From the IMG/VR virus record IMGVR_UViG_3300027754_000055, positions 32,001 to 96,000 of that record: 64,000 bases of DNA; one strand, 5' to 3'. The notes under the pieces were generated by a model. That model saw only the letters and a list, made by a program, of their open reading frames with translations, was not told where the DNA came from and did not search any database. The position numbers and the translations under genes were made by a program. Origin of the DNA: a virus. Below, in pieces: positions 1-64,000 of this stretch. How positions within the stretch are numbered: position 1 is the first letter of the stretch; every line of letters begins with the position of its first letter.

Positions 1-123
1 ATGGAAGGCATCAATATGCAAGAGAAATCAGCAAACCATTTCTTTGTTGCTGATTCTATTCCACGTAAAAGGATCAAGAAAATTATCCAAATAAGTGCAT
101 TTGTGCCGGATTTCAGTTTTTAT
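1..123 (+). pseudogene. Partial ART-fold-like host gene interrupted by IS (continues at 1481..1519); identical to 45530..45652
   Basis: Frame ...FSFY ends in TTTAT (119-123); removing 124..1480 gives in-frame NTQEEAILGTDK* with the next ATG at 1521. Confidence 0.75.
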
Positions 124-1480
124 TGCATGAGCAGAAAACCCACAGGCTCGTCCTGTGGGATGAATGCGATTCATATAGAAAAATAAATTTACACCATACT
201 TAATATTAGGTATAAAGTAAATGGTTCTGCAAAACAAAACATACCAATTTAGAATCTATCCAAACACAGAACAGCAAAATTTGTTTGCTAAAATGTTTGG
301 ATGTTCTCGTTTTGTTTGGAATTATTTTCTCAATAAAGAAAAAGAACATTTTCTAAAAAATAAAGAAAAAATCGAAGAAGAAAGAACAAAAAATTTTCTT
401 TCTTATTTTGATAATGCAAAAGCTTTAACTCTTTTAAAGCAAAACCCAGAAACTAAATTTTTAAAAGATGCAAACTCACAAAGCCTTCAAGTAGCACTTA
501 AAAATCTAGATATTGCTTACAAAAGATTTTTCAAAAAGCAAAGTGGTTTTCCAAATTTCAAAAAGAAATTTGGAAAACAATCTATTTGTATTCCGCAAAG
601 CCTTTCAATCGAAAATGGAATGCTCCATATTCCAAAGTTTAAAACCGGAATTAAAATTAAACAGCACAGACCAATCAAAGGCAGGATCACAACTTCAACC
701 ATTACCAAAACACCAACCAACAAGTATTTTGTTTCTATTTCTGTAGAAGAAACCATTCATAACTTACCAAAAATAAACAATGCTGTTGGAGTTGATCTTG
801 GAATCAAGAGTTTCGCTTTTTTGTCTAATGGAGAAGAGATATCGAATCCAAAATATCTTGTTAAGCATTCAAACCAACTAAAGAAACAACAGCAATATCT
901 TTCAAGAAAATTGAAAGGTTCAAATAGAAGAAAAAAACAAAAGCTAAAAGTAGCAAAAATTCACGAAAGAATTACCAATCTCCGAAAAGATTTTCAGCAT
1001 AAACTTTCTTCGAAATTAGTTCACGAAAACCAAGTGATTTGTATAGAAGATTTAAGTATTAAAAACATGTTGAAAAACCATAAATTATCAAAAGCCATTC
1101 AAGACAGTTCTTGGAGTAGTTTTGTTAATTTGTTAGAATATAAGTGCAAGTGGTACGGAAGAACATTAATCAAAGTTGATAGATTTTTTCCAAGTTCTAA
1201 AACTTGTTCGGACTGTGGCTACATCAACCAAAATCTAAAACTCAAGGACAGAGAATGGATTTGCAAAGGTTGCGGAGTAGTTCAACAGAGGGATTGGAAT
1301 GCATCAAAAAATATTCTTAAGCAAGGCTTAAACCTTGTTGATAGATCGTTCGGAACGAACGATCACGAGCATGGAGGAAATATAAAACCAAGTGCAAACT
1401 TGGAAATTTCCGATGAAGTGCTTAAAGTTCTAGAGATAAACTCTTTAGAAGCTCACAGGCTTGTCCTGTGAGTAGTTCAC
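124..1480 (+). mobile_element. IS200/IS605-family non-autonomous (tnpB-only) element, copy 1
   Basis: TTTAT target; LE hairpin CCCACAGG-CTCGT-CCTGTGGG; RE hairpin CTCACAGG-CTTGT-CCTGTGAG followed by TAGTTCAC; contains only tnpB. Confidence 0.9.
221..1471 (+). CDS. tnpB: RNA-guided endonuclease TnpB
   Basis: N-terminal FRIYP HTH; RuvC motifs GVDLG, IEDL, RDWNA; Zn finger CSDC/CKGC. Confidence 0.95.
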   Translation: MVLQNKTYQFRIYPNTEQQNLFAKMFGCSRFVWNYFLNKEKEHFLKNKEKIEEERTKNFLSYFDNAKALTLLKQNPETKFLKDANSQSLQVALKNLDIAYKRFFKKQSGFPNFKKKFGKQSICIPQSLSIENGMLHIPKFKTGIKIKQHRPIKGRITTSTITKTPTNKYFVSISVEETIHNLPKINNAVGVDLGIKSFAFLSNGEEISNPKYLVKHSNQLKKQQQYLSRKLKGSNRRKKQKLKVAKIHERITNLRKDFQHKLSSKLVHENQVICIEDLSIKNMLKNHKLSKAIQDSSWSSFVNLLEYKCKWYGRTLIKVDRFFPSSKTCSDCGYINQNLKLKDREWICKGCGVVQQRDWNASKNILKQGLNLVDRSFGTNDHEHGGNIKPSANLEISDEVLKVLEINSLEAHRLVL

Positions 1481-1520
1481 AATACTCAAGAAGAAGCAAT
1501 ACTAGGAACAGATAAATAAC

Positions 1521-1661
1521 ATGAAAACTGTTTATGTTGTTGCTAGCCATGAATCATATGGCGGTACAGAAATTGCTCATATCTTTTCTTCAGAATCCGC
1601 AGAAACTGAAACGATAGAACACCACAAAAAACAATCCAGTATATCAATACCATTATATTGA
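1521..1661 (+). CDS. Small hypothetical protein (MKTVYVV...), possibly frameshifted at an A6 run
   Basis: ATG directly after the restored upstream stop; the alternative frame runs on to an ATGA overlap with 1698. Confidence 0.45.
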   Translation: MKTVYVVASHESYGGTEIAHIFSSESAETETIEHHKKQSSISIPLY

Positions 1662-1697
1662 TTATTTTGAAAGAAATATAGAAGAAAGTTTTACGTC

Positions 1698-1964
1698 ATG
1701 AATATTGGTAAAATATATGAACTTAAAGCAAAATATTGGTTTATATTTCCATCAAAGGAACTGGCTGCAATAGGCACTGATGAGGGTATAACTTTGCCGC
1801 TACGAGACAATGTTAGTACATTCGGAAAAAATAGTCTTGTTATTTTTTTGGAAGAAGATGGAGATTTAAAAAAGCTACTGACTTCTGATGGAACGATCGG
1901 TTGGGTTATTATATATGACCAGTATCTTGGTTGCTTTGAGGAAGTAAAGATCCACGGCAAATAA
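1698..1964 (+). CDS. IGKLY/GxIGW paralog family protein (SH3-like, predicted)
   Basis: MNIGKIY...KLLTSDGTIGWV. Confidence 0.8.
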   Translation: MNIGKIYELKAKYWFIFPSKELAAIGTDEGITLPLRDNVSTFGKNSLVIFLEEDGDLKKLLTSDGTIGWVIIYDQYLGCFEEVKIHGK

Positions 1965-2056
1965 CCAAAAATATCTCTTTACTTCATTTATTTGATGTGC
2001 TATAGTAGTTTTAAATATTCTAAAATTATTTAGGAACGATTGCAAGGATTAAATAC

Positions 2057-2368
2057 ATGAACCAAGTTTTGGAATTCCATTTGGCTGAAGCGTGGCTTAA
2101 ACTAAACAAATCAAAACAGCCATGCATCATGTTTCGTTATTGGGAAGATCATGAAGAAGGAGAAACCTCAATTCGATATTTTCAAAGGATCTTCACAAGA
2201 GCAAAGATTGATGTGCACTTTCCTCGTGATACAAGTTCGGAATATATTGTAGCAGATGTTGATGCTAGTTTAGTGTACAAAATTGTACAAGAAGTGCATA
2301 GCTACGATAAATGGGGAGAAAATCTTTATGGATGGGACGGTACAACCTTTTACTGGTCAAGAGATTGA
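2057..2368 (+). CDS. Hypothetical protein
   Basis: ORF with AAGGA RBS and TTTACT-17-TATAGT promoter. Confidence 0.75.
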   Translation: MNQVLEFHLAEAWLKLNKSKQPCIMFRYWEDHEEGETSIRYFQRIFTRAKIDVHFPRDTSSEYIVADVDASLVYKIVQEVHSYDKWGENLYGWDGTTFYWSRD

Positions 2369-2374
2369 AATCAA

Positions 2375-2665
2375 TTAAGTCGAAACTTTAGCTTTTTTTG
2401 TATTTGCTACAAATTGTTTGCGGCCACCTTTTGACTTTGTTTTCTTTTTCTTTGCGGTAGCTGCACGCTGTTTTTTGCTCAATGAATAAGCTTTGGCGGC
2501 AGGAAGACAACGATCTGGATTTGATTTATTCTTGCTTGTCCCACATTCACCAGCAACCTTACCAGAAGAGGTTACACGTTTCCATTTTTGCTTGAACCAT
2601 TTGCGTAAATCTTCTTCAATCATCTCTTTGATGATAGTTTTAATAGATTCTTCTAGTGATTCCAT
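2375..2665 (-). CDS. Small basic phage protein with IKTIIKE leader
   Basis: MESLEESIKTIIKEMIEE then LRKWFKQKW...CG...RCLP. Confidence 0.75.
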   Translation of the reverse strand: MESLEESIKTIIKEMIEEDLRKWFKQKWKRVTSSGKVAGECGTSKNKSNPDRCLPAAKAYSLSKKQRAATAKKKKTKSKGGRKQFVANTKKAKVST

Positions 2666-2898
2666 AATTTCATGATTTCTTCTTTGATAATATCTTTGAG
2701 TTGATCATAAGATTCATTAGCTTTCTTCTTTTTTCTCCAGCCGCCACCTTTGCTTTTATACCATCTTGAAGCCCAAGCCATCTTATAAGCAGAATGTTTT
2801 GTAAATTTTTTACTTGCAGCAGCTTTTGCTCTAGACCACAAGGCAGGATTTGTTGGAGAGTTCTCGCCCTCTTCAAGATATTCTAGTTCGTTTTCCAT
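2653..2898 (-). CDS. Small basic phage protein with C-terminal LKDIIKE tag
   Basis: PTNPALWSRAKA...WYKSKGGGW; TAATTA 6 nt before ATG. Confidence 0.75.
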   Translation of the reverse strand: MENELEYLEEGENSPTNPALWSRAKAAASKKFTKHSAYKMAWASRWYKSKGGGWRKKKKANESYDQLKDIIKEEIMKLWNH

Positions 2899-2997
2899 AA
2901 CACTTAATTAGTTTTATATAAAAAAATAATTGGATTCTAATTAATATGTGTACAAAAAGAAAATAAACTTGTTTAATATACGAAAGGAAGAATAATC

Positions 2998-3504
2998 ATG
3001 CATTTCAACTCATTCGTATATTGGCTAAACGGGTTTTTTGAGCTTTCGGGGGCAACCACACTAGACGAAAAACAGGTTAAAATTATCAAAGAGCATATTG
3101 CTCTGACTTTAACAAAGGTCACTCCGACATCATATGAAAGCCCATTAACTATACCGCCATTTGATGTTGAGCGGACCATTAAAAACATGGGCCGTAACGC
3201 ATATATTCAAGAACAAATAAGATTATTCCCAGGTGTTATTTGTGGAAGTTGTGGAAAAACTTGCTCAGAAGAAGGTGGCACTTGTAAGGTTTGCCAAAAA
3301 AATGAATCCCTTAAAGCAGTACCCGCCGAAAATATATTAAATCTTACTACTCACCTATGCACAGAATGTGTAGTCATCTGTCCAAACTCACGAAAAATTG
3401 AAGATCATATTGGTCGCACTTGCCCATTATGTAAAGTGTATTGCAAAAATTTAGAAGCAAAAGATCTGCCAATCATTAATGTTCCAACGATCCTAACCTG
3501 CTAA
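2998..3504 (+). CDS. Hypothetical protein with Cys-rich (Zn-ribbon-like) C-terminus
   Basis: FVYWLNGFFE N-terminus; several CxxC; AAGGA RBS. Confidence 0.75.
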   Translation: MHFNSFVYWLNGFFELSGATTLDEKQVKIIKEHIALTLTKVTPTSYESPLTIPPFDVERTIKNMGRNAYIQEQIRLFPGVICGSCGKTCSEEGGTCKVCQKNESLKAVPAENILNLTTHLCTECVVICPNSRKIEDHIGRTCPLCKVYCKNLEAKDLPIINVPTILTC

Positions 3505-3547
3505 CAAAACATAAAACCATCTACTTATGCTACATAAGGATGATGCC

Positions 3548-4033
3548 ATGAAACTTAGTGAAAAAAAATTATTAAAACAAATTATTAAAGAATCTATTTT
3601 GGTGAAAATCATTGGTGATGTGAACGAAGGCCATATAAGCAATATGGCAAGAGGCATTAAGGGTTTATTTAGTAAGTCAGAAGATGTACCAAGAAGCGTA
3701 CCAAAAGATGTACCAGAAAAAGTTAAAGATGTTCAAGATATTTCAAAAATTCCCGAAACAAGAAGTCTATGGCTACTTATCGGAAATGAAATAAAAGCAC
3801 AAAATGACGATTCAGAACGCACAGGATCAGTTTACCGTTGGATGGGTTTTTCTGATGAATATATAGAGAAATTTGGTAAAATATTTAAAAATCTTTTACC
3901 GCAACACATGGAACTAGTATTAAATTATTACAAATCTTTTAAAGATTCCGATTATGGGCCAGGATTTGACTCTATGATCGAAAAATTTCAAGAAATATAT
4001 GAGATCAGGTCAGCATCTAAAGGTAGATATTGA
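3548..4033 (+). CDS. LKQIIKE-leader protein (putative virion internal protein)
   Basis: MKLSEKKLLKQIIKE; TACTTA at 3522 and AAGGA RBS favour start 3548. Confidence 0.7.
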   Translation: MKLSEKKLLKQIIKESILVKIIGDVNEGHISNMARGIKGLFSKSEDVPRSVPKDVPEKVKDVQDISKIPETRSLWLLIGNEIKAQNDDSERTGSVYRWMGFSDEYIEKFGKIFKNLLPQHMELVLNYYKSFKDSDYGPGFDSMIEKFQEIYEIRSASKGRY

Positions 4034-4043
4034 TAATTTTCCA

Positions 4044-4391
4044 CTAAATCATCTCGCACTCAACCCAAACTCTGATTAAATCAGAGTTTAAAGATGTTTT
4101 TCGATTGTTGTAACTTCCTTTGACTCTAAAGTCTGCAATTTTGCAGTTGATATAATCAAACTTAACTTTTGTTGAACCGTCTTCGTTCAGAAACTTAAGT
4201 TCAGCTTTTCGTGGATTTTTATCTTTTCTCCATTGCTGGAGTTGATTGATTGTTGAAGGAATCTGGCAATCCCACATCACAAGATCTATTTTGGTTGTTG
4301 ATGCCTCAACTGATTCTACCAAAAATGCATCAATTCCTTCAATTGAACATACAAACCGTTGCTCAGCCGTTGTAATAATTTCTTTTTCCAT
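4044..4391 (-). CDS. Divergent tail-tube (gp19-like) paralog
   Basis: RFVCSIEGIDAFL...PSTINQLQQWR...LKFLNEDG resembles T4-like tube proteins; GGAG RBS before ATG 4391. Confidence 0.45.
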   Translation of the reverse strand: MEKEIITTAEQRFVCSIEGIDAFLVESVEASTTKIDLVMWDCQIPSTINQLQQWRKDKNPRKAELKFLNEDGSTKVKFDYINCKIADFRVKGSYNNRKTSLNSDLIRVWVECEMI

Positions 4392-4491
4392 TTTGTCTCC
4401 TAGCTGTGTAACAGATGTTCGTACACAGGCTGTTATGTACTTTACAAATAATATTTCGTCATGTATAGTGATAATCAATTATATTAACGAT

Positions 4492-4752
4492 ATGACAAAC
4501 TACAACCAAAATATTGGTGATTTATTTACAATCACATTTTGTTCTTCTTGGCCAATGTGTAATGCAATAGGACAATTTGTGAGAAATGTAAATAACAATG
4601 AAATTGTTATGATTCTAGAGTACAGGCCACCTCCACATGTTATTCCATCGTATTCCTCAAATTCAGAAGGAATGGCTAAGGTATTATGTGCCGAAGGATG
4701 TGTCGGCTATGTTCCAATTAAGTTCCTTAAAATAATAAGAAAAGAAAAATAA
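4492..4752 (+). CDS. IGKLY/GxIGW paralog
   Basis: NIGDLF...KVLCAEGCVGYV; TTTACA-17-TATAGT upstream. Confidence 0.75.
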   Translation: MTNYNQNIGDLFTITFCSSWPMCNAIGQFVRNVNNNEIVMILEYRPPPHVIPSYSSNSEGMAKVLCAEGCVGYVPIKFLKIIRKEK

Positions 4753-4753
4753 T

Positions 4754-5050
4754 ATGAAAAAAGTATATGTTTTATTGGAATGGCTTGAAGTTGATGTTTG
4801 TGGAGTACATAGCGTCTATGCAAGTAAAGAACTACTTGTAAAAGCGTTACTTGAAACAAAGAATAGTTCAGTTTACAGCAATGCAATGGCTTATTGGAAA
4901 AAATGTATTTGGGCCAATGGAACAACGGTTGACAAATCCAGATATGATAATTTCGAATCATTCCTGATAGATTATATTGAAAAAGTAATTAGCAAAAACC
5001 CACAGTGTCTGTTTGACTGTGTAGGCGAAGCAGAGGTGATCTGTGAGTGA
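4754..5050 (+). CDS. Hypothetical protein (MKKVYV...SVYAS)
   Basis: Coupled ORF. Confidence 0.7.
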   Translation: MKKVYVLLEWLEVDVCGVHSVYASKELLVKALLETKNSSVYSNAMAYWKKCIWANGTTVDKSRYDNFESFLIDYIEKVISKNPQCLFDCVGEAEVICE

Positions 5051-5309
5051 GTACGAAAACCTAGAAATTGGAGGATTATACCATTATACGGTCGGAAGGC
5101 GCATTATTTTTTATGGGCCGAAAGGTAGTCTTTTAATCTCTAACAAGCAAGACGAACTAATTTCAGCAAACGAACCATTTGTTCTACTGGAAATCGGAAA
5201 GATGCACCTAAACACCTTTAGATGCAAGATATTATCGGCAAAAGGTATTGTCGGTTATATAGATACAAGATCAGAGTGTATTCTGAAGATCCCTGGTGAA
5301 AATCAATGA
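5043..5309 (+). CDS. IGKLY/GxIGW paralog
   Basis: LEIGGLY...KILSAKGIVGYI. Confidence 0.8.
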   Translation: MSEYENLEIGGLYHYTVGRRIIFYGPKGSLLISNKQDELISANEPFVLLEIGKMHLNTFRCKILSAKGIVGYIDTRSECILKIPGENQ

Positions 5310-5851
5310 GTGAACAAGAAAAATTTGAAGAAACAGATGCCATGGAATTGCTTAACCATCCTTATGATGATCCTACCCAAGCAATCATATGTTTCTTTCC
5401 AACCACCAACTTTGCAATGTTGTCAGTAACAGACAACTGGTGTTCACTTGTAGCTCGTACCTGCTTTGTACCAACAAAGGTCGAGAAATCCAAAAAACCA
5501 GATCATCCATGGATGGTATATTTGGACTATTATTTTGGTCAAGCTGTGATGGCACCATACAAAAGCATTTGGACCGACAAAGAACCGCAGTTGATGAAAG
5601 TGCTAAAACTGAAATCCATCAACCTTGAGATTGGGAAACTTTACGACACACACGTAAATGCCATGAATAGGCATTCATGGCCCGTGATGAGTAATTTATG
5701 TGATCATAACTACATCCCGCCACTTGCTAATCTCAAACAAAACGATTGGGTAGTCTTGCTTGAACTCATTCCAGAACACAAAAAAGCAAAAGTGTTAACC
5801 GCAAATGGATTGATTGGCTGGATTCCATCTGTGTTGTTAAAAGATCTGTGA
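5306..5851 (+). CDS. Fusion protein with C-terminal IGKLY/GxIGW domain
   Basis: LEIGKLY...KVLTANGLIGWI. Confidence 0.75.
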   Translation: MSEQEKFEETDAMELLNHPYDDPTQAIICFFPTTNFAMLSVTDNWCSLVARTCFVPTKVEKSKKPDHPWMVYLDYYFGQAVMAPYKSIWTDKEPQLMKVLKLKSINLEIGKLYDTHVNAMNRHSWPVMSNLCDHNYIPPLANLKQNDWVVLLELIPEHKKAKVLTANGLIGWIPSVLLKDL

Positions 5852-5954
5852 AAAGGAAATCACAGTAGATGTATAGGCTAAACTTTGGTTAGTGACCAAA
5901 GTTCTTCAACCAATATACTTGATAACTTGATTTCTATAGGCTATAACTAAAACC

Positions 5955-6437
5955 ATGAATCATAAAGAACTATATGTGCTACTTGACTCCGATGGCGATA
6001 TCGTTGAAACATTCCCAGAGAACTCCAGCTACGCTCATATGTTCGACATAAGGCAGTCTATATGCCCTTCTGGTGCCATCCATCGTGCAACATTGGTCAT
6101 TGGGCAGGAAGAGCATGAGAGGCTACAGACGGCCCCTTCAAAGCTCGTTGCAGCTGCTCCGGTTAGAAGAAGGCTGGTTGCCCGCTGGAGGAACAGTGCG
6201 GCGGGAGAAGAAGACAAAGACAAAGACCTTGAGCGAGAGCGAGAGATATTGGGAGAAGTTGTAAGAAAACAACTGCAAGAATTTCTGATGGAAGATATCA
6301 GCAAAGAAAACGAACAAGAAGATGTTGCGAATGCGCTGATATCAGCGCAACACCAAACAGATCCATCCACTGCGGTTGATAAAGAAGCTTTCATAAAAGC
6401 GTTTGCTGAGATGACAGAAAGAAGAAGAAAACAATGA
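5955..6437 (+). CDS. Hypothetical coiled-coil protein
   Basis: ORF behind sigma70-like promoter. Confidence 0.65.
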   Translation: MNHKELYVLLDSDGDIVETFPENSSYAHMFDIRQSICPSGAIHRATLVIGQEEHERLQTAPSKLVAAAPVRRRLVARWRNSAAGEEDKDKDLEREREILGEVVRKQLQEFLMEDISKENEQEDVANALISAQHQTDPSTAVDKEAFIKAFAEMTERRRKQ

Positions 6438-6754
6438 TAACAGACAATACAAAACTATTCGAGTTCGTATATGATGCCGTAATTTCTGAAGGAGGAGACG
6501 GAGACTGTGCGGTAGTCCTTGAGTTGCAAGATCACAAGGCTGTATCTGACCAGTTTGAAATATTTCTCAAAACAAAGCCGTATGGCAACTGGCAGAGAGA
6601 AATTAGAGATAATGGAGATATCGGTTTCTGGGACCAGCAGGAATCCATTGTATTTTCTAATCATGATCACTTCTGTTCTTTTTTGGATGGTGCATCTGGC
6701 AAGGGATATCCAGAAGACAAGATTCCTTGCACGCAAAAAGTTATTACATTATGA
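6434..6754 (+). CDS. Hypothetical protein
   Basis: ATGA overlap with upstream gene. Confidence 0.7.
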   Translation: MITDNTKLFEFVYDAVISEGGDGDCAVVLELQDHKAVSDQFEIFLKTKPYGNWQREIRDNGDIGFWDQQESIVFSNHDHFCSFLDGASGKGYPEDKIPCTQKVITL

Positions 6755-6791
6755 TAGCAAACATCACATTGCCCGCAAGGAGATAAGAACA

Positions 6792-7148
6792 ATGACACAA
6801 GAAGAAAAAGATGATACGAAGCTTGCAGCGTTCAAAAAACATGCACAATGGATTATCGCCACCAATCCAGAGGATAAAGCGGTTTATCTATTAAAAGATA
6901 AAACAGATTCAAACAACTGGGGATTCCTTGTGGTGAGCATGGAAGGCGAATCACTGGATAATCATTGCGGCGATTGTCAAAGGGAATCAATCGTGTTCTA
7001 TAAGTTCAGAGGAACTCCAGAAATGCCTTGTCCAGCAATGTTTGGTATTGTTGGGCCAACAAAGTTTAAACGGATTCTGGATGGATCAGAAAAAGAATTA
7101 CTAGGAAAGTTCATTTTATGTGAAAAAATAGGTGGTTACAATGGATAA
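6792..7148 (+). CDS. Hypothetical protein
   Basis: AAGGAG RBS before MTQEEK; upstream part of listed ORF overlaps previous gene. Confidence 0.65.
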   Translation: MTQEEKDDTKLAAFKKHAQWIIATNPEDKAVYLLKDKTDSNNWGFLVVSMEGESLDNHCGDCQRESIVFYKFRGTPEMPCPAMFGIVGPTKFKRILDGSEKELLGKFILCEKIGGYNG

Positions 7149-7737
7149 ATCACAAAATTACATGGCTATTGATTTAGAACTAAATACTGATACCGATGGA
7201 CAAACCACTAAGATTATTCAAGTGGGTATTGCGATTGGTAATGCAGAACAACCAGATGACATATTGATAAAAAGCTGGTATATTAATCCAGAAGAGCCAT
7301 TATCACCACATATCCAAGCACTCACTGGGATTACCGAAAACAATGTTAAGCAAGGCTCTACTCCAATCAATCAGATTGCCGATGAAATTGGTAAATTGAT
7401 TCAATCAAAAAAGGTCTTTGTGAATCCCATTCAGTGGGGCGGTGGAGATGCTGATGAATTAAAGAAGTTATTTGAAGATAATCAAATTGAATTTCCTTAC
7501 TTTGGTCATAGAATAATCGATGTAAAAACATTTTTTGTTTTCATCGAACTTGCTAACGATAGATCTCTTGCCGGTGGCTTACGCTCTTGCATGAATAAAT
7601 ATAAATTAGATTTTATTGGCAAACCACACAGGGCTGATGTAGATGCTTTTAATACACTGCGTTTCTATTTCTTTTTAATAGAGCGGCAAAGAAAACTAGA
7701 AGCCATGATGCAAACAATTAAATCAATCAAATATTAA
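7141..7737 (+). CDS. DEDDh 3'-5' exonuclease
   Basis: AIDLE, GGGD, HRADVDA motifs. Confidence 0.88.
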   Translation: MDKSQNYMAIDLELNTDTDGQTTKIIQVGIAIGNAEQPDDILIKSWYINPEEPLSPHIQALTGITENNVKQGSTPINQIADEIGKLIQSKKVFVNPIQWGGGDADELKKLFEDNQIEFPYFGHRIIDVKTFFVFIELANDRSLAGGLRSCMNKYKLDFIGKPHRADVDAFNTLRFYFFLIERQRKLEAMMQTIKSIKY

Positions 7738-7742
7738 TTGGC

Positions 7743-8207
7743 ATGAAACAGTATATAATCAATTCATTTCTTCACCCGTTCCTATCTGATTATAAAATAT
7801 ATAGAAAATGGATTGGCGGTGAATGGAGTCGTAGATATATTGATTACGCATACAATGACATCTGGTTTTTAAAATCAGATCCTGTACCAATGTGTGCTAG
7901 AGGCATGGCATATTGTGAATACTACCATAAAGAAACAATGCCTTTTAACCAATTAAAAATTGGTAAATTATATCAAATGGTTTCTGGATATGAAACCGTT
8001 GGGATAAGAGACGAAAATGGCGAAGAAGTAGGGCGTGTAAAATTAAAAGATCCTATCGTATATCTTGGGTTTTGTCACAATCCGACAATCGAAAATGATT
8101 GGGGCGAATTAATTAAGCTGGATTATAAGTTTTTAACCTGTGATGGATTAGTCGGTTTTATACCAACCGATAGAGATGTTGGCTTTATTGCCGCCGAAAT
8201 TATCTGA
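7743..8207 (+). CDS. Fusion protein with C-terminal IGKLY/GxIGW domain
   Basis: LKIGKLY...KFLTCDGLVGFI. Confidence 0.75.
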   Translation: MKQYIINSFLHPFLSDYKIYRKWIGGEWSRRYIDYAYNDIWFLKSDPVPMCARGMAYCEYYHKETMPFNQLKIGKLYQMVSGYETVGIRDENGEEVGRVKLKDPIVYLGFCHNPTIENDWGELIKLDYKFLTCDGLVGFIPTDRDVGFIAAEII

Positions 8208-8247
8208 ACCATCTCATCGCTATCAATTAAAATAATTAATTTGGTGA

Positions 8248-8276
8248 TTGACTGGTTATGTATGTAATGCTATCAT
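8248..8276 (+). promoter_or_regulatory. Sigma70-like promoter
   Basis: TTGACT-17-TATCAT with extended TG. Confidence 0.7.
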
Positions 8277-8290
8277 CAATCCAAGTACAA

Positions 8291-11257
8291 ATGGAAATTA
8301 AAAATAAAATTGAAGTAATTTATGGTAATGCTATCCAAGATGGCAACTTTATGTTTAAGGTTTCTGAGCCTTCTAGGATCATTCCAAGAGTAAATGATTC
8401 AAAATATCATTCTCTAAAAGAATGGCAAGTAGAAGCCGTCACTCAACTGAATAATGAAAAATATTTCATTATTCAAGCCCCTACAGGGGCAGGGAAAAGC
8501 TATGGGCTTTGCTCGCTAGCATATGAAAAAATTAAAAATGATAGGCAATTAAAAGTTGTATTTGCAGTGCCGCAAACAATTATTGCCAGCGGATTCGTTG
8601 ATAAAACTTTTGTGAGTGCCTTTGGAGATAAAGTAGATTTTAACCCGCACGCAAATCTTTGCAGTGACTATACAAACGAAGGCACTGTCAGAGATTTTCT
8701 TGGGTTTCTCGGCAATACTGCCCCGGTTTCTGTAGGGATGGAAAGCCAAAACGTTGTCATTTGTACGCATGCAACTCTCGTTGCAGCATTCAAGGCAAAT
8801 AGAAGTTTATTCAACAATGTTCTCGTTGTCGTGGATGAAGCGCACCATGTTAGAAACGAAATTGTATACACAGATTTAGAAGACGATGGAGAACTTGAAT
8901 CGGAAAATGAGTGCGATGAAGAGGATGAAAATCAAGAGCTAATTTGGAATGGCCTTGGAGAAATTGTAAGTTACGCACTAGAAGATAATAATCAAGATAA
9001 AAATTTCCAGATTGGATTAACGACGGCAACATTTTTTCGTAGTGATTCCGCATCAGTTGTTCCGGCTGGGACCAAGAATGATAAATTTTCTACATTCTTT
9101 CTACCATTCGATAAATTTTTTAATTCACTGACGCATCTGCGTTCACTTTCATTTAATTCCGTATTCTATTCAAAAGATTACTGGCGGCAAATTGACGAAT
9201 GCATCAAGACACAGGGCGAGTTTAAAAAATCAATATTCTTTATTCCATCAGTAATGTCACATTCTTCGTCTGGTAAGAAAAATGATGTCTTAAATATCAT
9301 TAAAGGCATTTCCGGTAAGCAATTTATTGTTGAGGATATCGATTATCAATTCCTAAATGAATCATTGAAAAAAACGACATATGATAATCATATTTATATT
9401 AGCATTACTAGAAACGGAGAAACACTGCGCTTTGTAGATTTTGTCTCAGAGCCAAATCGCAAGGAAAAAAAGAAAATTATCAATGACTCTCACGATGCCG
9501 ACTTAGAAGAAAATATCCATGGTATTATTGCCCTTGGAGTTTTCAAAGAAGGGGCTTCGTGGAAATGGGCAGAGAACTGCTATATCATTGGAGAGCGTAG
9601 ATCGCTAGTAGAGCTTGTGCAAATTAACGGTAGACTCTATCGTGATGTGGCCGGTAAAGAATCAGTGTCTACATTTTATTTTGTAGATCGATATTTTGAT
9701 CCAACAAGCACTGAAGATGAATTCTTGGAACGTTCAAACACAACGTTTAAAACTGTCTTTGTTTCAATGATGATCGAAGAGATTCTTATGCCGCCTTGTA
9801 AAATCACAAGGCGAATTAATGTAGTAAATAAAATCACTGGTGCGCTAGAGGAAGTTGTCAAAGAGTATCATCCAATCCTTGAACTCGCTGGTAGCCCTGA
9901 TAAGGCCATTACACTTAAGAAAAACATTATTGATACTTTTAATGAATTATCCATAAAGGAGTTAACTTCAGCTGAAATTAATAAAGGTGGAGATGTTGTA
10001 CTTGGTAAAATTCAAAATCTTGTAAAAAAAGCTATTATAATCAATCTTGAAAAAAACAAAACATACGCCGAAGAATCTATTGAGGATGCCGTTAAAGAAA
10101 TCTATGATTTTACGGCAAAAAGAAATAACGCTACTAAAAACACAAAGCCGAAAGAGGCATTAAAAGAGCCAATGTTTGATGTGAATGATATCAATTTTGA
10201 TATTATGGACAAAACACCACTTGGGCTCTGGTTCGCTTGTTCTTCGGGTAATGTGGGAGTTAAAGATTTCGAGAAACTACGTACCGCTTTTTGTTCTGGA
10301 ATTGATGCTCAAATAAATTCAGTAAAAGAAATTATAGATTTTAAGCAGAAAAATGGAAATTTGCCTTCTCAGGGATCTAAAGACCAAACAGAAAAGAAAA
10401 TGGGGAACAAGCTTTCCGATTTAAAAAAAGCTAAGCAAGGAAAGGGTAGAAGTAAGTTTTATGCAGAAACACATGATTATGCAAAAGGTCGTGGTTGTCC
10501 CGATATGTTTGAGGTTGAAACGGAAGAAACAAGAAAAGCAGACCAAATAGAATCAGTAAAAGAAATTATAGATTTTAAGGAAAAAAATGGAAAGTGGCCT
10601 TCTCACGCTTCTAAAGACCAAACAGAAAAGAAAATGGGGAACAAGCTTTCCGATTTAAAAACAGCCAAACAAGGAAGGGGTAACAGTAAGTTTTATGTAG
10701 AGACACAGGAGTATATAAAAGATCGTGGTTATCCTGATATGTTTGAGGTTGAAACAGAAGAAACAAGAAAAGCAGACCAAATAGAATCAGTAAAAGAAAT
10801 TATAGATTTTAAGGAAAAAAATGGAAAATATCCTTCGGAAAAATCTAAAGATCCAACAGAAAAGAAAATGGGGAAAAAGCTTTCCGATTTAAAATCAGCC
10901 AAGCAAGGAAGGGATAGGCGTGGGTGCAAGTTTTACCCAGAGACACAGGATTATGCAAAAGGTCGTGGTTATCCTGATATGTTTGAGATTGAAACGGAAG
11001 AAACAAGAAAAGCAGACCAAATAGAATCAGTAAAAGAAATTATAGATTTTAAGGAAAAAAATGGAAATTTGCCTTCTCAGGGATCTAAAGACCAAACAGA
11101 AAAGAAAATGGGGAAAAAGCTTTCCGATTTAAAAAAAGCTAAGCAAGGAAAGGGTAGAAGTAAGTTTTATGCAGAAACACATGATTATGCAAAAGGTCGT
11201 GGTTATCCTGATATGTTTGAGGTTAGGAAGCAAAAAACAACTGGGTCTATAAAATGA
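8291..11257 (+). CDS. SF2 DEAH helicase with four C-terminal helicase-associated-like repeats
   Basis: APTGAGKS, DEAHH, TAT, QINGRLYR; promoter position favours ATG 8291. Confidence 0.88.
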   Translation: MEIKNKIEVIYGNAIQDGNFMFKVSEPSRIIPRVNDSKYHSLKEWQVEAVTQLNNEKYFIIQAPTGAGKSYGLCSLAYEKIKNDRQLKVVFAVPQTIIASGFVDKTFVSAFGDKVDFNPHANLCSDYTNEGTVRDFLGFLGNTAPVSVGMESQNVVICTHATLVAAFKANRSLFNNVLVVVDEAHHVRNEIVYTDLEDDGELESENECDEEDENQELIWNGLGEIVSYALEDNNQDKNFQIGLTTATFFRSDSASVVPAGTKNDKFSTFFLPFDKFFNSLTHLRSLSFNSVFYSKDYWRQIDECIKTQGEFKKSIFFIPSVMSHSSSGKKNDVLNIIKGISGKQFIVEDIDYQFLNESLKKTTYDNHIYISITRNGETLRFVDFVSEPNRKEKKKIINDSHDADLEENIHGIIALGVFKEGASWKWAENCYIIGERRSLVELVQINGRLYRDVAGKESVSTFYFVDRYFDPTSTEDEFLERSNTTFKTVFVSMMIEEILMPPCKITRRINVVNKITGALEEVVKEYHPILELAGSPDKAITLKKNIIDTFNELSIKELTSAEINKGGDVVLGKIQNLVKKAIIINLEKNKTYAEESIEDAVKEIYDFTAKRNNATKNTKPKEALKEPMFDVNDINFDIMDKTPLGLWFACSSGNVGVKDFEKLRTAFCSGIDAQINSVKEIIDFKQKNGNLPSQGSKDQTEKKMGNKLSDLKKAKQGKGRSKFYAETHDYAKGRGCPDMFEVETEETRKADQIESVKEIIDFKEKNGKWPSHASKDQTEKKMGNKLSDLKTAKQGRGNSKFYVETQEYIKDRGYPDMFEVETEETRKADQIESVKEIIDFKEKNGKYPSEKSKDPTEKKMGKKLSDLKSAKQGRDRRGCKFYPETQDYAKGRGYPDMFEIETEETRKADQIESVKEIIDFKEKNGNLPSQGSKDQTEKKMGKKLSDLKKAKQGKGRSKFYAETHDYAKGRGYPDMFEVRKQKTTGSIK
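10312..11225 (+). repeat. Four tandem coding repeats (spacing 234, 234, 240 bp)
   Basis: TCAGTAAAAGAAATTATAGATTTT at 10319, 10553, 10787, 11027. Confidence 0.95.
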
Positions 11258-11925
11258 TAACTAAGCACATGTATAGTGGATGCAATAAAAAAATTACAGC
11301 AAGAGAGATGACGGTCATTGGTCAGTATAGAGAAATATTCAAACAACAATCCTTGCCAATGCAAAAGCAATTTATTTCTCTTTGTGGGCTATGCTGTGAT
11401 GTAGACAAAGGAAATATTTTACTAAAGGACTCAGAATTAGACCATGTTCTTAAATCTCGTTTATTAGAATCACCATCGCAATATCATGGAATCGATGCCA
11501 ATCAAGACACGATAAGTGCGAATAAATTAATTAGCGATTTTGTCGGCTCAGCAAAGCAGCCAAATTGGCATTGTAGATATTTCAAACTTGCAATTGATAG
11601 AATCGCAAGAGAAGAGTGGTTCAATCCAGGGATTATCAATTATGATTGCACGGTAATGCCAGAAAAAGCAATGGGCGATCTCAAACAAATCATTAATCTA
11701 ACCAAAAATAAAAATGACATCCTTGTTGTTTGTAATTTCGTCACAAGAGCAAGACATAAAACTTGCTCGCCAGAAGAATTATTTGAAACCATTAAAACAT
11801 CTGGCCTTTTGGATTTATTAAATAGAGATCAATGGGTTTTGCACGAAGTTATTTATCAATATAATGGAACAGGAAAATCATCGAATACAACAATGTCCAC
11901 GATAGTATTCTATAAAAAACAATAA
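11254..11925 (+). CDS. Putative SAM-dependent methyltransferase-like protein
   Basis: YHGIDAN and IINYD strands resemble a Rossmann MTase; overlaps helicase stop. Confidence 0.4.
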   Translation: MITKHMYSGCNKKITAREMTVIGQYREIFKQQSLPMQKQFISLCGLCCDVDKGNILLKDSELDHVLKSRLLESPSQYHGIDANQDTISANKLISDFVGSAKQPNWHCRYFKLAIDRIAREEWFNPGIINYDCTVMPEKAMGDLKQIINLTKNKNDILVVCNFVTRARHKTCSPEELFETIKTSGLLDLLNRDQWVLHEVIYQYNGTGKSSNTTMSTIVFYKKQ

Positions 11926-11965
11926 TTAATACGCTAAATTTCTGATGATTTTATTTTTAATATAC

Positions 11966-11994
11966 TTGACTGGCCGCAATAAAAATGATATCAT
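11966..11994 (+). promoter_or_regulatory. Sigma70-like promoter, leaderless transcript
   Basis: TTGACT-17-TATCAT, 6 nt to ATG 12001. Confidence 0.8.
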
Positions 11995-12000
11995 ATCAGA

Positions 12001-12291
12001 ATGATATCAACTGAACTTAAAATTGGCAAATTATACGTGCTACCATTCAAATATTCAATATTCGATATCCAAAATGAACAGCGATACACTGGACATACCA
12101 CACGATATAAAACATATCTCACTGAAGGTACGCCAGTACTTATTCTGAATTTACAAAATATAGCCAGCTATATTAATATATCATTAACAAAATACTTAAT
12201 ATACCGCATTCTGTGCCCAGATGGCAATATAGTCTATATCGAAGTAACAGACAATGCAATCAAGGGTTTCTGGAAAGAAGTTAAAATATAA
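12001..12291 (+). CDS. IGKLY/GxIGW paralog
   Basis: LKIGKLY...RILCPDGNIVYI. Confidence 0.8.
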   Translation: MISTELKIGKLYVLPFKYSIFDIQNEQRYTGHTTRYKTYLTEGTPVLILNLQNIASYINISLTKYLIYRILCPDGNIVYIEVTDNAIKGFWKEVKI

Positions 12292-12575
12292 TGGTTTTAC
12301 TTAAACCAGGGAAATTATATGTTAATAATTTCCTGAAGTACAACACAGATCCTGCATTTAGGAAACTTGGCTTTAATGTTTTTGTCGATGAAAATAATTC
12401 TAAATCTTTTGGCATTAGATCAGATGAGATAATTATGATAATTGAAATGGTTAGGCAAGAGATCAATAGAAAAATAAAATTTACAAAATATAAAATCTTA
12501 ACAAAAGATAAGGTTGGTTTTATCAATATCTATGAAGGATTAGAAAAAGATTGGCAGGAAGTATCCCTTGGCTAA
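12291..12575 (+). CDS. IGKLY/GxIGW paralog
   Basis: LKPGKLY...KILTKDKVGFI. Confidence 0.8.
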   Translation: MVLLKPGKLYVNNFLKYNTDPAFRKLGFNVFVDENNSKSFGIRSDEIIMIIEMVRQEINRKIKFTKYKILTKDKVGFINIYEGLEKDWQEVSLG

Positions 12576-12867
12576 TTTGTTAAAACCGGGTAAATTTTAT
12601 AAAAATATTGCCAAAATACGTGGGGGTTTTCTTGTCCATAAAAAACACCCAGATTTAAATAAAAAATTTACTTTAGATCAATTGGATCAATATACCACTA
12701 TATTCGATGGTGATCTTGTTTTAATTGTTGAAAATTTAGGAGAGAAAATTTGTACCCCAAGCAAAAACAAATATATCACCTATAAAATATTAACAAAAGA
12801 TTGTGTTGGCTATATTTTTGTATATAATAACGCTTCAAGAAATTGGGTTGAAGTAACGTCATGTTGA
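12568..12867 (+). CDS. IGKLY/GxIGW paralog
   Basis: LKPGKFY...KILTKDCVGYI. Confidence 0.8.
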   Translation: MANLLKPGKFYKNIAKIRGGFLVHKKHPDLNKKFTLDQLDQYTTIFDGDLVLIVENLGEKICTPSKNKYITYKILTKDCVGYIFVYNNASRNWVEVTSC

Positions 12868-13175
12868 ATCTTAAACCAGGAAAATTATATAAGATATTAT
12901 CTGATCAGAACATAGCAATTTTTAGATATTCAGATGGAAATGTAATAGATATTCTTAAACCAGATAGTAATACTATGTTTTTATATCTGGGAAAATTACC
13001 GTCAGATGTTTTTGATGAAAGAAATAATTTTACAATCAAAAATAATGTTGATTTTATTCGTCATAAATTATTATTGCCTGATGGAACATTGTCATATATC
13101 AATATAGGACGCATAGAAAATCAAAAAGAAATTTACTATGATCCTAATATTAAATGGATGGAAATATTTCCATAA
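12861..13175 (+). CDS. IGKLY/GxIGW paralog
   Basis: LKPGKLY...KLLLPDGTLSYI. Confidence 0.8.
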   Translation: MLNLKPGKLYKILSDQNIAIFRYSDGNVIDILKPDSNTMFLYLGKLPSDVFDERNNFTIKNNVDFIRHKLLLPDGTLSYINIGRIENQKEIYYDPNIKWMEIFP

Positions 13176-13183
13176 TTTCAGTA

Positions 13184-13657
13184 TTAATCAATAACCGGAA
13201 AAACTTTGCTTGAATCCCAAATAACCACTTCTCTTAACACGCCATTAAAATATTGAAAAATAGCATCATAGCCTTGCTTCGCAGCAGCACTACTTATTTC
13301 TTTACCAACATATCCTTTTAGTTCTTCTATTTTTTCTACTTTGTTTTGCGCTTTTTCTTCTGGCATTCCTAATTGCACTAATGCCATAACACACGGATGC
13401 TCGTATCTATTTTTACCCATATGGATTTCTAAAGGGTTTTTAATATCCAAGTAAGCTTCTGTAATTTTACCGCCAGATTGGGTAGCGTATTGCTCTGCAA
13501 CTTCTCTGATTGGAGTAAAGTAAGCACCAGATCCTAAAGCTCCCCTTCCAGTTGTTTTAATTGGCGTTTTACCATCCCAGTTTCCACCGTGATATACAGG
13601 ACCAAATTTACTGGTTTTGTCATTGATATTTTCAAAAAGAATAGATAATAATTTCAT
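13184..13657 (-). CDS. ADP-ribosyltransferase-like (ART-PolyVal-type) protein with ILFE leader
   Basis: VYHG...GSGAYFT...AEQYA...YLDIKNPL...GYDAI...EVVIW; TAGTTA upstream. Confidence 0.7.
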   Translation of the reverse strand: MKLLSILFENINDKTSKFGPVYHGGNWDGKTPIKTTGRGALGSGAYFTPIREVAEQYATQSGGKITEAYLDIKNPLEIHMGKNRYEHPCVMALVQLGMPEEKAQNKVEKIEELKGYVGKEISSAAAKQGYDAIFQYFNGVLREVVIWDSSKVFPVID

Positions 13658-13749
13658 GATAGCTATAACTAGGTTATTTTTATGATTTACAAATTTTCAA
13701 CATTGTGATATAGTGTTCTATATCTTCTGATGTCAGTAAAAAGGAAATT

Positions 13750-13959
13750 ATGTTCAAAGTAGTAGAAACAAATAATGGAAAAATTAAAATTCTTCTAGAA
13801 AAAGAAGGGAGCTATTCTGAGATTGCAGAACTGCAAAACAGTGAGCATGGGCTATCTGCCGCAGAAGCTTTAATTTTTGATTTACGGAGATGGATTAATA
13901 AAAACGACATAGAGATAGATAAGGGAATGATTTATCATTCCTTGGAACAAGGATGGTAA
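13750..13959 (+). CDS. Hypothetical protein
   Basis: AAGGA RBS; TTTACA-17-TATAGT. Confidence 0.7.
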   Translation: MFKVVETNNGKIKILLEKEGSYSEIAELQNSEHGLSAAEALIFDLRRWINKNDIEIDKGMIYHSLEQGW

Positions 13960-13961
13960 AA

Positions 13962-14507
13962 TCAAACCATTTTTGAAACTGGTGTTTTGCTCCAAAAACG
14001 GCAAGACCAATATTTTGGCGTTGTGCGATCTTTAGCTTGGCTACATTTATGTCTTGCACGGAATGATTTACGACGTTTTGGATCTTGACGCTTGATACGC
14101 ATGTTTGGATCACCAAAATTTACTTTTTTGATGTTTCCTGTTTTGGGATCTTTAACAAACACTTTGTATTTTTTTACATCGCCCTTGGAAGGTTTTCCAA
14201 CGGACACTTCTTTACCTTTATATTTTGCTTCTTGTAAAATACTAACATGCTCATTCATGTAAGCTACAAGACATCCCTCACAAACAGCTTCCCCTGTTTC
14301 ATCAAGGCTGGCTCCAAGCTCTAGAATTTCTGTTTCTTCATTTTCAGGCTCATCTGATCCAAATATTAAATTTTTACCATGAAATTTTTTCTTTGGTTCA
14401 CCGTGAATACTTTTTTCATGCTCATGATCATGTTTTTCACTTGAATATTCTAATTCATGAATGGATTCAAGAATTGCTAGAATCAAATTTTCTTTTGAGT
14501 TTTTCAT
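13962..14507 (-). CDS. Conserved phage protein, acidic leader plus basic C-domain
   Basis: ILQE then AKYKG...KKVNFGDP...RRKSFRARHKC...YWSC; TACTTA upstream. Confidence 0.8.
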   Translation of the reverse strand: MKNSKENLILAILESIHELEYSSEKHDHEHEKSIHGEPKKKFHGKNLIFGSDEPENEETEILELGASLDETGEAVCEGCLVAYMNEHVSILQEAKYKGKEVSVGKPSKGDVKKYKVFVKDPKTGNIKKVNFGDPNMRIKRQDPKRRKSFRARHKCSQAKDRTTPKYWSCRFWSKTPVSKMV

Positions 14508-14606
14508 ATTTTACCTACTGTTGATTATCAATAAGTACTGAATCGTGTTTTATTTTCATGAGCCAAATTTACGTTTCAATTCATGAATAGCTGATAACCG
14601 ATTAGA

Positions 14607-14957
14607 TTATTTTGAAGATTTTTTTGTTTGTTTTACCGCAACAGAAGGTGCTTCAACTGAGTCAACAACAGGATCAGCCACAGGAGCTTCTAGAACGGGC
14701 TGTGCGGGCTCTGAAATTGTTTCCACAGGGACAATTACATCTGGTGTTTTTGTATCCTCTACAGCAGCCACAGAAGTGCTTTGGGCTAATACCTGTGGAG
14801 CAGCAAGTTTAAGTTCTAATTCAGATACTCTATCAGTTAATGCCTTTATTACTGATAAAAGGTCAACACCTTGTACAGTCATTGGCACCGTGACATCAAG
14901 CGACGGACTACCGTATGGGTAAGTTGCACAGCCATTATGATCTATTAATGTTTTCAT
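14607..14957 (-). CDS. Hypothetical protein, P/V/A-rich tail
   Basis: AAGGA RBS; operon with LamG gene. Confidence 0.7.
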   Translation of the reverse strand: MKTLIDHNGCATYPYGSPSLDVTVPMTVQGVDLLSVIKALTDRVSELELKLAAPQVLAQSTSVAAVEDTKTPDVIVPVETISEPAQPVLEAPVADPVVDSVEAPSVAVKQTKKSSK

Positions 14958-15004
14958 TTTATATTTTCCTTTTCTTTATTTAGCAATTTGTATGATATTA
15001 TATA

Positions 15005-16096
15005 TTATGTTGAAGAAATTGTAAATCTTTTTATACCTAGCCCACACTCATAATCTTCTAAAATTTGTCCTGCCGTTAATACTTGATTACAAACTTGAAC
15101 ATCTCTGATAAAACCATTAAATCCTTGAGGAAGGGCTACACCTGTACCTGGAATATTTGCGCCAATGCCCCATGAATTATGGTCCTGATAATTAATGGGA
15201 AAAGCGGCAGCTGCCGAACTAACCAATCTACCGTCGAGATATAATTTTAACCCAGTAGATACACTATGTGTACACGCAACCCTAAACCATTTTCCCACTG
15301 GCACTGCTAGATAGGCAGGCGTTTCAGTGTTTTTAATACTTAAACTGGTATCAAAAATATAGGCACTAAGTGTATTAGATGTCGTTACACGTATAGCAAT
15401 TGCCGCATTGTTAGGTGATGACCCACCCCAAGTGCTTGCTTGTCTTTTTAAGACGATATATGAGTCATAACTTGAACTGCCATAACGACACGCCCAAACT
15501 AAAATAGTAATATCGGCAGGTTCTAGGGTAGATGCACCAATGATAGTAGAGTTTACTGATGTGCTATCATTAAAAACCATACATGTTTTCCATGGAGAAG
15601 ACTGATTTTGAGTGGTTAATGAACCAGCGAAAGATAAATTATATGTACCTAAAGAATCAATGATGGTTGAAGAGTTAGAATCTTCCAGTTTCCATCGTGC
15701 GACACAGTAAGGTGCCAATGGTGCATGATCATATCCAACTAGCTCCCAAGTTCCACTTATAAAACACTGATAGTAATCGCCAATCTTTTCACCCGATGTA
15801 ACAACATATGTATCGCCCACCGAAGGAGAAATGGGTAGGCTGGCAAGCGTTCCACTGCCATGCAATCCTCCTCCCCCTCCCGATGGGCCACTGGCTGTTG
15901 CAATCGGTCGAGTTTCCAACACAGCAACTCTTTGCGAGAGGTTTTCTGAAGTGGAATCTAGACTATCAAGTTTATTTTTTACGTTTGTTGATTGAACAAT
16001 CAACGGAGCATTAATGATGAAATCCTTTATTTTCGGAGGTTCACCGCTAGGATTTATAATTACATCGACTGGCTGTGGGATTGGATTTATTGGCAT
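15005..16096 (-). CDS. LamG/concanavalin A-like domain virion protein
   Basis: Coiled coil, Gly linker, VARWKL...WFRVACT...LKLYLDG...FNGFIRDVQV. Confidence 0.75.
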   Translation of the reverse strand: MPINPIPQPVDVIINPSGEPPKIKDFIINAPLIVQSTNVKNKLDSLDSTSENLSQRVAVLETRPIATASGPSGGGGGLHGSGTLASLPISPSVGDTYVVTSGEKIGDYYQCFISGTWELVGYDHAPLAPYCVARWKLEDSNSSTIIDSLGTYNLSFAGSLTTQNQSSPWKTCMVFNDSTSVNSTIIGASTLEPADITILVWACRYGSSSYDSYIVLKRQASTWGGSSPNNAAIAIRVTTSNTLSAYIFDTSLSIKNTETPAYLAVPVGKWFRVACTHSVSTGLKLYLDGRLVSSAAAAFPINYQDHNSWGIGANIPGTGVALPQGFNGFIRDVQVCNQVLTAGQILEDYECGLGIKRFTISST

Positions 16097-16132
16097 GCTA
16101 CTATTTTAGTAGCAATATATTGAAAAGTACAA

Positions 16133-16483
16133 TCAGAGTTGAATGCCTTTTAGTGCTAGCTGCTGACGAATCAGTTCCATCTTTTCTGCTTGATTGAGGT
16201 TTTCATACTTTGCACGCAAACCTGGGACGTTATCAATCTGACGCATTAGATTGCTGATAGCATTTGCGACAACATCGCTATGTGATTGCATTGGTGCTGG
16301 TGCTGCCGATTGCTGTTGGCGTTCTGACATATATCCAAGAATCTTTTCAGCAAGTGTAAGACCAATGGCAACCTTTGCTGTCGTTGTCATTTGGTAGCTT
16401 TCCTTAACAAGACCGAAAATTGAAGGCATTGGTGTAATTCTTAGCATATTGTTTGATAACCTTTCTGATACTAAGTATGCCAC
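16133..16483 (-). CDS. Hypothetical protein
   Basis: ORF; start uncertain. Confidence 0.55.
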   Translation of the reverse strand: MAYLVSERLSNNMLRITPMPSIFGLVKESYQMTTTAKVAIGLTLAEKILGYMSERQQQSAAPAPMQSHSDVVANAISNLMRQIDNVPGLRAKYENLNQAEKMELIRQQLALKGIQL

Positions 16484-16529
16484 AGGATCTGGTTCAAGTC
16501 AACGAAGAAAAAAATGAGCTTTTACTTTT

Positions 16530-16853
16530 TCAAAGGGGCCAAGGGAATTTAAATGAATCTTGAAACCTTCTTGCATCAATGTTTTTCATGTCCATTGCAC
16601 GAATCACCGAATCAACAGTAGAAGCTGGATTTTTGATTTCATCTTGGAATTTTTTTGTGCTTTGAACAACTTTCATCAATATATCAATTTTATCTTTATC
16701 GCCGCTAACATCAAAAGGAGACTTTCTTCCTGTGGCCATGCTGCTTAATAAACTGGCAAAAAATAATTTTCCAAGAGTTGTCATTTTATAACTTTTACCG
16801 AAAAGGGAATTCAAATCTGGTGTCGCTGGCATATCTAATTGTTCATTGATCAT
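16530..16853 (-). CDS. Conserved hypothetical phage protein
   Basis: Ends F..PWPL; TAATTA upstream; divergent from tape measure. Confidence 0.7.
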   Translation of the reverse strand: MINEQLDMPATPDLNSLFGKSYKMTTLGKLFFASLLSSMATGRKSPFDVSGDKDKIDILMKVVQSTKKFQDEIKNPASTVDSVIRAMDMKNIDARRFQDSFKFPWPL

Positions 16854-16935
16854 TTTTTAATGGCCTCATTTCAATAATTATTCTCATAAAATGATATCGT
16901 TGATAATTAAGTATAAGAATTAGGAGTATCAGATA

Positions 16936-19900
16936 ATGGCAGACCCCATAGGACCGACAGCAGACAATCTCAAGATTGCTCAGCAGCTTTTATCGGCAAT
17001 GTCACAAATCTCCGTTCAGCTTGAAAATCAAACCAAAGCTTATCGAGCGCAAGCAGATTTGGTTGAATCCTTATGCAAAGCACAAGAATGTTTTGGTAAA
17101 GTTGACAGCAATAAAATAAAAGCTGTATCTGATGGCCTAAAAACAGCTCAAGAAAATACAAAATCTTTTAGTGATGAACTTGTAAACACTGAGGCTGAAG
17201 CCGAAAAACTAAGAAGCAAAACCGCAGAGCTAGCTGCTGAAGCTAGAAAAGTATTAATCGCAGATGAATTCAAAGCTGGCTTACAATCTGGCCTAAATTT
17301 AACAAAAGCACTATTTGGAAGTTTGATGCGTATTGGCAGCACAGGACTTAGTGGTATTATGGGTATTGGAAAAGCATTGCTTTCCATCCCAGGAAACATA
17401 TTGAACTTTTTCCAAAGTAATGCCGGTGGAGGAACAGATCCGTGGCGTGAAGCCCTCGAAGAATTGCGTGATAAATTTGGTAGCTTGCAGGTAGGAACAA
17501 GTAAAGCTGTTCTGGGCATGATGAATAATGTGAATCAATTTAATGATTCTGGCCTACGGCTTGGACGTGTATTTGGATATGGTCGTGCTGGTGCGGCAGC
17601 AGCCATGAAAGAGTTCATGAAAGTCGCTGAAGAAATGGGGCCTATGGCCATGCGATTTATGGATGCGACGAAGGGTGTTTCTGGGCAGTTATTAGTTTTA
17701 ACTAAATCAACAGGGCTCACAGGAGATGCTCTCAGGTCATTACAAATCTCAGCGGATAATGGCGGTGAAAGTGTTGCGACTGCTGTACAGAAAATGAGTG
17801 TGGAGCTTGTTAGAGCACAAAGAACTTTTGGTATTTCTGTAAAAGAAATGGGTAGAGACCTGGAAGTCATGATGAAAGATGTCGGCACCTTTGGTGTCAT
17901 GTCCAGAGATACCATGATTAAAACCAGCGTTTATGCTCGTAAGCTTGGTTTATCCATGGAAGCCTTGAAAAAGGTAATGGATAAAACATTAAATTTCGAG
18001 GATACGGCAAACATGGCCGGTGGATTGGCTGAAGCATTCAATATGAATATTGATGCCATGAAAATGATGAAGGCACAAACACCAGCAGAAAAGCTTGATC
18101 AATTAAGGGAAGCCTTCTTCCGAACCGGTAAAAACATTGATCAAATGAGCATTGCTGAGCGTAAGCATCTATCAAATCTTACTGGTTTATCCGAAGAAGA
18201 AACACGCATTGCATTTGCTCAAAAAAACAGGGCACTGACAGGTGCCGCAGTAGATGCACAGATGAAGAAGTCCCAAAAAACGCAGATAACGCAAGAACAG
18301 GCCATGCACGAGTTGGCGGATTCTATTAAAAGATTGACGCAGTCTGGCAGCGGAATGAAGGGTGGATTCTTTGATACTTTTTTCAAGGGATTTGAAGCAG
18401 GTATGTTAAGGACAAGAGAATTTAGGAAAGTCTCCAGAGAAATCCAGCGTGATATGCGTATTGTTTATCGAGCCGGGGTTGATGTAGGAAGAATGTTTGT
18501 TCATTATTTTCCAGGAATAAAACAAGTGCTTGATGCTCTTGGTGATATGTTTGCTCCTGCAAAATTCAGAAGAATGATGAATTCTGTCAAAAATATATTT
18601 GCAATATTCTTTATAGATTTACAACGAGATCCAAAAGCTGGTGTTCAAAATTTCATGAAAAACATGAAGAAAGCCTTCTTTAGTTTTTTTGATTCAAATA
18701 GCGGAGCAGGTAGAAGCTTTCTTGATGGAATGAAAAAATTCTGGAAAGCTTTTGGCGCTATTGCAGTTGAAGGATTGAGGTTTGGGATTGAATCCATTAG
18801 GGATGCTGCTAAAGGCATCACCGGTTTCCTTAAAAACCCAAGATCTTTCATGGAAGGAGCTTCCAAGGCTGGCAGTGGTATATCTGGAGCTATTGCACAG
18901 GCAATTAGTTATGCATACAAAGAACTATGGCCCGTGATGAAAGAAGCTGGTATCGCCGTTGGTGAAATGTTGATGACGGTGCTCACTGATTATGTTGGAC
19001 CATTTTTAAGACGACATGCGGTAGCTATTGGCGCAACATTATTTGGAATGATATTTGGACCAGCATTTATTAGGGCAGGAATTGCTGCCTTACTTGGCGG
19101 CGGTGGGGGTGGTATATTTAGTGCTATTGCCGGTGCCGTTGGAAGAGTATTTAATTTTACAGGAGGTGCAGATGCGGCAGATAAAAAGGCGGATGAACAA
19201 AGAACTGTAGCTCAAAGCTTTCAGAATACATTGAAAAATACTGCTAGGTCTGCATCTGGTATTTTATTAGGAATCACTGCTTTGGCTGGCATTATGTATA
19301 TTCTTATGCCCGCATTCACTGCCCTTCTTTCATTTATAAATAGCAATAATATTACAGCAGCGAACATTGGCGTTGCTTTGTTGGCTGTAGCTGGAATGAC
19401 TGCGCTTATCGTCGGAATTGAAAAAGTAAAATTTTTAGATTCATTAACAAAACTAGGGGATGCCGCTAAAGCAGGGGGCGGTAATTTATTATTAGGTGCG
19501 CTTGCCGCACTTGCCGCACTTGTTTTAGTGGGCGGGGCTGCCATTGTAGTGATAGAAACATTTTCTGTTTACAATGAATCTCAAGTAAAAACTGCAATGA
19601 TTGCCATGTATGCAATGACTGGTTTATTTTTTGTCATGGTTCCATTGATTGGTGCTCTCGCTATTATTGGAGCATTATTGCCAGTTGTAGGTGTGGCTGC
19701 TATTGGTATGCTGGCAATAGCACCGTTAATGACTAAAATAGGAGAAAAAACAATTGAAATCGTAAGATTATTCAACGGTATTCCAACCGAACAAGTATCA
19801 ACTGCTACAAATGCCATAAAAAATATAATAAATGTTTATTCTGTCATTGCAAATTCAATGGTTTCAATGGGCCTTTTAGCTATAATAAGACCTTCTACAA

Positions 19901-22341
19901 TTCTCAGTATTGTTGATAAAATTACTACTCTAGTGCGACAAATCAGTGTATCAGTCGTGGATATGATTCGCTCCATAGATTTAAGTGGTGATGTAAACTT
20001 GTTAAAAGCCAAAGCAGAAGTGTTTTCTGCCGCCTTATTAGGAATCGCAGCAATTGTTACTCCAATAACAAATTTTGGCAAAGCATTAGCCGAAAATGAT
20101 TCAATATTTGATTCTGGGGAAATGGAAAGAATCGTTGTAGAGCTAAGTCATATGATGACTGCAATGTTTTCTGGTATTCAGAATATAGTTAGGGAAATTG
20201 GCGCTCTCAATCTTGGCACAGATCCAGGACTAATGAAATCAAAAGCAGAAGTCTTTTCTGTTGTACTAAATGGAATCGCTGCAATCATTACGCCAATATC
20301 AACATTTGGATCAACTATTGGTACTGCGGCTGGTGGTTTCTTTTCAAACAGCGCCGATGTAACAAGAACTATTACGGAGCTTGGAATATCAATGCCAATT
20401 ATTTTAAGATCAATTGGCACTCTAGCAACAACATTACTAACACAATTAAATGCAATAACGGCTTCAGTAGATCCCGTAAAACTAAAATCCGTAGCAGAAG
20501 TTTTAATGTATACATTAAAATCGGTTATGGATGTGGTTATTACACTGATGAGTGTGTTTAGTGGAGGAAGGATGGCCACAGGAGCAGGAATAGGCGGCGC
20601 AATTGGATCATTTGCGGGACCAGTTGGGGCCGTTGTCGGAACTGTAATTGGTCAAACGATAGCAGCAAGGGCTGATCAACAGGAGTTCCAAAGAAAAATA
20701 AGCGGTATAACAGCAATATTCTCAATGCTGAAAAATAATCTAAAAGACGTTATTGAAGCAGTGACTGTTCCGATGGGAGTGCTTTTAAGTTCGCCCAATA
20801 TTACAGCGGATTCATTAAAAGCAGTTGCGGCCCTTGGAGATATCATGAAAGGTATCGGAAATATTTTAGTCGGAATTGGTGGGGCTGCGGCAGCATTACC
20901 ACGAAATCCAACATCGCCAAGAGACTTAGGGCGAATAACATTGCTGCTAGATGTAATAACTCCATTTATTAAAGGTTTAACAGATAGAGTCATAGAAGTA
21001 ATACAGTCATTTACCGTATTTAATGCTGCACAAATAGACTCGCTCAATTCAGTTACCCCAATACTTTCTGTGTTCTTCGGCTTTATATCTAGCTTTACTG
21101 GTATAATTTACAATGCGATGGAAATGATGAAAGGAAAAAGCCCTGATGAAATGAATAGAATTGCAGGAACGATAGTTCATTTTATCAATACACTTAGTAA
21201 TCAGACACAAAATATGATGCGAGGAATACCCGCTCTCGTACTAGCCATATCATCAATAGATCTGTCCGGTATTGACCCAAACGCCTTGGCGGGAAAAATC
21301 ACGTCAGTTAAGGCTGTGCTAGATCTCGTTGGTAGTATTAGCGCAGCAACAAAAGGCATTCAAGACGTAGCGCAAGCCAAACTCGGCGCTGCGGATATGG
21401 CAGCTAAAATTGTGCAGCCAATTGTTGATTTATTACTTACGATGTTTACTGATATAAATGCAGATGGCGTTATTGGTTTGGGCAATTCCTTGCGGTTTGC
21501 GTTAAACGCCTTATCAGAATTTACATTCCCCCGTGGTTTAACGGCCAAAATTGCTTCAATGAAATCATTATTTGAATTAATAAAAACCATTTCAGATGCC
21601 GCCGCTTCTTTAAATACTCTGGGTGGTGCAGGGGCGCAAACACCAATGCGGGCAGATGTAATGAACATTCCTCTCAGCAATCTTGCTATTATGATAAATA
21701 GCCTTAAGAGTAAATATATATTTTTCGGCGGCACAAAACATTATAATCCCTTGAGTAGCCCAGGAGAATATTTTGGACCATTGGCTGCTATGCTACCAGG
21801 AATTACCGGTAAAGGAGCACTCTTAACGAATATTAAAAACATTGTTACTGAGATGCTTAGTTCTGCAAAATCAATTGCCGAACAGCCCATTGTGCCACCC
21901 AGCCCAAATCTTGGAACAAGTTTAGCAAACATGACCAGTGTGCTTGGAACAATAGATTCTTATTTTGGGCCAGCAGTTCAAGAAGGATCGATCAACAATT
22001 TGCTTGACAATATTCACAGAAATACCAAGGGCAGAGTAAGTCATGATCTTAGCGTAGTCGTGGAACGATACAATTCATTATCCAGAGATTTAGCTCGTAT
22101 GAATGCGATAGACATAGATGCTTCGTTGACAAGACTAAATGATGGCTTGGGTCGGAATCGTGTGGTCCAAATTGAAAATGCTGCGGCAAATATTACAATT
22201 AACCTAGATGTTAAATTGAGAACCGAAGACATAGAAACTGCTCTATTTACCCGAAGCAACAAAGGTGCAGCACCAGGACCGGGCGGCAGCATAGCTAGAG
22301 CTAATTTCGTTCCACAAAGCCATGATACAGCAGGACACTGA
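16936..22341 (+). CDS. Tail tape measure protein
   Basis: 1801 aa, helical A/G/M-rich, hydrophobic segments, internal ~78-aa repeats, followed by baseplate genes. Confidence 0.85.
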   Translation: MADPIGPTADNLKIAQQLLSAMSQISVQLENQTKAYRAQADLVESLCKAQECFGKVDSNKIKAVSDGLKTAQENTKSFSDELVNTEAEAEKLRSKTAELAAEARKVLIADEFKAGLQSGLNLTKALFGSLMRIGSTGLSGIMGIGKALLSIPGNILNFFQSNAGGGTDPWREALEELRDKFGSLQVGTSKAVLGMMNNVNQFNDSGLRLGRVFGYGRAGAAAAMKEFMKVAEEMGPMAMRFMDATKGVSGQLLVLTKSTGLTGDALRSLQISADNGGESVATAVQKMSVELVRAQRTFGISVKEMGRDLEVMMKDVGTFGVMSRDTMIKTSVYARKLGLSMEALKKVMDKTLNFEDTANMAGGLAEAFNMNIDAMKMMKAQTPAEKLDQLREAFFRTGKNIDQMSIAERKHLSNLTGLSEEETRIAFAQKNRALTGAAVDAQMKKSQKTQITQEQAMHELADSIKRLTQSGSGMKGGFFDTFFKGFEAGMLRTREFRKVSREIQRDMRIVYRAGVDVGRMFVHYFPGIKQVLDALGDMFAPAKFRRMMNSVKNIFAIFFIDLQRDPKAGVQNFMKNMKKAFFSFFDSNSGAGRSFLDGMKKFWKAFGAIAVEGLRFGIESIRDAAKGITGFLKNPRSFMEGASKAGSGISGAIAQAISYAYKELWPVMKEAGIAVGEMLMTVLTDYVGPFLRRHAVAIGATLFGMIFGPAFIRAGIAALLGGGGGGIFSAIAGAVGRVFNFTGGADAADKKADEQRTVAQSFQNTLKNTARSASGILLGITALAGIMYILMPAFTALLSFINSNNITAANIGVALLAVAGMTALIVGIEKVKFLDSLTKLGDAAKAGGGNLLLGALAALAALVLVGGAAIVVIETFSVYNESQVKTAMIAMYAMTGLFFVMVPLIGALAIIGALLPVVGVAAIGMLAIAPLMTKIGEKTIEIVRLFNGIPTEQVSTATNAIKNIINVYSVIANSMVSMGLLAIIRPSTILSIVDKITTLVRQISVSVVDMIRSIDLSGDVNLLKAKAEVFSAALLGIAAIVTPITNFGKALAENDSIFDSGEMERIVVELSHMMTAMFSGIQNIVREIGALNLGTDPGLMKSKAEVFSVVLNGIAAIITPISTFGSTIGTAAGGFFSNSADVTRTITELGISMPIILRSIGTLATTLLTQLNAITASVDPVKLKSVAEVLMYTLKSVMDVVITLMSVFSGGRMATGAGIGGAIGSFAGPVGAVVGTVIGQTIAARADQQEFQRKISGITAIFSMLKNNLKDVIEAVTVPMGVLLSSPNITADSLKAVAALGDIMKGIGNILVGIGGAAAALPRNPTSPRDLGRITLLLDVITPFIKGLTDRVIEVIQSFTVFNAAQIDSLNSVTPILSVFFGFISSFTGIIYNAMEMMKGKSPDEMNRIAGTIVHFINTLSNQTQNMMRGIPALVLAISSIDLSGIDPNALAGKITSVKAVLDLVGSISAATKGIQDVAQAKLGAADMAAKIVQPIVDLLLTMFTDINADGVIGLGNSLRFALNALSEFTFPRGLTAKIASMKSLFELIKTISDAAASLNTLGGAGAQTPMRADVMNIPLSNLAIMINSLKSKYIFFGGTKHYNPLSSPGEYFGPLAAMLPGITGKGALLTNIKNIVTEMLSSAKSIAEQPIVPPSPNLGTSLANMTSVLGTIDSYFGPAVQEGSINNLLDNIHRNTKGRVSHDLSVVVERYNSLSRDLARMNAIDIDASLTRLNDGLGRNRVVQIENAAANITINLDVKLRTEDIETALFTRSNKGAAPGPGGSIARANFVPQSHDTAGH

Positions 22342-22347
22342 TATAAT

Positions 22348-22533
22348 ATGAATAATTTAAAAGAAAAAGTAATGGAAAATAAGTTTTTGCTATCTCTACT
22401 AAATCAAATGAATCCATCAGAAAAGGAAAACACCCTATCTGTTATCAATGGATTGCTTGAAGAAATGCAAGGCAAATCAGAAGGTTTGACCAAAGCAATC
22501 CAAGAGGCTTCTAAAAAACAGCCACCTAAATAG
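22348..22533 (+). CDS. Small hypothetical protein
   Basis: ORF in tail operon. Confidence 0.65.
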   Translation: MNNLKEKVMENKFLLSLLNQMNPSEKENTLSVINGLLEEMQGKSEGLTKAIQEASKKQPPK

Positions 22534-22553
22534 TTATCGTAAGATAAACTATT

Positions 22554-25500
22554 ATGAGCAAGCCATTACCTCCAACACCAGAACAATTACAAGATCCAGA
22601 TCCATCCATAAGAGGATCACGCCGAAGGATGACAATTTATTATAATGTCAATCAAGAGCCGGACGTTGGTTTGCCATTGGCTCAGCTTGGAACTATTGAT
22701 ATAGCAGATCCTATAAAACAAAGATATGTAGAAGTTTTAAGCCAACAAACTATCAATGCACAAAATTCTATTCCAATTGCACCCAACTCTTCAGTGGGCC
22801 ATTTTTACGAAACACCAGACCCAGAACAGATACAATATATTTCAAATGATGGAAATAATCCAAGCGGCGTACCAAATGCAATCACAAACTTCTTTGTAAC
22901 TCCTAGCCAGTTTAATTTTATAGGAACTGATAGAAAAGGCGTCAGTGAACCAAAAAAAATAACTACTCGTACTTTTAGTATAAACAGATATGTAAAAAAT
23001 ATCAACACAGATGCTATAAAACATGGAGCCCTGATAGATCAACAACTTCTTAGCACCACTGGATTCAATTCACTGGAAAGTAATCAGTTTGTTGTCGTCG
23101 ATGGCACTCAAGAAAAACCCGATGATCGTTTAAAAATTGGTCCAATATATTATAATAAAAAAGGCGCTTATAAAAATACCAGCTTCGTCGGCCAACCAGT
23201 ATTAAATGGTTCAACCGTAACTGCCACAAGTATGTCCTTGGAGCATTTAAAGAAAATTGGTCTAAATATTCTGTATGATGCCGTTCAAGCTGGTGCTGGT
23301 CCTGATATAGATCCAACAAATGGAGATGGCGGTTTTTCTGAAGCTGAAGCTGGGATGGCTGTGCCATCATTGCCTAGAATTGGTAAAAAAGTAAGACTAA
23401 GCAGATTTTCTCCATCATATGAAGCTAAAAAACTTTTCGGCGTAGATAAACCAAATAACCCGTCATTTATTGACAATGAAGTAGGTGAAAATCCTACTAT
23501 GACATATGGCAATTTCTATAACCCATTTTCTCAATTTGATTCACTAGTTTCACTCGGTCAAATTGCCGTTTGTGTTGCGATGGTAATCTCATTTGTTGTC
23601 ATATTGGAATTAACTTCTATTGCAATTCCACATGACAATAGAGAACGTCTAGTGTACGATCCCCAAGCCATAGATTATGCAAATAATAAAATACTTGGAA
23701 CTTCTACCATTCCAAATCTACCTGCATATCCAACCGATGGAATGTCTGGCGGTGAGTTCCTACAACAATTTCTCGGAATCAAGGGACTTTTTACTTACAC
23801 TTTTCATGCATTCGATGACTGTTTGCAGAATGGCTTAGAAGAGTTTTTTGGCGTGCCAGGATTAAGAGATGGAACTGGTACTGCATTGGCGTCTGGTGCT
23901 TTGAGAATATTGTTGGAAAGCGGAAGATTAAATACCGTACTGAGAGATGTTATTCGTAATGGTATAGATATTATTACTAGCTCCGATCTAAATGGAGGTC
24001 CATATAGTATTGAAGCGACTGGTCGAATTATAAGAGATATTAGAGATAGCAAAATTCTTAAATTTGTTAATGTTTTGGCACAAATCGGAGATAAGATTGC
24101 CTGGGAATTAAAACTAAAAGGAACAAATACAAAAATAGGTAGCAATATAAGTGTTGTAGATACACTGCCAGACACAAGGCGTTTTTTAATAGCAAAATCA
24201 AGATTAAGTGATGGAAGATTGGGATGGTCAAATAGCAACTCTCCAATGCTTCATCTCCCATTGACATCGTTATTTGTTACAGGGGCAGATCATAGGCCAA
24301 GGCTGGAAACCGGTATAAGTGATACAACAGGACTTGATTTTCTTATTCTTAATGATAATTTAATGCAAACAGCACTTCATCAAGAAATTATTTCTTCAGC
24401 CTCAACTGATCTTGGAGGTGAAATTGGATCATTTCCAACAAAAAATAGATTATCAAAAGATTTAGTGGAAAAAATGGAGGAACAACTGGAAGCAGATTAT
24501 ATGCCCTTTTATGTTCAAGACTTAAGAACAAATGAGATATTATCTTTTCATGCTTTCCTAGAGGATTCTTCTGAAGATTTCAGCGTCGAATATACGCAGC
24601 AAGATGGCTATGGTCGAATGGATAAAGTGCAAATATACAAAGGCACTACCAGAAAAATAAACGTATCTTTTAAAATGGTTGCGACCAATGAAGAAGATCA
24701 TAATCTTATGTGGTATAAAATTAATCGGCTAGCAATGACAATTTATCCACAATGGACACAGGGCAGAGAAGTGAATGTTGGTGGCATCAAGTTTATTCAA
24801 CCATTTTCACAAATACCCGGTGCTACGCCCGTAGTTCGACTGAGACTTGGCGACTTATGGAGATCCAATTATAGTAAACAATCTATCGCAAGACTTTTCG
24901 GAGCTACAACACGAGAAGATTTTAATATATTCGGAGCCAATGCTAGAACTAGATCTGACGTTAGCGCCAGATCCCAAATCGATGCGGCAAATAAAACAAA
25001 CAGATTAATATGTGCAATGAAACCAGGAGGCGGATTTACAACAAGTGCCACACAGCCCACCACGCAGGCTAATGGTGCTATATTAGTTAATCCTAATGAT
25101 ATTTTTACTGCAAATAGATCTAAAATATATTTAAAAGGTGATTACCCAGGCGTAGAATCTATTTTGGATGAAAATTTTACTCCTCGCCCACCCAACACAA
25201 CATGGGCATTAGGCCAAGGAAAATTAATTGAATGTTCATATGTAGAAACTATTACGACAGGAATAAGATTAAATTTTGAAAGAGTCATGGAAGAACCAAC
25301 GGATATTGCTTCTGGATATAGTTTAGAACCTAAAGATGGCAAGCAAAATATAATAATACTACAAATTCAATACCTTAAATCAAATATTGATATTGATTTT
25401 ACTATGTTTTCATTACGCACCGAATTACAATCGCAACCGGAAAATACCCAAAACACTACTACTGCTGGCGAACAGGGTTTGCAGGATTTAAATCCAACTC

Positions 25501-25868
25501 AATTTTTTGATGATACAAAAAACCCAATTCTCAAATCATTTAGTTCAACATATGGAAAAGGTTTAGCAGGCGTTGTTACTGAATTCAAGGTTGACTACGG
25601 GGAAGCAAAAGGCGCATGGGGAACAAATGGTAATAGTTTTTTAAGAGCACCAAAGTTCGTCACAATTAATTTAGGCATGCAAGTAATTCACGACATACCA
25701 CTTGGCCTTGATGCAAATGGCATCATGAATGCACCAATATGGTCTGTGGGTAATATGTCAAGGCAACTTGGAGGAATAACTGAGCCATTACCTAAACTAC
25801 AAAATAGAAGTTATTTGAACGATGATAATCTTGGCGTTTTCAAAAAACCATTAATTAACAGAAGGTAA
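22554..25868 (+). CDS. Baseplate/tube-initiator-like structural protein
   Basis: PFYVQDLRT..SFHAFL..GYGRMD..YKGTTRKI..SF motif resembles contractile-tail tube initiators; TAGTTA upstream. Confidence 0.6.
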   Translation: MSKPLPPTPEQLQDPDPSIRGSRRRMTIYYNVNQEPDVGLPLAQLGTIDIADPIKQRYVEVLSQQTINAQNSIPIAPNSSVGHFYETPDPEQIQYISNDGNNPSGVPNAITNFFVTPSQFNFIGTDRKGVSEPKKITTRTFSINRYVKNINTDAIKHGALIDQQLLSTTGFNSLESNQFVVVDGTQEKPDDRLKIGPIYYNKKGAYKNTSFVGQPVLNGSTVTATSMSLEHLKKIGLNILYDAVQAGAGPDIDPTNGDGGFSEAEAGMAVPSLPRIGKKVRLSRFSPSYEAKKLFGVDKPNNPSFIDNEVGENPTMTYGNFYNPFSQFDSLVSLGQIAVCVAMVISFVVILELTSIAIPHDNRERLVYDPQAIDYANNKILGTSTIPNLPAYPTDGMSGGEFLQQFLGIKGLFTYTFHAFDDCLQNGLEEFFGVPGLRDGTGTALASGALRILLESGRLNTVLRDVIRNGIDIITSSDLNGGPYSIEATGRIIRDIRDSKILKFVNVLAQIGDKIAWELKLKGTNTKIGSNISVVDTLPDTRRFLIAKSRLSDGRLGWSNSNSPMLHLPLTSLFVTGADHRPRLETGISDTTGLDFLILNDNLMQTALHQEIISSASTDLGGEIGSFPTKNRLSKDLVEKMEEQLEADYMPFYVQDLRTNEILSFHAFLEDSSEDFSVEYTQQDGYGRMDKVQIYKGTTRKINVSFKMVATNEEDHNLMWYKINRLAMTIYPQWTQGREVNVGGIKFIQPFSQIPGATPVVRLRLGDLWRSNYSKQSIARLFGATTREDFNIFGANARTRSDVSARSQIDAANKTNRLICAMKPGGGFTTSATQPTTQANGAILVNPNDIFTANRSKIYLKGDYPGVESILDENFTPRPPNTTWALGQGKLIECSYVETITTGIRLNFERVMEEPTDIASGYSLEPKDGKQNIIILQIQYLKSNIDIDFTMFSLRTELQSQPENTQNTTTAGEQGLQDLNPTQFFDDTKNPILKSFSSTYGKGLAGVVTEFKVDYGEAKGAWGTNGNSFLRAPKFVTINLGMQVIHDIPLGLDANGIMNAPIWSVGNMSRQLGGITEPLPKLQNRSYLNDDNLGVFKKPLINRR

Positions 25869-25873
25869 CGGAA

Positions 25874-26167
25874 ATGGCAATAAGCAGATATAGTTTATCA
25901 CCAAAAATTAATTTTGGTTTTCAATATGGCACCAGTGAAACAATTTCTTTAATAAGAGCAGGAATAGCTTCTGGTGCAATAGCAACACAAGTGATTTTCT
26001 TAAAAGAAATAGTTAGATTGGATGTTCTTGCTGGGCAATATTATGGTGACGGAAGGTACTACTGGCTCCTATGTTGCGGTTCAAACGTGGGCTGGGCACT
26101 TCAAACGCCTCCAAATACACGAATTGTGATACCAAATTTAGAACAATCTTTGAGATATTTAGGTTAA
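25874..26167 (+). CDS. Baseplate wedge LysM-like (gp53/tail X-like) protein
   Basis: RLDVLAGQYYGDGRYYWLL...N...IVIP. Confidence 0.75.
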   Translation: MAISRYSLSPKINFGFQYGTSETISLIRAGIASGAIATQVIFLKEIVRLDVLAGQYYGDGRYYWLLCCGSNVGWALQTPPNTRIVIPNLEQSLRYLG

Positions 26168-26210
26168 AAAATATATCTTATGATTCTTTATGTACTTAAG
26201 ATAAATTACA

Positions 26211-29200
26211 ATGCTTAAATTAGATTTAAAACTCACAAAAGAACAAAAAAGTATTCGTTTAGGAAAAATAAGAGATCGTTTTGCTCCATATTTTGGTTTT
26301 GTTGTGTCAGGAAGTATATCGGAAGCACTCGCACTTAATCAAGCTATTAATTCCCAAAGACAAAATGAAATAAGTGGTGCAGTTAATCCAGCAGGTCGTC
26401 TTGCATTAACTCCTGACCGTAACGCAGCACAGGTTTTTAATATATTTCTTGATGGTGGCTCAGGTGCATTAAAAGCCATAGCTGATCAACAACCAGCTAG
26501 TCCTGGTAGCAGCACGACTACAGATTCATCTATTAAAGGAAGAATTATTAATCTTTTTACAGGTGCCGATACTCATGCTACACAAAATTTTTCAAATTAT
26601 GTTCAAATGCATTATTGCAATAGCCAAAACACCACACAGGCCGGAGAAAAAACATTTTTTCCAAATCTAGATAGAATTGGATTTAATAATAATGATGAAA
26701 GATCAAAACAAAAATTATCTGTTTTTAGGATGATTCATCCACTTTTAGCCCCAGGTGAAAAAAATGCAGATTTATTGACAATATTTTTTAATGCTTTCCC
26801 AACACTAGAATTAGTAAGAGCTACACCAGTACTTGATATTAAAATGTATTCTTCACGACAAGTATTTCAAGATGGTAGACTTGCTGCTATTTCTCTGCAA
26901 AAAACCTTAGAAGGTGCCGTTGAAGCACCTGATGGAACAAATCAAAATTCAGCTTTAAGGGCAATTGGTCTCGCTAACCAAACAACCTCTTCACAATTTG
27001 GAGATAGCTCATTAGATTTTCAAAATTATTCTATTGCCGGTATGGAACTATTCCGTGCTCCACAAACCATGGTAAATCCAGATGCAACAAAAATAAAAAG
27101 CAATTTTCTTGCTCCTGTCATTGACCCATTTCGACCATTGGCATCAATAAAAAGTTTTGATGTGGATGTTAAAAGTGCCGTGGGACTTATTTCAACTAAA
27201 ACAGCAAAACTTGAAATTGTATTACACGATAGATCAAGAATGGGAGAATTTGCGGATATTATTAAACCGGATCGTTACGGCTCTTCTTTTATTGAAGTAG
27301 AATACGGATGGTCGCACCCAGACCAAATGGAACATGACCCAAATAGTTTAAACGGAAATCCTTATGCCGATATATTAAATCTTACTCGTACAAAAGAACA
27401 TTATAATATTACCAATAGTTCCTTTAGCTTTGATGAGGTCGGACAAGTTAATATATCCTTAAATCTAGTTACTCGTGGCGCTTCAGAGATGACAGAATTA
27501 TCAATTACTGGAAACCAGGAATATTTAAAACAACAACTGAGGATTATAGAAAATATATCAAAAACAATAAATCGTTTATCAGCTGTTGCTTTTGGAAATC
27601 AAAGAGAAACTCAGGGTGGTACAAATACGCATCGACAAGAAGTTAGAGGCCATCAAATGCTGGGGGCTGTAGGCGATGCCACAAATATGCTTGTTGTGAA
27701 CGCAGAATTACTGAATTCATTACGCCAATTAAGAGAATCATTAGATTCTCGTATTACAGGGAGAGGAAATGCGGCATCATCGGACAATGTAAGAAGTGCT
27801 TCCGAACAAATGGTGCGTGAAATAAATTCTTTGTTAGGTCCAAGTACTTCTACCAGCACAACTCAAGTAGTTACGGGAGCAATAGGAAATATACAGTCAT
27901 CGGTCAATAGAGATATTTATGAATCTCTAAGAAATATAAATAAAACAGATCCTACTAATATGAATGATTTTGATGCAGATATATTTTTCAATAATATGCC
28001 TGAAAATCAAAAAAATTATTTTAAAAGCAATGCAAACGTATTAACAAGAAGAGATCCTCCAATTAGACGTGGAGCAGAAACAAACGAGAACAATCAATTA
28101 TTAGATGTTGCGGAATTAAATCATAATCTTGGTAACAATAGAAGAAAAGTTGTATCGTTAGGAACTTTATTTACAGCATTTGTGGCTAAACCGTTAGCAA
28201 TGATACAAGACACATCAACAGCACAAGATAAATTTGAAGAAGTGCAAGTTTATTTTTATAATTTCAACAATAAAGCTAGCAGGATGAGTCACTGCAATAT
28301 AAGTCAATTTCCAATAATGATAGATTTTTTTGCACGTGAATATTCACGATTAAGATTAGAGAATTTAAATAGATCAGTAAACATGTCGGTAATAGAATTT
28401 GTCAACTTTCTAGCTAATAAAATGGTCGATGACTCTATGAATCCAGCCTACGGCATAAGTGATTTATATAGATATAATAGTGAAAGTAGAGAATTAGAAA
28501 TTGCTACGAGTGGACGCAATGAAGAAGTTAGACAAGATAATTTTAATCTTAGAATGAGAAATGTTATGGAAAGTAATAACATTGGACATTCGCCAGATTT
28601 CCAGATGCCACAGATAACATTAGACATTGAAGCTGTTCCTTATGCTTATGACGAAAAAAAAACTATATTAAAACTACACATTTATGATAAAGCTTGTTCA
28701 TCTACAGCACCTTTAAGAGAACTATTATCTTTATCAACAGAAAATCTCATGTCAACGCTTTCGTCGTTTCCCGCAAATCAAGAATCCGCAGAGGCGCAAG
28801 AACAAGCAAATGCTGCGGAAAGTAATTCAACACAAGCAAACGCTAGACATCATCATCATGGTCATAGGCAAAATAGAAATCCAGCACCAGCAACAGTAGA
28901 TCCACATCCATTGATGAGTGCATGGAGAAGCTCTTATCGAACTATTTTAGATCATGCAAATGATATTGGAATGATCGTGCCTGTCAATGAGGCCGCTAGA
29001 AATTTATTAAATAATATTAATCAACAAATATCAAACATACCACAAAATCCACAATTTAGGTTTACAGGTGGACCAAAGAGATTAAAGGAAATGGTTATGC
29101 AGTATGTGCCGCATATTATTTATGGGTCCATGTATTCAACAGTTAAATCTGCAAATTTATCGACACAGCAAAATGCACAGCTTGCATCGATTAATATGTT

Positions 29201-29570
29201 AAGAAGCCTTAACGGTGATCCAGTCGCAGCAAACGGCGAACAAGCTGGTGGCGTACCGTTGAGTGTCTATCCATGCGAATTATCTATTACAACTTTGGGA
29301 TGCCCATTTATTCGTTACTCGCAGGAAATATTTGTTGATTTTAATACAAATACTACAGCAGATAACATTTATTATGTAACGGGTTTATCTCATAAAATAG
29401 AGGCTGGTAACTATGAGACCACAATTAAACTTACTCCCAATGATGCTTTTGGTCAATATCGTAACATGATTTCTCAAATTAATTCAGCAGCTGGTTACTT
29501 AAGTGATGCAAATTCTCACGCCACCTCTGCACCTAATTCAACGACTTCACAGCAGCCATCTGGAAGATAA
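26211..29570 (+). CDS. Baseplate hub (gp27/GpD-like) protein
   Basis: VEYGWSHP; C-terminal ITTLGCPFI...DNIYYVTGLSHKIEAGNYETTIKL; TACTTA upstream. Confidence 0.6.
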   Translation: MLKLDLKLTKEQKSIRLGKIRDRFAPYFGFVVSGSISEALALNQAINSQRQNEISGAVNPAGRLALTPDRNAAQVFNIFLDGGSGALKAIADQQPASPGSSTTTDSSIKGRIINLFTGADTHATQNFSNYVQMHYCNSQNTTQAGEKTFFPNLDRIGFNNNDERSKQKLSVFRMIHPLLAPGEKNADLLTIFFNAFPTLELVRATPVLDIKMYSSRQVFQDGRLAAISLQKTLEGAVEAPDGTNQNSALRAIGLANQTTSSQFGDSSLDFQNYSIAGMELFRAPQTMVNPDATKIKSNFLAPVIDPFRPLASIKSFDVDVKSAVGLISTKTAKLEIVLHDRSRMGEFADIIKPDRYGSSFIEVEYGWSHPDQMEHDPNSLNGNPYADILNLTRTKEHYNITNSSFSFDEVGQVNISLNLVTRGASEMTELSITGNQEYLKQQLRIIENISKTINRLSAVAFGNQRETQGGTNTHRQEVRGHQMLGAVGDATNMLVVNAELLNSLRQLRESLDSRITGRGNAASSDNVRSASEQMVREINSLLGPSTSTSTTQVVTGAIGNIQSSVNRDIYESLRNINKTDPTNMNDFDADIFFNNMPENQKNYFKSNANVLTRRDPPIRRGAETNENNQLLDVAELNHNLGNNRRKVVSLGTLFTAFVAKPLAMIQDTSTAQDKFEEVQVYFYNFNNKASRMSHCNISQFPIMIDFFAREYSRLRLENLNRSVNMSVIEFVNFLANKMVDDSMNPAYGISDLYRYNSESRELEIATSGRNEEVRQDNFNLRMRNVMESNNIGHSPDFQMPQITLDIEAVPYAYDEKKTILKLHIYDKACSSTAPLRELLSLSTENLMSTLSSFPANQESAEAQEQANAAESNSTQANARHHHHGHRQNRNPAPATVDPHPLMSAWRSSYRTILDHANDIGMIVPVNEAARNLLNNINQQISNIPQNPQFRFTGGPKRLKEMVMQYVPHIIYGSMYSTVKSANLSTQQNAQLASINMLRSLNGDPVAANGEQAGGVPLSVYPCELSITTLGCPFIRYSQEIFVDFNTNTTADNIYYVTGLSHKIEAGNYETTIKLTPNDAFGQYRNMISQINSAAGYLSDANSHATSAPNSTTSQQPSGR

Positions 29571-29617
29571 TTTTATCTGATTGCTTTTGATAAGGATTGC
29601 TGTATAGTACATCCTAT

Positions 29618-30721
29618 ATGGAAAGTAATATCATTTCTCAACTATATCTTTTACCTTCTCCCCGACTCGCTCCAGAGACGCACCAGAAGGCTTTTAAAGG
29701 GCTCTCAGCAAGGCTCCAAGGCAATGCCGTTCCATGGGAACTAGCGGTTCCTGAGAAGGCTTATAGAGCGATTAAAAAGGATCAAGAAGCGTATGCCGCA
29801 GAACTACAAAACTTGGATCTCAGTTATGTTCACCAAATCTATGAACCAACAAACCAAGTGTTTGATTTCTTGCAGCCAGCAAAAATAAACACAGAAAAAT
29901 ATAACCAGTATATTCAATTGGATACAACCAGCCATACCGAAAGCTTTGCACCCAATGAAGAAGGTTATGCCAGACCCGTAGAATATGATCGGCTATCCAC
30001 TCTAACCGGTAGACTAAAAACAATCTCTGGTCCACGACTATTGCTTCTCCCCAAAATATACCGAGGTTTAATGGAATCCCGCTGGGGAACCAAAGGGAAA
30101 ATAATCTCATTAGATTATAGCTCTCTAGAGCCACGAACTCTTTTAGCTGCTTGTGGAGGACAACCAATAGAGAAGGATGTATATTCAAATATTAAGGATA
30201 ATCTCTTTAAAGATATCAATAATATCAACAGAACTACCGTTAAAAAAGTTGTGTTATCTGAATTGTATGGCGCTGGATTAGATTCCATTAAAGAAAAACT
30301 ACCCGATGTGCAAGACGTAGCATGGGTAGTTAATGAAATCAGAAATTATTTCGGTATTGAAAAGCTAAAACAAAAACTATATTCGGAATGGATCTCTAGC
30401 GGTCAAAGATATATCACTAATTTCTATGGCAGAAGAGTGAAAACAGAAAATACTCATACTTTGATAAACCATTATATTCAATCAACCGCTGTGGATATAT
30501 CTTTGCAAGGATTTTTAAATATCCTACAATTCATCAAAGACATGGATCGTCTTTCAGATATCATTCCATTGTTTATTTTACATGATGCCATTATTTTAGA
30601 CGTAAACGAAAATGCTTTTACAATGTTAAATGCATTATGTAAGGTTGGATCTACAGATATAAAGGATCTAGCAGATACTAAATTCTATATGTCGATTGAT
30701 AAGGAATTCGCACTCACATGA
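29618..30721 (+). CDS. polA: Compact family A DNA polymerase (polymerase domain only)
   Basis: TGRL, motif A LDYSSLEPR, motif B RTTVK..LYG, NHYIQS, motif C LHDA. Confidence 0.85.
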   Translation: MESNIISQLYLLPSPRLAPETHQKAFKGLSARLQGNAVPWELAVPEKAYRAIKKDQEAYAAELQNLDLSYVHQIYEPTNQVFDFLQPAKINTEKYNQYIQLDTTSHTESFAPNEEGYARPVEYDRLSTLTGRLKTISGPRLLLLPKIYRGLMESRWGTKGKIISLDYSSLEPRTLLAACGGQPIEKDVYSNIKDNLFKDINNINRTTVKKVVLSELYGAGLDSIKEKLPDVQDVAWVVNEIRNYFGIEKLKQKLYSEWISSGQRYITNFYGRRVKTENTHTLINHYIQSTAVDISLQGFLNILQFIKDMDRLSDIIPLFILHDAIILDVNENAFTMLNALCKVGSTDIKDLADTKFYMSIDKEFALT

Positions 30722-31071
30722 ACACCATAGATAAAATTAAGCTTCTAGCATCTGAATATGGGGACGGGAAATGTACGAATGTTTCCGTAATTCACTCAGA
30801 TTATTTGGCAGAAAGACTTGGAAAATATCGTGCTTTTGCCCAACTCGCAATTGAAAAGCACGATTGCCAAAATGAGCATCTCAATGATATTGAGCACGGA
30901 AGAGGAAATACAGAAGAAGAAGCAATTGAGAACTTGTATCTCAGATGTTTAAAAACCATCAACAATGAAAGCTCTATTCTAACTTCGGAAATAGAAAAAC
31001 TTAAAAATCATTTATCTAAAATGACTACCAATTTAGAACATTTAAACAACCTACTGAAAGAAACAAAATGA
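30718..31071 (+). CDS. Hypothetical protein
   Basis: Translationally coupled ORF. Confidence 0.7.
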   Translation: MNTIDKIKLLASEYGDGKCTNVSVIHSDYLAERLGKYRAFAQLAIEKHDCQNEHLNDIEHGRGNTEEEAIENLYLRCLKTINNESSILTSEIEKLKNHLSKMTTNLEHLNNLLKETK

Positions 31072-31676
31072 CACCAGAACAAACAGTTATCAAAAATTTT
31101 GAATTATTTAAAACACAAACATCAAAACTTGGTCCAAAGGCCGGAAAACTATTAGAATTTATTGATGCAAACGCAGAGCGTATTATGCTTTCGCCAGCAT
31201 CCTCTAAAGTTGATTATAACTGTTGTCATGTTGGAGGCTTAGTCGAGCATTCATTGCGTGTGCTACAAAACGCAGCAAAGCTACGTCAGGTTTACAATCA
31301 AACAGAAACCATTTCTACTCCTAGCCTAATTCTTTGTTCTTTGTTTCATGATATTGGAAAAATCGGCACAGAAACCAAAGATTATTATATTGAAAACACT
31401 TCTAAATGGCATCGTGAAACTCTAGGCCAACTTTATGTAATTACCGACAAACTTCAACACGTACCTGTATCTCAAATTAGTCTTTGGTGGCTTTCTAAAC
31501 AATCAGTTGACTTAGATCTGGATGAATGGTACAGTATATCTGCGATTGGTAATAAACACCGGCAAGAAGAGTTGCCAACGCAAGGAGAGCCTTGGTTAAC
31601 AGTTATTTTGCAACAAGCAATTAAATCTGCTTGTTTGATGGGTAAAGGTAAAACCAAGGTAAATCCCATACAATAA
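31068..31676 (+). CDS. HD-domain phosphohydrolase (YhaM-like)
   Basis: PASS..GGLVEHSL, LFHDIGKIG. Confidence 0.85.
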   Translation: MTPEQTVIKNFELFKTQTSKLGPKAGKLLEFIDANAERIMLSPASSKVDYNCCHVGGLVEHSLRVLQNAAKLRQVYNQTETISTPSLILCSLFHDIGKIGTETKDYYIENTSKWHRETLGQLYVITDKLQHVPVSQISLWWLSKQSVDLDLDEWYSISAIGNKHRQEELPTQGEPWLTVILQQAIKSACLMGKGKTKVNPIQ

Positions 31677-31770
31677 TCTCTTTTTGTACTATACTTATTA
31701 GGTAGACCACCCCAATAGAGTATATTGAATACTAAACAAAATAGTGGTAAGAAAAAAGGAAAAAAACATC

Positions 31771-32604
31771 ATGGCATATAATATTGACGCAATCCGTTCC
31801 GCTCTAACCAAAGGCGACAAAACAGCCGCCAAAACAACCACAAGCGATAAACCAAAACAAGCATACTGGAAGCCAACAGTCGGTGAGCATGATCTACGAT
31901 TTTTGCCAATCCAATCATCAACAGGTGAACCCTTTCAAGAAGTACTCTTTTATGACAAAAGGGAGCTATCTGAACGACGTTTTGTAGCACCTTATGCTTT
32001 TGGACTTCCTGATCCAATCAAGGAGCAATTTGATGAATTGCGAAATAGTAAAAAGCACCCAGGAGGCTGGGCTATTGCCAAGCATCTTCGTCCAAAGGAA
32101 CGCTATTATGGCGTTGTAATCGTTCGTGGCGAAGAAGCAAAAGGCCCACAAGTCTGGGAATTTAGCAAAGAAACACGTGATATGGTTTATAGCATCCTGT
32201 CAAATAAAGACAATATTGACGAGGATATGTTTTCACCAGAAGTAGGATATGATTTTACGTGTGCAGTAACGCCTGTTATTGAAAATGGTAAACCACGAAC
32301 TTTCAATGGTTTGCCAGTTAAAGCAATCAATCTCCAGGCACGCAAAAAGCCATCTCCTCTATCAAAGGATAAAGCACAAGCAAAGGCATGGGTGGAAGCC
32401 ATTCCGAATCTAGAAGAGACGTTCAAACGTCAATGCAAGGCTCCAGAAGAGCTTGTAGAACTTCTAGAGAACTTTGTAGCAACACTTACTAATACTACAA
32501 AACCAACTGAATCTGGCACAGATCATACTGAAGCTGTTGTCGGTAAAGCGAAAGCTAGTGCAGCAGAAGATAAACTGGACGACGCCTTCAGCGGCATGTT
32601 CTGA
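31771..32604 (+). CDS. gp32-like single-stranded DNA-binding protein
   Basis: YWKP..GEHDLRFLP, PKERYY, GYDF, acidic tail LDDAFSGMF. Confidence 0.8.
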   Translation: MAYNIDAIRSALTKGDKTAAKTTTSDKPKQAYWKPTVGEHDLRFLPIQSSTGEPFQEVLFYDKRELSERRFVAPYAFGLPDPIKEQFDELRNSKKHPGGWAIAKHLRPKERYYGVVIVRGEEAKGPQVWEFSKETRDMVYSILSNKDNIDEDMFSPEVGYDFTCAVTPVIENGKPRTFNGLPVKAINLQARKKPSPLSKDKAQAKAWVEAIPNLEETFKRQCKAPEELVELLENFVATLTNTTKPTESGTDHTEAVVGKAKASAAEDKLDDAFSGMF

Positions 32605-32642
32605 TAATAGTATCAAAATTTTAAATTGATGGGGGGGGGATT

Positions 32643-32677
32643 GAAAGGGACATCTAAAATGGTGTCCCTTTCTTTTT
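32643..32677 (+). terminator. Rho-independent terminator
   Basis: GAAAGGGACATC-loop-GGTGTCCCTTTC then TTTTT. Confidence 0.8.
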
Positions 32678-32787
32678 GTATTTCTTATAATTAAAAATAT
32701 ATTAATTCAATTAAATATTATAATTCGTTGATAATCAATTGACATCAATAACCATATCTCCTAATATGTTTTTAGGAGATAAAACAC

Positions 32788-35100
32788 ATGGCACCACCAA
32801 AAACAAAAAAACCACCACTATTATCAGATGAAGAATTGGCCAATGCAAACAATGAGGACATTGATTTCTCGGCTGAATTAATCAAGCAAATCAATAAAGA
32901 AGCTGGCAATCGTATTGCTTTCAATCTTGGTACAGATGATGCGCCAACAAACATAAAACGCTGGATCTCAACCGGATCAAAACAACTAGATTACATTGTC
33001 TCAAATCGTCCAAACGGAGGTCTTGCAGAGGGTAGAATTATTGAAATTCAAGGCCCTGCTTCATGTCATGCCAAAGGTACTTTGGTTTTGAAATATGATG
33101 GCAATCCAATTAAAGTAGAAGAAGTAACCACTAAAACAGTTCTAATGGGACCAGACAGTAAGCCCCGAAAAGTTCTGGAGGTGCATTCTGGCAAAGATGA
33201 AATGTATCGTATTACTCCATTTACTGGTGCAAATCCATTTACTGTAAATCAAAATCATATTCTTACTTTAAAGAGAGCAGCAACCAAAAAGAAACTAGAA
33301 AAGCGTAACGGAGAAGTTGTTAACGTTACAGTTAAAGAATATGTAAATTCATCACGTTCTTTTAAGAAGAACTATAAGCTTTATCGTTCAAACTTAATTG
33401 AATTTAATAAAGATAAAAAATCTACTTTAGATATTCCGCCATATATTCTTGGGCTTTTGATCGGTGACGGTTCTCTTTCAAAACAAAGAATAGAATTAAC
33501 AACGGCAGATAATCCAATTGTTTCAGAATTTACGTCATACATCCTAGATTTAGGGCATTCCGTAGCTTTATACAATAAAGCTAAAACCAAAGCAATTGGT
33601 CTTTATGTTAATAAAAATAGACTAAGCCATAATATCCTCCAGCAAAAACTTGAAAGCATTGGTTTGCTTGGTAAGAAAAGTGGTGATAAATTTATTCCAA
33701 AAAACTACCAGACTAGTTCAAAAGAAAACAGATTGGAACTTCTAGCTGGTTTAATTGATACTGATGGATATAGAGATGTAAATGGCAGTTATGAATATTC
33801 AACTAAATCATTGCAGCTAAGTGAAGATGTGGCATTCGTTGCAAGAAGTCTTGGTTTTTCTGTAACAATATCAGATAAATTTGTTGCTGATCAATTATAT
33901 TATCGTCTTTACATGTTTAATAATAAAATTGAAATTCCAAGTCGGCTCAGCAGAAAACAACAAAAAGTAAGAAATATAAAGAAAAATCTTTCTCTTGTTG
34001 GATTTAACATTGAAGCTGTTGGGGTGGATGAATATTATGGCTTTGCAGTAGATTCTGATAATCTATTTCTTGGATATGATTTCTTAGTTCATCACAATTC
34101 TGGAAAATCACATATAGCATATGAGATCGCCAAATCGACCCAGCATATGGGTGGTATTGTTGTGTATATTGATACAGAGAATGCTACTTCAGTTGAAAAC
34201 CTTGAAACTATTGGGATCGATATTCGCAAAAAATTTGTTTTTATCCAAGAAACCTGTATTGAGGAAATTTTTAAGGTCATTGAAAGCACGATTGAAAAAG
34301 CAAGAAATCTTAAAGCAGATGTGCCGGTTACTATTATTTGGGATTCGGTAGCGGCTTCTGCTCCAAAAGCAGAGATTGAGGGTGATTACGACCAAAACAC
34401 CATTGGGCTTGCTGCTCGTGTATTGTCGAAAGGTTTCCGCAAGATTACACATGTGATTGGAGACAAAAATGTGTGTTTATTGCTGTTAAATCAGCAGAGA
34501 GTTAAGATCGGGGTCATGTTTTCAGACCCGACCACGACTCCTGGAGGCATGGCAATCCCTTATCACGCTTCTACACGCATCAAACTTACCGGTGGACAGC
34601 AAATTAAACAGACAATTAACGGCAAAGAAGCTGTTGTTGGCATCAACGTGACATGCAAGACTATCAAGAACAAGGTTGCACGCCCATGGAGAGAAGTAAG
34701 TTTTGAAATCCATTTCGGCAAAGGTATTCGTGAAGATGAACAGATTTTTGACGAGTTACGTGAATATTGCGAAAAATGCAAAGACACTGTAATTGTAAAT
34801 GGTATGAAGGTTAAAGTCCATGGTGGAGGGGCATGGAAATATTTCACAGTAAGTGATAACAGTACGGGTGAAGTAGTCCATGACATAACTTTTAATAAAT
34901 CTGCATTTAGAGAGAAAGTAATTAACAATCCAGAAGTTCAAGTATATCTTACGGGTTTAATGGATGCAGCATTTATTATGGGAAATGGAGATGATAATCA
35001 TAAAACCATTGCCAGTATTGATTTAAATTCTGCCACAGAAGTTGAAGCAGTTAAAGTAGAGAGAACTGTTAAGACCGGGAAGAATCTTCTGCTTGATTAA
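32788..35100 (+). CDS. recA: RecA recombinase with intein
   Basis: ISTGS..LD, GPAS|SGKS, YIDTE, WDSVAA, NQQR, TPGG; TTGACA-17-TAATAT promoter and GGAG RBS. Confidence 0.95.
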   Translation: MAPPKTKKPPLLSDEELANANNEDIDFSAELIKQINKEAGNRIAFNLGTDDAPTNIKRWISTGSKQLDYIVSNRPNGGLAEGRIIEIQGPASCHAKGTLVLKYDGNPIKVEEVTTKTVLMGPDSKPRKVLEVHSGKDEMYRITPFTGANPFTVNQNHILTLKRAATKKKLEKRNGEVVNVTVKEYVNSSRSFKKNYKLYRSNLIEFNKDKKSTLDIPPYILGLLIGDGSLSKQRIELTTADNPIVSEFTSYILDLGHSVALYNKAKTKAIGLYVNKNRLSHNILQQKLESIGLLGKKSGDKFIPKNYQTSSKENRLELLAGLIDTDGYRDVNGSYEYSTKSLQLSEDVAFVARSLGFSVTISDKFVADQLYYRLYMFNNKIEIPSRLSRKQQKVRNIKKNLSLVGFNIEAVGVDEYYGFAVDSDNLFLGYDFLVHHNSGKSHIAYEIAKSTQHMGGIVVYIDTENATSVENLETIGIDIRKKFVFIQETCIEEIFKVIESTIEKARNLKADVPVTIIWDSVAASAPKAEIEGDYDQNTIGLAARVLSKGFRKITHVIGDKNVCLLLLNQQRVKIGVMFSDPTTTPGGMAIPYHASTRIKLTGGQQIKQTINGKEAVVGINVTCKTIKNKVARPWREVSFEIHFGKGIREDEQIFDELREYCEKCKDTVIVNGMKVKVHGGGAWKYFTVSDNSTGEVVHDITFNKSAFREKVINNPEVQVYLTGLMDAAFIMGNGDDNHKTIASIDLNSATEVEAVKVERTVKTGKNLLLD
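33064..34098 (+). mobile_element. 345-aa intein with LAGLIDADG homing endonuclease in RecA P-loop
   Basis: C1 (CHAKGT) ... VHHN|S; ILGLLIGDG and LLAGLIDTDG. Confidence 0.93.
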
Positions 35101-35305
35101 TTTTGCTATTTAGCAGATTATTTTTACGGTCAAATTCGCTTATAGCAATTGATAACAAACTCAATAGTTGTTGTTCCTGAACATCATCCATCTGGTTGCG
35201 TTTGTTATCGATTTCCCGATGTAGCTCATCAAAATTTTTAATAGATATCTCGGCTAAAATTGCTTCTTTTATGATGCTTTTAAGTTGTTTTGTTATAGAA
35301 TCCAT
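35069..35305 (-). CDS. LKSIIKE-leader small protein
   Basis: MDSITKQLKSIIKEAILAE; GAGG RBS; TATTTA upstream. Confidence 0.7.
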   Translation of the reverse strand: MDSITKQLKSIIKEAILAEISIKNFDELHREIDNKRNQMDDVQEQQLLSLLSIAISEFDRKNNLLNSKINQAEDSSRS

Positions 35306-35326
35306 AATATCCTCAAGAGTAAATAT

Positions 35327-35719
35327 ATGACCATAACTGTAACGGCAAACGATATACATATTAATTTACACAACAATTGCCATAAGTCAGTAAAGCCTGG
35401 GAAGCTTTATCAGCTTTTACGCCGAAGTCACACTTCAAAGCAAACAGAAGTATGGGATGATAACATTGGAGTCGTCATGGAATATCAAAATATTAATTGT
35501 GAAATATTTGAAGGCATAAAGATATTATCTCTTGCCCCAGATGGAATTTTTATGCTTATAGAAGCCACCACAACAGCAATTGGTATCCATTATGTTGATG
35601 ACTACAAGGGTCCACTAGACCCAGTTTTTCATATTTTAGCGGCAGAAGGCCAGGGATGGTTAAGTTTTAGTCAATGCAATATTTGTGCGGAAGGTTTTTA
35701 CTTAAGAGAAGTGAAGTAG
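35327..35719 (+). CDS. IGKLY/GxIGW paralog
   Basis: VKPGKLY...HILAAEGQGWL. Confidence 0.7.
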   Translation: MTITVTANDIHINLHNNCHKSVKPGKLYQLLRRSHTSKQTEVWDDNIGVVMEYQNINCEIFEGIKILSLAPDGIFMLIEATTTAIGIHYVDDYKGPLDPVFHILAAEGQGWLSFSQCNICAEGFYLREVK

Positions 35720-35724
35720 TTGAA

Positions 35725-37353
35725 TCACTGTTCTTCTGCTTTTAGCAGCCCGAATTTTTCTGGGTCGAATCCATCTGGAAATATTGTATTTCTATTATAG
35801 ATTGTTTCTCTAAATTTTGCATCCTTTAGATTTGCTCCTTTTAGGTTAGCATTTTTAAAATAACAATGTTCTAGATTGGCATTTGTTAGATTGGCATTTT
35901 CTAAAATTGTATTATTGAAAATTATTACACTGAGATCAGCGTCTGAAAAGTTTGCGTCTTTAAAATTAGCTTTTGATACTATTGTATTTTTCATATCTGC
36001 GCTTGTGAAGTTAGAGTTTTTAAAATTACCATTCCAAAAAAATGCACCTTCTAGAATGGCTCCTTGGAAATTTGTATTTTCCATATTTGCGCCATCAAAT
36101 TTTACATTTTTAAGGTTAGCATTTTTAAGGTTTACATTTTTGAAATCTATGATATTTGATGCGTTAACAATTCTGCCTAAATATGTTCCTTCTAGGTCAC
36201 AGTTATAGAATTTTGCACTGCCTAAATTTGCATCAGAGAAATTTGTGTTTTTTAAATTTACATTATCAAAACTAGCTCCATAGAGATAGGCAGAAGTAAA
36301 GTTTGCATTTTCGAAGTTGCTACTATTTATTTCGGCATTGCCAAGTGAGGTATCTTTAAGCTGAGCAGATTGAAAATTTGAATCAATAATTTTTACTGAA
36401 CTCATAGCACAGTAGTTTAATGTAGCATTTGAGAAATTTGTTTCTATAAATTTTGAATAATTGAATTCTATGTTAGATAGAATTTTACCACTGAAATTTT
36501 TATTAATAATTTTTGTATTATTGTAACTAATTTTTAAACTAGATACGGTATCCGTGTTAACGGGTTTTTGTATTATTTTTATTAGATCTACCGCCGTAGT
36601 ATTAAAAAACACAGCTTGACATGGTTCAGATGTATGAATAATCTTAAGGCAATCATCTATTACTCCATCGTATCCTAAGATTTTATTAAGAATTACGGAC
36701 CACTTACCAGTTTGTCCACCGCCTCTAGCATCTGGCTCTATTGGTCGATAGGAAGCAAGAACTTTGCTGACATATTTGTCTCTTTTCTGTTGCTCTTCTG
36801 GAGATAATAGTTTTTTTGTTCTTGGCTGTTCATTGGCATCAGATGGTTCAGGTATATTGTATGCTTCAGTGATTAATGCCAATGATGGTTCTAAAGAAAT
36901 TCGTCTGGTCACGTTCCAGATAAACCCAGATGGAGATTGTACTCTGGCATCCATTTCCCAATCTTCTATTTCTTCATCATCTAATTTATATTTACTTTTA
37001 AGTTTATTCAGATCATCATAATATTGATCTTCAGTGTATGTTTTAAGATTTAGTATTCGAGCTTCTGGTTTTGGTTTTATGATTACTGCATATGGTCTTT
37101 CAATTGCAAAATCTCTCATTTTAGAAAAAACTAATGGATAAGCATAAAAACCTATAGGTGTGTCAAATTTATTTATTACATACAGAGCCATTCTAGGAAC
37201 ATGACTAAAATGAATGAAATATTCTTTTTTTGATTCATAATCATTCAACTCCTCTTTCCATCTTGGTAAGTTTTCTCCAATTTCTTTTTTATATTTTACC
37301 GCTTCCATTACGGTGAATTTAATGATTGATTTTAAATTTTTTATATTGCTCAT
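35725..37353 (-). CDS. LKSIIK-leader protein: ART-like N-domain plus pentapeptide repeats
   Basis: FIHFS..TPIGFYAYP..LGYDGVID..HTSEP.QAVFF; C-terminal A(N/D)(F/L)xx repeats. Confidence 0.75.
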   Translation of the reverse strand: MSNIKNLKSIIKFTVMEAVKYKKEIGENLPRWKEELNDYESKKEYFIHFSHVPRMALYVINKFDTPIGFYAYPLVFSKMRDFAIERPYAVIIKPKPEARILNLKTYTEDQYYDDLNKLKSKYKLDDEEIEDWEMDARVQSPSGFIWNVTRRISLEPSLALITEAYNIPEPSDANEQPRTKKLLSPEEQQKRDKYVSKVLASYRPIEPDARGGGQTGKWSVILNKILGYDGVIDDCLKIIHTSEPCQAVFFNTTAVDLIKIIQKPVNTDTVSSLKISYNNTKIINKNFSGKILSNIEFNYSKFIETNFSNATLNYCAMSSVKIIDSNFQSAQLKDTSLGNAEINSSNFENANFTSAYLYGASFDNVNLKNTNFSDANLGSAKFYNCDLEGTYLGRIVNASNIIDFKNVNLKNANLKNVKFDGANMENTNFQGAILEGAFFWNGNFKNSNFTSADMKNTIVSKANFKDANFSDADLSVIIFNNTILENANLTNANLEHCYFKNANLKGANLKDAKFRETIYNRNTIFPDGFDPEKFGLLKAEEQ

Positions 37354-37421
37354 GTTATGTTTAGTAAATATTATCTTTATTTTTAAAGTGAAATTTGATT
37401 AAATTATTTGTTATTATAATC

Positions 37422-37691
37422 ATGAAAAGATCACAAATTAAAATCGGTGGATTATATCAGCCTACTACTGCTTGTAAGCTACACATTTGGAACACACAGC
37501 CATCATGGTTTGCTGAAGATATATCGGACAATAGTGAAATAATTTGCGTTATTGATGATGATGATCATTTTATTGTTTTAGAGTTATTACCACCGACAGG
37601 TAATAAAAAATATATTGATGTGAAAGTTTTATCTAAAGAAGGGATAATAGGTTGGGTTTCCACTGATATATGTTTTATCAAAGAAGCATAA
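37422..37691 (+). CDS. IGKLY/GxIGW paralog
   Basis: IKIGGLY...KVLSKEGIIGWV. Confidence 0.8.
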   Translation: MKRSQIKIGGLYQPTTACKLHIWNTQPSWFAEDISDNSEIICVIDDDDHFIVLELLPPTGNKKYIDVKVLSKEGIIGWVSTDICFIKEA

Positions 37692-37783
37692 AAACAAAAA
37701 GAGCTTGAAATGTTTTTCGGTCTGTGTTATGGTATAAGCTATAAGTGGATAGCAGTTAGCTACCCGTATCAAGGAGAAATTAT

Positions 37784-38002
37784 ATGGAACATCGTTTTAA
37801 AGATAAAGATTTTTCTGGCGCTTGCCTGATCAAAGCAGATATGCGTGGCAAGGATCTGACTGGAGCAAATTTCTATAATGCAAATTTACATGGGGCAGAT
37901 TTTTCTCATGCCCACCTAAAAGGTGCCAATTTTATTGGTGCCAATATCCAAAATGCTATTTTTTTTCATGCCGATCTAACTGATACGATTCTAGAGCGTT
38001 AA
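37784..38002 (+). CDS. Pentapeptide repeat protein
   Basis: ACLIK ADMRG KDLTG ANFYN ANLHG; AGGAG RBS. Confidence 0.85.
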   Translation: MEHRFKDKDFSGACLIKADMRGKDLTGANFYNANLHGADFSHAHLKGANFIGANIQNAIFFHADLTDTILER

Positions 38003-38156
38003 TACTTCTTATTAAGAAGTATTGCAATATTTAGCCTTAAAGAAGGCTATGTTTTAGATTATGAATGGGATTACTATAATGATGATAGCAGAGGTAATTT
38101 TGCTCCCGTCATCTGTTCTTCCTGTGGCAGAAGAAGAATTTTTTCTTTAAAAGAAT

Positions 38157-38492
38157 TTGAACAGGAGAATATTAATGGATGAATTAAGATATGATCCCGT
38201 GGAAATTGATAACACAGGATATGTTCCGTATCCAGAAACCGTTTACGTAGAGTGCGAATGTAACTCACTTGAGCACGTGATACGGTTCTCGTATTGTAGA
38301 GAACATGATCCATCTGAAAACCGTATCTATATTCATCTTTTCTTAAAAAAAGATCGTTTTATTAAGCGCTTAATGCATGGGTTGAAATATATATTCGGCC
38401 ACACCTCAAAATTTGGTCATTTTGAAGAAACAATAATTACAAAAGATAAAGCGGTTGATATTATCAAGTTATTACAAAGATTAAATTCATGA
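38157..38492 (+). CDS. Hypothetical protein
   Basis: CEC...H motif; coupled to macro gene. Confidence 0.7.
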   Translation: MNRRILMDELRYDPVEIDNTGYVPYPETVYVECECNSLEHVIRFSYCREHDPSENRIYIHLFLKKDRFIKRLMHGLKYIFGHTSKFGHFEETIITKDKAVDIIKLLQRLNS

Positions 38493-38917
38493 AAACAATA
38501 GAAGGAGACTTGCTGGATATCGATGAAGGTTTGATATGTCACCAAGTCAATATCTGTGGTGTTTTTAATGCTGGTCTTGCAAAGCAAATAAGAGATAAGT
38601 ATCCAATCGTATTTGAATGTTACAACAAAAGATATAAATCAAATTTATGGACATTGGGAGATGTGCAGGCAGTAAAAGTTACAGGTGAACTAACTGTAGC
38701 AAACATTGCTGCCCAGGCAACTTATGGACGGAGTGGGCTGCACACAAATTATGATGCTCTTAAGCAAGGATTTAAGAAGATTGCCGATAAGTTTAAAGGA
38801 CAAATCTATATTCCAGAAAAAATAGGATGCGGTCTTGCTGGTGGTGACTGGGAAGTCGTTTTTGATATGATTGAAAAAGAATTACCACAAGCAATTATTA
38901 TAAGAAAAATAGGTTAA
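38489..38917 (+). CDS. Macro domain ADP-ribose glycohydrolase (DarG/TARG1-like)
   Basis: EGDLL, CHQVN..G.F.AGLA, IGCGLAGGDW. Confidence 0.9.
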   Translation: MKTIEGDLLDIDEGLICHQVNICGVFNAGLAKQIRDKYPIVFECYNKRYKSNLWTLGDVQAVKVTGELTVANIAAQATYGRSGLHTNYDALKQGFKKIADKFKGQIYIPEKIGCGLAGGDWEVVFDMIEKELPQAIIIRKIG

Positions 38918-38921
38918 AATA

Positions 38922-39278
38922 ATGAGAACTATAATTGCAGGCTCAAGAGAGGCGTTTGAAAGTGATACCCTTGCTGGTATCAACTCATGCCCTTGGATGG
39001 CACAGATAAGCCTTGTGGTGTCAGGAACAGCACGTGGAGCAGACTACTGGGGAGAACGATGGGCAGAGGAAAATAAGATCCCAATCAAAAGGTATTATCC
39101 AGATTGGAATCGTCATGGAAAATCCGCTGGCCCTATAAGAAATCAAGAAATGGCTGAAAATGCCGATGCACTTATATGCATATGGGATGGAAATAGCAAA
39201 GGTAGCAAAAACATGATTGAAACAGCTAAAAAACAAGGAATCAAAATTCATATTCACATGATTAATAAAAATGATTAA
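38922..39278 (+). CDS. YspA/DUF2493-type SLOG protein
   Basis: IIAGSR, VSGTARGAD, AGPIRNQEMA, WDGNSKGS. Confidence 0.9.
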   Translation: MRTIIAGSREAFESDTLAGINSCPWMAQISLVVSGTARGADYWGERWAEENKIPIKRYYPDWNRHGKSAGPIRNQEMAENADALICIWDGNSKGSKNMIETAKKQGIKIHIHMINKND

Positions 39279-39552
39279 GCTAGAAATTGGAAAATTATAT
39301 AAGATATCTTTTCTTCCTTGGCAAACCATACATGCACAAGTAATATCAATATTTGAATCAAGCTCTGGTTACAAAAGAGTTGGTGATTTAGAGTTGCACC
39401 AATATTTTTTATTTTTAAAGGAATCAAAAATAGCAAACGACAAAATTATTTCTGATGATTGGTGCTGCATAAAAATTTTAACCAACACAGGAATCGTTGG
39501 ACATATCTTTTTCGAGCAATCTAAGATAATAATCAAAAAATATGAACTATAA
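39271..39552 (+). CDS. IGKLY/GxIGW paralog
   Basis: LEIGKLY...KILTNTGIVGHI. Confidence 0.8.
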   Translation: MIKLEIGKLYKISFLPWQTIHAQVISIFESSSGYKRVGDLELHQYFLFLKESKIANDKIISDDWCCIKILTNTGIVGHIFFEQSKIIIKKYEL

Positions 39553-40144
39553 AACAATTACCGATGAAGAGTTAGAAACAAGGCTAAATAAATCAATGTC
39601 AAACCTTGACTTATCCAGTTTTAATCTTGCTGGTAAAAAATTCAAAGATGTAGTTCTGTGCCGTGCAAATTTTAATAACTGCAATCTAGAAGGATCAGTG
39701 TTTGAAAATGTAAATTTATCATTCTCTTCTTTTAAGAGCGCAAGTTTAAAAAAAACACAATTTATAAACTGTAATCTATTTCGTACAGATTTATCCTATT
39801 CGGATTTAACAGAATCTAAATCTAATTCAAGAATGTTTTCGGTAAATTTAAAACGTGCAAATTTAATGAATTGTGATTTTAATGGATCTGATCTGGAAGA
39901 TGCAAACTTTAGTTTTGCCCAAAACACAAAAAAGAAACCGCAAATAGGGAAAATTTATAAACTACATAGAACATTCTGCTATAGGGTTAGTCCATACAGT
40001 TATAATATAATAAACGATGATTATGGAATGATCATTGAAGTTCATAAAAATAAAACATTCGACATGCTCTGTTCCGATAAAGTAATTAGAAATATTCCCA
40101 TGTGGGCAAATTACTCTTTACTAGTAAATAAAGAAACAGAATAA
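39542..40144 (+). CDS. Pentapeptide repeat protein with IGKIY-like C-domain
   Basis: Pentapeptide repeats then PQIGKIY. Confidence 0.75.
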   Translation: MNYKTITDEELETRLNKSMSNLDLSSFNLAGKKFKDVVLCRANFNNCNLEGSVFENVNLSFSSFKSASLKKTQFINCNLFRTDLSYSDLTESKSNSRMFSVNLKRANLMNCDFNGSDLEDANFSFAQNTKKKPQIGKIYKLHRTFCYRVSPYSYNIINDDYGMIIEVHKNKTFDMLCSDKVIRNIPMWANYSLLVNKETE

Positions 40145-40156
40145 TCATTATATCAA

Positions 40157-40333
40157 ATGGTTAAATTATACAAAGTTTTTCACTCAAACGTTTCAATACA
40201 AACCCTGGTTGCTATATTTGATAATCGAGTAATGGCGGAAGAATATATTAAGAAAAAAGGTGATCTTATTAAAGATGCCGAGAGAATTCTAATTGTTGAT
40301 ATAAGTCATATTCCACATAATCCAATAGCTTGA
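40157..40333 (+). CDS. Small hypothetical protein (58 aa)
   Basis: MVKLYKV...VAIFDNRVMAEEY; below ORF-track cutoff. Confidence 0.55.
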   Translation: MVKLYKVFHSNVSIQTLVAIFDNRVMAEEYIKKKGDLIKDAERILIVDISHIPHNPIA

Positions 40334-40364
40334 CTACGCTAATCAAATAGTATAGGCTCAGAAC

Positions 40365-40667
40365 ATGAATAAAAATTCAATATCTTACAAATGCTGGGTC
40401 CATTCTGACGCAGAAGCAAATGAAAAGCTTTCCCAATCATTGGTCGCAAATAATGCAAGAGAAGCAGCAGAAAAATTTGCTGAGTTCCATGCGGATTTTA
40501 AAAATAAAAAATTTAGCACGATTAAGATTGCAGTCAAAGAATCGAATAACCATTATGCAAATACGCTATATTATTTAGTTGATGTCGAAATTAAACCAGT
40601 TTTCAAAGCTAGTTTGTCTCTAGGGAAAGACGAGACACCAATTGATTATTACTTTGGTGAATTCTAA
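40365..40667 (+). CDS. Hypothetical protein
   Basis: Leaderless: TTGACT-17-TAGGCT-6-ATG. Confidence 0.75.
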   Translation: MNKNSISYKCWVHSDAEANEKLSQSLVANNAREAAEKFAEFHADFKNKKFSTIKIAVKESNNHYANTLYYLVDVEIKPVFKASLSLGKDETPIDYYFGEF

Positions 40668-40672
40668 ATCTT

Positions 40673-40939
40673 ATGCAAAATAATAAAAATACGCTCAAGG
40701 TCTGCGACCTAATTTTAGGAAAATTATATTTTTTAAACCATCATTCATTGAACATATTCAAAAGCATGACTGTAGGAGATTATGAGATTATTGGTAGTTT
40801 AAGTGAACTTGAACCTTTTTTACTATTGGGTCTGTCAGAAGTTATTAGTGATGATCGTTATTTTTCTTGCCGTATTTTGACAAAAACTGGCATTATAGGT
40901 TGGGTAGCTGTTACAATCAAGGAACTGCATTTTGCATAA
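40673..40939 (+). CDS. IGKLY/GxIGW paralog
   Basis: LILGKLY...RILTKTGIIGWV. Confidence 0.8.
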   Translation: MQNNKNTLKVCDLILGKLYFLNHHSLNIFKSMTVGDYEIIGSLSELEPFLLLGLSEVISDDRYFSCRILTKTGIIGWVAVTIKELHFA

Positions 40940-40951
40940 TATACTATTTAG

Positions 40952-41200
40952 ATGTCACGAGTATTTATGTTAAATATTGATGCAGTATACAAAGCAGTTG
41001 AAATCTTAAATAAAGAAGGCGATCTATCCGTTGAATACGTTGGATGTGATGGGGAATTGAAAAATCGATTCGTCGCTAAATCAAATGGCTACTCTTGTTT
41101 TGGCGCAACTGCACTAGAAGCAACACTGAAACTTTTCCGGGCAAGATACCCAAATATTGGATTAAATTTTTTTCATAAAAATGATGGCGGCTGGGTGTGA
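40952..41200 (+). CDS. Hypothetical protein
   Basis: ORF in operon. Confidence 0.65.
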   Translation: MSRVFMLNIDAVYKAVEILNKEGDLSVEYVGCDGELKNRFVAKSNGYSCFGATALEATLKLFRARYPNIGLNFFHKNDGGWV

Positions 41201-41495
41201 ACCATCAACAATATATTTTGTGAAAAGAAAAGAAAAAATAAGAAATGGCAAATTATATCTTTGCAAAAGCTCTTGGAATACATTGCCCATTACCAAAGAC
41301 ATCGAAAATGCCTACTCTTTATTTATAATTGAATCAATAATTGGATATATTATACCAGAGCATATGTTTGCCATTCTAGAACATAGAAACCATACAAGAA
41401 ATTCCGTAATATGCAAAGTCTTATCAGAAGATGGTATAATAGGTTGGTCAGTCTTTGATAAACAAGAACTAATATTAGTAAATCATCCTCAATAA
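41181..41495 (+). CDS. IGKLY/GxIGW paralog
   Basis: IRNGKLY...KVLSEDGIIGWS. Confidence 0.75.
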   Translation: MMAAGCEPSTIYFVKRKEKIRNGKLYLCKSSWNTLPITKDIENAYSLFIIESIIGYIIPEHMFAILEHRNHTRNSVICKVLSEDGIIGWSVFDKQELILVNHPQ

Positions 41496-41629
41496 TTCAG
41501 TATTAAATATTCTATTTATTGATATAATCAAAATGGTTTTATTGATTGGAAAATTGTACGAAATTAATGTTAAGAAATCATATTCATTCTATGCCTCAAA
41601 GAATAAATTTTTTGCATTTAGTCAATTAC

Positions 41630-42769
41630 TCACAGGACAAGCCTGTGAGCTTGTAAATCAGTTGCCCGATTCACGTCTGGGTGTTTGACTTCACCCTGTT
41701 CCAAAGTTTTATTTGGAAATAGTTGTTCGGAAATATAACGATCCCTTATATTAATTGCTGCATTTATATCCGAATTAATTAATAATTTACATCTTGAACA
41801 ATTGTAAAGACCTTTGTTCCTTGCTTGCTTATCAATCATTCCGCAACAAGAGCAAATCTGTGAAGTAAATCTAGCATCTACGAAGTTTATCTTTACTCCA
41901 CTTGCTTCTGCTTTATATTTTAAAAGCATTTCAAATTGTTTAAATCCCCAGTTTGAAACTACTTTATTTGATTTTTTGTTATATTTCTTGCTTTTTATTT
42001 TTGTTAAATTCTCTAAAACATAAATGGAAACATCAGGATCATTTGCTAGCTTTTTAGCTAGACAATGGAGAAAATTATTGCTAAACCGCTTCTCTTTTCC
42101 GCTTAATGCTTTTAATAGCCTTTTAGCAGAATGAGTGCCTTTTGCTTGTAATTTACTTTTTAAATACAAATGTTTTCTTTTATTTTTTCTTAACGATTTA
42201 CCAGAATACAATTCTCCTTCACTGGTTGCTATCGTATTTATAATTCCTCGATCTAATCCAACAGTTTTACCTGCTGCTCTGTTTGAAGTTTCTTTATTCT
42301 CAAACAAAAAAGTAAAATATAATTCTTTCCCTTTCAAGGAAAGATATCCTGTCTTTAAAAGATTCCAACTTTTAAAATAATCTTTCGAATAATCAGATAA
42401 TTTTATGATTGTTTTAATTCTTTTATTAACAGAAGAAATGGTTAATTGCTCTCCTCTTAAAGTAAAAGTTCTTTGATCATATCTTATCGAACTTGTTTGC
42501 TTCTTTTTGGGAATATGTTTCTTTCTTTTATTTTTACAAGACTCAAGAGCCATGTCTCTTGCAGCTTGGATCAAAGCAGTTGGTAATTCGAAAGTTTCTT
42601 TTGCTTGGATATATGTTTCTTTGTGTGCTTTGAGCTTTGAGGTTGAATTATTTTGAATGCTCCAAGCAGAATAGAAATTAAAAACATTAGCGAATGTTTC
42701 CATTGTTTTTAATAATGTATTTTTATCATTCTCTGAAATGTTGAGTTTGATTTTAATAGCTCTTCGCAT
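41630..42769 (-). CDS. tnpB: RNA-guided endonuclease TnpB (distinct clade from 221..1471)
   Basis: GLDRG, VLENL, NSDINA; CSCC/CSRC. Confidence 0.93.
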   Translation of the reverse strand: MRRAIKIKLNISENDKNTLLKTMETFANVFNFYSAWSIQNNSTSKLKAHKETYIQAKETFELPTALIQAARDMALESCKNKRKKHIPKKKQTSSIRYDQRTFTLRGEQLTISSVNKRIKTIIKLSDYSKDYFKSWNLLKTGYLSLKGKELYFTFLFENKETSNRAAGKTVGLDRGIINTIATSEGELYSGKSLRKNKRKHLYLKSKLQAKGTHSAKRLLKALSGKEKRFSNNFLHCLAKKLANDPDVSIYVLENLTKIKSKKYNKKSNKVVSNWGFKQFEMLLKYKAEASGVKINFVDARFTSQICSCCGMIDKQARNKGLYNCSRCKLLINSDINAAINIRDRYISEQLFPNKTLEQGEVKHPDVNRATDLQAHRLVL

Positions 42770-42788
42770 ATTTATAAGTATTAGCAAC

Positions 42789-43199
42789 ATGGAAAAAACT
42801 ACAAATAATCATACAACTCACATTCTTGGCTTTCATATTATTTTTTGTCCAAAATATAGAAGCATGCTTTCCGAAGGTCATTGTATTGCTTTGAGAAAAT
42901 GTTTTTATGAAATAGCAGAAGAATATGATTGGAAAATAGAAAGTTTAGAAGTTGACTTGGATCATGTAAACTTATTTATCCAAGCGAACCCTACAGATAG
43001 TCCGGCTGATATTGCCAGAACATTTAAAAGCATATCAGCTATATTTTTATTTACAAAATTTCCCAAATTAAAGGAAAGAAAGTTTTGGGGTTCTGGTCTA
43101 TGGTCGAGAGGGACATATTATTCAACTGTTGGCAAGGTTGCAGAAGACGTTGTAAGGAATTATATTGAATCGCATTCATCTCACAGGACGAGCCTGTGA
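42789..43199 (+). CDS. tnpA: Y1 HUH transposase TnpA (HUH reads HVN)
   Basis: HIIFCPKYR, DHVNL, FKSISA, LWSRGTY, VRNYIE. Confidence 0.9.
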   Translation: MEKTTNNHTTHILGFHIIFCPKYRSMLSEGHCIALRKCFYEIAEEYDWKIESLEVDLDHVNLFIQANPTDSPADIARTFKSISAIFLFTKFPKLKERKFWGSGLWSRGTYYSTVGKVAEDVVRNYIESHSSHRTSL

Positions 43200-43447
43200 G
43201 TTTTCTGCTCATATCAATAAAAATCTAATCATTTTATTTGATAGCGGAACCATTGGATTATATCTCGGTAGCACAAACGAACAAATTTTTGAAAGTGAAG
43301 AACCAGATCATATTTTTCTGATATCTGATAAAATTATTCATTTTTCATATTTTTTCCATGAGCATGTTAATTTCGTTCTTGTATCTGGACAAAATGTAAA
43401 AAATATTATCATTTGACAACCGAAAAAAATCTATATAATATCGTTAT

Positions 43448-43714
43448 ATGGAAAAATATATAACAGAATTTACAGAGCCTCATATCGAATCATTCCTAAG
43501 AAAAATGTATCATGAATTCTGGGACGAATGGCTCGGACAACTAATAATCGAACTAGATCAACAAGGATTCGATATTACTCATTTCCCAAATGATGATTAT
43601 ACAAGAAATGTAAGAAACCCTCACGCAATCCGCATCGGAAGAACTATTGCACTGGAAATGCAGCGCATGCAAGACAAAATTAAACAACTAGAAGAGAACC
43701 AAAATGGGCGTTAA
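43448..43714 (+). CDS. Hypothetical protein
   Basis: Leaderless: TTGACA-17-TAATAT-6-ATG. Confidence 0.75.
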   Translation: MEKYITEFTEPHIESFLRKMYHEFWDEWLGQLIIELDQQGFDITHFPNDDYTRNVRNPHAIRIGRTIALEMQRMQDKIKQLEENQNGR

Positions 43715-44039
43715 ACCAACAACTAAAATTAAATTCGGAGCAATATACTCCAAACAAGAATTAACTGATGCAAATATTGATCCTACATACTATGAAAACA
43801 ATAACTTTACCGTAAGCATCTCTCGAATAGACGATACCCATAAATATGTTTTATGGGCCTCCAATAGCTTTGTCGATATTACAAATGGATATGATTATCA
43901 ACAACCAATCCGGCCAATTCTTAAACTATATAAAACCGAAGAAGTACTGGAATTCATTAAAGAAATCAATGACTTTGTCACCGAAACAAAGCTACCGCAA
44001 AAAACGCCAGAAGCATTGATTATTGTAGAATTTAATTAA
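43704..44039 (+). CDS. Hypothetical protein
   Basis: Coupled ORF. Confidence 0.7.
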   Translation: MGVKPTTKIKFGAIYSKQELTDANIDPTYYENNNFTVSISRIDDTHKYVLWASNSFVDITNGYDYQQPIRPILKLYKTEEVLEFIKEINDFVTETKLPQKTPEALIIVEFN

Positions 44040-44172
44040 TTCTTTGGCGTTGTGATGGCAGTCTCAAGATTCTGCACAGCAACCTTCAAAGGACCAATAG
44101 ATTCCGCCGATGGGCCTTTGGAAGCCATCGTATCCACGACTTTTTTCAATTCACCAAATTCGTTAAATCCAG
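44036..44172 (-). pseudogene. Orphan C-terminal gene fragment beyond IS right end
   Basis: Open frame (S)GFNEFGELKKVVDTMASKG...TTPKN* not in frame with the gene on the other side of the IS. Confidence 0.55.
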
Positions 44173-45529
44173 GTGAACTACTCACAGGACAAGCCTGTGA
44201 GCTTCTAAAGAGTTTATCTCTAGAACTTTAAGCACTTCATCGGAAATTTCCAAGTTTGCACTTGGTTTTATATTTCCTCCATGCTCGTAATCGTTCGTTC
44301 CGAACGATCTATCAACAAGGTTTAAGCCTTGCTTAAGAATATTTTTTGATGCATTCCAATCCCTCTGTTGAACTACTCCGCAACCTTTGCAAATCCATTC
44401 TCTGTCCTTGAGTTTTAGATTTTGGTTGATGTAGCCACAGTCCGAACAAGTTTTAGAACTTGGAAAAAATCTATCAACTTTGATTAATGTTCTTCCGTAC
44501 CACTTGCACTTATATTCTAACAAATTAACAAAACTACTCCAAGAACTGTCTTGAATGGCTTTTGATAATTTATAGTTTTTCAACATGTTTTTAATACTTA
44601 AATCTTCTATACAAATCACTTGGTTTTCGTGAACTAATTTCGAAGAAAGTTTATGCTGAAAATCTTTTCGGAGATTGGTAATTCTTTCGTGAATTTTTGC
44701 TACTTTTAGCTTTTGTTTTTTTCTTCTATTTGAACCTTTCAATTTTCTTGAAAGATATTGCTGTTGTTTCTTTAGTTGGTTTGAATGCTTAACAAGATAT
44801 TTTGGATTCGATATCTCTTCTCCATTAGACAAAAAAGCGAAACTCTTGATTCCAAGATCAACTCCAACAGCATTGTTTATTTTTGGTAAGTTATGAATGG
44901 TTTCTTCTACAGAAATAGAAACAAAATACTTGTTGGTTGGTGTTTTGGTAATGGTTGAAGTTGTGATCCTGCCTTTGATTGGTCTGTGCTGTTTAATTTT
45001 AATTCCGGTTTTAAACTTTGGAATATGGAGCATTCCATTTTCGATTGAAAGGCTTTGCGGAATACAAATAGATTGTTTTCCAAATTTCTTTTTGAAATTT
45101 GGAAAACCACTTTGCTTTTTGAAAAATCTTTTGTAAGCAATATCTAGATTTTTAAGTGCTACTTGAAGGCTTTGTGAGTTTGCATCTTTTAAAAATTTAG
45201 TTTCTGGGTTTTGCTTTAAAAGAGTTAAAGCTTTTGCATTATCAAAATAAGAAAGAAAATTTTTTGTTCTTTCTTCTTCGATTTTTTCTTTATTTTTTAG
45301 AAAATGTTCTTTTTCTTTATTGAGAAAATAATTCCAAACAAAACGAGAACATCCAAACATTTTAGCAAACAAATTTTGCTGTTCTGTGTTTGGATAGATT
45401 CTAAATTGGTATGTTTTGTTTTGCAGAACCATTTACTTTATACCTAATATTAAGTATGGTGTAAATTTATTTTTCTATATGAATCGCATTCATCCCACAG
45501 GACGAGCCTGTGGGTTTTCTGCTCATGCA
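44173..45529 (-). mobile_element. IS200/IS605 tnpB-only element, copy 2
   Basis: 1357 bp near-identical to 124..1480; TTTAT at 45530-45534. Confidence 0.9.
44182..45432 (-). CDS. tnpB: RNA-guided endonuclease TnpB
   Basis: Differs from 221..1471 at two residues. Confidence 0.95.
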   Translation of the reverse strand: MVLQNKTYQFRIYPNTEQQNLFAKMFGCSRFVWNYFLNKEKEHFLKNKEKIEEERTKNFLSYFDNAKALTLLKQNPETKFLKDANSQSLQVALKNLDIAYKRFFKKQSGFPNFKKKFGKQSICIPQSLSIENGMLHIPKFKTGIKIKQHRPIKGRITTSTITKTPTNKYFVSISVEETIHNLPKINNAVGVDLGIKSFAFLSNGEEISNPKYLVKHSNQLKKQQQYLSRKLKGSNRRKKQKLKVAKIHERITNLRKDFQHKLSSKLVHENQVICIEDLSIKNMLKNYKLSKAIQDSSWSSFVNLLEYKCKWYGRTLIKVDRFFPSSKTCSDCGYINQNLKLKDREWICKGCGVVQQRDWNASKNILKQGLNLVDRSFGTNDYEHGGNIKPSANLEISDEVLKVLEINSLEAHRLVL

Positions 45530-45817
45530 ATAAAAACTGAAATCCGGCACAAATGCACTTATTTGGATAATTTTCTTGATCCTTTTACGTGGAATAGAAT
45601 CAGCAACAAAGAAATGGTTTGCTGATTTCTCTTGCATATTGATGCCTTCCATGTCTATTACAACAATAGAAAGATTCTGATGTTTTTCCATTAGCCGTGG
45701 ATCTTCCAATATCTCTTCCATTGCGACTCCAATAGAGTTTGTAAGTTTAGCTTGTGGATATATGCCAGCTGTCGTCAGCAATAAACCGGGGTTATTTGTA
45801 ACATGATAATAGATCAT
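45530..45817 (-). pseudogene. ART-fold-like protein gene truncated by IS
   Basis: MIYYHVT...GIYP...VID...IP...I pattern; AAGGA RBS. Confidence 0.55.
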
Positions 45818-45837
45818 TGATTATTTCCTTTCAAAGA

Positions 45838-46020
45838 TTATAGCGCATCGCTACGATATTTTAGAATTAGTTTTTCAAGCTCTTCACCGGCCCAGCCTCC
45901 AACCAGCATACCTGTATCAGCATTTCGACTGAGTAAAGGCCCATTTTGGTGCATTCCCCATGAACGAAGAGTGACGATTAACTCTGCTGCTGCCTCTAGA
46001 ATCTCGTTGTTATTATTCAT
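45838..46020 (-). CDS. Hypothetical protein
   Basis: Leaderless: TTTACT-17-TATGAT-6-ATG. Confidence 0.75.
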   Translation of the reverse strand: MNNNNEILEAAAELIVTLRSWGMHQNGPLLSRNADTGMLVGGWAGEELEKLILKYRSDAL

Positions 46021-46123
46021 AATTCCATCATATCAGAATGGGCAACAGAAGTAAATGGTTTAGTTGTTTTAACATGATTTACTTATTTTCACAATTGATT
46101 TTTCAACCATAACTGTTTCAACC

Positions 46124-46525
46124 TCAACTACCAAACAATCCATAACCACCAATATTGATGTAGCTGTTGCTCTCGACAATCTGATATTCAAACATTGTGT
46201 CTCCAAGTTTGCAGATAAACAAGAAGATCTGAGCAAACAGTTCTTGGTCAAGATAACAAGTATCTTGTTCAAGACCATCCTCATAAAAATCAAGAAACCC
46301 AAGATCCAAAAGCTTCGTCTTGTATTCTCGCTTCATGCGACAGTCTTCATATTGCTCGCAAACCTCATTAATAAAATCAAAACCAACAATAAATCTGCCA
46401 ACTTGATATGCCGCCAGCAACTCACCATTGGAAAGACTTGAGTTGATGACAACAGTTTGAGATTGACCATGCCCATCACCAGATGGGTCGCCCAGAATCA
46501 AATCAATGCGGTGTGTGTTATTCAT
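46124..46525 (-). CDS. Conserved phage hypothetical protein
   Basis: LGDPSGDGH...IGGYGLF; TTTACC-17-TATGAT-6-ATG. Confidence 0.8.
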   Translation of the reverse strand: MNNTHRIDLILGDPSGDGHGQSQTVVINSSLSNGELLAAYQVGRFIVGFDFINEVCEQYEDCRMKREYKTKLLDLGFLDFYEDGLEQDTCYLDQELFAQIFLFICKLGDTMFEYQIVESNSYINIGGYGLFGS

Positions 46526-46564
46526 GCATACATCATATCAGTTTGCGTTGGTAAGGTAAAGCAG

Positions 46565-46825
46565 TTAGCCTTCTTTACAGGGATTAATTTCCTCAATGCA
46601 ACCCTTGCACCATTCAGCGTCTTCTGATTCTGAATAGGCGACCCACCCAATGTTTCCATCGGCTGTTAGAATCTTACAGGATAATTTATCCTGTTCCAAT
46701 AGAACAAAAAGACTTTTTTCTGTGACATAAGAAACCTTGATTTCTTTGGGGTGAACAATTGTTTCTTTTGAAGGATAAAGCACCCAAAAATACTTTTTGA
46801 ACTGATACAAGCTACCGATCTTCAT
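46565..46825 (-). CDS. IGKLY/GxIGW paralog
   Basis: MKIGSLY...KILTADGNIGWV; close to 1698..1964. Confidence 0.8.
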   Translation of the reverse strand: MKIGSLYQFKKYFWVLYPSKETIVHPKEIKVSYVTEKSLFVLLEQDKLSCKILTADGNIGWVAYSESEDAEWCKGCIEEINPCKEG

Positions 46826-46874
46826 TTGTTTACCCGTTTATATTCTATAGCTTCCTTAAGCCTTTTATTCTTCC

Positions 46875-47414
46875 TCAGATTGCGGGGTGTGTAGGTAGCT
46901 TGTGTTCTGCTAGCATATCCAGATATTCTTTACCATCAACAAGATAACACTTGATTTGTGTGTGATTCATGGCCCAAACCCATTCACCACCAATCAATCC
47001 ACCAGCTTGAATGCCATATTTGATAATCGCTTGCAACATCTGATCTTCACGAATATCAAACAAACTATTATCTGCTGGATTGATTACTTTATAAGCTCTG
47101 CTGCCTTCCATGCGAACATCGATATCCGTAAGAATCAATCCCGTCATTGGTTTATTTGCAAGAACAATAGGTGTATATCCTGTTGAACCGTTAGATATTG
47201 GAGGAGCAATAAGATACCAATATCCTTTTGGAACCCAACAGCTTGGAGGCCCATAAGTCCATATAACATCTGCCCACTGTACGGCAGTTTCTTTTTGCTT
47301 GACAGAATCTGGATCAAAATATAATGTACTTTGAGGACCAGTAGATGTGATGTTGTGATTGATTGGCTGTTGAGCCAATCCAACGTTGTGAAGAATCTTT
47401 GTTCGCTTGCTCAT
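46875..47414 (-). CDS. Hypothetical protein
   Basis: TTGACT-17-TATTCT-6-ATG. Confidence 0.8.
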   Translation of the reverse strand: MSKRTKILHNVGLAQQPINHNITSTGPQSTLYFDPDSVKQKETAVQWADVIWTYGPPSCWVPKGYWYLIAPPISNGSTGYTPIVLANKPMTGLILTDIDVRMEGSRAYKVINPADNSLFDIREDQMLQAIIKYGIQAGGLIGGEWVWAMNHTQIKCYLVDGKEYLDMLAEHKLPTHPAI

Positions 47415-47457
47415 AGATTCAGAATATCAAAGAATATTGATAAAGTCAAGCAATATG

Positions 47458-48195
47458 TCAGCGGCGAAAGTTTCTGATCCCTGCTCGCATTGGATGAACG
47501 CCGCCCTGCAAAGCTTCATCGGATATCTTTTGCTGGAACTCCAAGTTGATGAACTTACCAAACACACCGGAGCTATAGTTCTTTAATACAATGCCTTCGG
47601 CTATTTTGGAACCAAACGAAGATATACGGTCAGCCAATGTTGGAAGCTCTTCTGGGGAAACAATGCCCTTCCAAACAAGAGGAACAACAGGCGCTCCCAC
47701 TTCTTCGCACACCGCTTCCTTTTCTTCTCTGTTTAGCCACTTGCCTGTTCCTTGACCTTTTTGATATGGAGGCTCAAACTCTCCATCCAACACATCATAG
47801 CAAACAGTCATATCCGGCCAACCACCAACGGAGTATGGAACGTTCTCATATTCAACGCTGTGTTTGATCGATAGGGATTCGCAGAAAAAGGTAAAACCAC
47901 CTTTGACGATAATCATTGGGTGTCCGTCAACTTTTTCTTCCACGACCAACTCTGAGCCATCGAAGAGGCTGTCCATCTCTTCATCGGTCATTGTTGGTTT
48001 GCCGGGAATGCGAGCTTTTGCTTTGTCGATCTCTTCGTTGCCAACAGCAACCTTTTCTTCTTTTGTTCTTGGGTCAACAATCTTGGCAACAGGAATGCGG
48101 CGAACTCCTGTTATGTCTTTATAACCAGCATTGTCAATAACTTGCATTGGCTCCTCGACGGATTCATTGAACAGTATAGGGAATATTTTTATCAT
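47458..48195 (-). CDS. RNA ligase-like nucleotidyltransferase with ILFNE leader
   Basis: Motif I EEKVDG, FCE, CYDV, VPLVW, AEGIVLK, GKFI; TATTTA 5 nt before ATG. Confidence 0.8.
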   Translation of the reverse strand: MIKIFPILFNESVEEPMQVIDNAGYKDITGVRRIPVAKIVDPRTKEEKVAVGNEEIDKAKARIPGKPTMTDEEMDSLFDGSELVVEEKVDGHPMIIVKGGFTFFCESLSIKHSVEYENVPYSVGGWPDMTVCYDVLDGEFEPPYQKGQGTGKWLNREEKEAVCEEVGAPVVPLVWKGIVSPEELPTLADRISSFGSKIAEGIVLKNYSSGVFGKFINLEFQQKISDEALQGGVHPMRAGIRNFRR

Positions 48196-48210
48196 ACCGA
48201 TAAATACAAT

Positions 48211-48408
48211 TCAAAGCTTTTCTGCTACCCACCCACTCCCGTCTGGGTAATCAAAATCAATATGCATTGGTCCGATTCCACATTCATCACAAACTTGACG
48301 ATCTACATAATCTCCAGCCTCAACCTCTGAACGGTGAACCTCAAACCCATTACCGCATTGGCTACATTGAATCCAACCAATATCTTTTGTTTTTTCAGTT
48401 ATTCCCAT
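48211..48408 (-). CDS. Small Zn-ribbon protein
   Basis: CSQC...CDEC. Confidence 0.7.
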   Translation of the reverse strand: MGITEKTKDIGWIQCSQCGNGFEVHRSEVEAGDYVDRQVCDECGIGPMHIDFDYPDGSGWVAEKL

Positions 48409-48414
48409 AATATA

Positions 48415-48744
48415 TCACCACCTATAGTTCACAAACAACGGCCCAAGTTCCCATGTGATAATCGGACCATCGTAGTAAGCATCATACCGTTTCAATAATC
48501 CAAACAAAAACACTTTATCTGGAATCTCATCTTTCCAAACTTCGGAACGTTTTGCTGTGTTTACTCCAAGAGTCCACCATGAGTAACCAACACGCCATTC
48601 CATCTTAGGATTCAACGCTTCATGAACTATATTGAAAAAAGAATAATCGCTAGTATCAATATCAATCACATATCTGTTGCGAAGAATATCAGAATGCTGA
48701 TGAGGTGTTCGGTCAAATGACGGTAGTGGTAGTTTTAGTTTCAT
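48415..48744 (-). CDS. Hypothetical protein
   Basis: ORF in operon. Confidence 0.65.
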   Translation of the reverse strand: MKLKLPLPSFDRTPHQHSDILRNRYVIDIDTSDYSFFNIVHEALNPKMEWRVGYSWWTLGVNTAKRSEVWKDEIPDKVFLFGLLKRYDAYYDGPIITWELGPLFVNYRW

Positions 48745-49516
48745 TTTGAGTTTCCATTTCCAAGTAAGCTACAGCTTCTGTATATTTTTGTGGATCTAGT
48801 CTCGCATATTCAAGCAATGGTTTTTCTTTTCGCTGTTTGCTAATCCAAGCAACAACACCTGTATAACCAAACTTTGCTTTCATGTCAAGAACCAAGTCAA
48901 TATCGGATCGTTGGAAATTTTCTGAATCCGCACAAGCCATACCAAACGTATCACTACAAAGAAGCGTAGGAAAAACCTTGGTTTCCAGCCAATCTTTATC
49001 AGATTCGCTATAAGTGGTAAAGAACACATACTCATCTTGTGATAGCTGACATAGCTTTTTCAAATATTTTAAATGTTCAGCAGCGTTACCGTCATAAGGT
49101 AAAACTTGCATAAAATCAAAATGGCTTACAAACGTTTTGTTTTTGTTTTCCTTGATCCAGTTTTCAGCTTCTTGATATTTTTCCATGCTAAACCAACTGC
49201 CGAAATGTTTGCTTTTTTCTTCAATAGGTTTATTTTTTATTTCTGGAAAGTATGAATCGTTCGGGTATAGAGTTTGATATGCTATATTTCCAATACTGTG
49301 ATAGTTTCTTGTTAGTTCAATGAAAAAATCTAAATCTTCTTGCTGAATGTCTTTTTTTGTAAGGGAAGTAAAATGATATGTAGATTGTTCTACCTGATCA
49401 TCTAAAAACACTACATCTCGGGCTTGAAGCCAAAAAAGTTTATGCAAAAGAAGAATCTGGTCTTCTGGGTTTGTTACGAACTTGGGATCAGAAAAGTTGA
49501 TTGTTGTTGTTGTCAT
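48713..49516 (-). CDS. Hypothetical protein
   Basis: 267-aa ORF, CSDTFGMACADSE motif. Confidence 0.75.
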   Translation of the reverse strand: MTTTTINFSDPKFVTNPEDQILLLHKLFWLQARDVVFLDDQVEQSTYHFTSLTKKDIQQEDLDFFIELTRNYHSIGNIAYQTLYPNDSYFPEIKNKPIEEKSKHFGSWFSMEKYQEAENWIKENKNKTFVSHFDFMQVLPYDGNAAEHLKYLKKLCQLSQDEYVFFTTYSESDKDWLETKVFPTLLCSDTFGMACADSENFQRSDIDLVLDMKAKFGYTGVVAWISKQRKEKPLLEYARLDPQKYTEAVAYLEMETQNETKTTTTVI

Positions 49517-49530
49517 AAGATCATTGTTCT

Positions 49531-49812
49531 TTATTTTTTGAATAGCGGCATATATTCATCATTATTTGATATTGTTTTCTCTTCCTCTGTCCACCCAATC
49601 AGCTTTTTCATCTTGCGAATGCATTGCGGCGCTCTTGCTGCCGATTCACCGAGAATATTATATCCCATTCCCTTGAAACCATCATCAAGCCGCTTTCGGG
49701 CATCCAGTGCCTTGAGATACTCTTCAATAACCAAACTTAGTTCCGCTAAATCAGAATGCGGATCTACCGTCCTGCATTGACACTCTTCGTGATTCCAATG
49801 ATCATGTTTCAT
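49531..49812 (-). CDS. Hypothetical protein
   Basis: TTGACA-17-TATCAT upstream; start MKHDHW. Confidence 0.65.
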   Translation of the reverse strand: MKHDHWNHEECQCRTVDPHSDLAELSLVIEEYLKALDARKRLDDGFKGMGYNILGESAARAPQCIRKMKKLIGWTEEEKTISNNDEYMPLFKK

Positions 49813-49926
49813 AATTATTTTTCTATAAATGCAATCCTTTATATGATGCGATGATAGCATCCGGTTTTTGTTATGTCAATCAATTATAATTGATTGAAAG
49901 ATATGTTCTACGAAATTTTTGTTGTG

Positions 49927-50223
49927 TTATTTTGAAATTTTTTTTATTAATTTAATCGAGCGTTTACTTGTTGGTATATTTGAAATATTTCCATCACCCG
50001 AAAGAATCCAGCCTATATTTCCATCAGCGGTCAAAACTCTATATTCTTTTTTAGCAGTTTTAATTTCTATCCACGGAATATCTTTGATCTCTAAAATCAA
50101 TATTATATCTTCTGGAATTAGGACGCTTGTCGTCGCTGTTATTTTCCCCGACTCTTTCCATAGTACCGTTAACTTATTGATCTTGTAAAGATCGCCCACT
50201 TTAATCATTGTATTTTTTGCCAT
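49927..50223 (-). CDS. IGKLY/GxIGW paralog
   Basis: IKVGDLY...RVLTADGNIGWI. Confidence 0.8.
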   Translation of the reverse strand: MAKNTMIKVGDLYKINKLTVLWKESGKITATTSVLIPEDIILILEIKDIPWIEIKTAKKEYRVLTADGNIGWILSGDGNISNIPTSKRSIKLIKKISK

Positions 50224-50450
50224 TCTTCTTTGGAATAAAATACATATCCAACAATTCCATTTTGGCTTATGATTTTAATGGAGCCATATCCATCTGGCCC
50301 ATCTTGCGGTGAGTATGTTAAGTTTGCTTCAAGAACCATGCCAATTTCTTTGGGATAAATATATCCCAAATGCATATGAAGCCATATAGCCTTTCCGCTT
50401 ATACCAATATATTTGTAGAGCTTACCAATCTCAATTTCTTTTTTATTCAT
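50205..50450 (-). CDS. IGKLY/GxIGW paralog
   Basis: IEIGKLY...KIISQNGIVGYV. Confidence 0.8.
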   Translation of the reverse strand: MNKKEIEIGKLYKYIGISGKAIWLHMHLGYIYPKEIGMVLEANLTYSPQDGPDGYGSIKIISQNGIVGYVFYSKEEWQKIQ

Positions 50451-50663
50451 TCAATGTGTACTTTCTTCTGATTCTTCTTCGAAAGCTAACAATGAACTTG
50501 AAAATACTTTCTGTGGATCATGATTTCTATCATCAAGAAGATGACAAAGGTCTATCATTAGATCATGAATTTGATCATGAATATCATCACTGCTCATAGT
50601 AATTTTAGCATATTGACTTATAATCATAAATGCTCTGTTAATAGCATTGGTTTTAATATCCAT
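50451..50663 (-). CDS. Hypothetical protein
   Basis: DLMIDLCHL motif; TTGACA promoter. Confidence 0.7.
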   Translation of the reverse strand: MDIKTNAINRAFMIISQYAKITMSSDDIHDQIHDLMIDLCHLLDDRNHDPQKVFSSSLLAFEEESEESTH

Positions 50664-51003
50664 TTTTTCTTTATTTCTTTATTGCATGAGCATGATAGAT
50701 ATAAAAGCAAATGTCAACTACAATTATTTTGAATGTTCTGAGTCGAAATATAGCTTTGCCAAAAAACCTCCTGTTCTAAGGCCGATATTCCAGAATATCA
50801 AACAAAAAACTCCAGTATTTAATATTATTTTTAGCAAACCCGGTGTCATGTTTGATAACCAAAAAAGTAAAATCATCAACTCAATCATGTTCAATCTATT
50901 ATTAATCATGTTTTCTTATGCGATTGTAGCCGTTTAAAAACAATAAATAAATCATAAAACTAAGAATATTTTCAGCTAGCTAACATCCATTATACTTATT
51001 GTT

Positions 51004-51720
51004 ATGAGAATATTTGATATATTATTTGAACAACATGATATTAGTGCAAAAAAACCACGTAGAACAATTTCAGAGGTTGGCTCTAAAGGAATTGTTCCAG
51101 TGCATCTTGAAAATGATCAGCGAGTTTTACTTTTAAATAGCAAAAACATCGCAGACGCCACAAAAAATGCAAAAAGTAAAATTCAATTTATGAGAATGTT
51201 TATAAATGGCGTTGCAGAAAAATATACAGATTCAACTCCGTATGACGTAAATGCTCAATGTATAATCGGACAACTTAATTATAAAAAAATCTCAAATGGG
51301 CTCTATAAAGTCAATTCTGTAGCTGCAATAAAAAGTTACGGCTCTTTGCTATATGAATTATTAATGCAGTTTATCTCCGCAGAAAACGGTTATATTACTC
51401 CATCGGTTCCAATAGAACAAAAAGCACTGGACGTTTATCATAGATTTATGAACAGATCTGACATAGAGAAAAAACAAATACAAGATATCAATAGAGTCGC
51501 ATATTTCGTTCGCAAAAAACAAATCAGCAATCAATACCCAGAATCAAAACAAGAAAATAAACCATTTTATTTAGGTTTTCAAATGCAAGGCGCACCATCA
51601 TTCACTCCAATAAAAGAAATACTTGGATCAGCAATGGATGAGTTTAATGTTTCCGATCAAGAAATAGCTAAAGCAGCAAGCGATTGGTTTAATAAAAGAT
51701 ATAAGCCAGAAGATCAGTGA
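51004..51720 (+). CDS. GNAT-like protein with ILFE leader
   Basis: YKVNSVAAIKSYGSLLYE...ITPS...ALDVY resembles a GNAT acetyl-CoA loop; TACTTA 5 nt before ATG. Confidence 0.5.
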   Translation: MRIFDILFEQHDISAKKPRRTISEVGSKGIVPVHLENDQRVLLLNSKNIADATKNAKSKIQFMRMFINGVAEKYTDSTPYDVNAQCIIGQLNYKKISNGLYKVNSVAAIKSYGSLLYELLMQFISAENGYITPSVPIEQKALDVYHRFMNRSDIEKKQIQDINRVAYFVRKKQISNQYPESKQENKPFYLGFQMQGAPSFTPIKEILGSAMDEFNVSDQEIAKAASDWFNKRYKPEDQ

Positions 51721-52022
51721 TTGGCCAAAACAAAGTTCAAGCCTAAATAGTAAAATTCTTCATCACCCAAAAGAAAATATCCAACATTACCTCTGGAAGT
51801 TATTATTTTATGCCACCACAGGCTGTCATCTAAATCGTGCTGAATGGTCTCAATAAAACAAAAAATATTTTGATCGTTCGTATATACAATATCAATAATG
51901 CTGTTTTTTTCCAAATCATTATCCATTGCATATTTCCAGACTTCTAACTTATCTGTCATACGATAGCTTTGATGACGACTGCACCAATAAAGTTTACCAG
52001 ATTTTAAATTAATTCTTTTCAT
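51714..52022 (-). CDS. IGKLY/GxIGW paralog
   Basis: LKSGKLY...KIITSRGNVGYF. Confidence 0.8.
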   Translation of the reverse strand: MKRINLKSGKLYWCSRHQSYRMTDKLEVWKYAMDNDLEKNSIIDIVYTNDQNIFCFIETIQHDLDDSLWWHKIITSRGNVGYFLLGDEEFYYLGLNFVLANH

Positions 52023-52141
52023 ATTAGTCTTTTGCCCTCTTCTATTGGTTATCTTCCACGATAGCCTTTAACAATAAGAATGTCTTGACTTTTATTATAT
52101 TAACTTTTACTGTTAGTCATCACAAACCAAAGGAATACATT

Positions 52142-52540
52142 ATGACAATTAAAATTATGTACATTCGATCAGTTAAATCAGAACGTCCTGTAGGATGCAT
52201 TGCAACGGTACAAAATGAAACAACAAACGGTAAGCAGCTTACGATCGGCTGGAGTTATTGCTCTCGGAATAATATTGATGTCTTTTCCCGCAGATCTGCT
52301 CGTAAGATTGCTTGTGGACGTGCAAGTAAAAATGATACTATTTCTGTTTCAATGCTAGCGAATGATACTGCACACACACTCCGAGAACGTGTACTAGAAG
52401 CAGCGGCCAATCCAAAAAACAAACTACCTAGTGGATTTCGTCGTGTATGTAAGCAAATGCTTGAAGAAGAAAAACGAGAGTCGGTAGAAGAGGTTAATAG
52501 CCTTGCTCCTTCTGGATTCTCCAAAATCACTTACCACTGA
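52142..52540 (+). CDS. Hypothetical protein
   Basis: AAGGA RBS before MTIKI; GWSYCS..D.FSR..AR.IA.GR motif. Confidence 0.7.
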   Translation: MTIKIMYIRSVKSERPVGCIATVQNETTNGKQLTIGWSYCSRNNIDVFSRRSARKIACGRASKNDTISVSMLANDTAHTLRERVLEAAANPKNKLPSGFRRVCKQMLEEEKRESVEEVNSLAPSGFSKITYH

Positions 52541-52606
52541 TCATCATTCCATCCATCTACCTAATTTTTCTGTTCATGATATAAAAAATTACCATAATTA
52601 ATTGAT

Positions 52607-53830
52607 ATGAACAATATCAATCTTGCGGTAAAAAAACTAAATTCCCTCCTCATTGAATCAAAACAATCAATTGTAAATCTAGGATTCCCAGAAGTTATTG
52701 CTTCCATACTATATGAAAAATATGGAAAAAATGCTTTCGTGGTATCAAAATGGTATAAAGATTATTTTACAGCCGATTATGAGGCCATGGATAATAAAAC
52801 ATGGTGGAGAAGAGCAAACACAGAATACTCATTAAAACAACTTGGCTTAACTGATTTAATCATGCTTTATGATGCTGCTAAAATATCATTCGAAGAATAT
52901 AATAAAATAAAAAAACAACTTGAACTTGAAGTAGATGATACTCAAGAGTTTAATAAATCAGAAAAATTACAAGATCTAAGAGAAGAAATAAGTAGAGATT
53001 TTTTCAAAAAAGTATTTTTCAGTAGAAACCTAATCATCGGTATCGACTCAGGTAAAATCATTGACCTTCATCCATATGCAAATTTAACATTTCAAGAAGC
53101 AAACGAAAAATATGAAAAGAAATCAATTTTTAGCGATAAAACACCAATAAAAAAATATCCAAATGGATGGCGCTGGGTTGACGCAGGTGCCAAATGTGAC
53201 TTGGTGGGTGGAATGATGAAAAATTGTGGCAGCACAGGCATAATGAGCATGGATAAAGATCGTACCATGCTAACATTATTCGATGAACAAAATATTCCAC
53301 ATGTGGTTGCTACATATTCACCAAATGAAAAAAGAATATCTGGTGTAGAAGGTCAAGCAAGCACCGCAGTAAAAAATGAATATGCGGATTATGTAATTGA
53401 TTTAGTAAAAACATTGGGCGCAGAACTTGATTATGATAGAGAAAAATCAAAATTCCTAAAACTCAAATATGCCTTGGGAAACAAATTAAAATCACTAAAA
53501 AAAATCCCTACTGAAAGCGATTACGACGAATATTATGTGCTCGTAACAAGTGATAATAAGACATATTATACAAACAGCTATGAGATGATATCAAAAGAAG
53601 ATGTAGATAAAATCAATTTCAAAATGTTTAAGCCGCAGCCAAAAAACATTGTGGAAAAAACTAAATTGGTCTTCGGATACTACAATAAAGAAAAGATATT
53701 AGATGCAAATCCAGATATAAAATACATTCGTGACTCTCAGTTTATAAATCAAATAAACCTACAAGAAAACGTAAAAGGTATAATAAAATCCGTAATTAGA
53801 GAGATGTTGCTAGGGATTGATAGTAGATAA
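52607..53830 (+). CDS. PcfJ-like domain protein with leader and C-terminal KGIIK tag
   Basis: GWRWV...GGMMKNCG...LFDEQNIPHV; N-term LLIE; C-term LQE-NVKGIIKSVIRE; TAATTA upstream. Confidence 0.6.
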   Translation: MNNINLAVKKLNSLLIESKQSIVNLGFPEVIASILYEKYGKNAFVVSKWYKDYFTADYEAMDNKTWWRRANTEYSLKQLGLTDLIMLYDAAKISFEEYNKIKKQLELEVDDTQEFNKSEKLQDLREEISRDFFKKVFFSRNLIIGIDSGKIIDLHPYANLTFQEANEKYEKKSIFSDKTPIKKYPNGWRWVDAGAKCDLVGGMMKNCGSTGIMSMDKDRTMLTLFDEQNIPHVVATYSPNEKRISGVEGQASTAVKNEYADYVIDLVKTLGAELDYDREKSKFLKLKYALGNKLKSLKKIPTESDYDEYYVLVTSDNKTYYTNSYEMISKEDVDKINFKMFKPQPKNIVEKTKLVFGYYNKEKILDANPDIKYIRDSQFINQINLQENVKGIIKSVIREMLLGIDSR

Positions 53831-54060
53831 TATCGCTCGCTCTACTGGATAGCTTCTTCAACAAGCTCCTATAAAGCTCATTAGCGGCCTCTTCTAGCTC
53901 TTCCTCATAACTAATCAATCTTTCGTATAGCCAGCTTCCCTGGCATATCTGGGGCGGTTCTGAAGCACCTCGTGTGCTTTCACAATTCACTGCCAAAAAA
54001 ATACCATGAAAGTTATGACGTATCTCCTGTGTAAAGCGATTTTAGCAAATATTTAATTTT

Positions 54061-56028
54061 ATGACAAAATCGAATATACAGGAACAATTAAAAAAATCTA
54101 TTAAAGATATAATTAAAACTAGAATATTTTTAACAGAGGCCCCTGTTGATGTGTGGTTGCGTAACAAGGCGAAAAAAGAGCCAACACCAGTTTCCAAAGA
54201 GGAAGCTGAGCCTATATTTAAAAAATTTGAAAAATATAAATCATATTTCACGATATTAGATTCGACACAGTATTCTTTTTCCGAATTGAAATTTAGCGTA
54301 TTATCTGCCGAAATGCTTGAAGAATTTAGGATAAAAGCAACCAGCGGAAAACATATAATACAATGGTTTCTTACACGGATTAAAGAAATACCAAATCTAT
54401 CATGGAGATCCATTCAAGAAGACTATCTACCGTTACTAAAATTATATATTAAAAATACCTCCATGCTGAAGCCTTTAGAAGAATATAAATCATTGTCTGA
54501 TTTACATTATGATATTGATAGTAAAAAGACAACAATCACTAAAGAAGCATCTAGTGAGGAGAAAGATGTTTTTTATCGTGAAAACGGTTGGGAATTGGCA
54601 ATGCCCCATACAACAGAGGCCAGTTGTGATTTAGGTGCTGGCACAACTTGGTGCACGGCAAGAAAAGGTGAAGGGGAGCAGAATCTATTTCTTAATTATG
54701 TCGGTATGCCAAGCAGTAGGACTGTACTGTTTTATGTTTTGAAAACAGATTCTGACCCAATCAAAAATCCATGGAGCAAACTTTCTGTTGGGTTTATAAA
54801 TGGTGAGCCTGCTTTTGATCGAGGATTTGGAACAGAAACTGTAAATGCGGCCAATGAGAGTTTGACCGAAGATAAATTTTTTAAGCTATTAGGAACGCCG
54901 ACAGCAATAAATTTCTTAGAGAAAATGAAAGAACGGATAAACCAGATATCTGGCAAGCATCCTGCTTCCAAAGAATGGGAAGTATTGGCGCAAAATCCTG
55001 AAAAATTAAAACAAAAGATGGATAGCTTCCGTAAGCCAGAACTTCTTGAAGACTTTTTACGAAATATATTATCAGTTAAAACAATAACACCAGAAGTTTT
55101 ATCTTTGCTAGCATCTAATAAAAATAGTTATGTACGTGAACGAGTGGCGGCAAATGAAAATACATCTACAAAAACACTACAACAACTTTCAACAGACGAT
55201 GAATACAATGTTCGCTCACGAGTAGCCCTCAATATAAAAACATCGTCCCAAATTCTAATTGAACTCGCCAGAGATCCACGAGAAATTGTTTCTACTCAAT
55301 TATTTTTTAATAATAATACGCCCACTGAAGCTTTAAGGATTATTATAAGCAAGCACGGAATTGATGATATGCAAACAACACTGGCTGCTCATCCAAATGC
55401 ACCAACTGATGTATTGGCCGTTTTATCAAATAGCTCTAACGCTTTTGTGCGTGCCGCCGTTGCAGGTAATTCAAACACGGATAGTATTACATTGGATAAA
55501 TTATTAATAGACAAACACTCGATGGTTTTTCAAGCAGCACGAAATAATAAAAATTTGTCACTTGATACACTGGAAAAATTAGCGCTGAGTAAAGAATGGA
55601 AAATGCGTAAAATAGCAGCCGGTAGTCAACTAATTAATCCAAATACGTTAACAAGACTATCTAAAGATAATATTGTCGATGTGCTGCTGAGTGTTGCAAG
55701 AAATAGCAAAACACCATATCAGACATTATTAGAACTTTCAGAACATCCAGAAGAAGAAGTCAGAATTAATGTAGCCTATAACAAAAAAGCCTCGCCAGAT
55801 ATTTTAAAAAAATTATCAGACGATAGCGATAAAGATGTATTAGTGGGTGTTGCAAGCAATCTTAATACACCTCTGGAAATTTTAAATTTGTTATCATCTA
55901 GCCCTGATAAAATCACTTCTAATGCAGCAAAATTAACAATTAAGGAGTTAGAAAAAGTTGTAATAACAGAATCAATTATATTAAATAATATAATTCAAAA
56001 ACTATCACGAGTTTCCAGCAGACTCTAA
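54061..56028 (+). CDS. IKDIIK-leader protein with ASCxxGxGTxWC domain and LRV/HEAT-like repeats
   Basis: PHTTEASCDLGAGTTWCTA; ~24-aa VRxxVAxNxNT repeats; TATTTA 5 nt before ATG. Confidence 0.75.
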   Translation: MTKSNIQEQLKKSIKDIIKTRIFLTEAPVDVWLRNKAKKEPTPVSKEEAEPIFKKFEKYKSYFTILDSTQYSFSELKFSVLSAEMLEEFRIKATSGKHIIQWFLTRIKEIPNLSWRSIQEDYLPLLKLYIKNTSMLKPLEEYKSLSDLHYDIDSKKTTITKEASSEEKDVFYRENGWELAMPHTTEASCDLGAGTTWCTARKGEGEQNLFLNYVGMPSSRTVLFYVLKTDSDPIKNPWSKLSVGFINGEPAFDRGFGTETVNAANESLTEDKFFKLLGTPTAINFLEKMKERINQISGKHPASKEWEVLAQNPEKLKQKMDSFRKPELLEDFLRNILSVKTITPEVLSLLASNKNSYVRERVAANENTSTKTLQQLSTDDEYNVRSRVALNIKTSSQILIELARDPREIVSTQLFFNNNTPTEALRIIISKHGIDDMQTTLAAHPNAPTDVLAVLSNSSNAFVRAAVAGNSNTDSITLDKLLIDKHSMVFQAARNNKNLSLDTLEKLALSKEWKMRKIAAGSQLINPNTLTRLSKDNIVDVLLSVARNSKTPYQTLLELSEHPEEEVRINVAYNKKASPDILKKLSDDSDKDVLVGVASNLNTPLEILNLLSSSPDKITSNAAKLTIKELEKVVITESIILNNIIQKLSRVSSRL

Positions 56029-56853
56029 TATCTCTGCCATTTTAGAGTAAAGCACAGTGGGATCATTGTTAGATAATCCGGCACGCTGACCGTCTGATAT
56101 CTCAATAACAATCCATGATCCATCTGCCGTTTTAGCTACATCAAGTGTGTAAAATCTAATTTGATCACCAATACGCATAATAGCTTCTTCCAAGAAATCT
56201 TTTGGGATTTGATCCGCAGAAGTCGGTTTCGCATCACAATCTTCCATCACCCAATAAAATCCAGTAGATAATACCTTGCCATCCAAAACAAAAATACGAT
56301 ATTCGGTTGAAATAGGGCATGATTGACCGTCCCATGATAACCTCTCAAGCGGTACATATTCTCTGGCCACAATATCTTGACCCTCAAATCGTGAATCCGC
56401 ATTCATGGAAATCATTAAATCAATTGCTGCCCTCTTGTTTTCAGCAAACATCTTTTTCCAGCAGCTTTTGTCTGCCTTGGAACCTTTAAGAATAAAGGAT
56501 GTATTTTCTGGTAAAGTAGAGAAATCTGTATAAGTTTTAGGAGTTAATTCCTGTAGATCCCATGACCATGATGGACAGCTATCTGCATAAACATATTCAC
56601 GCAATCCATTTAATAGGACTCCACCAAGACGTTTTACATCACGCTGAACACGTTTAGGCCAAGGCCACATCGTATGGCGGGCAATTACCAAATCGCCATC
56701 CTGGATATCCAATATTGACTCTGTAATCACCCATGAGGTATGATTTTTAACAGCTTCCAATTCTCCGTCATCAAGGATAGATGGATCATGCAAAAATATA
56801 ATTTTAGCCATTTCACTGCAACTCCGGTTCTTCTGCGTTAAAAACAACATCAA
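56005..56853 (-). CDS. ATP-grasp (R2K/DUF4343-like) protein
   Basis: TPKT, FILKG, VAREYV, EYRIF, FYTLDVA, WIVIEISDG. Confidence 0.8.
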   Translation of the reverse strand: MMLFLTQKNRSCSEMAKIIFLHDPSILDDGELEAVKNHTSWVITESILDIQDGDLVIARHTMWPWPKRVQRDVKRLGGVLLNGLREYVYADSCPSWSWDLQELTPKTYTDFSTLPENTSFILKGSKADKSCWKKMFAENKRAAIDLMISMNADSRFEGQDIVAREYVPLERLSWDGQSCPISTEYRIFVLDGKVLSTGFYWVMEDCDAKPTSADQIPKDFLEEAIMRIGDQIRFYTLDVAKTADGSWIVIEISDGQRAGLSNNDPTVLYSKMAEILESAGNS

Positions 56854-57649
56854 TAGGATTTTTACAATATCTTACCGTCGCAGACTTAAGAACAAACAAT
56901 TCATTTCGTTCAAAAGTAGCACCGGAACTAGCAAATCTAGCTTGATGTTTTTCTGGTAATAATTCCAACTCTTCTGTGGTGAATGGCTTCTTTACTAGCC
57001 TTCGCTGAATAGCCGTGCCATATTTTTGATTCTCGGATAGAGATTCCCAAGAATGTTTTTCTGCGGCAACGATCATGTTACGCTGTTCATAATCACTCTT
57101 TCCATGTAACTCATTTGAACTAAAAAATGACCTTGCATAAGCTTGAACGGAATTCTTTGAAGCGTCCTGTTCACGCCATGATACTGCTATACATGCATCG
57201 CCCATAGAAGGAACATTGAATACACGACAATCAAATGTAGCATGCTTTTTACCATTGAAAACAGCACAACCAGATTTTTCTAATAAGCTATTAAATGTAA
57301 TACTAGCAAATGCCGCAAGACAACTTACTAATTTTTGAACACGACCACCAAAAATAAGCTGACCACCGTTTTCTACATCTGGATGTAGTACAAGAGTAAT
57401 CTCATCCGATTGCGTATAGCCATAACATGCGCCAGATTCTTGAATTAGAGCTTTTGTCGTGTCTATAAAAGCTTTGTGCAATACAGTGTCAAATGGTCGA
57501 TGAAAATTTTTTGTAAAAGTATGAAATGCTCTTCCATCAAGACGAATGACTACGGGCAATTTCGCATCCAATAAATGCTCTGCGCTCTTTTCCCATTTCT
57601 TAACCTCATCACCAAGAGGATCTTTACTGATAATTTTAATTTCTTCCAT
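56813..57649 (-). CDS. thg1: tRNA(His) guanylyltransferase Thg1-like protein
   Basis: IRLDGRAFH, YTQSDEI, GGRVQKL, FDCR, WREQDA.KNS. Confidence 0.93.
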   Translation of the reverse strand: MEEIKIISKDPLGDEVKKWEKSAEHLLDAKLPVVIRLDGRAFHTFTKNFHRPFDTVLHKAFIDTTKALIQESGACYGYTQSDEITLVLHPDVENGGQLIFGGRVQKLVSCLAAFASITFNSLLEKSGCAVFNGKKHATFDCRVFNVPSMGDACIAVSWREQDASKNSVQAYARSFFSSNELHGKSDYEQRNMIVAAEKHSWESLSENQKYGTAIQRRLVKKPFTTEELELLPEKHQARFASSGATFERNELFVLKSATVRYCKNPIDVVFNAEEPELQ

Positions 57650-57672
57650 TTTTAATCTCCATTATTTCCAAA

Positions 57673-58242
57673 TCAATATAAATCATATAATTTAGCTAAT
57701 GATTCGTAGAATATCTTCCTACAATCTAATGCATCCTTTAGTGCCGAATGAGCATTGACCTTATCTAATCCGTGATAATCACGCATTGAATCCATTGAAA
57801 GATTTTGCTCACCATCAAGGCCCCATGCCAAATACGAAGAAGTTGTTGTGTCAATTGCATATCTTAGAAAGGTAGGTTTTATGCCAAGCACTGCATATTC
57901 TGCGGCAATAAAACCTAAATCAAAATTAGGATTCTGGCCAATGATCTTTCCAAAAGACAATAAAGAATATAATTCATCAGCAATACTGACAAAAGAAACA
58001 GCTTCCTTGTCCCATACTTGTTGCAAATAACCATTAACTCCCAAAGCGATTGGGTCTGCTTCCACAATATTTTTTGGTATAATCTTCCTACACCATTCTT
58101 CAACAATAATACCAGGAGCATTATAAGGAGCCTCAATAAGTTCCTTAATAACAGCAATCTCTAGAATTTCATGTCGATTGCAATCAAGCCCAGTAGTCTC
58201 AATATCCAGAAATATACGATATTTTTTATTTTTAATAATCAT
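57673..58242 (-). CDS. DEDDh 3'-5' exonuclease (DnaQ-like)
   Basis: FLDIETTG, GQNPNFD, AHSALKDA. Confidence 0.9.
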   Translation of the reverse strand: MIIKNKKYRIFLDIETTGLDCNRHEILEIAVIKELIEAPYNAPGIIVEEWCRKIIPKNIVEADPIALGVNGYLQQVWDKEAVSFVSIADELYSLLSFGKIIGQNPNFDLGFIAAEYAVLGIKPTFLRYAIDTTTSSYLAWGLDGEQNLSMDSMRDYHGLDKVNAHSALKDALDCRKIFYESLAKLYDLY

Positions 58243-58380
58243 TGATAATTCCTTTCATGGATAGAAACTCCCCTTGATACAGGCACAAGCAAGGGGCTAA
58301 CTTGCTTCGAAAACAAAAGAACGAGGTCGCTGCGCTTTAGATTATCTTTTGTCCGCCACAGATGACATCCTACATGTTAG
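58243..58380 (-). promoter_or_regulatory. Structured 5' leader with mini-ORF (candidate attenuator/ncRNA)
   Basis: Extended -10 TGCTAACAT, uORF MSSVADKR*, mutually exclusive stems. Confidence 0.4.
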
Positions 58381-58404
58381 CATTTAATTTGTAAAGACAA
58401 TAAA

Positions 58405-58791
58405 TTAGTGAATTAATTCTTGCAGTAAAGCTTGCTCACGAAAATAAGTGTAGCCAAGACATACACAATCAGGAGCAAACCAATGGCCATCCATTATTAT
58501 CTCACTCCGAATCCATAGTTTGATCTCACCACTTTGAGATATATCCATAAGCAGAACATCACGCATTGCAGTTGTTTCATTGGTCGCAGCAACTATATGA
58601 CCAACTCTAGAACGCCGTTCTAAAATCCTCCATCCCAAGGATATTAGACGATTGCGAATACTTGTGGTCATATGATTCTGAGACCTGTTGTGAATTTCAA
58701 TGTGGGTTCGATAAGATGGCGGCTCAGAAGAAAATAATAAGCATCCAGAAAAAAATAATATCAAACAAATCAACAATATGCGATTTATCAT
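58405..58791 (-). CDS. Putative lipoprotein
   Basis: Hydrophobic signal ending FFSGC lipobox. Confidence 0.65.
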   Translation of the reverse strand: MINRILLICLILFFSGCLLFSSEPPSYRTHIEIHNRSQNHMTTSIRNRLISLGWRILERRSRVGHIVAATNETTAMRDVLLMDISQSGEIKLWIRSEIIMDGHWFAPDCVCLGYTYFREQALLQELIH

Positions 58792-58813
58792 TAATTTTTT
58801 GTGCTCATTGATT

Positions 58814-59859
58814 TTATTCTTTGTTTATAGATCGTGCTTTTGCCCAGTAGCCCCGTGGCGGTTTGGATATATTATAACTTTTACACCATTTCTCCACAGC
58901 TTTATCTGATACATTATATTCCTTTGCGATTTGAATCGTTGGTTTTTCCCAGATTAATTTTTCTAATTGATCCTTTGTTGGTCTTTCGATTTTTCTTGCG
59001 CTGTTATGAGAGCAATCATAAGAACAATATTTATAATCATGTAATGTTTTTCTTGCAAAGGGTTTATTACACTTTAAACAAGTAAAAAAATATTCTTTTA
59101 TCATTTTTTTATTATTTTCTGTTAAATTCAACAGTAATACTTTTTTCTTTTTTCTTTTTAATGGCTTACATTTTTTACAGTATTTATGTGCTGATGATAG
59201 CAACATAAATTTTTCATTGCAAATGATACAGTTTTTTTCATTTTCTAATTTTATAAATTTTATATTATTGCAAATAGGTTTTGTTTTTAGAAAGGAAATT
59301 AGCTCAGTAATTTTTTTTTATTAAAGATCCAAATATATTTTATCTCTAATACATCCCACCCTTGTTTGATAAATTCTTCTCTTCTTTTTAGACAATAGGG
59401 TTTTAGATTCTCTGTGCCTGATTCATAGTGTTGGTTTCCATTTACTTCTATTATTAGATTAAATTGAGGAAAAACTATGTCTGGTGAGAAAAATCTATCA
59501 GGAATTAAATTAGGAATTTCTTCTTGGAAGAAAATACCTTCTTCTAATAGTTTTTGTTTTAATTTTTCACAGGGTATAGATTTATTATACTTATGATATT
59601 TCCATGGATGTTTATCAGGATTTTCTTTTAGAAATTTTTTTCTTTTATTTGATATGATCGCTCTAATTTCGGCTGTGTAAATAGGTCTAGAAATAAAATG
59701 AGATGTATCTAAATTTAATTTTTTTATACATTCAGTACAGCTTTTTCTTGCAGAACTCGCAGTTTTATTATAACCGAATTTATTTAAAACATCAATATAA
59801 GAAATTGATGAAGCTACGGCTTCACGTAATTTGGTTTCTTCGAAAATATATTTTTTCAT
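58814..59859 (-). pseudogene. tRNA-associated endonuclease (DUF559/Vsr-like PD-(D/E)xK + Zn fingers + HTH) split at an A9 run
   Basis: FSPDIV..LIIEVNGNQHY; -1 frame at 59311-59319 continues open into 58814..59206. Confidence 0.75.
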
Positions 59860-59899
59860 ATTAATATATAGGTTCGAATCTATAATTTTGATATTTTTG

Positions 59900-59972
59900 T
59901 ACGCCCAGTAGGAGTCGAACCTACATAATACTGCTTAGAAGGCAGTTGCCTTAGCCATTAGACTATGGGCGC
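59900..59972 (-). tRNA. tRNA-Arg(UCU)
   Basis: GCGCCCA/TGGGCGT acceptor, anticodon loop CTTCTAA, GTAGG-TTCGACT-CCTAC; no encoded CCA; TTGACA-17-TATAGT promoter at 59996-60024. Confidence 0.93.
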
Positions 59973-60258
59973 AATCACTATCAGTGACAAGAGTTACTAT
60001 AGCTGATAGTTACCCAGATGTCAAACTGTTCTTTGTTTTTTAAATTTATTGACGATGGACGGAATTAATATTATGGCCTATCGTTCTTTCAGTAAAATAA
60101 AACAATATACAATGACTAATAAAACATGAAGAGAAAGAGCAAAGAGAAGTATTAGGTCATCTTTGTCTTTTAATTTCTTCATTTTTCTTTACCGAGAGAA
60201 AAATAAAAGGACACAACTAACACGATTGAAAGCAATATCCATTTAATATTTGACATAA

Positions 60259-61485
60259 TTATTTTTTATCTTTTTTTGCTAATTTTGCTAATTTATCGAA
60301 TAGTTTAGTTTGCATGATAACATCAAATTTTTGTGGTTTGCCATTATCATATGGGATATAATTTTCTTCTGGCTCAAGTGGTTCTATTTCTTTTAGATCA
60401 CGTTCTTCTGTGCCATGATCAAATTTCTTAACAATAGAAGCAAAACCGCCTGTTCCATATGGTTTTTCAGGCATTTTTTTATCTAATTCTGCTGGTAGAT
60501 AATCCACTAATTTTCTTTTGGTTGATTCTTTATCGGATTTTGACATTTTAATTTCCTTTGATTCGTTTCGGTAGTAGCCGGGGCCTGAACCTTTTTTATA
60601 AATATCGACTGATCCAGGGACATGTTTTACTGGATGAGCCACAGTACCCATAAATCCGGCACGTGTTGGTACATCATCTTCTTCGTCTAATTCTTTTTTA
60701 TAGTCTGTTTGCCCGAATTCTTTTTTTATCCAATTCACAGGATTCACCAAATGGTTAAACACGACATCACGGTTAGTTTGGCCTCTGTCTGTGGGGGTTG
60801 TTTCTTTCCAGCGGTTCAATGTTTTATTTCTTTTTTGAGTAAGTTTCAGATTGTTATCTGTAATTTCATCATCCATTGGATCATACATGCTGGTATCTTT
60901 TGAGTTTAGGCTCATGTTTAGCTCTTCTGGTTTGTCATAATGCCCATGACCAAAAGGCTCTCCACGCACGGCTTCACGTCCACCGGGAAGCAATTGTGGT
61001 ACATTATATCTTTCTTCTTCTGGCGCATCAGGATCTCTATCTTCGTCTTCATCATCTGGTATATGCTCTATTGGATTAGATAAAGTATTCATTGCGGGAA
61101 ACCCTTGTAAATCTCTATAGTTTCCATCTGATGGTCCACGCTCAGTGACATAATAATACGAAGGTTCTATATCATTTTCTGGATCTAGCAGTTGGTCACG
61201 AACTTCGTCTTGTCCTGGCAAAAGGTGAGGACGATCATCATATACTTCGGATGATTCCAATGAATCATTTTCATCACGATCCGATCCTTTTTGAGCACGC
61301 ACAGCAGGCCACATAGAAGGCTCATTAGGGAGGTCTTCTTCTGGATCGACCAATCCCGGCCAGATCTCCGAATCTGCCAGCTGATGCCTATTGCCGAAGC
61401 CGTAAGCGCCACCTTGGAACGTACCTGCGCCAGAGAAGTCGCCAGAATTTTCTTTATATAATAATTTGCTAAGTTTTAATGACAT
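60259..61485 (-). CDS. Acidic, likely disordered protein with LLYKE leader (putative head internal protein)
   Basis: D/E/P-rich; TATTTA 5 nt before ATG. Confidence 0.7.
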   Translation of the reverse strand: MSLKLSKLLYKENSGDFSGAGTFQGGAYGFGNRHQLADSEIWPGLVDPEEDLPNEPSMWPAVRAQKGSDRDENDSLESSEVYDDRPHLLPGQDEVRDQLLDPENDIEPSYYYVTERGPSDGNYRDLQGFPAMNTLSNPIEHIPDDEDEDRDPDAPEEERYNVPQLLPGGREAVRGEPFGHGHYDKPEELNMSLNSKDTSMYDPMDDEITDNNLKLTQKRNKTLNRWKETTPTDRGQTNRDVVFNHLVNPVNWIKKEFGQTDYKKELDEEDDVPTRAGFMGTVAHPVKHVPGSVDIYKKGSGPGYYRNESKEIKMSKSDKESTKRKLVDYLPAELDKKMPEKPYGTGGFASIVKKFDHGTEERDLKEIEPLEPEENYIPYDNGKPQKFDVIMQTKLFDKLAKLAKKDKK

Positions 61486-61733
61486 ATGTTTAAATATGCC
61501 AATTGTTGAGGAATGTAATGGTTTTTATATTTTAAAATTTTCTTCAAGAACACCTTGTTCAAATCCAAAATCTAAAATTACTAGTTCTCCACTATTTCTC
61601 ACTCCCCAATTATCTGGCCTTAGATCATGTGCAGAAATTTTGCATCCGATCAGTAGCTTGTCAATTGCTTGCAGGCTTTTCCCGTGAGCGAACTGCTCAT
61701 AAAAATAAAAAAATCCTATATTTATAAAAAAAT

Positions 61734-62039
61734 ATGAAAACTAATTTTAAAAAAGATTTGAAAACAATCATCAAACAAATTTTGTTGGAGATAGGTTTGC
61801 AAGGTATGATACAACTTTCTGCTTTTGATAAAAATATTCAAGCTAATATGCTAGCTGCAATTGAACCGTATAAAACCACAGACCCAGAAAAATATAAAAA
61901 CCTTAAAGGATTAATAGATAAAGATGTTGTTGAAGAACTTCTAAAAAAAGTCGATGACGCCAATAAACCAACCGCAACATTGCCACCCGCCGCAAGAAGT
62001 GATGCTCAACGAGCGGAAATGCGAAAATGGAATAGATAA
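61734..62039 (+). CDS. LKTIIK-leader small protein
   Basis: MKTNFKKDLKTIIKQILLE; TATTTA upstream. Confidence 0.75.
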   Translation: MKTNFKKDLKTIIKQILLEIGLQGMIQLSAFDKNIQANMLAAIEPYKTTDPEKYKNLKGLIDKDVVEELLKKVDDANKPTATLPPAARSDAQRAEMRKWNR

Positions 62040-62238
62040 GTTGACTTTATTATATTTGAATGCGGTAGGTATTTTTGGTATTTCAATAACTTTTTGATCA
62101 TCAGTGCCACAGACGACTCTTCAAGAATTTTCTCCAATTGGTTTAAATCTAAAATTTTATTACATGAGCAAAAAACCCACGGGTTCATCCTGTGAGTAGT
62201 TCGCTTGGAAACAACCAATCTCGTATGTTTGCGAACAT
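62006..62238 (-). pseudogene. Small gene disrupted by 44-bp IS remnant
   Basis: MFANIRDWLFP|NKILDLNQLEK joins in frame on excision of 62161..62204. Confidence 0.7.
62161..62204 (+). mobile_element. 44-bp solo-hairpin IS200/IS605 derivative (PATE-like)
   Basis: TTTAT + TACATGAGCAAAAAA (LE) + CCCACGGG-TTCAT-CCTGTGAG + TAGTTCGC (RE). Confidence 0.85.
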
Positions 62239-62296
62239 ACTATCTTCATAAAGGATATTGACTAGTGACATTGTGATGGTTAGATTTAGAATGATA

Positions 62297-62539
62297 TTAT
62301 TTGATACGACTATATTTATTTTTCCTTATAACCGTGCTAAAATAAGCTCCAGCAGAATTGGATGTCACTAATTCGTCATATGTTTCTTTGTTTATTCCGT
62401 GATATGAATATTGGGTTCCGTTTTGGAATGTTAACTCTAGAATATTCATCAGTGTGTCATATTTCGCAAATGCTAAATTTGAAGAATTTACAAAAGTATG
62501 CAATAGGTAACGTTCTTGATTTAGAAATGTAGTTTCCAT
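62297..62539 (-). CDS. KTSC domain protein
   Basis: VNSSNL..YD..LELTFQNG..YSY..SAGAYF..IR. Confidence 0.88.
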   Translation of the reverse strand: METTFLNQERYLLHTFVNSSNLAFAKYDTLMNILELTFQNGTQYSYHGINKETYDELVTSNSAGAYFSTVIRKNKYSRIK

Positions 62540-62583
62540 TTTATCTCCTAGTTAGTTTTATATATAATAAAATAAGGTACAAT

Positions 62584-62919
62584 ATGAAAAAAGGCAGTTT
62601 ATGCTTTATAAAAAACAAAAAGAATGCATTGAATCCTTATGTGGTTGTTTATTCTGATATTGACGAAGTGCTAAAACAAAGAAATAAAAATAATTCTTGG
62701 CTACCGTGCATGACAACTTCCGCTAATATAAAGAAATTTTTACCTACAAAGCAAAGAGTATTGCTTAAATCTTTAGAGGAAACATTTTTATTAATTGAAG
62801 AACTAAAAGATGATAATGGAAGTTTTTATTATCATTGTCTATATAATGACAGTTGCGGCTGGATTATTGGAAGTAAAAAGAATTTTACAATAGAAGAGAA
62901 ATCAGATGACAAACACTAG
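62584..62919 (+). CDS. Divergent IGKLY/GxIGW paralog
   Basis: MKKGSL...HCLYNDSCGWII. Confidence 0.6.
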   Translation: MKKGSLCFIKNKKNALNPYVVVYSDIDEVLKQRNKNNSWLPCMTTSANIKKFLPTKQRVLLKSLEETFLLIEELKDDNGSFYYHCLYNDSCGWIIGSKKNFTIEEKSDDKH

Positions 62920-63085
62920 AGCATTACAAAGATTAATTGAAAGAATGGAAGAGTTTCTTGACGAATATAAGACAGAATTGGATGCCGACGAGGCTTCTAC
63001 TGTTGATGATGCCATTTCTGTTATAGATCGTATAAAAACAGATTTGGAATCCGGTAACGATGAAGAGGATGACGATTACAAATAA
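62906..63085 (+). CDS. Small acidic protein (59 aa)
   Basis: MTNTRALQRL...DEEDDDYK*; overlaps upstream stop. Confidence 0.6.
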   Translation: MTNTRALQRLIERMEEFLDEYKTELDADEASTVDDAISVIDRIKTDLESGNDEEDDDYK

Positions 63086-63088
63086 TTT

Positions 63089-63763
63089 TTAATTCGATTT
63101 TATTATTTCAAACGGCCTATTGATATCGAGCCTGACTTGATAAGCCTTGTTTCCGCTCAGAACTGTTATTTTCTTATTCGTCCAGCTGCACGTACTGTAA
63201 AATTTTTTTCTTTTTAATATTTTTATATTTGTCACAATAGCCTGAGTTTTACTAAAAACAATCAAATCACCAGATTCAATTTCATTATGCTGTTCTACTA
63301 TTTCGATTGGAATAATATGTTTCAGCTTATAAAACCAAGTTATATTTGTTTTTTGAGTTGATTCCCAAGGTTCATAAGTTTCTTTTGTATCATGATTATA
63401 TTTTTTAAATATTTCAATTCCTACGGCACGAATATAGAATTTTTTTCTCAAAGTGAATAGGACTTCGGCTTCTTGTTTGTTGCTTATTAGTTTATATTTT
63501 CCATCATGCAGAACAATGAAAGATTTTATTTTTGCAACATAGTTTTCAATATCTAAATCTTCAAATAATTCATCTAATTTGATACCATAATTACTGATAA
63601 TTGTATCTTTTTTATATGACTTAGAAAACATGTCCAAAACAAGAACTTGTTTCCACCAACTGTGCAGATCGATATGATCAAAATTACAAAGCAAAAATGC
63701 TTCTGTTAATATCCTTGGTTTTACTAACCTACCGAAATCATTCAAATCTATCTTTTTGCTCAT
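63089..63763 (-). CDS. Hypothetical protein
   Basis: TACTTA 6 nt before MSKK start. Confidence 0.7.
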   Translation of the reverse strand: MSKKIDLNDFGRLVKPRILTEAFLLCNFDHIDLHSWWKQVLVLDMFSKSYKKDTIISNYGIKLDELFEDLDIENYVAKIKSFIVLHDGKYKLISNKQEAEVLFTLRKKFYIRAVGIEIFKKYNHDTKETYEPWESTQKTNITWFYKLKHIIPIEIVEQHNEIESGDLIVFSKTQAIVTNIKILKRKKFYSTCSWTNKKITVLSGNKAYQVRLDINRPFEIIKSN

Positions 63764-63784
63764 GAATAATAAGTAGCATAAAAT

Positions 63785-63861
63785 AAAAAAAGGCAAGTTA
63801 TAATAACTTGCCTTTAAAAAACTGAAATCAGTTTTTAACCATCTAAAATCTATAGATGGTT
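63785..63861 (-). terminator. Three tandem hairpins including a terminator
   Basis: AAAGGCAAGTTA/TAACTTGCCTTT, AAAAACTGA/TCAGTTTTT, AACCATCTA/TAGATGGTT; U-tract on minus strand. Confidence 0.65.
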
Positions 63862-63875
63862 TCTAACCATTACCT

Positions 63876-64000
63876 TCACTCTGTTTCTTGTTCGCCATCA
63901 CGCTCCGAATAAAACCGAGCCAGTGTTTCATAAAGACGCCGAGCCTGTGAGCCGTTCAGTTCTAGACGGGCTGTACGGCGGCTATCACGACGAGTACGGG
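63876..64000 (-). CDS. Partial CDS (C-terminus), Arg-rich
   Basis: RTRRDSRRTARLELNGSQARRLYETL...ETE*. Confidence 0.6.
   Translation of the reverse strand, partial: RTRRDSRRTARLELNGSQARRLYETLARFYSERDGEQETE

What the first reader, a model, noticed from the sequence alone, without database searches (positions are those of the whole stretch)
1698..62919. About 21 dispersed paralogs of one ~90-aa domain with conserved ends and hypervariable middle
Seen: N-terminal (L/I)x(I/P)G(K/G/S/D)LY and C-terminal (K/R)(I/V)L(T/S)xxGx(I/V)G(W/Y/F)(I/V) at 1698, 4492, 5043, 5306 (C-domain), 7743 (C-domain), 12001, 12291, 12568, 12861, 35327, 37422, 39271, 39542 (C-domain), 40673, 41181, 41533 (IS-split), 46565, 49927, 50205, 51714, 62584. 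They occur on both strands, singly or in tandem, mostly in sigma70-type cassettes. The insert after GKLY varies strongly in length and sequence. Inference: an SH3/KOW-like beta-barrel scaffold with a variable loop, expanded as an antibody-like binder library, for example inhibitors of host defence proteins. About one gene in five in this window belongs to it.
Basis: partly seen in the sequence, partly recalled or inferred. Interest (0 to 1): 0.85.

Follow-up and report, generated by a model that had tools for sequence, protein, structure and literature searches.

The report
Expanded standalone SH3b family in huge phage
About one gene in five in this stretch of an uncultivated huge tailed phage encodes a variant of one small, previously unnamed SH3-type beta-barrel protein with a fixed core and highly divergent loops; the same family fills dense gene arrays in other uncultivated phages, and its function, probably binding many different targets inside the host cell, is untested.

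Summary
Seventeen score E<=2e-8 and four are weaker (2e-5 to 0.024). The best reversed-sequence control is 0.87.

Two paralogs only ~20% identical both fold confidently (pLDDT 87) into an SH3-like barrel, closest to SH3b domains of cell-wall hydrolases. The family profile finds SH3_3 proteins and Pex13 SH3 by sequence. The conserved 'ends' are strand b1 (GKLY) and the b3-b4 hairpin (KILTxxGxIGW). The variable 'middle' is the RT-like and n-Src-like loops.

No Pfam, PHROG or NCBIfam model covers the family. It has at least 360 clusters at 50% identity. No member was found in 50,697 deposited phage genomes, and a strict-motif scan of ~185,000 cellular species genomes gave only chance hits. It forms arrays elsewhere: 45 of 138 ORFs on one viral contig, 29 of 168 on a distant relative.

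It grows by tandem duplication and is under purifying selection (dN/dS 0.31). There is no DGR.

The 'SH3-like scaffold with variable loops' reading is supported. The 'binder library against host defence' reading is plausible but untested. The 'sigma70 cassettes' claim is not supported. The scan has noted similar SH3-like arrays in other phages.

The parts
1698..1964 (+). standalone member (88 aa), 46565-type subfamily
   Evidence: external HMM E=1.1e-16
4492..4752 (+). standalone member (86 aa; IGDLF ... AKVLCAEGCVGYV)
   Evidence: external HMM E=1.6e-9 on the enclosing frame 4246-4749; translation
5043..5309 (+). standalone member (88 aa)
   Evidence: E=8.4e-17
5306..5851 (+). 181-aa protein: unknown ~100-aa N-terminal part plus C-terminal family domain
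   Evidence: E=2.3e-14, domain at residues 97-175; no Pfam family for the N-terminal part
7743..8207 (+). 154-aa protein: unknown ~70-aa N-terminal part plus C-terminal family domain
   Evidence: E=1.6e-9
12001..13175 (+). tandem array of four overlapping members (12001-12291, 12291-12575, 12568-12867, 12861-13175)
   Evidence: E=2.5e-12, 6.5e-9, 1.6e-8 and 8.6e-9; 12291 and 12568 are each other's best hits (46 bits); 12568 folded, pLDDT 87.2
35327..35719 (+). divergent 130-aa member with enlarged loops
   Evidence: E=2e-5
37422..37691 (+). standalone member (89 aa)
   Evidence: E=5.6e-19; 97% ortholog in L001
39271..39552 (+). standalone member (93 aa)
   Evidence: E=7.1e-16
39542..40144 (+). 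pentapeptide-repeat protein with a C-terminal domain that is only a marginal family match
   Evidence: Pfam Pentapeptide 1.3e-16; family HMM E=0.024 at residues 130-176
40673..40939 (+). standalone member (88 aa)
   Evidence: E=1.2e-16
41181..41495 (+). standalone member (104 aa; the L001 ortholog starts at an internal Met, 91 aa)
   Evidence: E=6.7e-15
41533..43416 (+). divergent member split by an IS200/IS605 (tnpA+tnpB) insertion: N-terminal fragment 41533-~41620, C-terminal fragment ~43220-43416
   Evidence: fragment E=3.6e-3; intact 95-aa gene at L001:5139-5426
46565..46825 (-). standalone member (86 aa), the most conserved subfamily, with orthologs in G1 and G2
   Evidence: E=6.8e-22; AF2 pLDDT 86.8; 84 bits to G2_24182 and 66 bits to G1_19320
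49927..50450 (-). two overlapping tandem members (50205-50450, 49927-50223)
   Evidence: E=3e-14 and 6.4e-17
51714..52022 (-). standalone member (102 aa)
   Evidence: E=2.2e-14; ortholog G1_28732, 58 bits
62584..62919 (+). divergent 111-aa probable member
   Evidence: E=8.9e-3 over the whole profile

Best explanation
SHOWN. The 21 loci belong to one phage-restricted, so far unnamed family of small (about 75-125 aa), soluble, standalone proteins. They fold as an SH3b-type beta-barrel and are a distant offshoot of the bacterial SH3_3 superfamily. The conserved N-terminal motif (phi-x-phi-G-K-L-Y) is strand b1. FVLLE is b2. K-(I/V)-L-(T/S)-x-x-G-x-(I/V)-G-(W/Y)-(I/V) is the b3-b4 hairpin. The nearly invariant residues are glycines and core hydrophobics, plus a Tyr (98%), Lys/Arg (92%), Thr/Ser (87%) and Trp/Tyr (90%). 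The segments that differ almost completely between paralogs are the RT-like loop, the n-Src-like loop and the C-terminal tail. The family grows by tandem duplication followed by deep divergence (birth and death) in uncultivated, very large contractile-tailed phages. Each copy is kept under purifying selection.

INFERRED. Each paralog is a cytoplasmic binding module whose loops recognise a different partner on a common scaffold. The invariant Tyr/Trp may form a shared platform, as in canonical SH3 domains. The set would work as a germline-encoded repertoire of adaptors or inhibitors aimed at host proteins: host takeover, counter-defence or toxin neutralisation. A few copies serve as C-terminal targeting domains on larger proteins.
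For: Family reality and count.

Fold: AF2 pLDDT 86.8/pTM 0.77 and 87.2/0.78 for two paralogs ~20% identical. Foldseek top hits are all SH3/SH3b. VIA-align gives 2evr_A SH3b Z 8.0 and 6.4, and phiSM101 endolysin SH3_3 Z 7.8 (rmsd 2.2 over 64) and 5.8. ESM Atlas structural neighbours are SH3_3/SH3_16 proteins.

Sequence link to SH3: the profile hits Pex13 SH3 at E=5.8e-4. Nine of 86 relatives hit Pfam SH3_3, best 1.2e-5. All seven long proteins found by the family profile among 1.84 billion are SH3_3-repeat proteins.

Phage restriction: nearest Atlas clusters are 100% viral, Uroviricota. The only two motif hits in ~185,000 species genomes are out-of-frame chance matches.

Arrays: 42 and 28 matches on two viral contigs, which is 45/138 and 29/168 ORFs. 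Sixteen of 17 metagenome loci hold 2-16 copies.

Tandem duplication: adjacent copies average 36 bits against 16 bits for others.

Constraint: dN/dS 0.31. Ortholog identity is 0.88/0.87 in core strands against 0.60/0.65 in loops.

Heterogeneous targets are suggested by pI 4.9-9.7 and loop lengths of 22-36 and 2-22 aa.

Soluble: no TM-like or signal-like segment.

Accessory/conflict neighbourhood: SLOG, RNA ligase, Thg1, R2K ATP-grasp, RNase T and pentapeptide proteins.

Fusions to other N-terminal parts.
Against: No direct evidence for any ligand, partner, expression time or phenotype. The host is unknown.

Fold Z-scores are moderate (6.4-8.0), which on their own would show only a common small barrel.

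There is no signal of positive selection between strains, though the data are small: 33 synonymous and 43 non-synonymous changes.

Classical SH3b domains bind cell-wall peptides, not cytoplasmic proteins. SH3-like barrels can also bind nucleic acids.

No fused forms of 208 aa or more were found, so domain architecture says little.
Confidence: 0.5

Rival explanations
1. Classical SH3b role. The proteins bind peptidoglycan or other envelope polymers, for example as accessory targeting or regulatory factors for lysis, as superinfection-exclusion factors, or as virion-delivered wall binders. Paralogs would be tuned to different wall chemistries.
For: The closest structural and sequence relatives are SH3b domains of NlpC/P60 peptidases, endolysins, LytB and lysostaphin.
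Against: No signal peptide or TM segment in any window member. None is fused to a catalytic wall-hydrolase domain. Twenty to 45 deeply diverged copies per genome fragment is hard to reconcile with the few wall chemistries of one host.
Confidence: 0.12
2. Nucleic-acid-binding small barrels (KOW/Tudor/Sm/EF-P-domain-like). They would act as a family of transcription, translation or RNA-repair regulators, or as DNA-coating proteins.
For: The second model also matches EF-P domain I, Spt5 KOW and UvrD/PcrA Tudor domains at Z 4.6-5.9. Some members are basic, pI 9.0-9.7. Neighbours include RNA-repair genes. The jumbo-phage review proposes a ~35-copy zinc ribbon of Bacillus phage G as possible transcription factors or DNA binders (PMC7824862).
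Against: Half of the members are acidic or neutral, pI 4.9-6.7. Sequence profiles connect to SH3_3 and SH3, not to KOW or Sm. No conserved basic patch appears among the invariant positions.
Confidence: 0.12
3. Virion-associated proteins: decoration, internal or ejected proteins whose copy diversity reflects structural or host-entry roles.
For: Huge phages package many proteins. Another first-stage note on this window proposes packaged effectors (e1-6018502, untested).
Against: The members lie in accessory regions, not in the structural block of the relative G2 (45-92 kb). They give no match to any PHROG structural family. They have no common terminal tag.
Confidence: 0.08
4. Functionless or selfish duplicates: spurious ORFs, or neutral products of a duplication-prone region.
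For: No known function. High turnover between related phages.
Against: Purifying selection, dN/dS 0.31. Orthologs are conserved at 60-97% across many samples. Confident folds. At least 360 clusters at 50% identity share the same invariant residues.
Confidence: 0.03

Closest known systems
Bacterial SH3 domains (SH3b; Pfam SH3_3 PF08239, SH3_16 PF18348) of NlpC/P60 peptidases, LytB, lysostaphin and phage endolysins (e.g. PDB 2evr, 4krt, 7pj3, 4lxc)
   Same: Same barrel fold, with the same order of strands. Shared sequence signature in b2-b4 (phi-phi-phi-L-E ... W/Y-x-K-phi-L-T-x-x-G-x-phi-G-W-phi). Detection works in both directions by profile: SH3_3 proteins are found by the family profile, and some members are found by the SH3_3 model.
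   Different: Standalone rather than attached to a hydrolase. No secretion signal. A distinctive invariant N-terminal G-x-L-Y strand. Much longer and more variable RT-like loop. Phage-only distribution. Dozens of paralogs per genome. Window members score below the Pfam threshold (best 13.8 bits against 27).
Eukaryotic SH3 domains (e.g. yeast Pex13 SH3, PDB 1jqq/1n5z)
   Same: The profile match at E=5.8e-4 covers most of the domain. The conserved motifs are arranged alike: ALYDY-like G-K-L-Y at b1, an aromatic residue before b3, and G-x-G-(W/Y)-(I/V) at b4. As in SH3, the variable RT and n-Src loops flank a conserved aromatic surface.
   Different: No evidence for proline-rich peptide binding. 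The 3-10 helix motif (SNY) is not conserved. The loops are far longer.
Lineage-specific expansions in jumbo phages, e.g. the ~35-copy zinc ribbon of Bacillus phage G (Iyer et al. 2021, PMC7824862)
   Same: One small domain amplified to dozens of copies in a very large phage genome, with function unknown.
   Different: Different fold. The present family is spread over many uncultivated phage lineages rather than confined to one phage.
Arrays of small SH3-like paralogs noted earlier by this scan in other phages (Acinetobacter phages, rV5-like coliphages, a distant T4-like phage, an actinophage, a gut phage)
   Same: The same theme: tandem arrays of 10-30 small SH3-like barrels in accessory or early regions, with unknown function.
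   Different: Different sequence families. No shared short words with this one. Those reported as closest to SH3_15/Mind bomb or KOW/Tudor are not SH3_3. These are AI notes that I did not re-test.
Polyimmunity loci of bacterial polymorphic-toxin systems (analogy from general knowledge)
   Same: Tandem arrays of small, diverged paralogous binding proteins, each presumed to neutralise a different partner.
   Different: Different folds. Bacterial rather than phage. No adjacent toxin genes here. This is a functional analogy only.

Membership tests
SH3 fold / SH3b superfamily (Pfam clan SH3) | Small five- to six-stranded SH3-type beta-barrel | tested here: met
   Two AF2 models (pLDDT 86.8 and 87.2). 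The top Foldseek and VIA-align hits are SH3/SH3b domains: Z 8.0/6.4 to 2evr_A, and 7.8 (rmsd 2.2, 64 aligned) to 4krt_B.
Pfam SH3_3 (PF08239) | Score at or above the curated gathering threshold (27 bits) | tested here: not met
   The best window member, 49927-50223, scores 13.8 bits, E=0.069. Among 86 wider relatives, 9 match at E<=0.01, best 1.2e-5.
Pfam SH3_3 (PF08239) | Significant sequence-profile relationship to bona fide SH3_3 domains | tested here: met
   The family profile, searched against 1.84 billion proteins, hits seven long proteins at E 1.6e-8 to 9e-6. All carry 1-16 SH3_3 domains.
SH3b cell-wall-binding domains | Attached to, or working with, a secreted cell-wall hydrolase; exported | tested here: not met
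   Members are standalone, with no hydrolase domain. No longer fused forms were found (weak evidence). No hydrophobic N-terminus or TM-like segment.
Canonical (eukaryotic-type) SH3 | Binding of proline-rich peptides on the aromatic platform between the RT and n-Src loops | not testable with these tools
   Only the sequence relation is shown (Pex13 SH3, E=5.8e-4), together with conservation of a Tyr (98%) and a Trp/Tyr (90%).
   EF-P domain I and Spt5 appear at Z 4.6-5.9 for the second model only, below or level with SH3b hits. No Pfam KOW hit.
DGR-diversified binding proteins | Reverse transcriptase plus a template/variable repeat pair | tested here: not met
   No direct DNA repeats involve the members. 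No reverse transcriptase was seen among the ORFs I scanned; these did not cover every ORF in the window. Strain-level dN/dS is 0.31.
Any named phage family (PHROGs v4) or NCBIfam | Significant match to a library model | tested here: not met
   No PHROG hit better than E=0.0099, and the weak hits scatter over unrelated PHROGs. No NCBIfam hit at E<=0.1.

The most novel reading that the evidence does not exclude
The arrays are a germline-encoded counter-immunity repertoire. Each SH3b paralog would use its RT and n-Src loops to bind and neutralise a different host defence protein, toxin or takeover target. Small SH3-like barrels, which this scan has noted as arrays in several unrelated phage groups, would then be a general and so far unrecognised scaffold that phages amplify for this purpose.
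Probability: 0.25. Interest if true: 0.85.

Novelty: new variant of a known kind. Interest (0 to 1): 0.6.

Why it matters
The family has at least 360 clusters at 50% identity. It takes up 17-33% of the genes on several large phage contigs, yet it has no name in Pfam, PHROGs or NCBIfam and no member in any deposited phage genome. A phage that spends that much coding capacity on one scaffold is presumably solving a many-target problem.

If the targets are host defence or physiology proteins, the arrays would be a rich source of natural, compact inhibitors. They would also help explain how huge phages cope with diverse hosts.

The family is also a clean natural example of a fixed SH3 core that tolerates loop lengths of 2-36 residues, which is of interest for binder engineering.

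If the proteins turn out to bind one common ligand, or to be structural, the finding would be of modest interest.

Tried and rejected
- Whole-genome search: no genome is held for this window.
I replaced it with a degenerate DNA motif scan.
- Deposited phage genomes: tblastn with three members found nothing.
- Host identification failed. The TnpB has no relative above 50% identity among plasmids. The genome search needs a G handle as the centre for a lineage search and does not accept a locus id there, so I did not pursue that route. The 'provirus' contig G2 has phage genes, not host flank, at its end. Low Shine-Dalgarno use is only a hint.
- The two cellular-genome motif hits (a Ginsengibacter MAG and a Chlamydiae MAG) are out-of-frame chance matches inside unrelated genes.
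- Giant-virus origin, suggested by the GVMAG label of L001, is rejected. The evidence is the T4-type baseplate wedge gene in the relative G2, the family-A polymerase fragment, RecA, IS200/IS605 and the Uroviricota neighbours.
- Longer fused forms: none found (weak evidence).
- Literature searches found no description of the family.
- The pentapeptide-SH3 link is not established. Adjacency is expected by chance in such dense regions, and the fused C-terminal domain is only a marginal match.
Full report
OBSERVATION. Translating the listed coordinates shows the two motifs directly. A first HMM trained on 14 window ORFs also picked up the C-terminal-domain and fragmentary copies. To avoid circularity I built HMMs from relatives outside the window. 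An HMM of 86 sequences with a single window sequence (A3) gave E 1e-6 to 2e-19 for the 14 core ORFs, 1.4e-11 for 5306-5851, 3.4e-7 for 7743-8207 and 8.4e-6 for the 4492 gene. Seventeen score E<=1.6e-8. The others are 35327 at 2e-5, the 41533 fragment at 3.6e-3, 62584 at 8.9e-3 and the C-terminus of 39542-40144 at 0.024. The best reversed-sequence control is 0.87. Members make up 19 of 95 non-overlapping ORFs and 10% of the bases.

The IS-split claim is verified. Contig L001 is syntenic with window 37.4-44 kb at ~97% protein identity. It lacks the IS200/IS605 element and has the intact 95-aa gene.

The 'sigma70 cassette' part is not supported. Promoter-like sites are hardly enriched over shuffles. 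Several members overlap the upstream gene, and only about six have a -10-like box next to the ATG.

WHAT THE PROTEIN IS. No Pfam, PHROG or NCBIfam model matches the window members. The only hint is SH3_3 at E=0.069.

AlphaFold2 with a 28-sequence alignment gave a confident model of 46565-46825 (pLDDT 86.8, pTM 0.77). A second model, of the basic paralog 12568-12867 (~20% identical, long insert), was equally confident (87.2, 0.78) and has the same order of strands.

An exhaustive VIA-align search puts the N-terminal SH3b of a Nostoc NlpC/P60 peptidase (2evr_A) first for both models (Z 8.0 and 6.4). The phiSM101 endolysin SH3_3 follows (Z 7.8, rmsd 2.2 over 64 residues; Z 5.8 for the second model), then LytB, lysostaphin and AtlE repeats. 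These Z-scores alone would show only a common small barrel.

The sequence evidence makes the case for homology:
- The wide-family profile matches the Pex13 SH3 domain at E=5.8e-4 (0.034 with the narrower profile).
- Nine of 86 relatives hit Pfam SH3_3, best 1.2e-5.
- In an index-free search of 1.84 billion representatives, all seven long proteins found are SH3_3-repeat wall proteins: NlpC/P60, lysozyme and dockerin proteins.

BFVD and the ESM Atlas agree on the fold and offer no characterised close relative.

ANATOMY. Mapping the alignment onto the models gives these elements:
- phi-x-phi-G-K-L-Y is strand b1.
- Next comes a long RT-like excursion of 22-36 residues.
- FVLLE is strand b2.
- Next comes an n-Src-like loop of 2-22 residues.
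- K-(I/V)-L-(T/S)-x-x-G-x-(I/V)-G-(W/Y)-(I/V) is the b3-b4 hairpin.
- A variable tail carries a last short strand.

Paralog identity is 0.51, 0.24 and 0.38 in the three strand blocks, and 0.05-0.08 in the loops and the tail. Among orthologs the strands are 0.87-0.88 identical and the loops 0.60-0.65.

Across 166 sequences the near-invariant positions are Gly 99%, Tyr 98%, Leu 84-93%, Gly 95% and 92%, Lys/Arg 92%, Thr/Ser 87%, Trp/Tyr 90% and Glu/Asp 71%. This is a structural core plus a possible shared aromatic platform. pI ranges from 4.9 to 9.7. No member has a TM-like or signal-like segment.

DISTRIBUTION. Word-indexed search found only orthologs of individual window paralogs, all unnamed and from metagenomes. 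One lies on a 399-kb contig. The index-free profile search found 360 clusters at E<=1e-3. Nearly all are standalone proteins of 75-125 aa with both motifs.

A 39-bit degenerate DNA pattern for K-I-L-T-x-x-G-x-I-G-W-I gave the following:
- Two viral contigs.
- Seventeen metagenome loci.
- Only two hits in ~185,000 species genomes, both out-of-frame chance matches.

Three tblastn queries found nothing in 50,697 deposited phage genomes. The nearest Atlas clusters are 100% viral, Uroviricota.

The two viral contigs are packed with the family. There are 42 and 28 profile matches, which is 45 of 138 ORFs on the 66-kb contig G1 and 29 of 168 on the 123-kb contig G2. Sixteen of the 17 metagenome loci hold 2-16 copies, and none is DNA-similar to the window.

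G2 is a distant relative of the window's phage. The block 16.9-35.1 kb (large proteins, PolA-like fragment, SSB, RecA) is syntenic at 44-72% identity. G2 also encodes a T4 gp6-type baseplate wedge protein. The lineage is therefore a contractile-tailed phage with a very large genome: CheckV estimates 24-33% completeness for contigs of 66-123 kb. The giant-virus-bin label of L001 is probably a binning error.

EVOLUTION. Adjacent copies are more alike than others: mean 36 bits against 16 in G1 and G2, and 22 against 15 in the window. The 12291/12568 pair shares a one-residue deletion in the hairpin. This indicates tandem duplication. A few paralogs have recognisable orthologs across contigs (46565 with 84 and 66 bits; 51714 with 58 bits), but most do not. 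That is a birth-and-death pattern.

Between the window and L001, pooled dN/dS is 0.31 for members (33 synonymous, 43 non-synonymous changes) and 0.25 for neighbours. The genes are real and constrained, and they are not hypervariable between strains. No DNA repeats link the copies, and no reverse transcriptase was seen among the ORFs scanned, so this is not a DGR. One ortholog differs from 46565 only by a 24-aa insertion in the RT-like loop, which shows that the loops accept indels.

CONTEXT. Members are interspersed with accessory genes of the 'conflict' type: an SLOG protein, an RNA ligase, Thg1, an R2K ATP-grasp, an RNase T-like exonuclease, pentapeptide-repeat and LRV-repeat proteins, TnpB elements and an intein-bearing RecA. 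In three window genes the domain is the C-terminal part of a larger protein. In one of these, 39542-40144, the match is only marginal. No fusions of 208 aa or more were found in the database (weak evidence).

MECHANISM. Shown: the fold, the phage-only family, its expansion by duplication, the purifying selection, and a fixed core with divergent loops.

Inferred: each copy binds a different partner through its loops, and the set is a repertoire of cytoplasmic adaptors or inhibitors for host takeover or counter-defence. I put this at about 0.5 overall, and at about 0.25 for the specific counter-immunity version.

The rivals are cell-wall or envelope binding (0.12), nucleic-acid binding (0.12), virion-associated roles (0.08) and functionless duplicates (0.03).

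COMPARISON AND NOVELTY. The family is a new, unnamed branch of the SH3b superfamily. It fails the Pfam SH3_3 threshold and lacks the hydrolase and secretion context, so I do not file it as an SH3_3 cell-wall-binding domain, although it is homologous.

Lineage-specific expansions in jumbo phages are known in principle: a ~35-copy zinc ribbon in Bacillus phage G (PMC7824862). This scan has also noted arrays of other SH3-like small proteins in several unrelated phages (AI notes that I did not re-test). The present case is therefore a new variant of a recurring theme. It stands out for the breadth of the family (at least 360 clusters) and its density (up to a third of the genes on a contig). I found no literature describing it.

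Noticed in passing
L001 (IMGVR_UViG_GVMAG-M-3300023184-33_000001), 1-5953: A 97%-identical strain variant of window 37.4-44 kb is filed in a giant-virus metagenome bin. Its content, and that of its relatives, is tailed-phage-like, so it is probably mis-binned.
   Followed up: partly
window 37422-43943 vs L001: Divergence between the two strains is mosaic. dS runs from 0.0 (39542-40144) to 0.5 (40673-40939) and 1.39 (43704 onwards) in neighbouring genes, which suggests recombination between related phages.
   Followed up: partly
window 46565-46825 (-) vs protein P0034: A database ortholog is identical except for a 24-aa insertion in the RT-like loop, so indels in the variable loop occur even between close relatives.
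   Followed up: no
window 35725-37353 (-), 37784-38002, 39542-40144; G1 4237-5495, 8885-9424, 15213-15965; G2 42503-43918: Pentapeptide-repeat proteins sit next to SH3 arrays in all three contigs, and one is fused to a marginal SH3-like C-terminal domain. The G1 homolog keeps that C-terminal domain but lacks the GKLY motif. Adjacency could be chance in such dense regions.
   Followed up: partly
window 221-1471 (+) and 44182-45432 (-); G1 45756-47006: The two inverted TnpB copies of the window are 93.5% identical to a TnpB on G1, a contig that shares few other genes with the window. The same IS therefore circulates among different huge phages. The best plasmid relatives are below 50% identity.
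   Followed up: partly
window 32788-35100 (+): The RecA carries a Hint + LAGLIDADG intein. The G2 homolog (344 aa) aligns only to the RecA part and has no intein.
   Followed up: no
G2 (L010) 2389-7370; window 29597-30721: The related phage G2 encodes a DnaE-type Pol III alpha split into two ORFs, in addition to the family-A polymerase fragment it shares with the window.
   Followed up: no
window, all ORFs; e.g. upstream of 12001, 37422, 41533, 62584: Only 21% of ORFs have an SD-like 4-mer upstream, against 6% background. Several genes have a -10-like box 1-6 nt from the ATG, which suggests leaderless transcripts.
   Followed up: partly
window 8258-11257 (+), repeats at 10220-11227: An SF2 helicase (ResIII/DEAD) carries four ~78-aa tandem repeats that match the Pfam pseudomurein-binding repeat PMBR.
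   Followed up: no
window 46565-46825 and 1698-1964; G2 24182, 40883-42079, 100632; G1 19000-19607: A recognisable subfamily has the signature x-W-phi-phi-(Y/F)-P-(S/T) after GKLY, and often an I-E-E-V tail. It makes up 21 of 137 short database representatives and is the paralog best conserved across contigs.
   Followed up: partly

Follow-up and report, generated by a model that had tools for sequence, protein, structure and literature searches.

Short terminal tags on unrelated genes of an uncultured lake phage as candidate capsid-targeting propeptides

Thirteen genes in the 64,000-nucleotide stretch of DNA analysed here (the window, positions 32,001 to 96,000 of IMG/VR record IMGVR_UViG_3300027754_000055) encode unrelated proteins that share short tags at their ends. 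We consider it likely that these tags are capsid-targeting propeptides of the phage T4 type that serve a prohead-protease system, and the comparative data presented below suggest that the tagged proteins are probably carried inside the virus particle. More tentatively, and with chances that we place slightly under even, the tags would constitute a two-class address code in a large uncultured clade of the T4 superfamily, many of whose genomes are 150-390 kb long. Under such a code, the long class reproduces the N-terminus of an undescribed prohead-core protein that we call Y and whose gene adjoins that of the protease, either class can occupy either protein end and be swapped between cargo families, and the whole packaged and injected set (ART, RNA ligase, 2H phosphoesterase, GNAT, pentapeptide and HEAT-like proteins) could be listed from sequence alone.

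Terminal tags and their promoters

All of the genes that the initial annotation had described as tagged are present, and their peptides were confirmed. They are listed here together with one additional candidate, with an arrow at each proposed cut site and with the location of the TANTTA motif where a gene has its own.

2375..2665, minus strand: 96-aa protein with an N-terminal type I tag (..SIKTIIKEMIEE↓D) and a very basic, internal-protein-like mature part (net +23)
2653..2898, minus strand: basic 81-aa protein with a C-terminal type I tag (ANE↓SYDQLKDIIKEEIMKL..) and a weak DUF5872 match below the cut-off; TAATTA at 2905-2910
3527..4033, plus strand: 168-aa ORF, whose true start is probably 3548, with the N-terminal type I tag LLKQIIKESIL..VNE↓G; TACTTA at 3522-3527
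13184..13657, minus strand: 157-aa stand-alone ADP-ribosyltransferase (ART-PolyVal; PF18760 match from residue 20, E 8.6e-13) with the type II leader MKLLSILFE↓N; TAGTTA at 13666-13671
13962..14507, minus strand: 181-aa protein with the leader MKNSKENLILAILE↓S and a basic Cys/Trp C-terminal module (weak DUF5754 match); TACTTA at 14532-14537
35069..35305, minus strand: 78-aa protein counted from Met19 of its ORF (at 35305), which is probably the true start, with a type I tag (QLKSIIKEAILAE↓I); TATTTA at 35320-35325
35725..37353, minus strand: 542-aa pentapeptide-repeat protein (PF00805, E 1.9e-42) with a type I tag (NLKSIIKFTVME↓A); TATTTA at 37365-37370
47458..48195, minus strand: 245-aa RNA-ligase-family protein (PF09414, E 2.6e-11) with the type II leader MIKIFPILFNE↓S; TATTTA at 48201-48206
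51004..51720, plus strand: 238-aa protein with no assigned family and the type II leader MRIFDILFE↓Q; TACTTA at 50993-50998
52607..53830, plus strand: 407-aa protein with the N-terminal leader ..KKLNSLLIE↓SKQ and a C-terminal type I helix (LQE↓NVKGIIKSVIREML..); TAATTA at 52595-52600
54061..56028, plus strand: 655-aa LRV/HEAT-repeat protein (PF01816, E 5.2e-22) with a type I tag (SIKDIIKTRIFLTE↓AP); TATTTA at 54050-54055
60259..61485, minus strand: 408-aa acidic protein with the type II leader MSLKLSKLLYKE↓N followed by a Gly/Ser/Tyr-rich stretch; TATTTA at 61491-61496
61734..62039, plus strand: 101-aa protein with a type I tag (DLKTIIKQILLE↓I); TATTTA at 61719-61724
2057..2368, plus strand: the additional candidate, absent from the initial annotation, a 103-aa protein starting MNQVLEFHLAE↓A; TATTTA 30 nt upstream

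After trimming of the tags, the 13 proteins and the additional candidate showed no mutual BLASTP similarity (E<0.01), as expected from the claim that the cargo is unrelated. The functional labels originally given to this cargo held in part. Pfam matches support one ART-PolyVal protein, one RNA ligase, one pentapeptide-repeat protein and one LRV/HEAT protein; the labels 'PcfJ-like' (52607) and 'GNAT-like' have no Pfam support, several ART-like enzymes are likewise unconfirmed, and no Pfam family was found for the proteins at 2375 and 3527. The contig is an incomplete fold-back, and the tagged genes recur in its overlapping upstream part as an inverted duplicate.

The type I core, [LIV]K-x-I-I-[KE], was sought with the regular expression [LIV]K.II[KE] and matches eight times among the proteins of a greedy set of 98 window genes, versus a mean of 0.46 and a maximum of 4 in 1000 residue shuffles. 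Seven of these matches lie at protein ends (five within 20 residues of the N-terminus and two within 20 residues of the C-terminus), and the one internal match, in TnpB (41630-42790), is probably due to chance. A ninth type I tag, on ORF 35069, lies beyond the eight matches. For the type II core, [LIFVM][LI][FY][NK]?E, there are seven matches, five of which fall within residues 1-45 (p=0.006), and short leaders of the 'M..ILFE' type stand at the start of five further genes. These counts show enrichment and terminal bias for type I tags and N-terminal enrichment for type II leaders. Leaders in the window are 9-27 aa long and do end in hydrophobic-x-E sites (LFE, LIE, LLE, LTE, LAE, ILE, IEE, VME, YKE, FNE and VNE). 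The related proposal that the Glu site precedes a C-terminal tag agrees with the sequences of 2653 and 52607; the C-terminal 'tag' of 54061 is weak.

Similar peptides might also arise from composition, or from nucleotide constraints that act on the opening codons when mRNAs are leaderless and the genome is AT-rich. The genome has a G+C content of about 35%, Lys, Ile and Leu codons are AT-rich, all 16 Lys codons of the tag core are AAA, and many tagged genes have their promoter 5-11 nt from the ATG. Nevertheless, we judge this explanation to be extremely improbable and already largely refuted. Eight type I matches were observed versus 0.46 in the shuffles, and C-terminal tags exist as well. Ile codons (ATT, ATC and ATA) and Leu codons (TTA, CTC, CTT and TTG) vary freely within the core, and therefore the tag is conserved at the level of protein rather than DNA. 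Further TANTTA genes have no tag, both in the window and in its nearest relative, G001 (40-73% identity, and syntenic with the window at 16.9-35.1 kb). Moreover, tags are kept in orthologues at 31-45% identity and in a relative with 46% G+C. In G001, the orthologue of the pentapeptide-repeat protein keeps its tag (..LQTLLKALIVLE↓A) and that of the acidic protein at 60259 has the leader MKLSQILFTNE. A broad type II regular expression gave no enrichment in G001 or in a second relative, G005.

The proposed association of nearly all tagged genes with TANTTA is borne out, in that 12 of the 13 tagged genes, versus 9 of the 80 other genes, have the motif at a distance of 8-32 nt before the ATG (Fisher p=8e-9). 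The sole tagged gene without its own motif, at 2375, follows the gene at 2653, overlaps its end by 13 nt and is probably co-transcribed with it. Members of the promoter class that lack tags include the following group.

16936..29570, plus strand: untagged TANTTA-class genes for giant proteins of 1801, 1104 and 1119 aa and for a 97-aa protein, with TANTTA 18-32 nt upstream

These giant proteins and the 97-aa protein are probably virion components. Searches of Pfam, PHROG and PDB gave no match to them except for a sub-threshold DUF6861 on the 1801-aa protein. Their orthologues in G001 and another relative, G008, are also located behind TANTTA, and in these genomes TANTTA also stands in front of the large terminase gene, a neck gene, the giant-protein genes and gene X, which is conserved and located between portal and protease. 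This distribution agrees with the view that the tagged genes are co-regulated with presumed virion genes.

Leader exchange and the head genes of relatives

Homologue families reveal how the tags behave over longer evolutionary distances. The 407-aa protein (52607) has >136 homologues, and 91 of their 101 distinct leaders end in hydrophobic-x-E at the same junction. All 29 leaders examined in the LRV-like family (54061) have this ending, with either a type I or a type II leader placed before a conserved AP-x-D-x-W, and a similar leader, likewise ending in hydrophobic-x-E, is found in 35 of 39 homologues of the ART (13184). Across the three families, the leaders are mostly 8-28 aa long. In two unrelated families (407-aa and LRV-like), type I and type II tags are interchangeable at a single fixed junction, and the third family, ART, retains type II leaders. 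Within the 407-aa family, the type I helix is only N-terminal in 12 proteins, only C-terminal in 23 and at both ends in none. Such patterns support the interpretation that the tags are portable across unrelated families.

We also used an eight-column matrix trained solely on leaders of the 407-aa family. Taken alone, it gives only about 3-fold enrichment at window N-termini (7/98 versus 2.1%). The second-best score belongs to the additional candidate at 2057..2368, which by itself is a weak candidate. When applied to 86 T4 ORFs, the matrix places gp21, gp24, gp22, IPIII and IPII at ranks 1, 3, 4, 7 and 8, a likeness that holds for the short (type II) tag end only. An HMM of the type I tag found no match in T4, gp67 included. 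One structural prediction counts against cleavage. In the AF2 model of the 407-aa protein (mean pLDDT 89.7, with the terminal helices at lower confidence), the N-terminal helix continues unbroken across the proposed cut site, and the Glu at this site could be an ordinary part of the fold; a PDB fold search with this protein returned no match.

No protease, scaffold, portal, capsid or Y gene was found within the window, and because the contig is incomplete, we infer a gp21-type protease from relatives. Of 10 viral records with a member of the 407-aa family, 7 also encode a protease of this family (PF03420), G001 among them. In all six records inspected, the gene directly after the protease encodes Y, a member of an undescribed family with the long tag at its N-terminus. 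In a search of 1134 proteins with an HMM made only from the eight type I tags of the window, the Y proteins of G008, G003 and G005 came second, third and fifth, and 9 of the top 11 matches are N-terminal. A profile of Y matched 482 cluster representatives, and in 140 of the best 150 matches the motif falls within residues 1-40, with a near-invariant E↓G after it. The gp23-like capsid proteins of the relatives have propeptides ending in ..LNE↓S, ..LME↓A and ..LRE↓A, near the LTE↓A of T4. Furthermore, relatives carry IP-like arrays. A type I N-terminus is common to four small genes of G005 (three begin MKITKS.L, and one encodes a 2H phosphoesterase), and about 18 genes of G003 begin M..(L)IFE↓, among them an ART and a GNAT. 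Among 50,697 phage records, none matches Y or the giant proteins, and thus no cultured relative is close.

A possible route into the head and its alternatives

The proposal that the tags serve for head loading gains comparative support from their portability, their (L/I)-x-E ends, their likeness to T4 propeptides, the probable co-regulation of the tagged genes with virion genes and the location of Y beside the protease, whereas docking, cleavage, packaging, ejection and a role in host takeover or counter-defence are steps that we infer. Late in infection, about 13 unrelated proteins would be made from TANTTA promoters located so near the ATG that the mRNAs would be nearly leaderless. Each protein would present an amphipathic helix at one end, in the form of a leader of 9-12 residues ('M..(I/L)(L)(F/Y)E') or of the longer 'LK-x-IIKE..I..E' type, and through this helix it would dock into the scaffolding core of the assembling prohead. 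A serine protease of the T4 gp21 type (Peptidase S77) would cut after the Glu of the hydrophobic-x-Glu site and free the mature protein in the head, from which it could exit together with the DNA when the next cell is infected. The long tag would be a copy of the N-terminus of Y, a conserved core-module protein encoded right after the protease, and the cargo probably uses the docking site of Y itself. A point against packaged cargo is that proteins of 542-655 aa are large for ejection.

It is conceivable, though unlikely, that the tags are genuine prohead-core propeptides on proteins that either act as assembly or DNA-condensing parts or are degraded in the head, in which case effector delivery would be an over-reading. 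Y and several tagged genes of relatives do sit within the head/neck module, the proteins at 2375 (the most extreme), 2653 and 13962 are small and basic, most of the cargo has no recognisable enzymatic domain, and even in T4 it is still unclear what IPII and IPIII do (PMC9026906). However, four window cargoes have no obvious structural role, namely the ART-PolyVal, RNA ligase, pentapeptide-repeat and LRV/HEAT proteins (enzymes or DNA-mimic-like repeats). Also, relatives tag a 2H phosphoesterase and a GNAT, and the tagged genes are dispersed among non-structural genes.

Alternatively, the shared helix might dock to a common partner that has nothing to do with the capsid. Such a partner could be an enzyme that modifies the protein, as with RiPP-like leaders, or else a chaperone, the late transcription/translation apparatus or a system for timed degradation. 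Short helices of amphipathic character often serve as interaction modules, and the window is without head genes. Even so, we find this reading rather improbable given that the tag end matches T4 gp21 substrates, that the long tag is the N-terminus of the protease-adjacent gene in 6/6 relatives, and that capsid-protein propeptides share the same end motif. Among about 60 window proteins of this incomplete genome scanned with Pfam or PHROGs, there was no radical-SAM or other maturase.

If the tags are indeed capsid-targeting propeptides, then the proteins that an uncultured phage brings into the cell could be predicted from its sequence. These carried proteins, most of which have no known family, would be the earliest-acting and the likeliest anti-defence or takeover factors. 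Y would represent a new and widespread head-assembly component whose docking helix is imitated by the cargo, and the tags would be natural N- and C-terminal packaging signals of short length that are candidates for T4-style protein-delivery vectors. The capsid-targeting principle of T4, known mainly from T-even phages, would prove to be old and general within the gp21/gp23 superfamily.

Comparison with phage T4 and other systems

[quoted passage not shown] The T4 propeptides are 10-19 aa long and end in L/I-x-E, and Alt, an ART, is packaged via the same kind of propeptide and has its C-terminus trimmed too (PMC9026906). The likeness to the present tags extends to short N-terminal hydrophobic-x-Glu propeptides of similar length on unrelated proteins that are partly basic and partly enzymatic, including an ADP-ribosyltransferase, and to the presence of a gp21-family protease and a gp23-like capsid protein in relatives of the window phage. 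Alt trimming also offers a precedent for C-terminal tags. Unlike in T4, far more genes are tagged here (13/~95 in the window and about 18-20 in the 390-kb relative G003), a second and longer tag class shared with Y has no T4 counterpart, C-terminal tags occur as well, and the classes swap at a fixed junction within families. The phage also differs in its PolA-type polymerase, its TANTTA promoter and its membership in an uncultured clade.

The phiKZ-like giant phages phiKZ, 201phi2-1 and SPN3US have propeptides on head and ejection proteins that are cut by a gp21-related protease at (A/S/G)-x-E, and about 80% of SPN3US head proteins are uncleaved (PMC10052503, PMC5694885). These systems resemble the proposed one in their protease family, in cutting after Glu with Ser preferred at P1', and in the many packaged proteins that exit with the DNA. 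In contrast, their propeptides are mostly 111-254 residues long without a shared short address motif, and P3 is small (Ala, Ser or Gly) rather than Leu or Ile.

Effectors can reach the head by another arrangement, as polyvalent or MuF-fused phage proteins reportedly described by Iyer and colleagues in 2017 carry ART-PolyVal and other effector domains. A domain homologous to that of the window is found in a 'capsid maturation protease and MuF-like fusion protein' of Microbacterium phage Schubert. The domain is the same (PF18760) and in both cases the effector would travel in the head, but here it is a 157-aa stand-alone domain with a 9-residue leader and no fusion to a head protein. Forty-three homologues (94-200 aa) are stand-alone as well, the fused form is seen only in the distant Microbacterium phage, and 13184 does not qualify as an effector fused to a MuF or portal-associated head protein.

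Encapsulins also use short N- or C-terminal peptides to load unrelated enzymes into an HK97-fold shell. That system involves no DNA, protease step or scaffold and relies on another peptide motif, such that the analogy is functional only. Capsid targeting as practised by T4 is a known mechanism, and the tags described here would widen its scope.

Terminal tags and the TANTTA gene class

The initial annotation described thirteen genes whose products share a short terminal peptide, either a type I helix or a type II leader of the form MKL/I..IL(F)E. Inspection of the sequences bore out these thirteen genes and their terminal peptides as they had been given (by window coordinate: 2375, 2653, 3527 with a probable start at 3548, 13184, 13962, 35069, 35725, 47458, 51004, 52607, 54061, 60259 and 61734). 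The type I core, [LIV]K-x-I-I-[KE], was observed eight times against an expectation of 0.46 from residue shuffles, with seven of the eight matches lying no more than 20 residues from a terminus, and an additional ninth type I tag was found in the small open reading frame at 35069. The short type II core yields seven matches in the window, five of which are N-terminal; an 8-column leader matrix is weak on the window when used alone (7 of 98 N-termini versus 2.1% of internal windows). When the tags are trimmed away, the tagged proteins exhibit no mutual similarity. Furthermore, codon choice at the conserved tag Ile and Leu residues varies freely, and thus selection acts on the peptide. Neither conservation at the nucleotide level nor a mobile DNA cassette accounts for the tag, given this free synonymous variation. 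Some of the cargo assignments held, namely ART-PolyVal (13184), RNA ligase (47458), pentapeptide repeat (35725) and LRV/HEAT (54061), whereas the PcfJ-like and GNAT-like labels were confirmed for no window gene.

The proposed link between the tags and a shared upstream motif was upheld. TANTTA precedes 12 of the 13 tagged genes, 8-32 nt upstream of the ATG, versus 9 of the 80 others (p=8e-9), and the nine untagged genes include those for giant proteins and their small neighbours. Among related uncultured viral records, G001 (the nearest) and G008 carry TA(G/T/C)TTA at equal distance before the large terminase, the neck genes, the giant proteins, tagged genes and X, a conserved head-module gene. 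This distribution supports the view that TANTTA marks a late or virion gene class. For many tagged genes of the window the gap between hexamer and ATG is only 5-6 nt, which would leave their mRNAs with almost no leader. Since some TANTTA genes have no tag, the tag does not arise as a side effect of leaderless translation.

Behind TANTTA at 16936-29570 (+), adjoining replication genes, lie the genes for a 97-aa protein and for three giants of 1801, 1104 and 1119 aa, all of them conserved in the same order in G001, G003 and G008. None of the four has a Pfam, PHROG, PDB-sequence or cultured-phage match, except for a sub-threshold DUF6861 match in the 1801-aa protein. A tblastn search of 50,697 phage records with the 1104-aa protein found no match, a PDB sequence search with the 1104- and 1119-aa proteins found nothing, a search of the ESM Atlas yielded nothing better than weak leads (below 0.9), and a grep for RNA-polymerase motifs was negative. 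All four may be virion or ejected proteins.

Gene content and contig architecture

The window has about 35% G+C and holds approximately 95 closely packed genes on both strands. It encodes a gp32-like SSB, a RecA split by an intein, a PolA fragment, a helicase and two RNase T-type exonucleases, as well as a Thg1-like enzyme, an ATP-grasp protein, three TnpB proteins and many small SH3-like paralogues. A scan of IMG/VR by exact 40-mer and protein pattern did not find a close relative.

The contig (109,652 bp) is a fold-back hinged at two inverted TnpB copies, with outer arms of about 33.5 kb, leaving only about 76 kb of unique sequence. Within the window this appears as a perfect 1480-nt inverted repeat (arms 1-1480 and 44173-45652) that ends at the TnpB element and extends past the left edge. 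The fold-back results either from misassembly at inverted IS copies or from a giant inverted terminal repeat. A 65-nt element is repeated near the TnpB genes (43166-43230, 45480-45544 and 109-173).

TnpB genes (OrfB_IS605 / Cas12f-like) of the window
221-1471, + strand: one of two identical inverted copies at the fold-back hinge
44182-45432, - strand: second identical inverted copy at the fold-back hinge
41630-42790, - strand: third TnpB gene

Several other genes have unusual features. The insert in the RecA/UvsX-like recombinase (32788-35100, +) carries Hint and LAGLIDADG homing-endonuclease domains and is absent from the orthologues of G001, G008 and G006. The 999-aa ResIII/DEAD helicase (8258-11257, +) ends in four tandem repeats of 234-240 nt (10220-11227) that match pseudomurein-binding repeats, an odd fusion. 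A 374-aa protein (29597-30721, +) matches the family A DNA polymerase profile only at positions 112-353 and has orthologues of the same size in G001, G003, G006 and G008; the family A polymerase of the window may be split or strongly reduced. At 56005-57649 (-), an R2K-clade ATP-grasp protein adjoins the Thg1-like tRNA-His guanylyltransferase and is followed by an RNase T-type exonuclease (57673-58242). This group of genes may serve RNA repair or modification, and it lies a few kilobases from the tagged RNA ligase.

Portability of the tags and the head module of relatives

Three cargo families bear on how the tags are joined to proteins. Homologues of the 407-aa protein 52607 number more than 136 and occur on contigs as long as 374 kb; their conserved domain always begins at the same Ser-Lys-Gln behind leaders of 2-47 residues. 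A hydrophobic-x-Glu ends 91 of 101 distinct leaders, which include both short type II and long type I forms. In a subset of this family the type I helix is C-terminal instead, with x-Glu before the helix. The helix is N-terminal only in 12 members, C-terminal only in 23 and at both ends in none, an exclusion that is only suggestive (Fisher p=0.06) since the sequences are related to each other. In its N-terminal half, the LRV protein 54061 belongs to a family in which type I or type II leaders stand before a conserved Ala-Pro-x-Asp-x-Trp. All 29 of its leaders end in hydrophobic-x-Glu, and several homologues have a mirrored hydrophobic tag after a Glu at the C-terminal end. Likewise, a type II leader precedes the Pfam domain in 35 of the 39 ART homologues that stand alone, with Glu at position 8-16 in 33 of the 35. 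Across these families, the tags are portable modules with a fixed junction. The predicted cut would make Ser18 of 52607, Asn10 of 13184 and Ala27 of 54061 the first residues of the mature proteins.

An AF2 model of 52607 (mean pLDDT 89.7), in which the N-terminal helix continues through the proposed cut site at a lower confidence of 60-68 and the C-terminal helix reaches 81-87, is compatible with detachable tags but does not demonstrate them. A Foldseek search of the PDB with this model gave no match at E<=0.001. The 407-aa family (52607-53830, +) has a conserved N-C-G-S-T-G motif, has no Pfam family and occurs widely among large uncultured phages. A third kind of tag, (R/K)-W-x-K-L-A-G-(L/I)-(L/I), lies at the extreme C-terminus of homologues P0055, P0108, P0165, P0166, P0171 and P0172 from other phages, in both the 407-aa and LRV-like families, and occurs also in the N-terminal leader of P0055.

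Alignment of the 407-aa family led to 21 IMG/VR loci, and ten viral records were searched for a protease. Seven of the ten encode a Peptidase S77 enzyme (T4 gp21), among them G001 (241 kb), the nearest relative found, which shares 40-73% identity and gene order with the window at 16.9-35.1 kb. The head module of relatives runs portal, X, protease, Y, Z, coiled-coil scaffold and gp23-like capsid protein, where Y and Z are further conserved genes and, like X, belong to no known family. Capsid propeptides of the relatives end in ..LNE/S, ..LME/A and ..LRE/A (slash, predicted cut after Glu), near the LTE/A of T4. Gene X and the IP-like (internal-protein-like) genes of the relatives have no PHROG or Pfam family.

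An HMM built from only the eight type I tags of the window and run on 1134 proteins from five related records ranked Y of G008, G003 and G005 second, third and fifth. The best match is in the head/neck module of G001, and 9 of the 11 top matches are N-terminal. In each of the six records inspected, Y is the next gene after the protease, and a Y profile collected 482 cluster representatives among 1.84 billion proteins. Of the best 150, 140 have the motif within their first 40 residues, and a Glu-Gly at positions 22-23 is nearly invariant. By sequence, the long tag is that of Y, a protein of the core module.

Y genes in loci of relatives, right after the prohead protease
L074: 18248-18634
L050: 9829-10245
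L064: 10015-10665
L032: 12913-13464

Y is an unannotated protein family: it has no Pfam or PHROG family, and two Y proteins gave no tblastn match in the 50,697 phage records. By this search and that with the 1104-aa protein, no cultured phage is close. In Y the first 23 residues are strongly conserved, the middle is rich in Gln and the chain closes with a conserved W-x-x-L-A-F; the protein is probably disordered. Equating the type I helix with the helix of the T4 core protein gp67 was considered and dropped, as the tag HMM misses gp67 among T4 frames. A complex prediction with the scaffold, Y and a tagged small protein of G005 scored 0.00, 'no answer', which speaks neither for nor against binding.

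Tagged arrays in the relatives resemble T4 internal-protein genes. Four small genes of G005 share a type I N-terminus; three start MKITKS.L, and one encodes a 2H phosphoesterase. In G003, about 18 genes start M..LIFE/, among them a five-gene tandem array, an ART and a GNAT. A strict type I regex found no enrichment in G003, nor did a broad type II regex in G001 or G005. The tag consensus differs phage by phage, as expected if tags co-evolve with a phage-specific partner.

Comparison with T4 and other head-loading systems

We consider it fairly probable that the tags of the window are T4-type capsid-targeting signals. By analogy with T4 and from gene context, the tag would dock a protein to the prohead core, cleavage after Glu would release the tag, and the tagged proteins would be packaged in the head and later ejected. 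The head-loading system proposed in the initial annotation is partly supported: the evidence favours it as regards the tag, the portability of the tag and its resemblance to T4 substrates. The window itself contains no head gene, the protease included.

In T4, propeptides of 10-19 residues direct proteins into the core and are cut off at L/I-x-E; diverse internal proteins have only this CTS in common, and the C-terminus of Alt is trimmed too (PMC3012670, PMC9026906). In the real T4 sequences the propeptides end in FIAE/A (IPII and IPIII), LFDE/D (Alt) and LLRE/S (gp24). An Asp in place of this Glu prevents processing in T4 while leaving targeting intact. A matrix made only from the leaders of the present clade ranks T4 gp21, gp24, gp22, IPIII and IPII 1, 3, 4, 7 and 8 among 86 T4 ORFs. 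The mechanism would be the same as that of the T4 CTS and gp21, as supported by the tag, its portability and this likeness. The window differs from T4 in scale, with about 14% of its genes tagged, and in having a second, longer tag class that an undescribed core protein also carries. In addition, tags here are found also at C-termini, and tag classes swap at fixed junctions. PhiKZ-like phages have related proteases, but their propeptides are long and their sites are A-x-E (PMC10052503).
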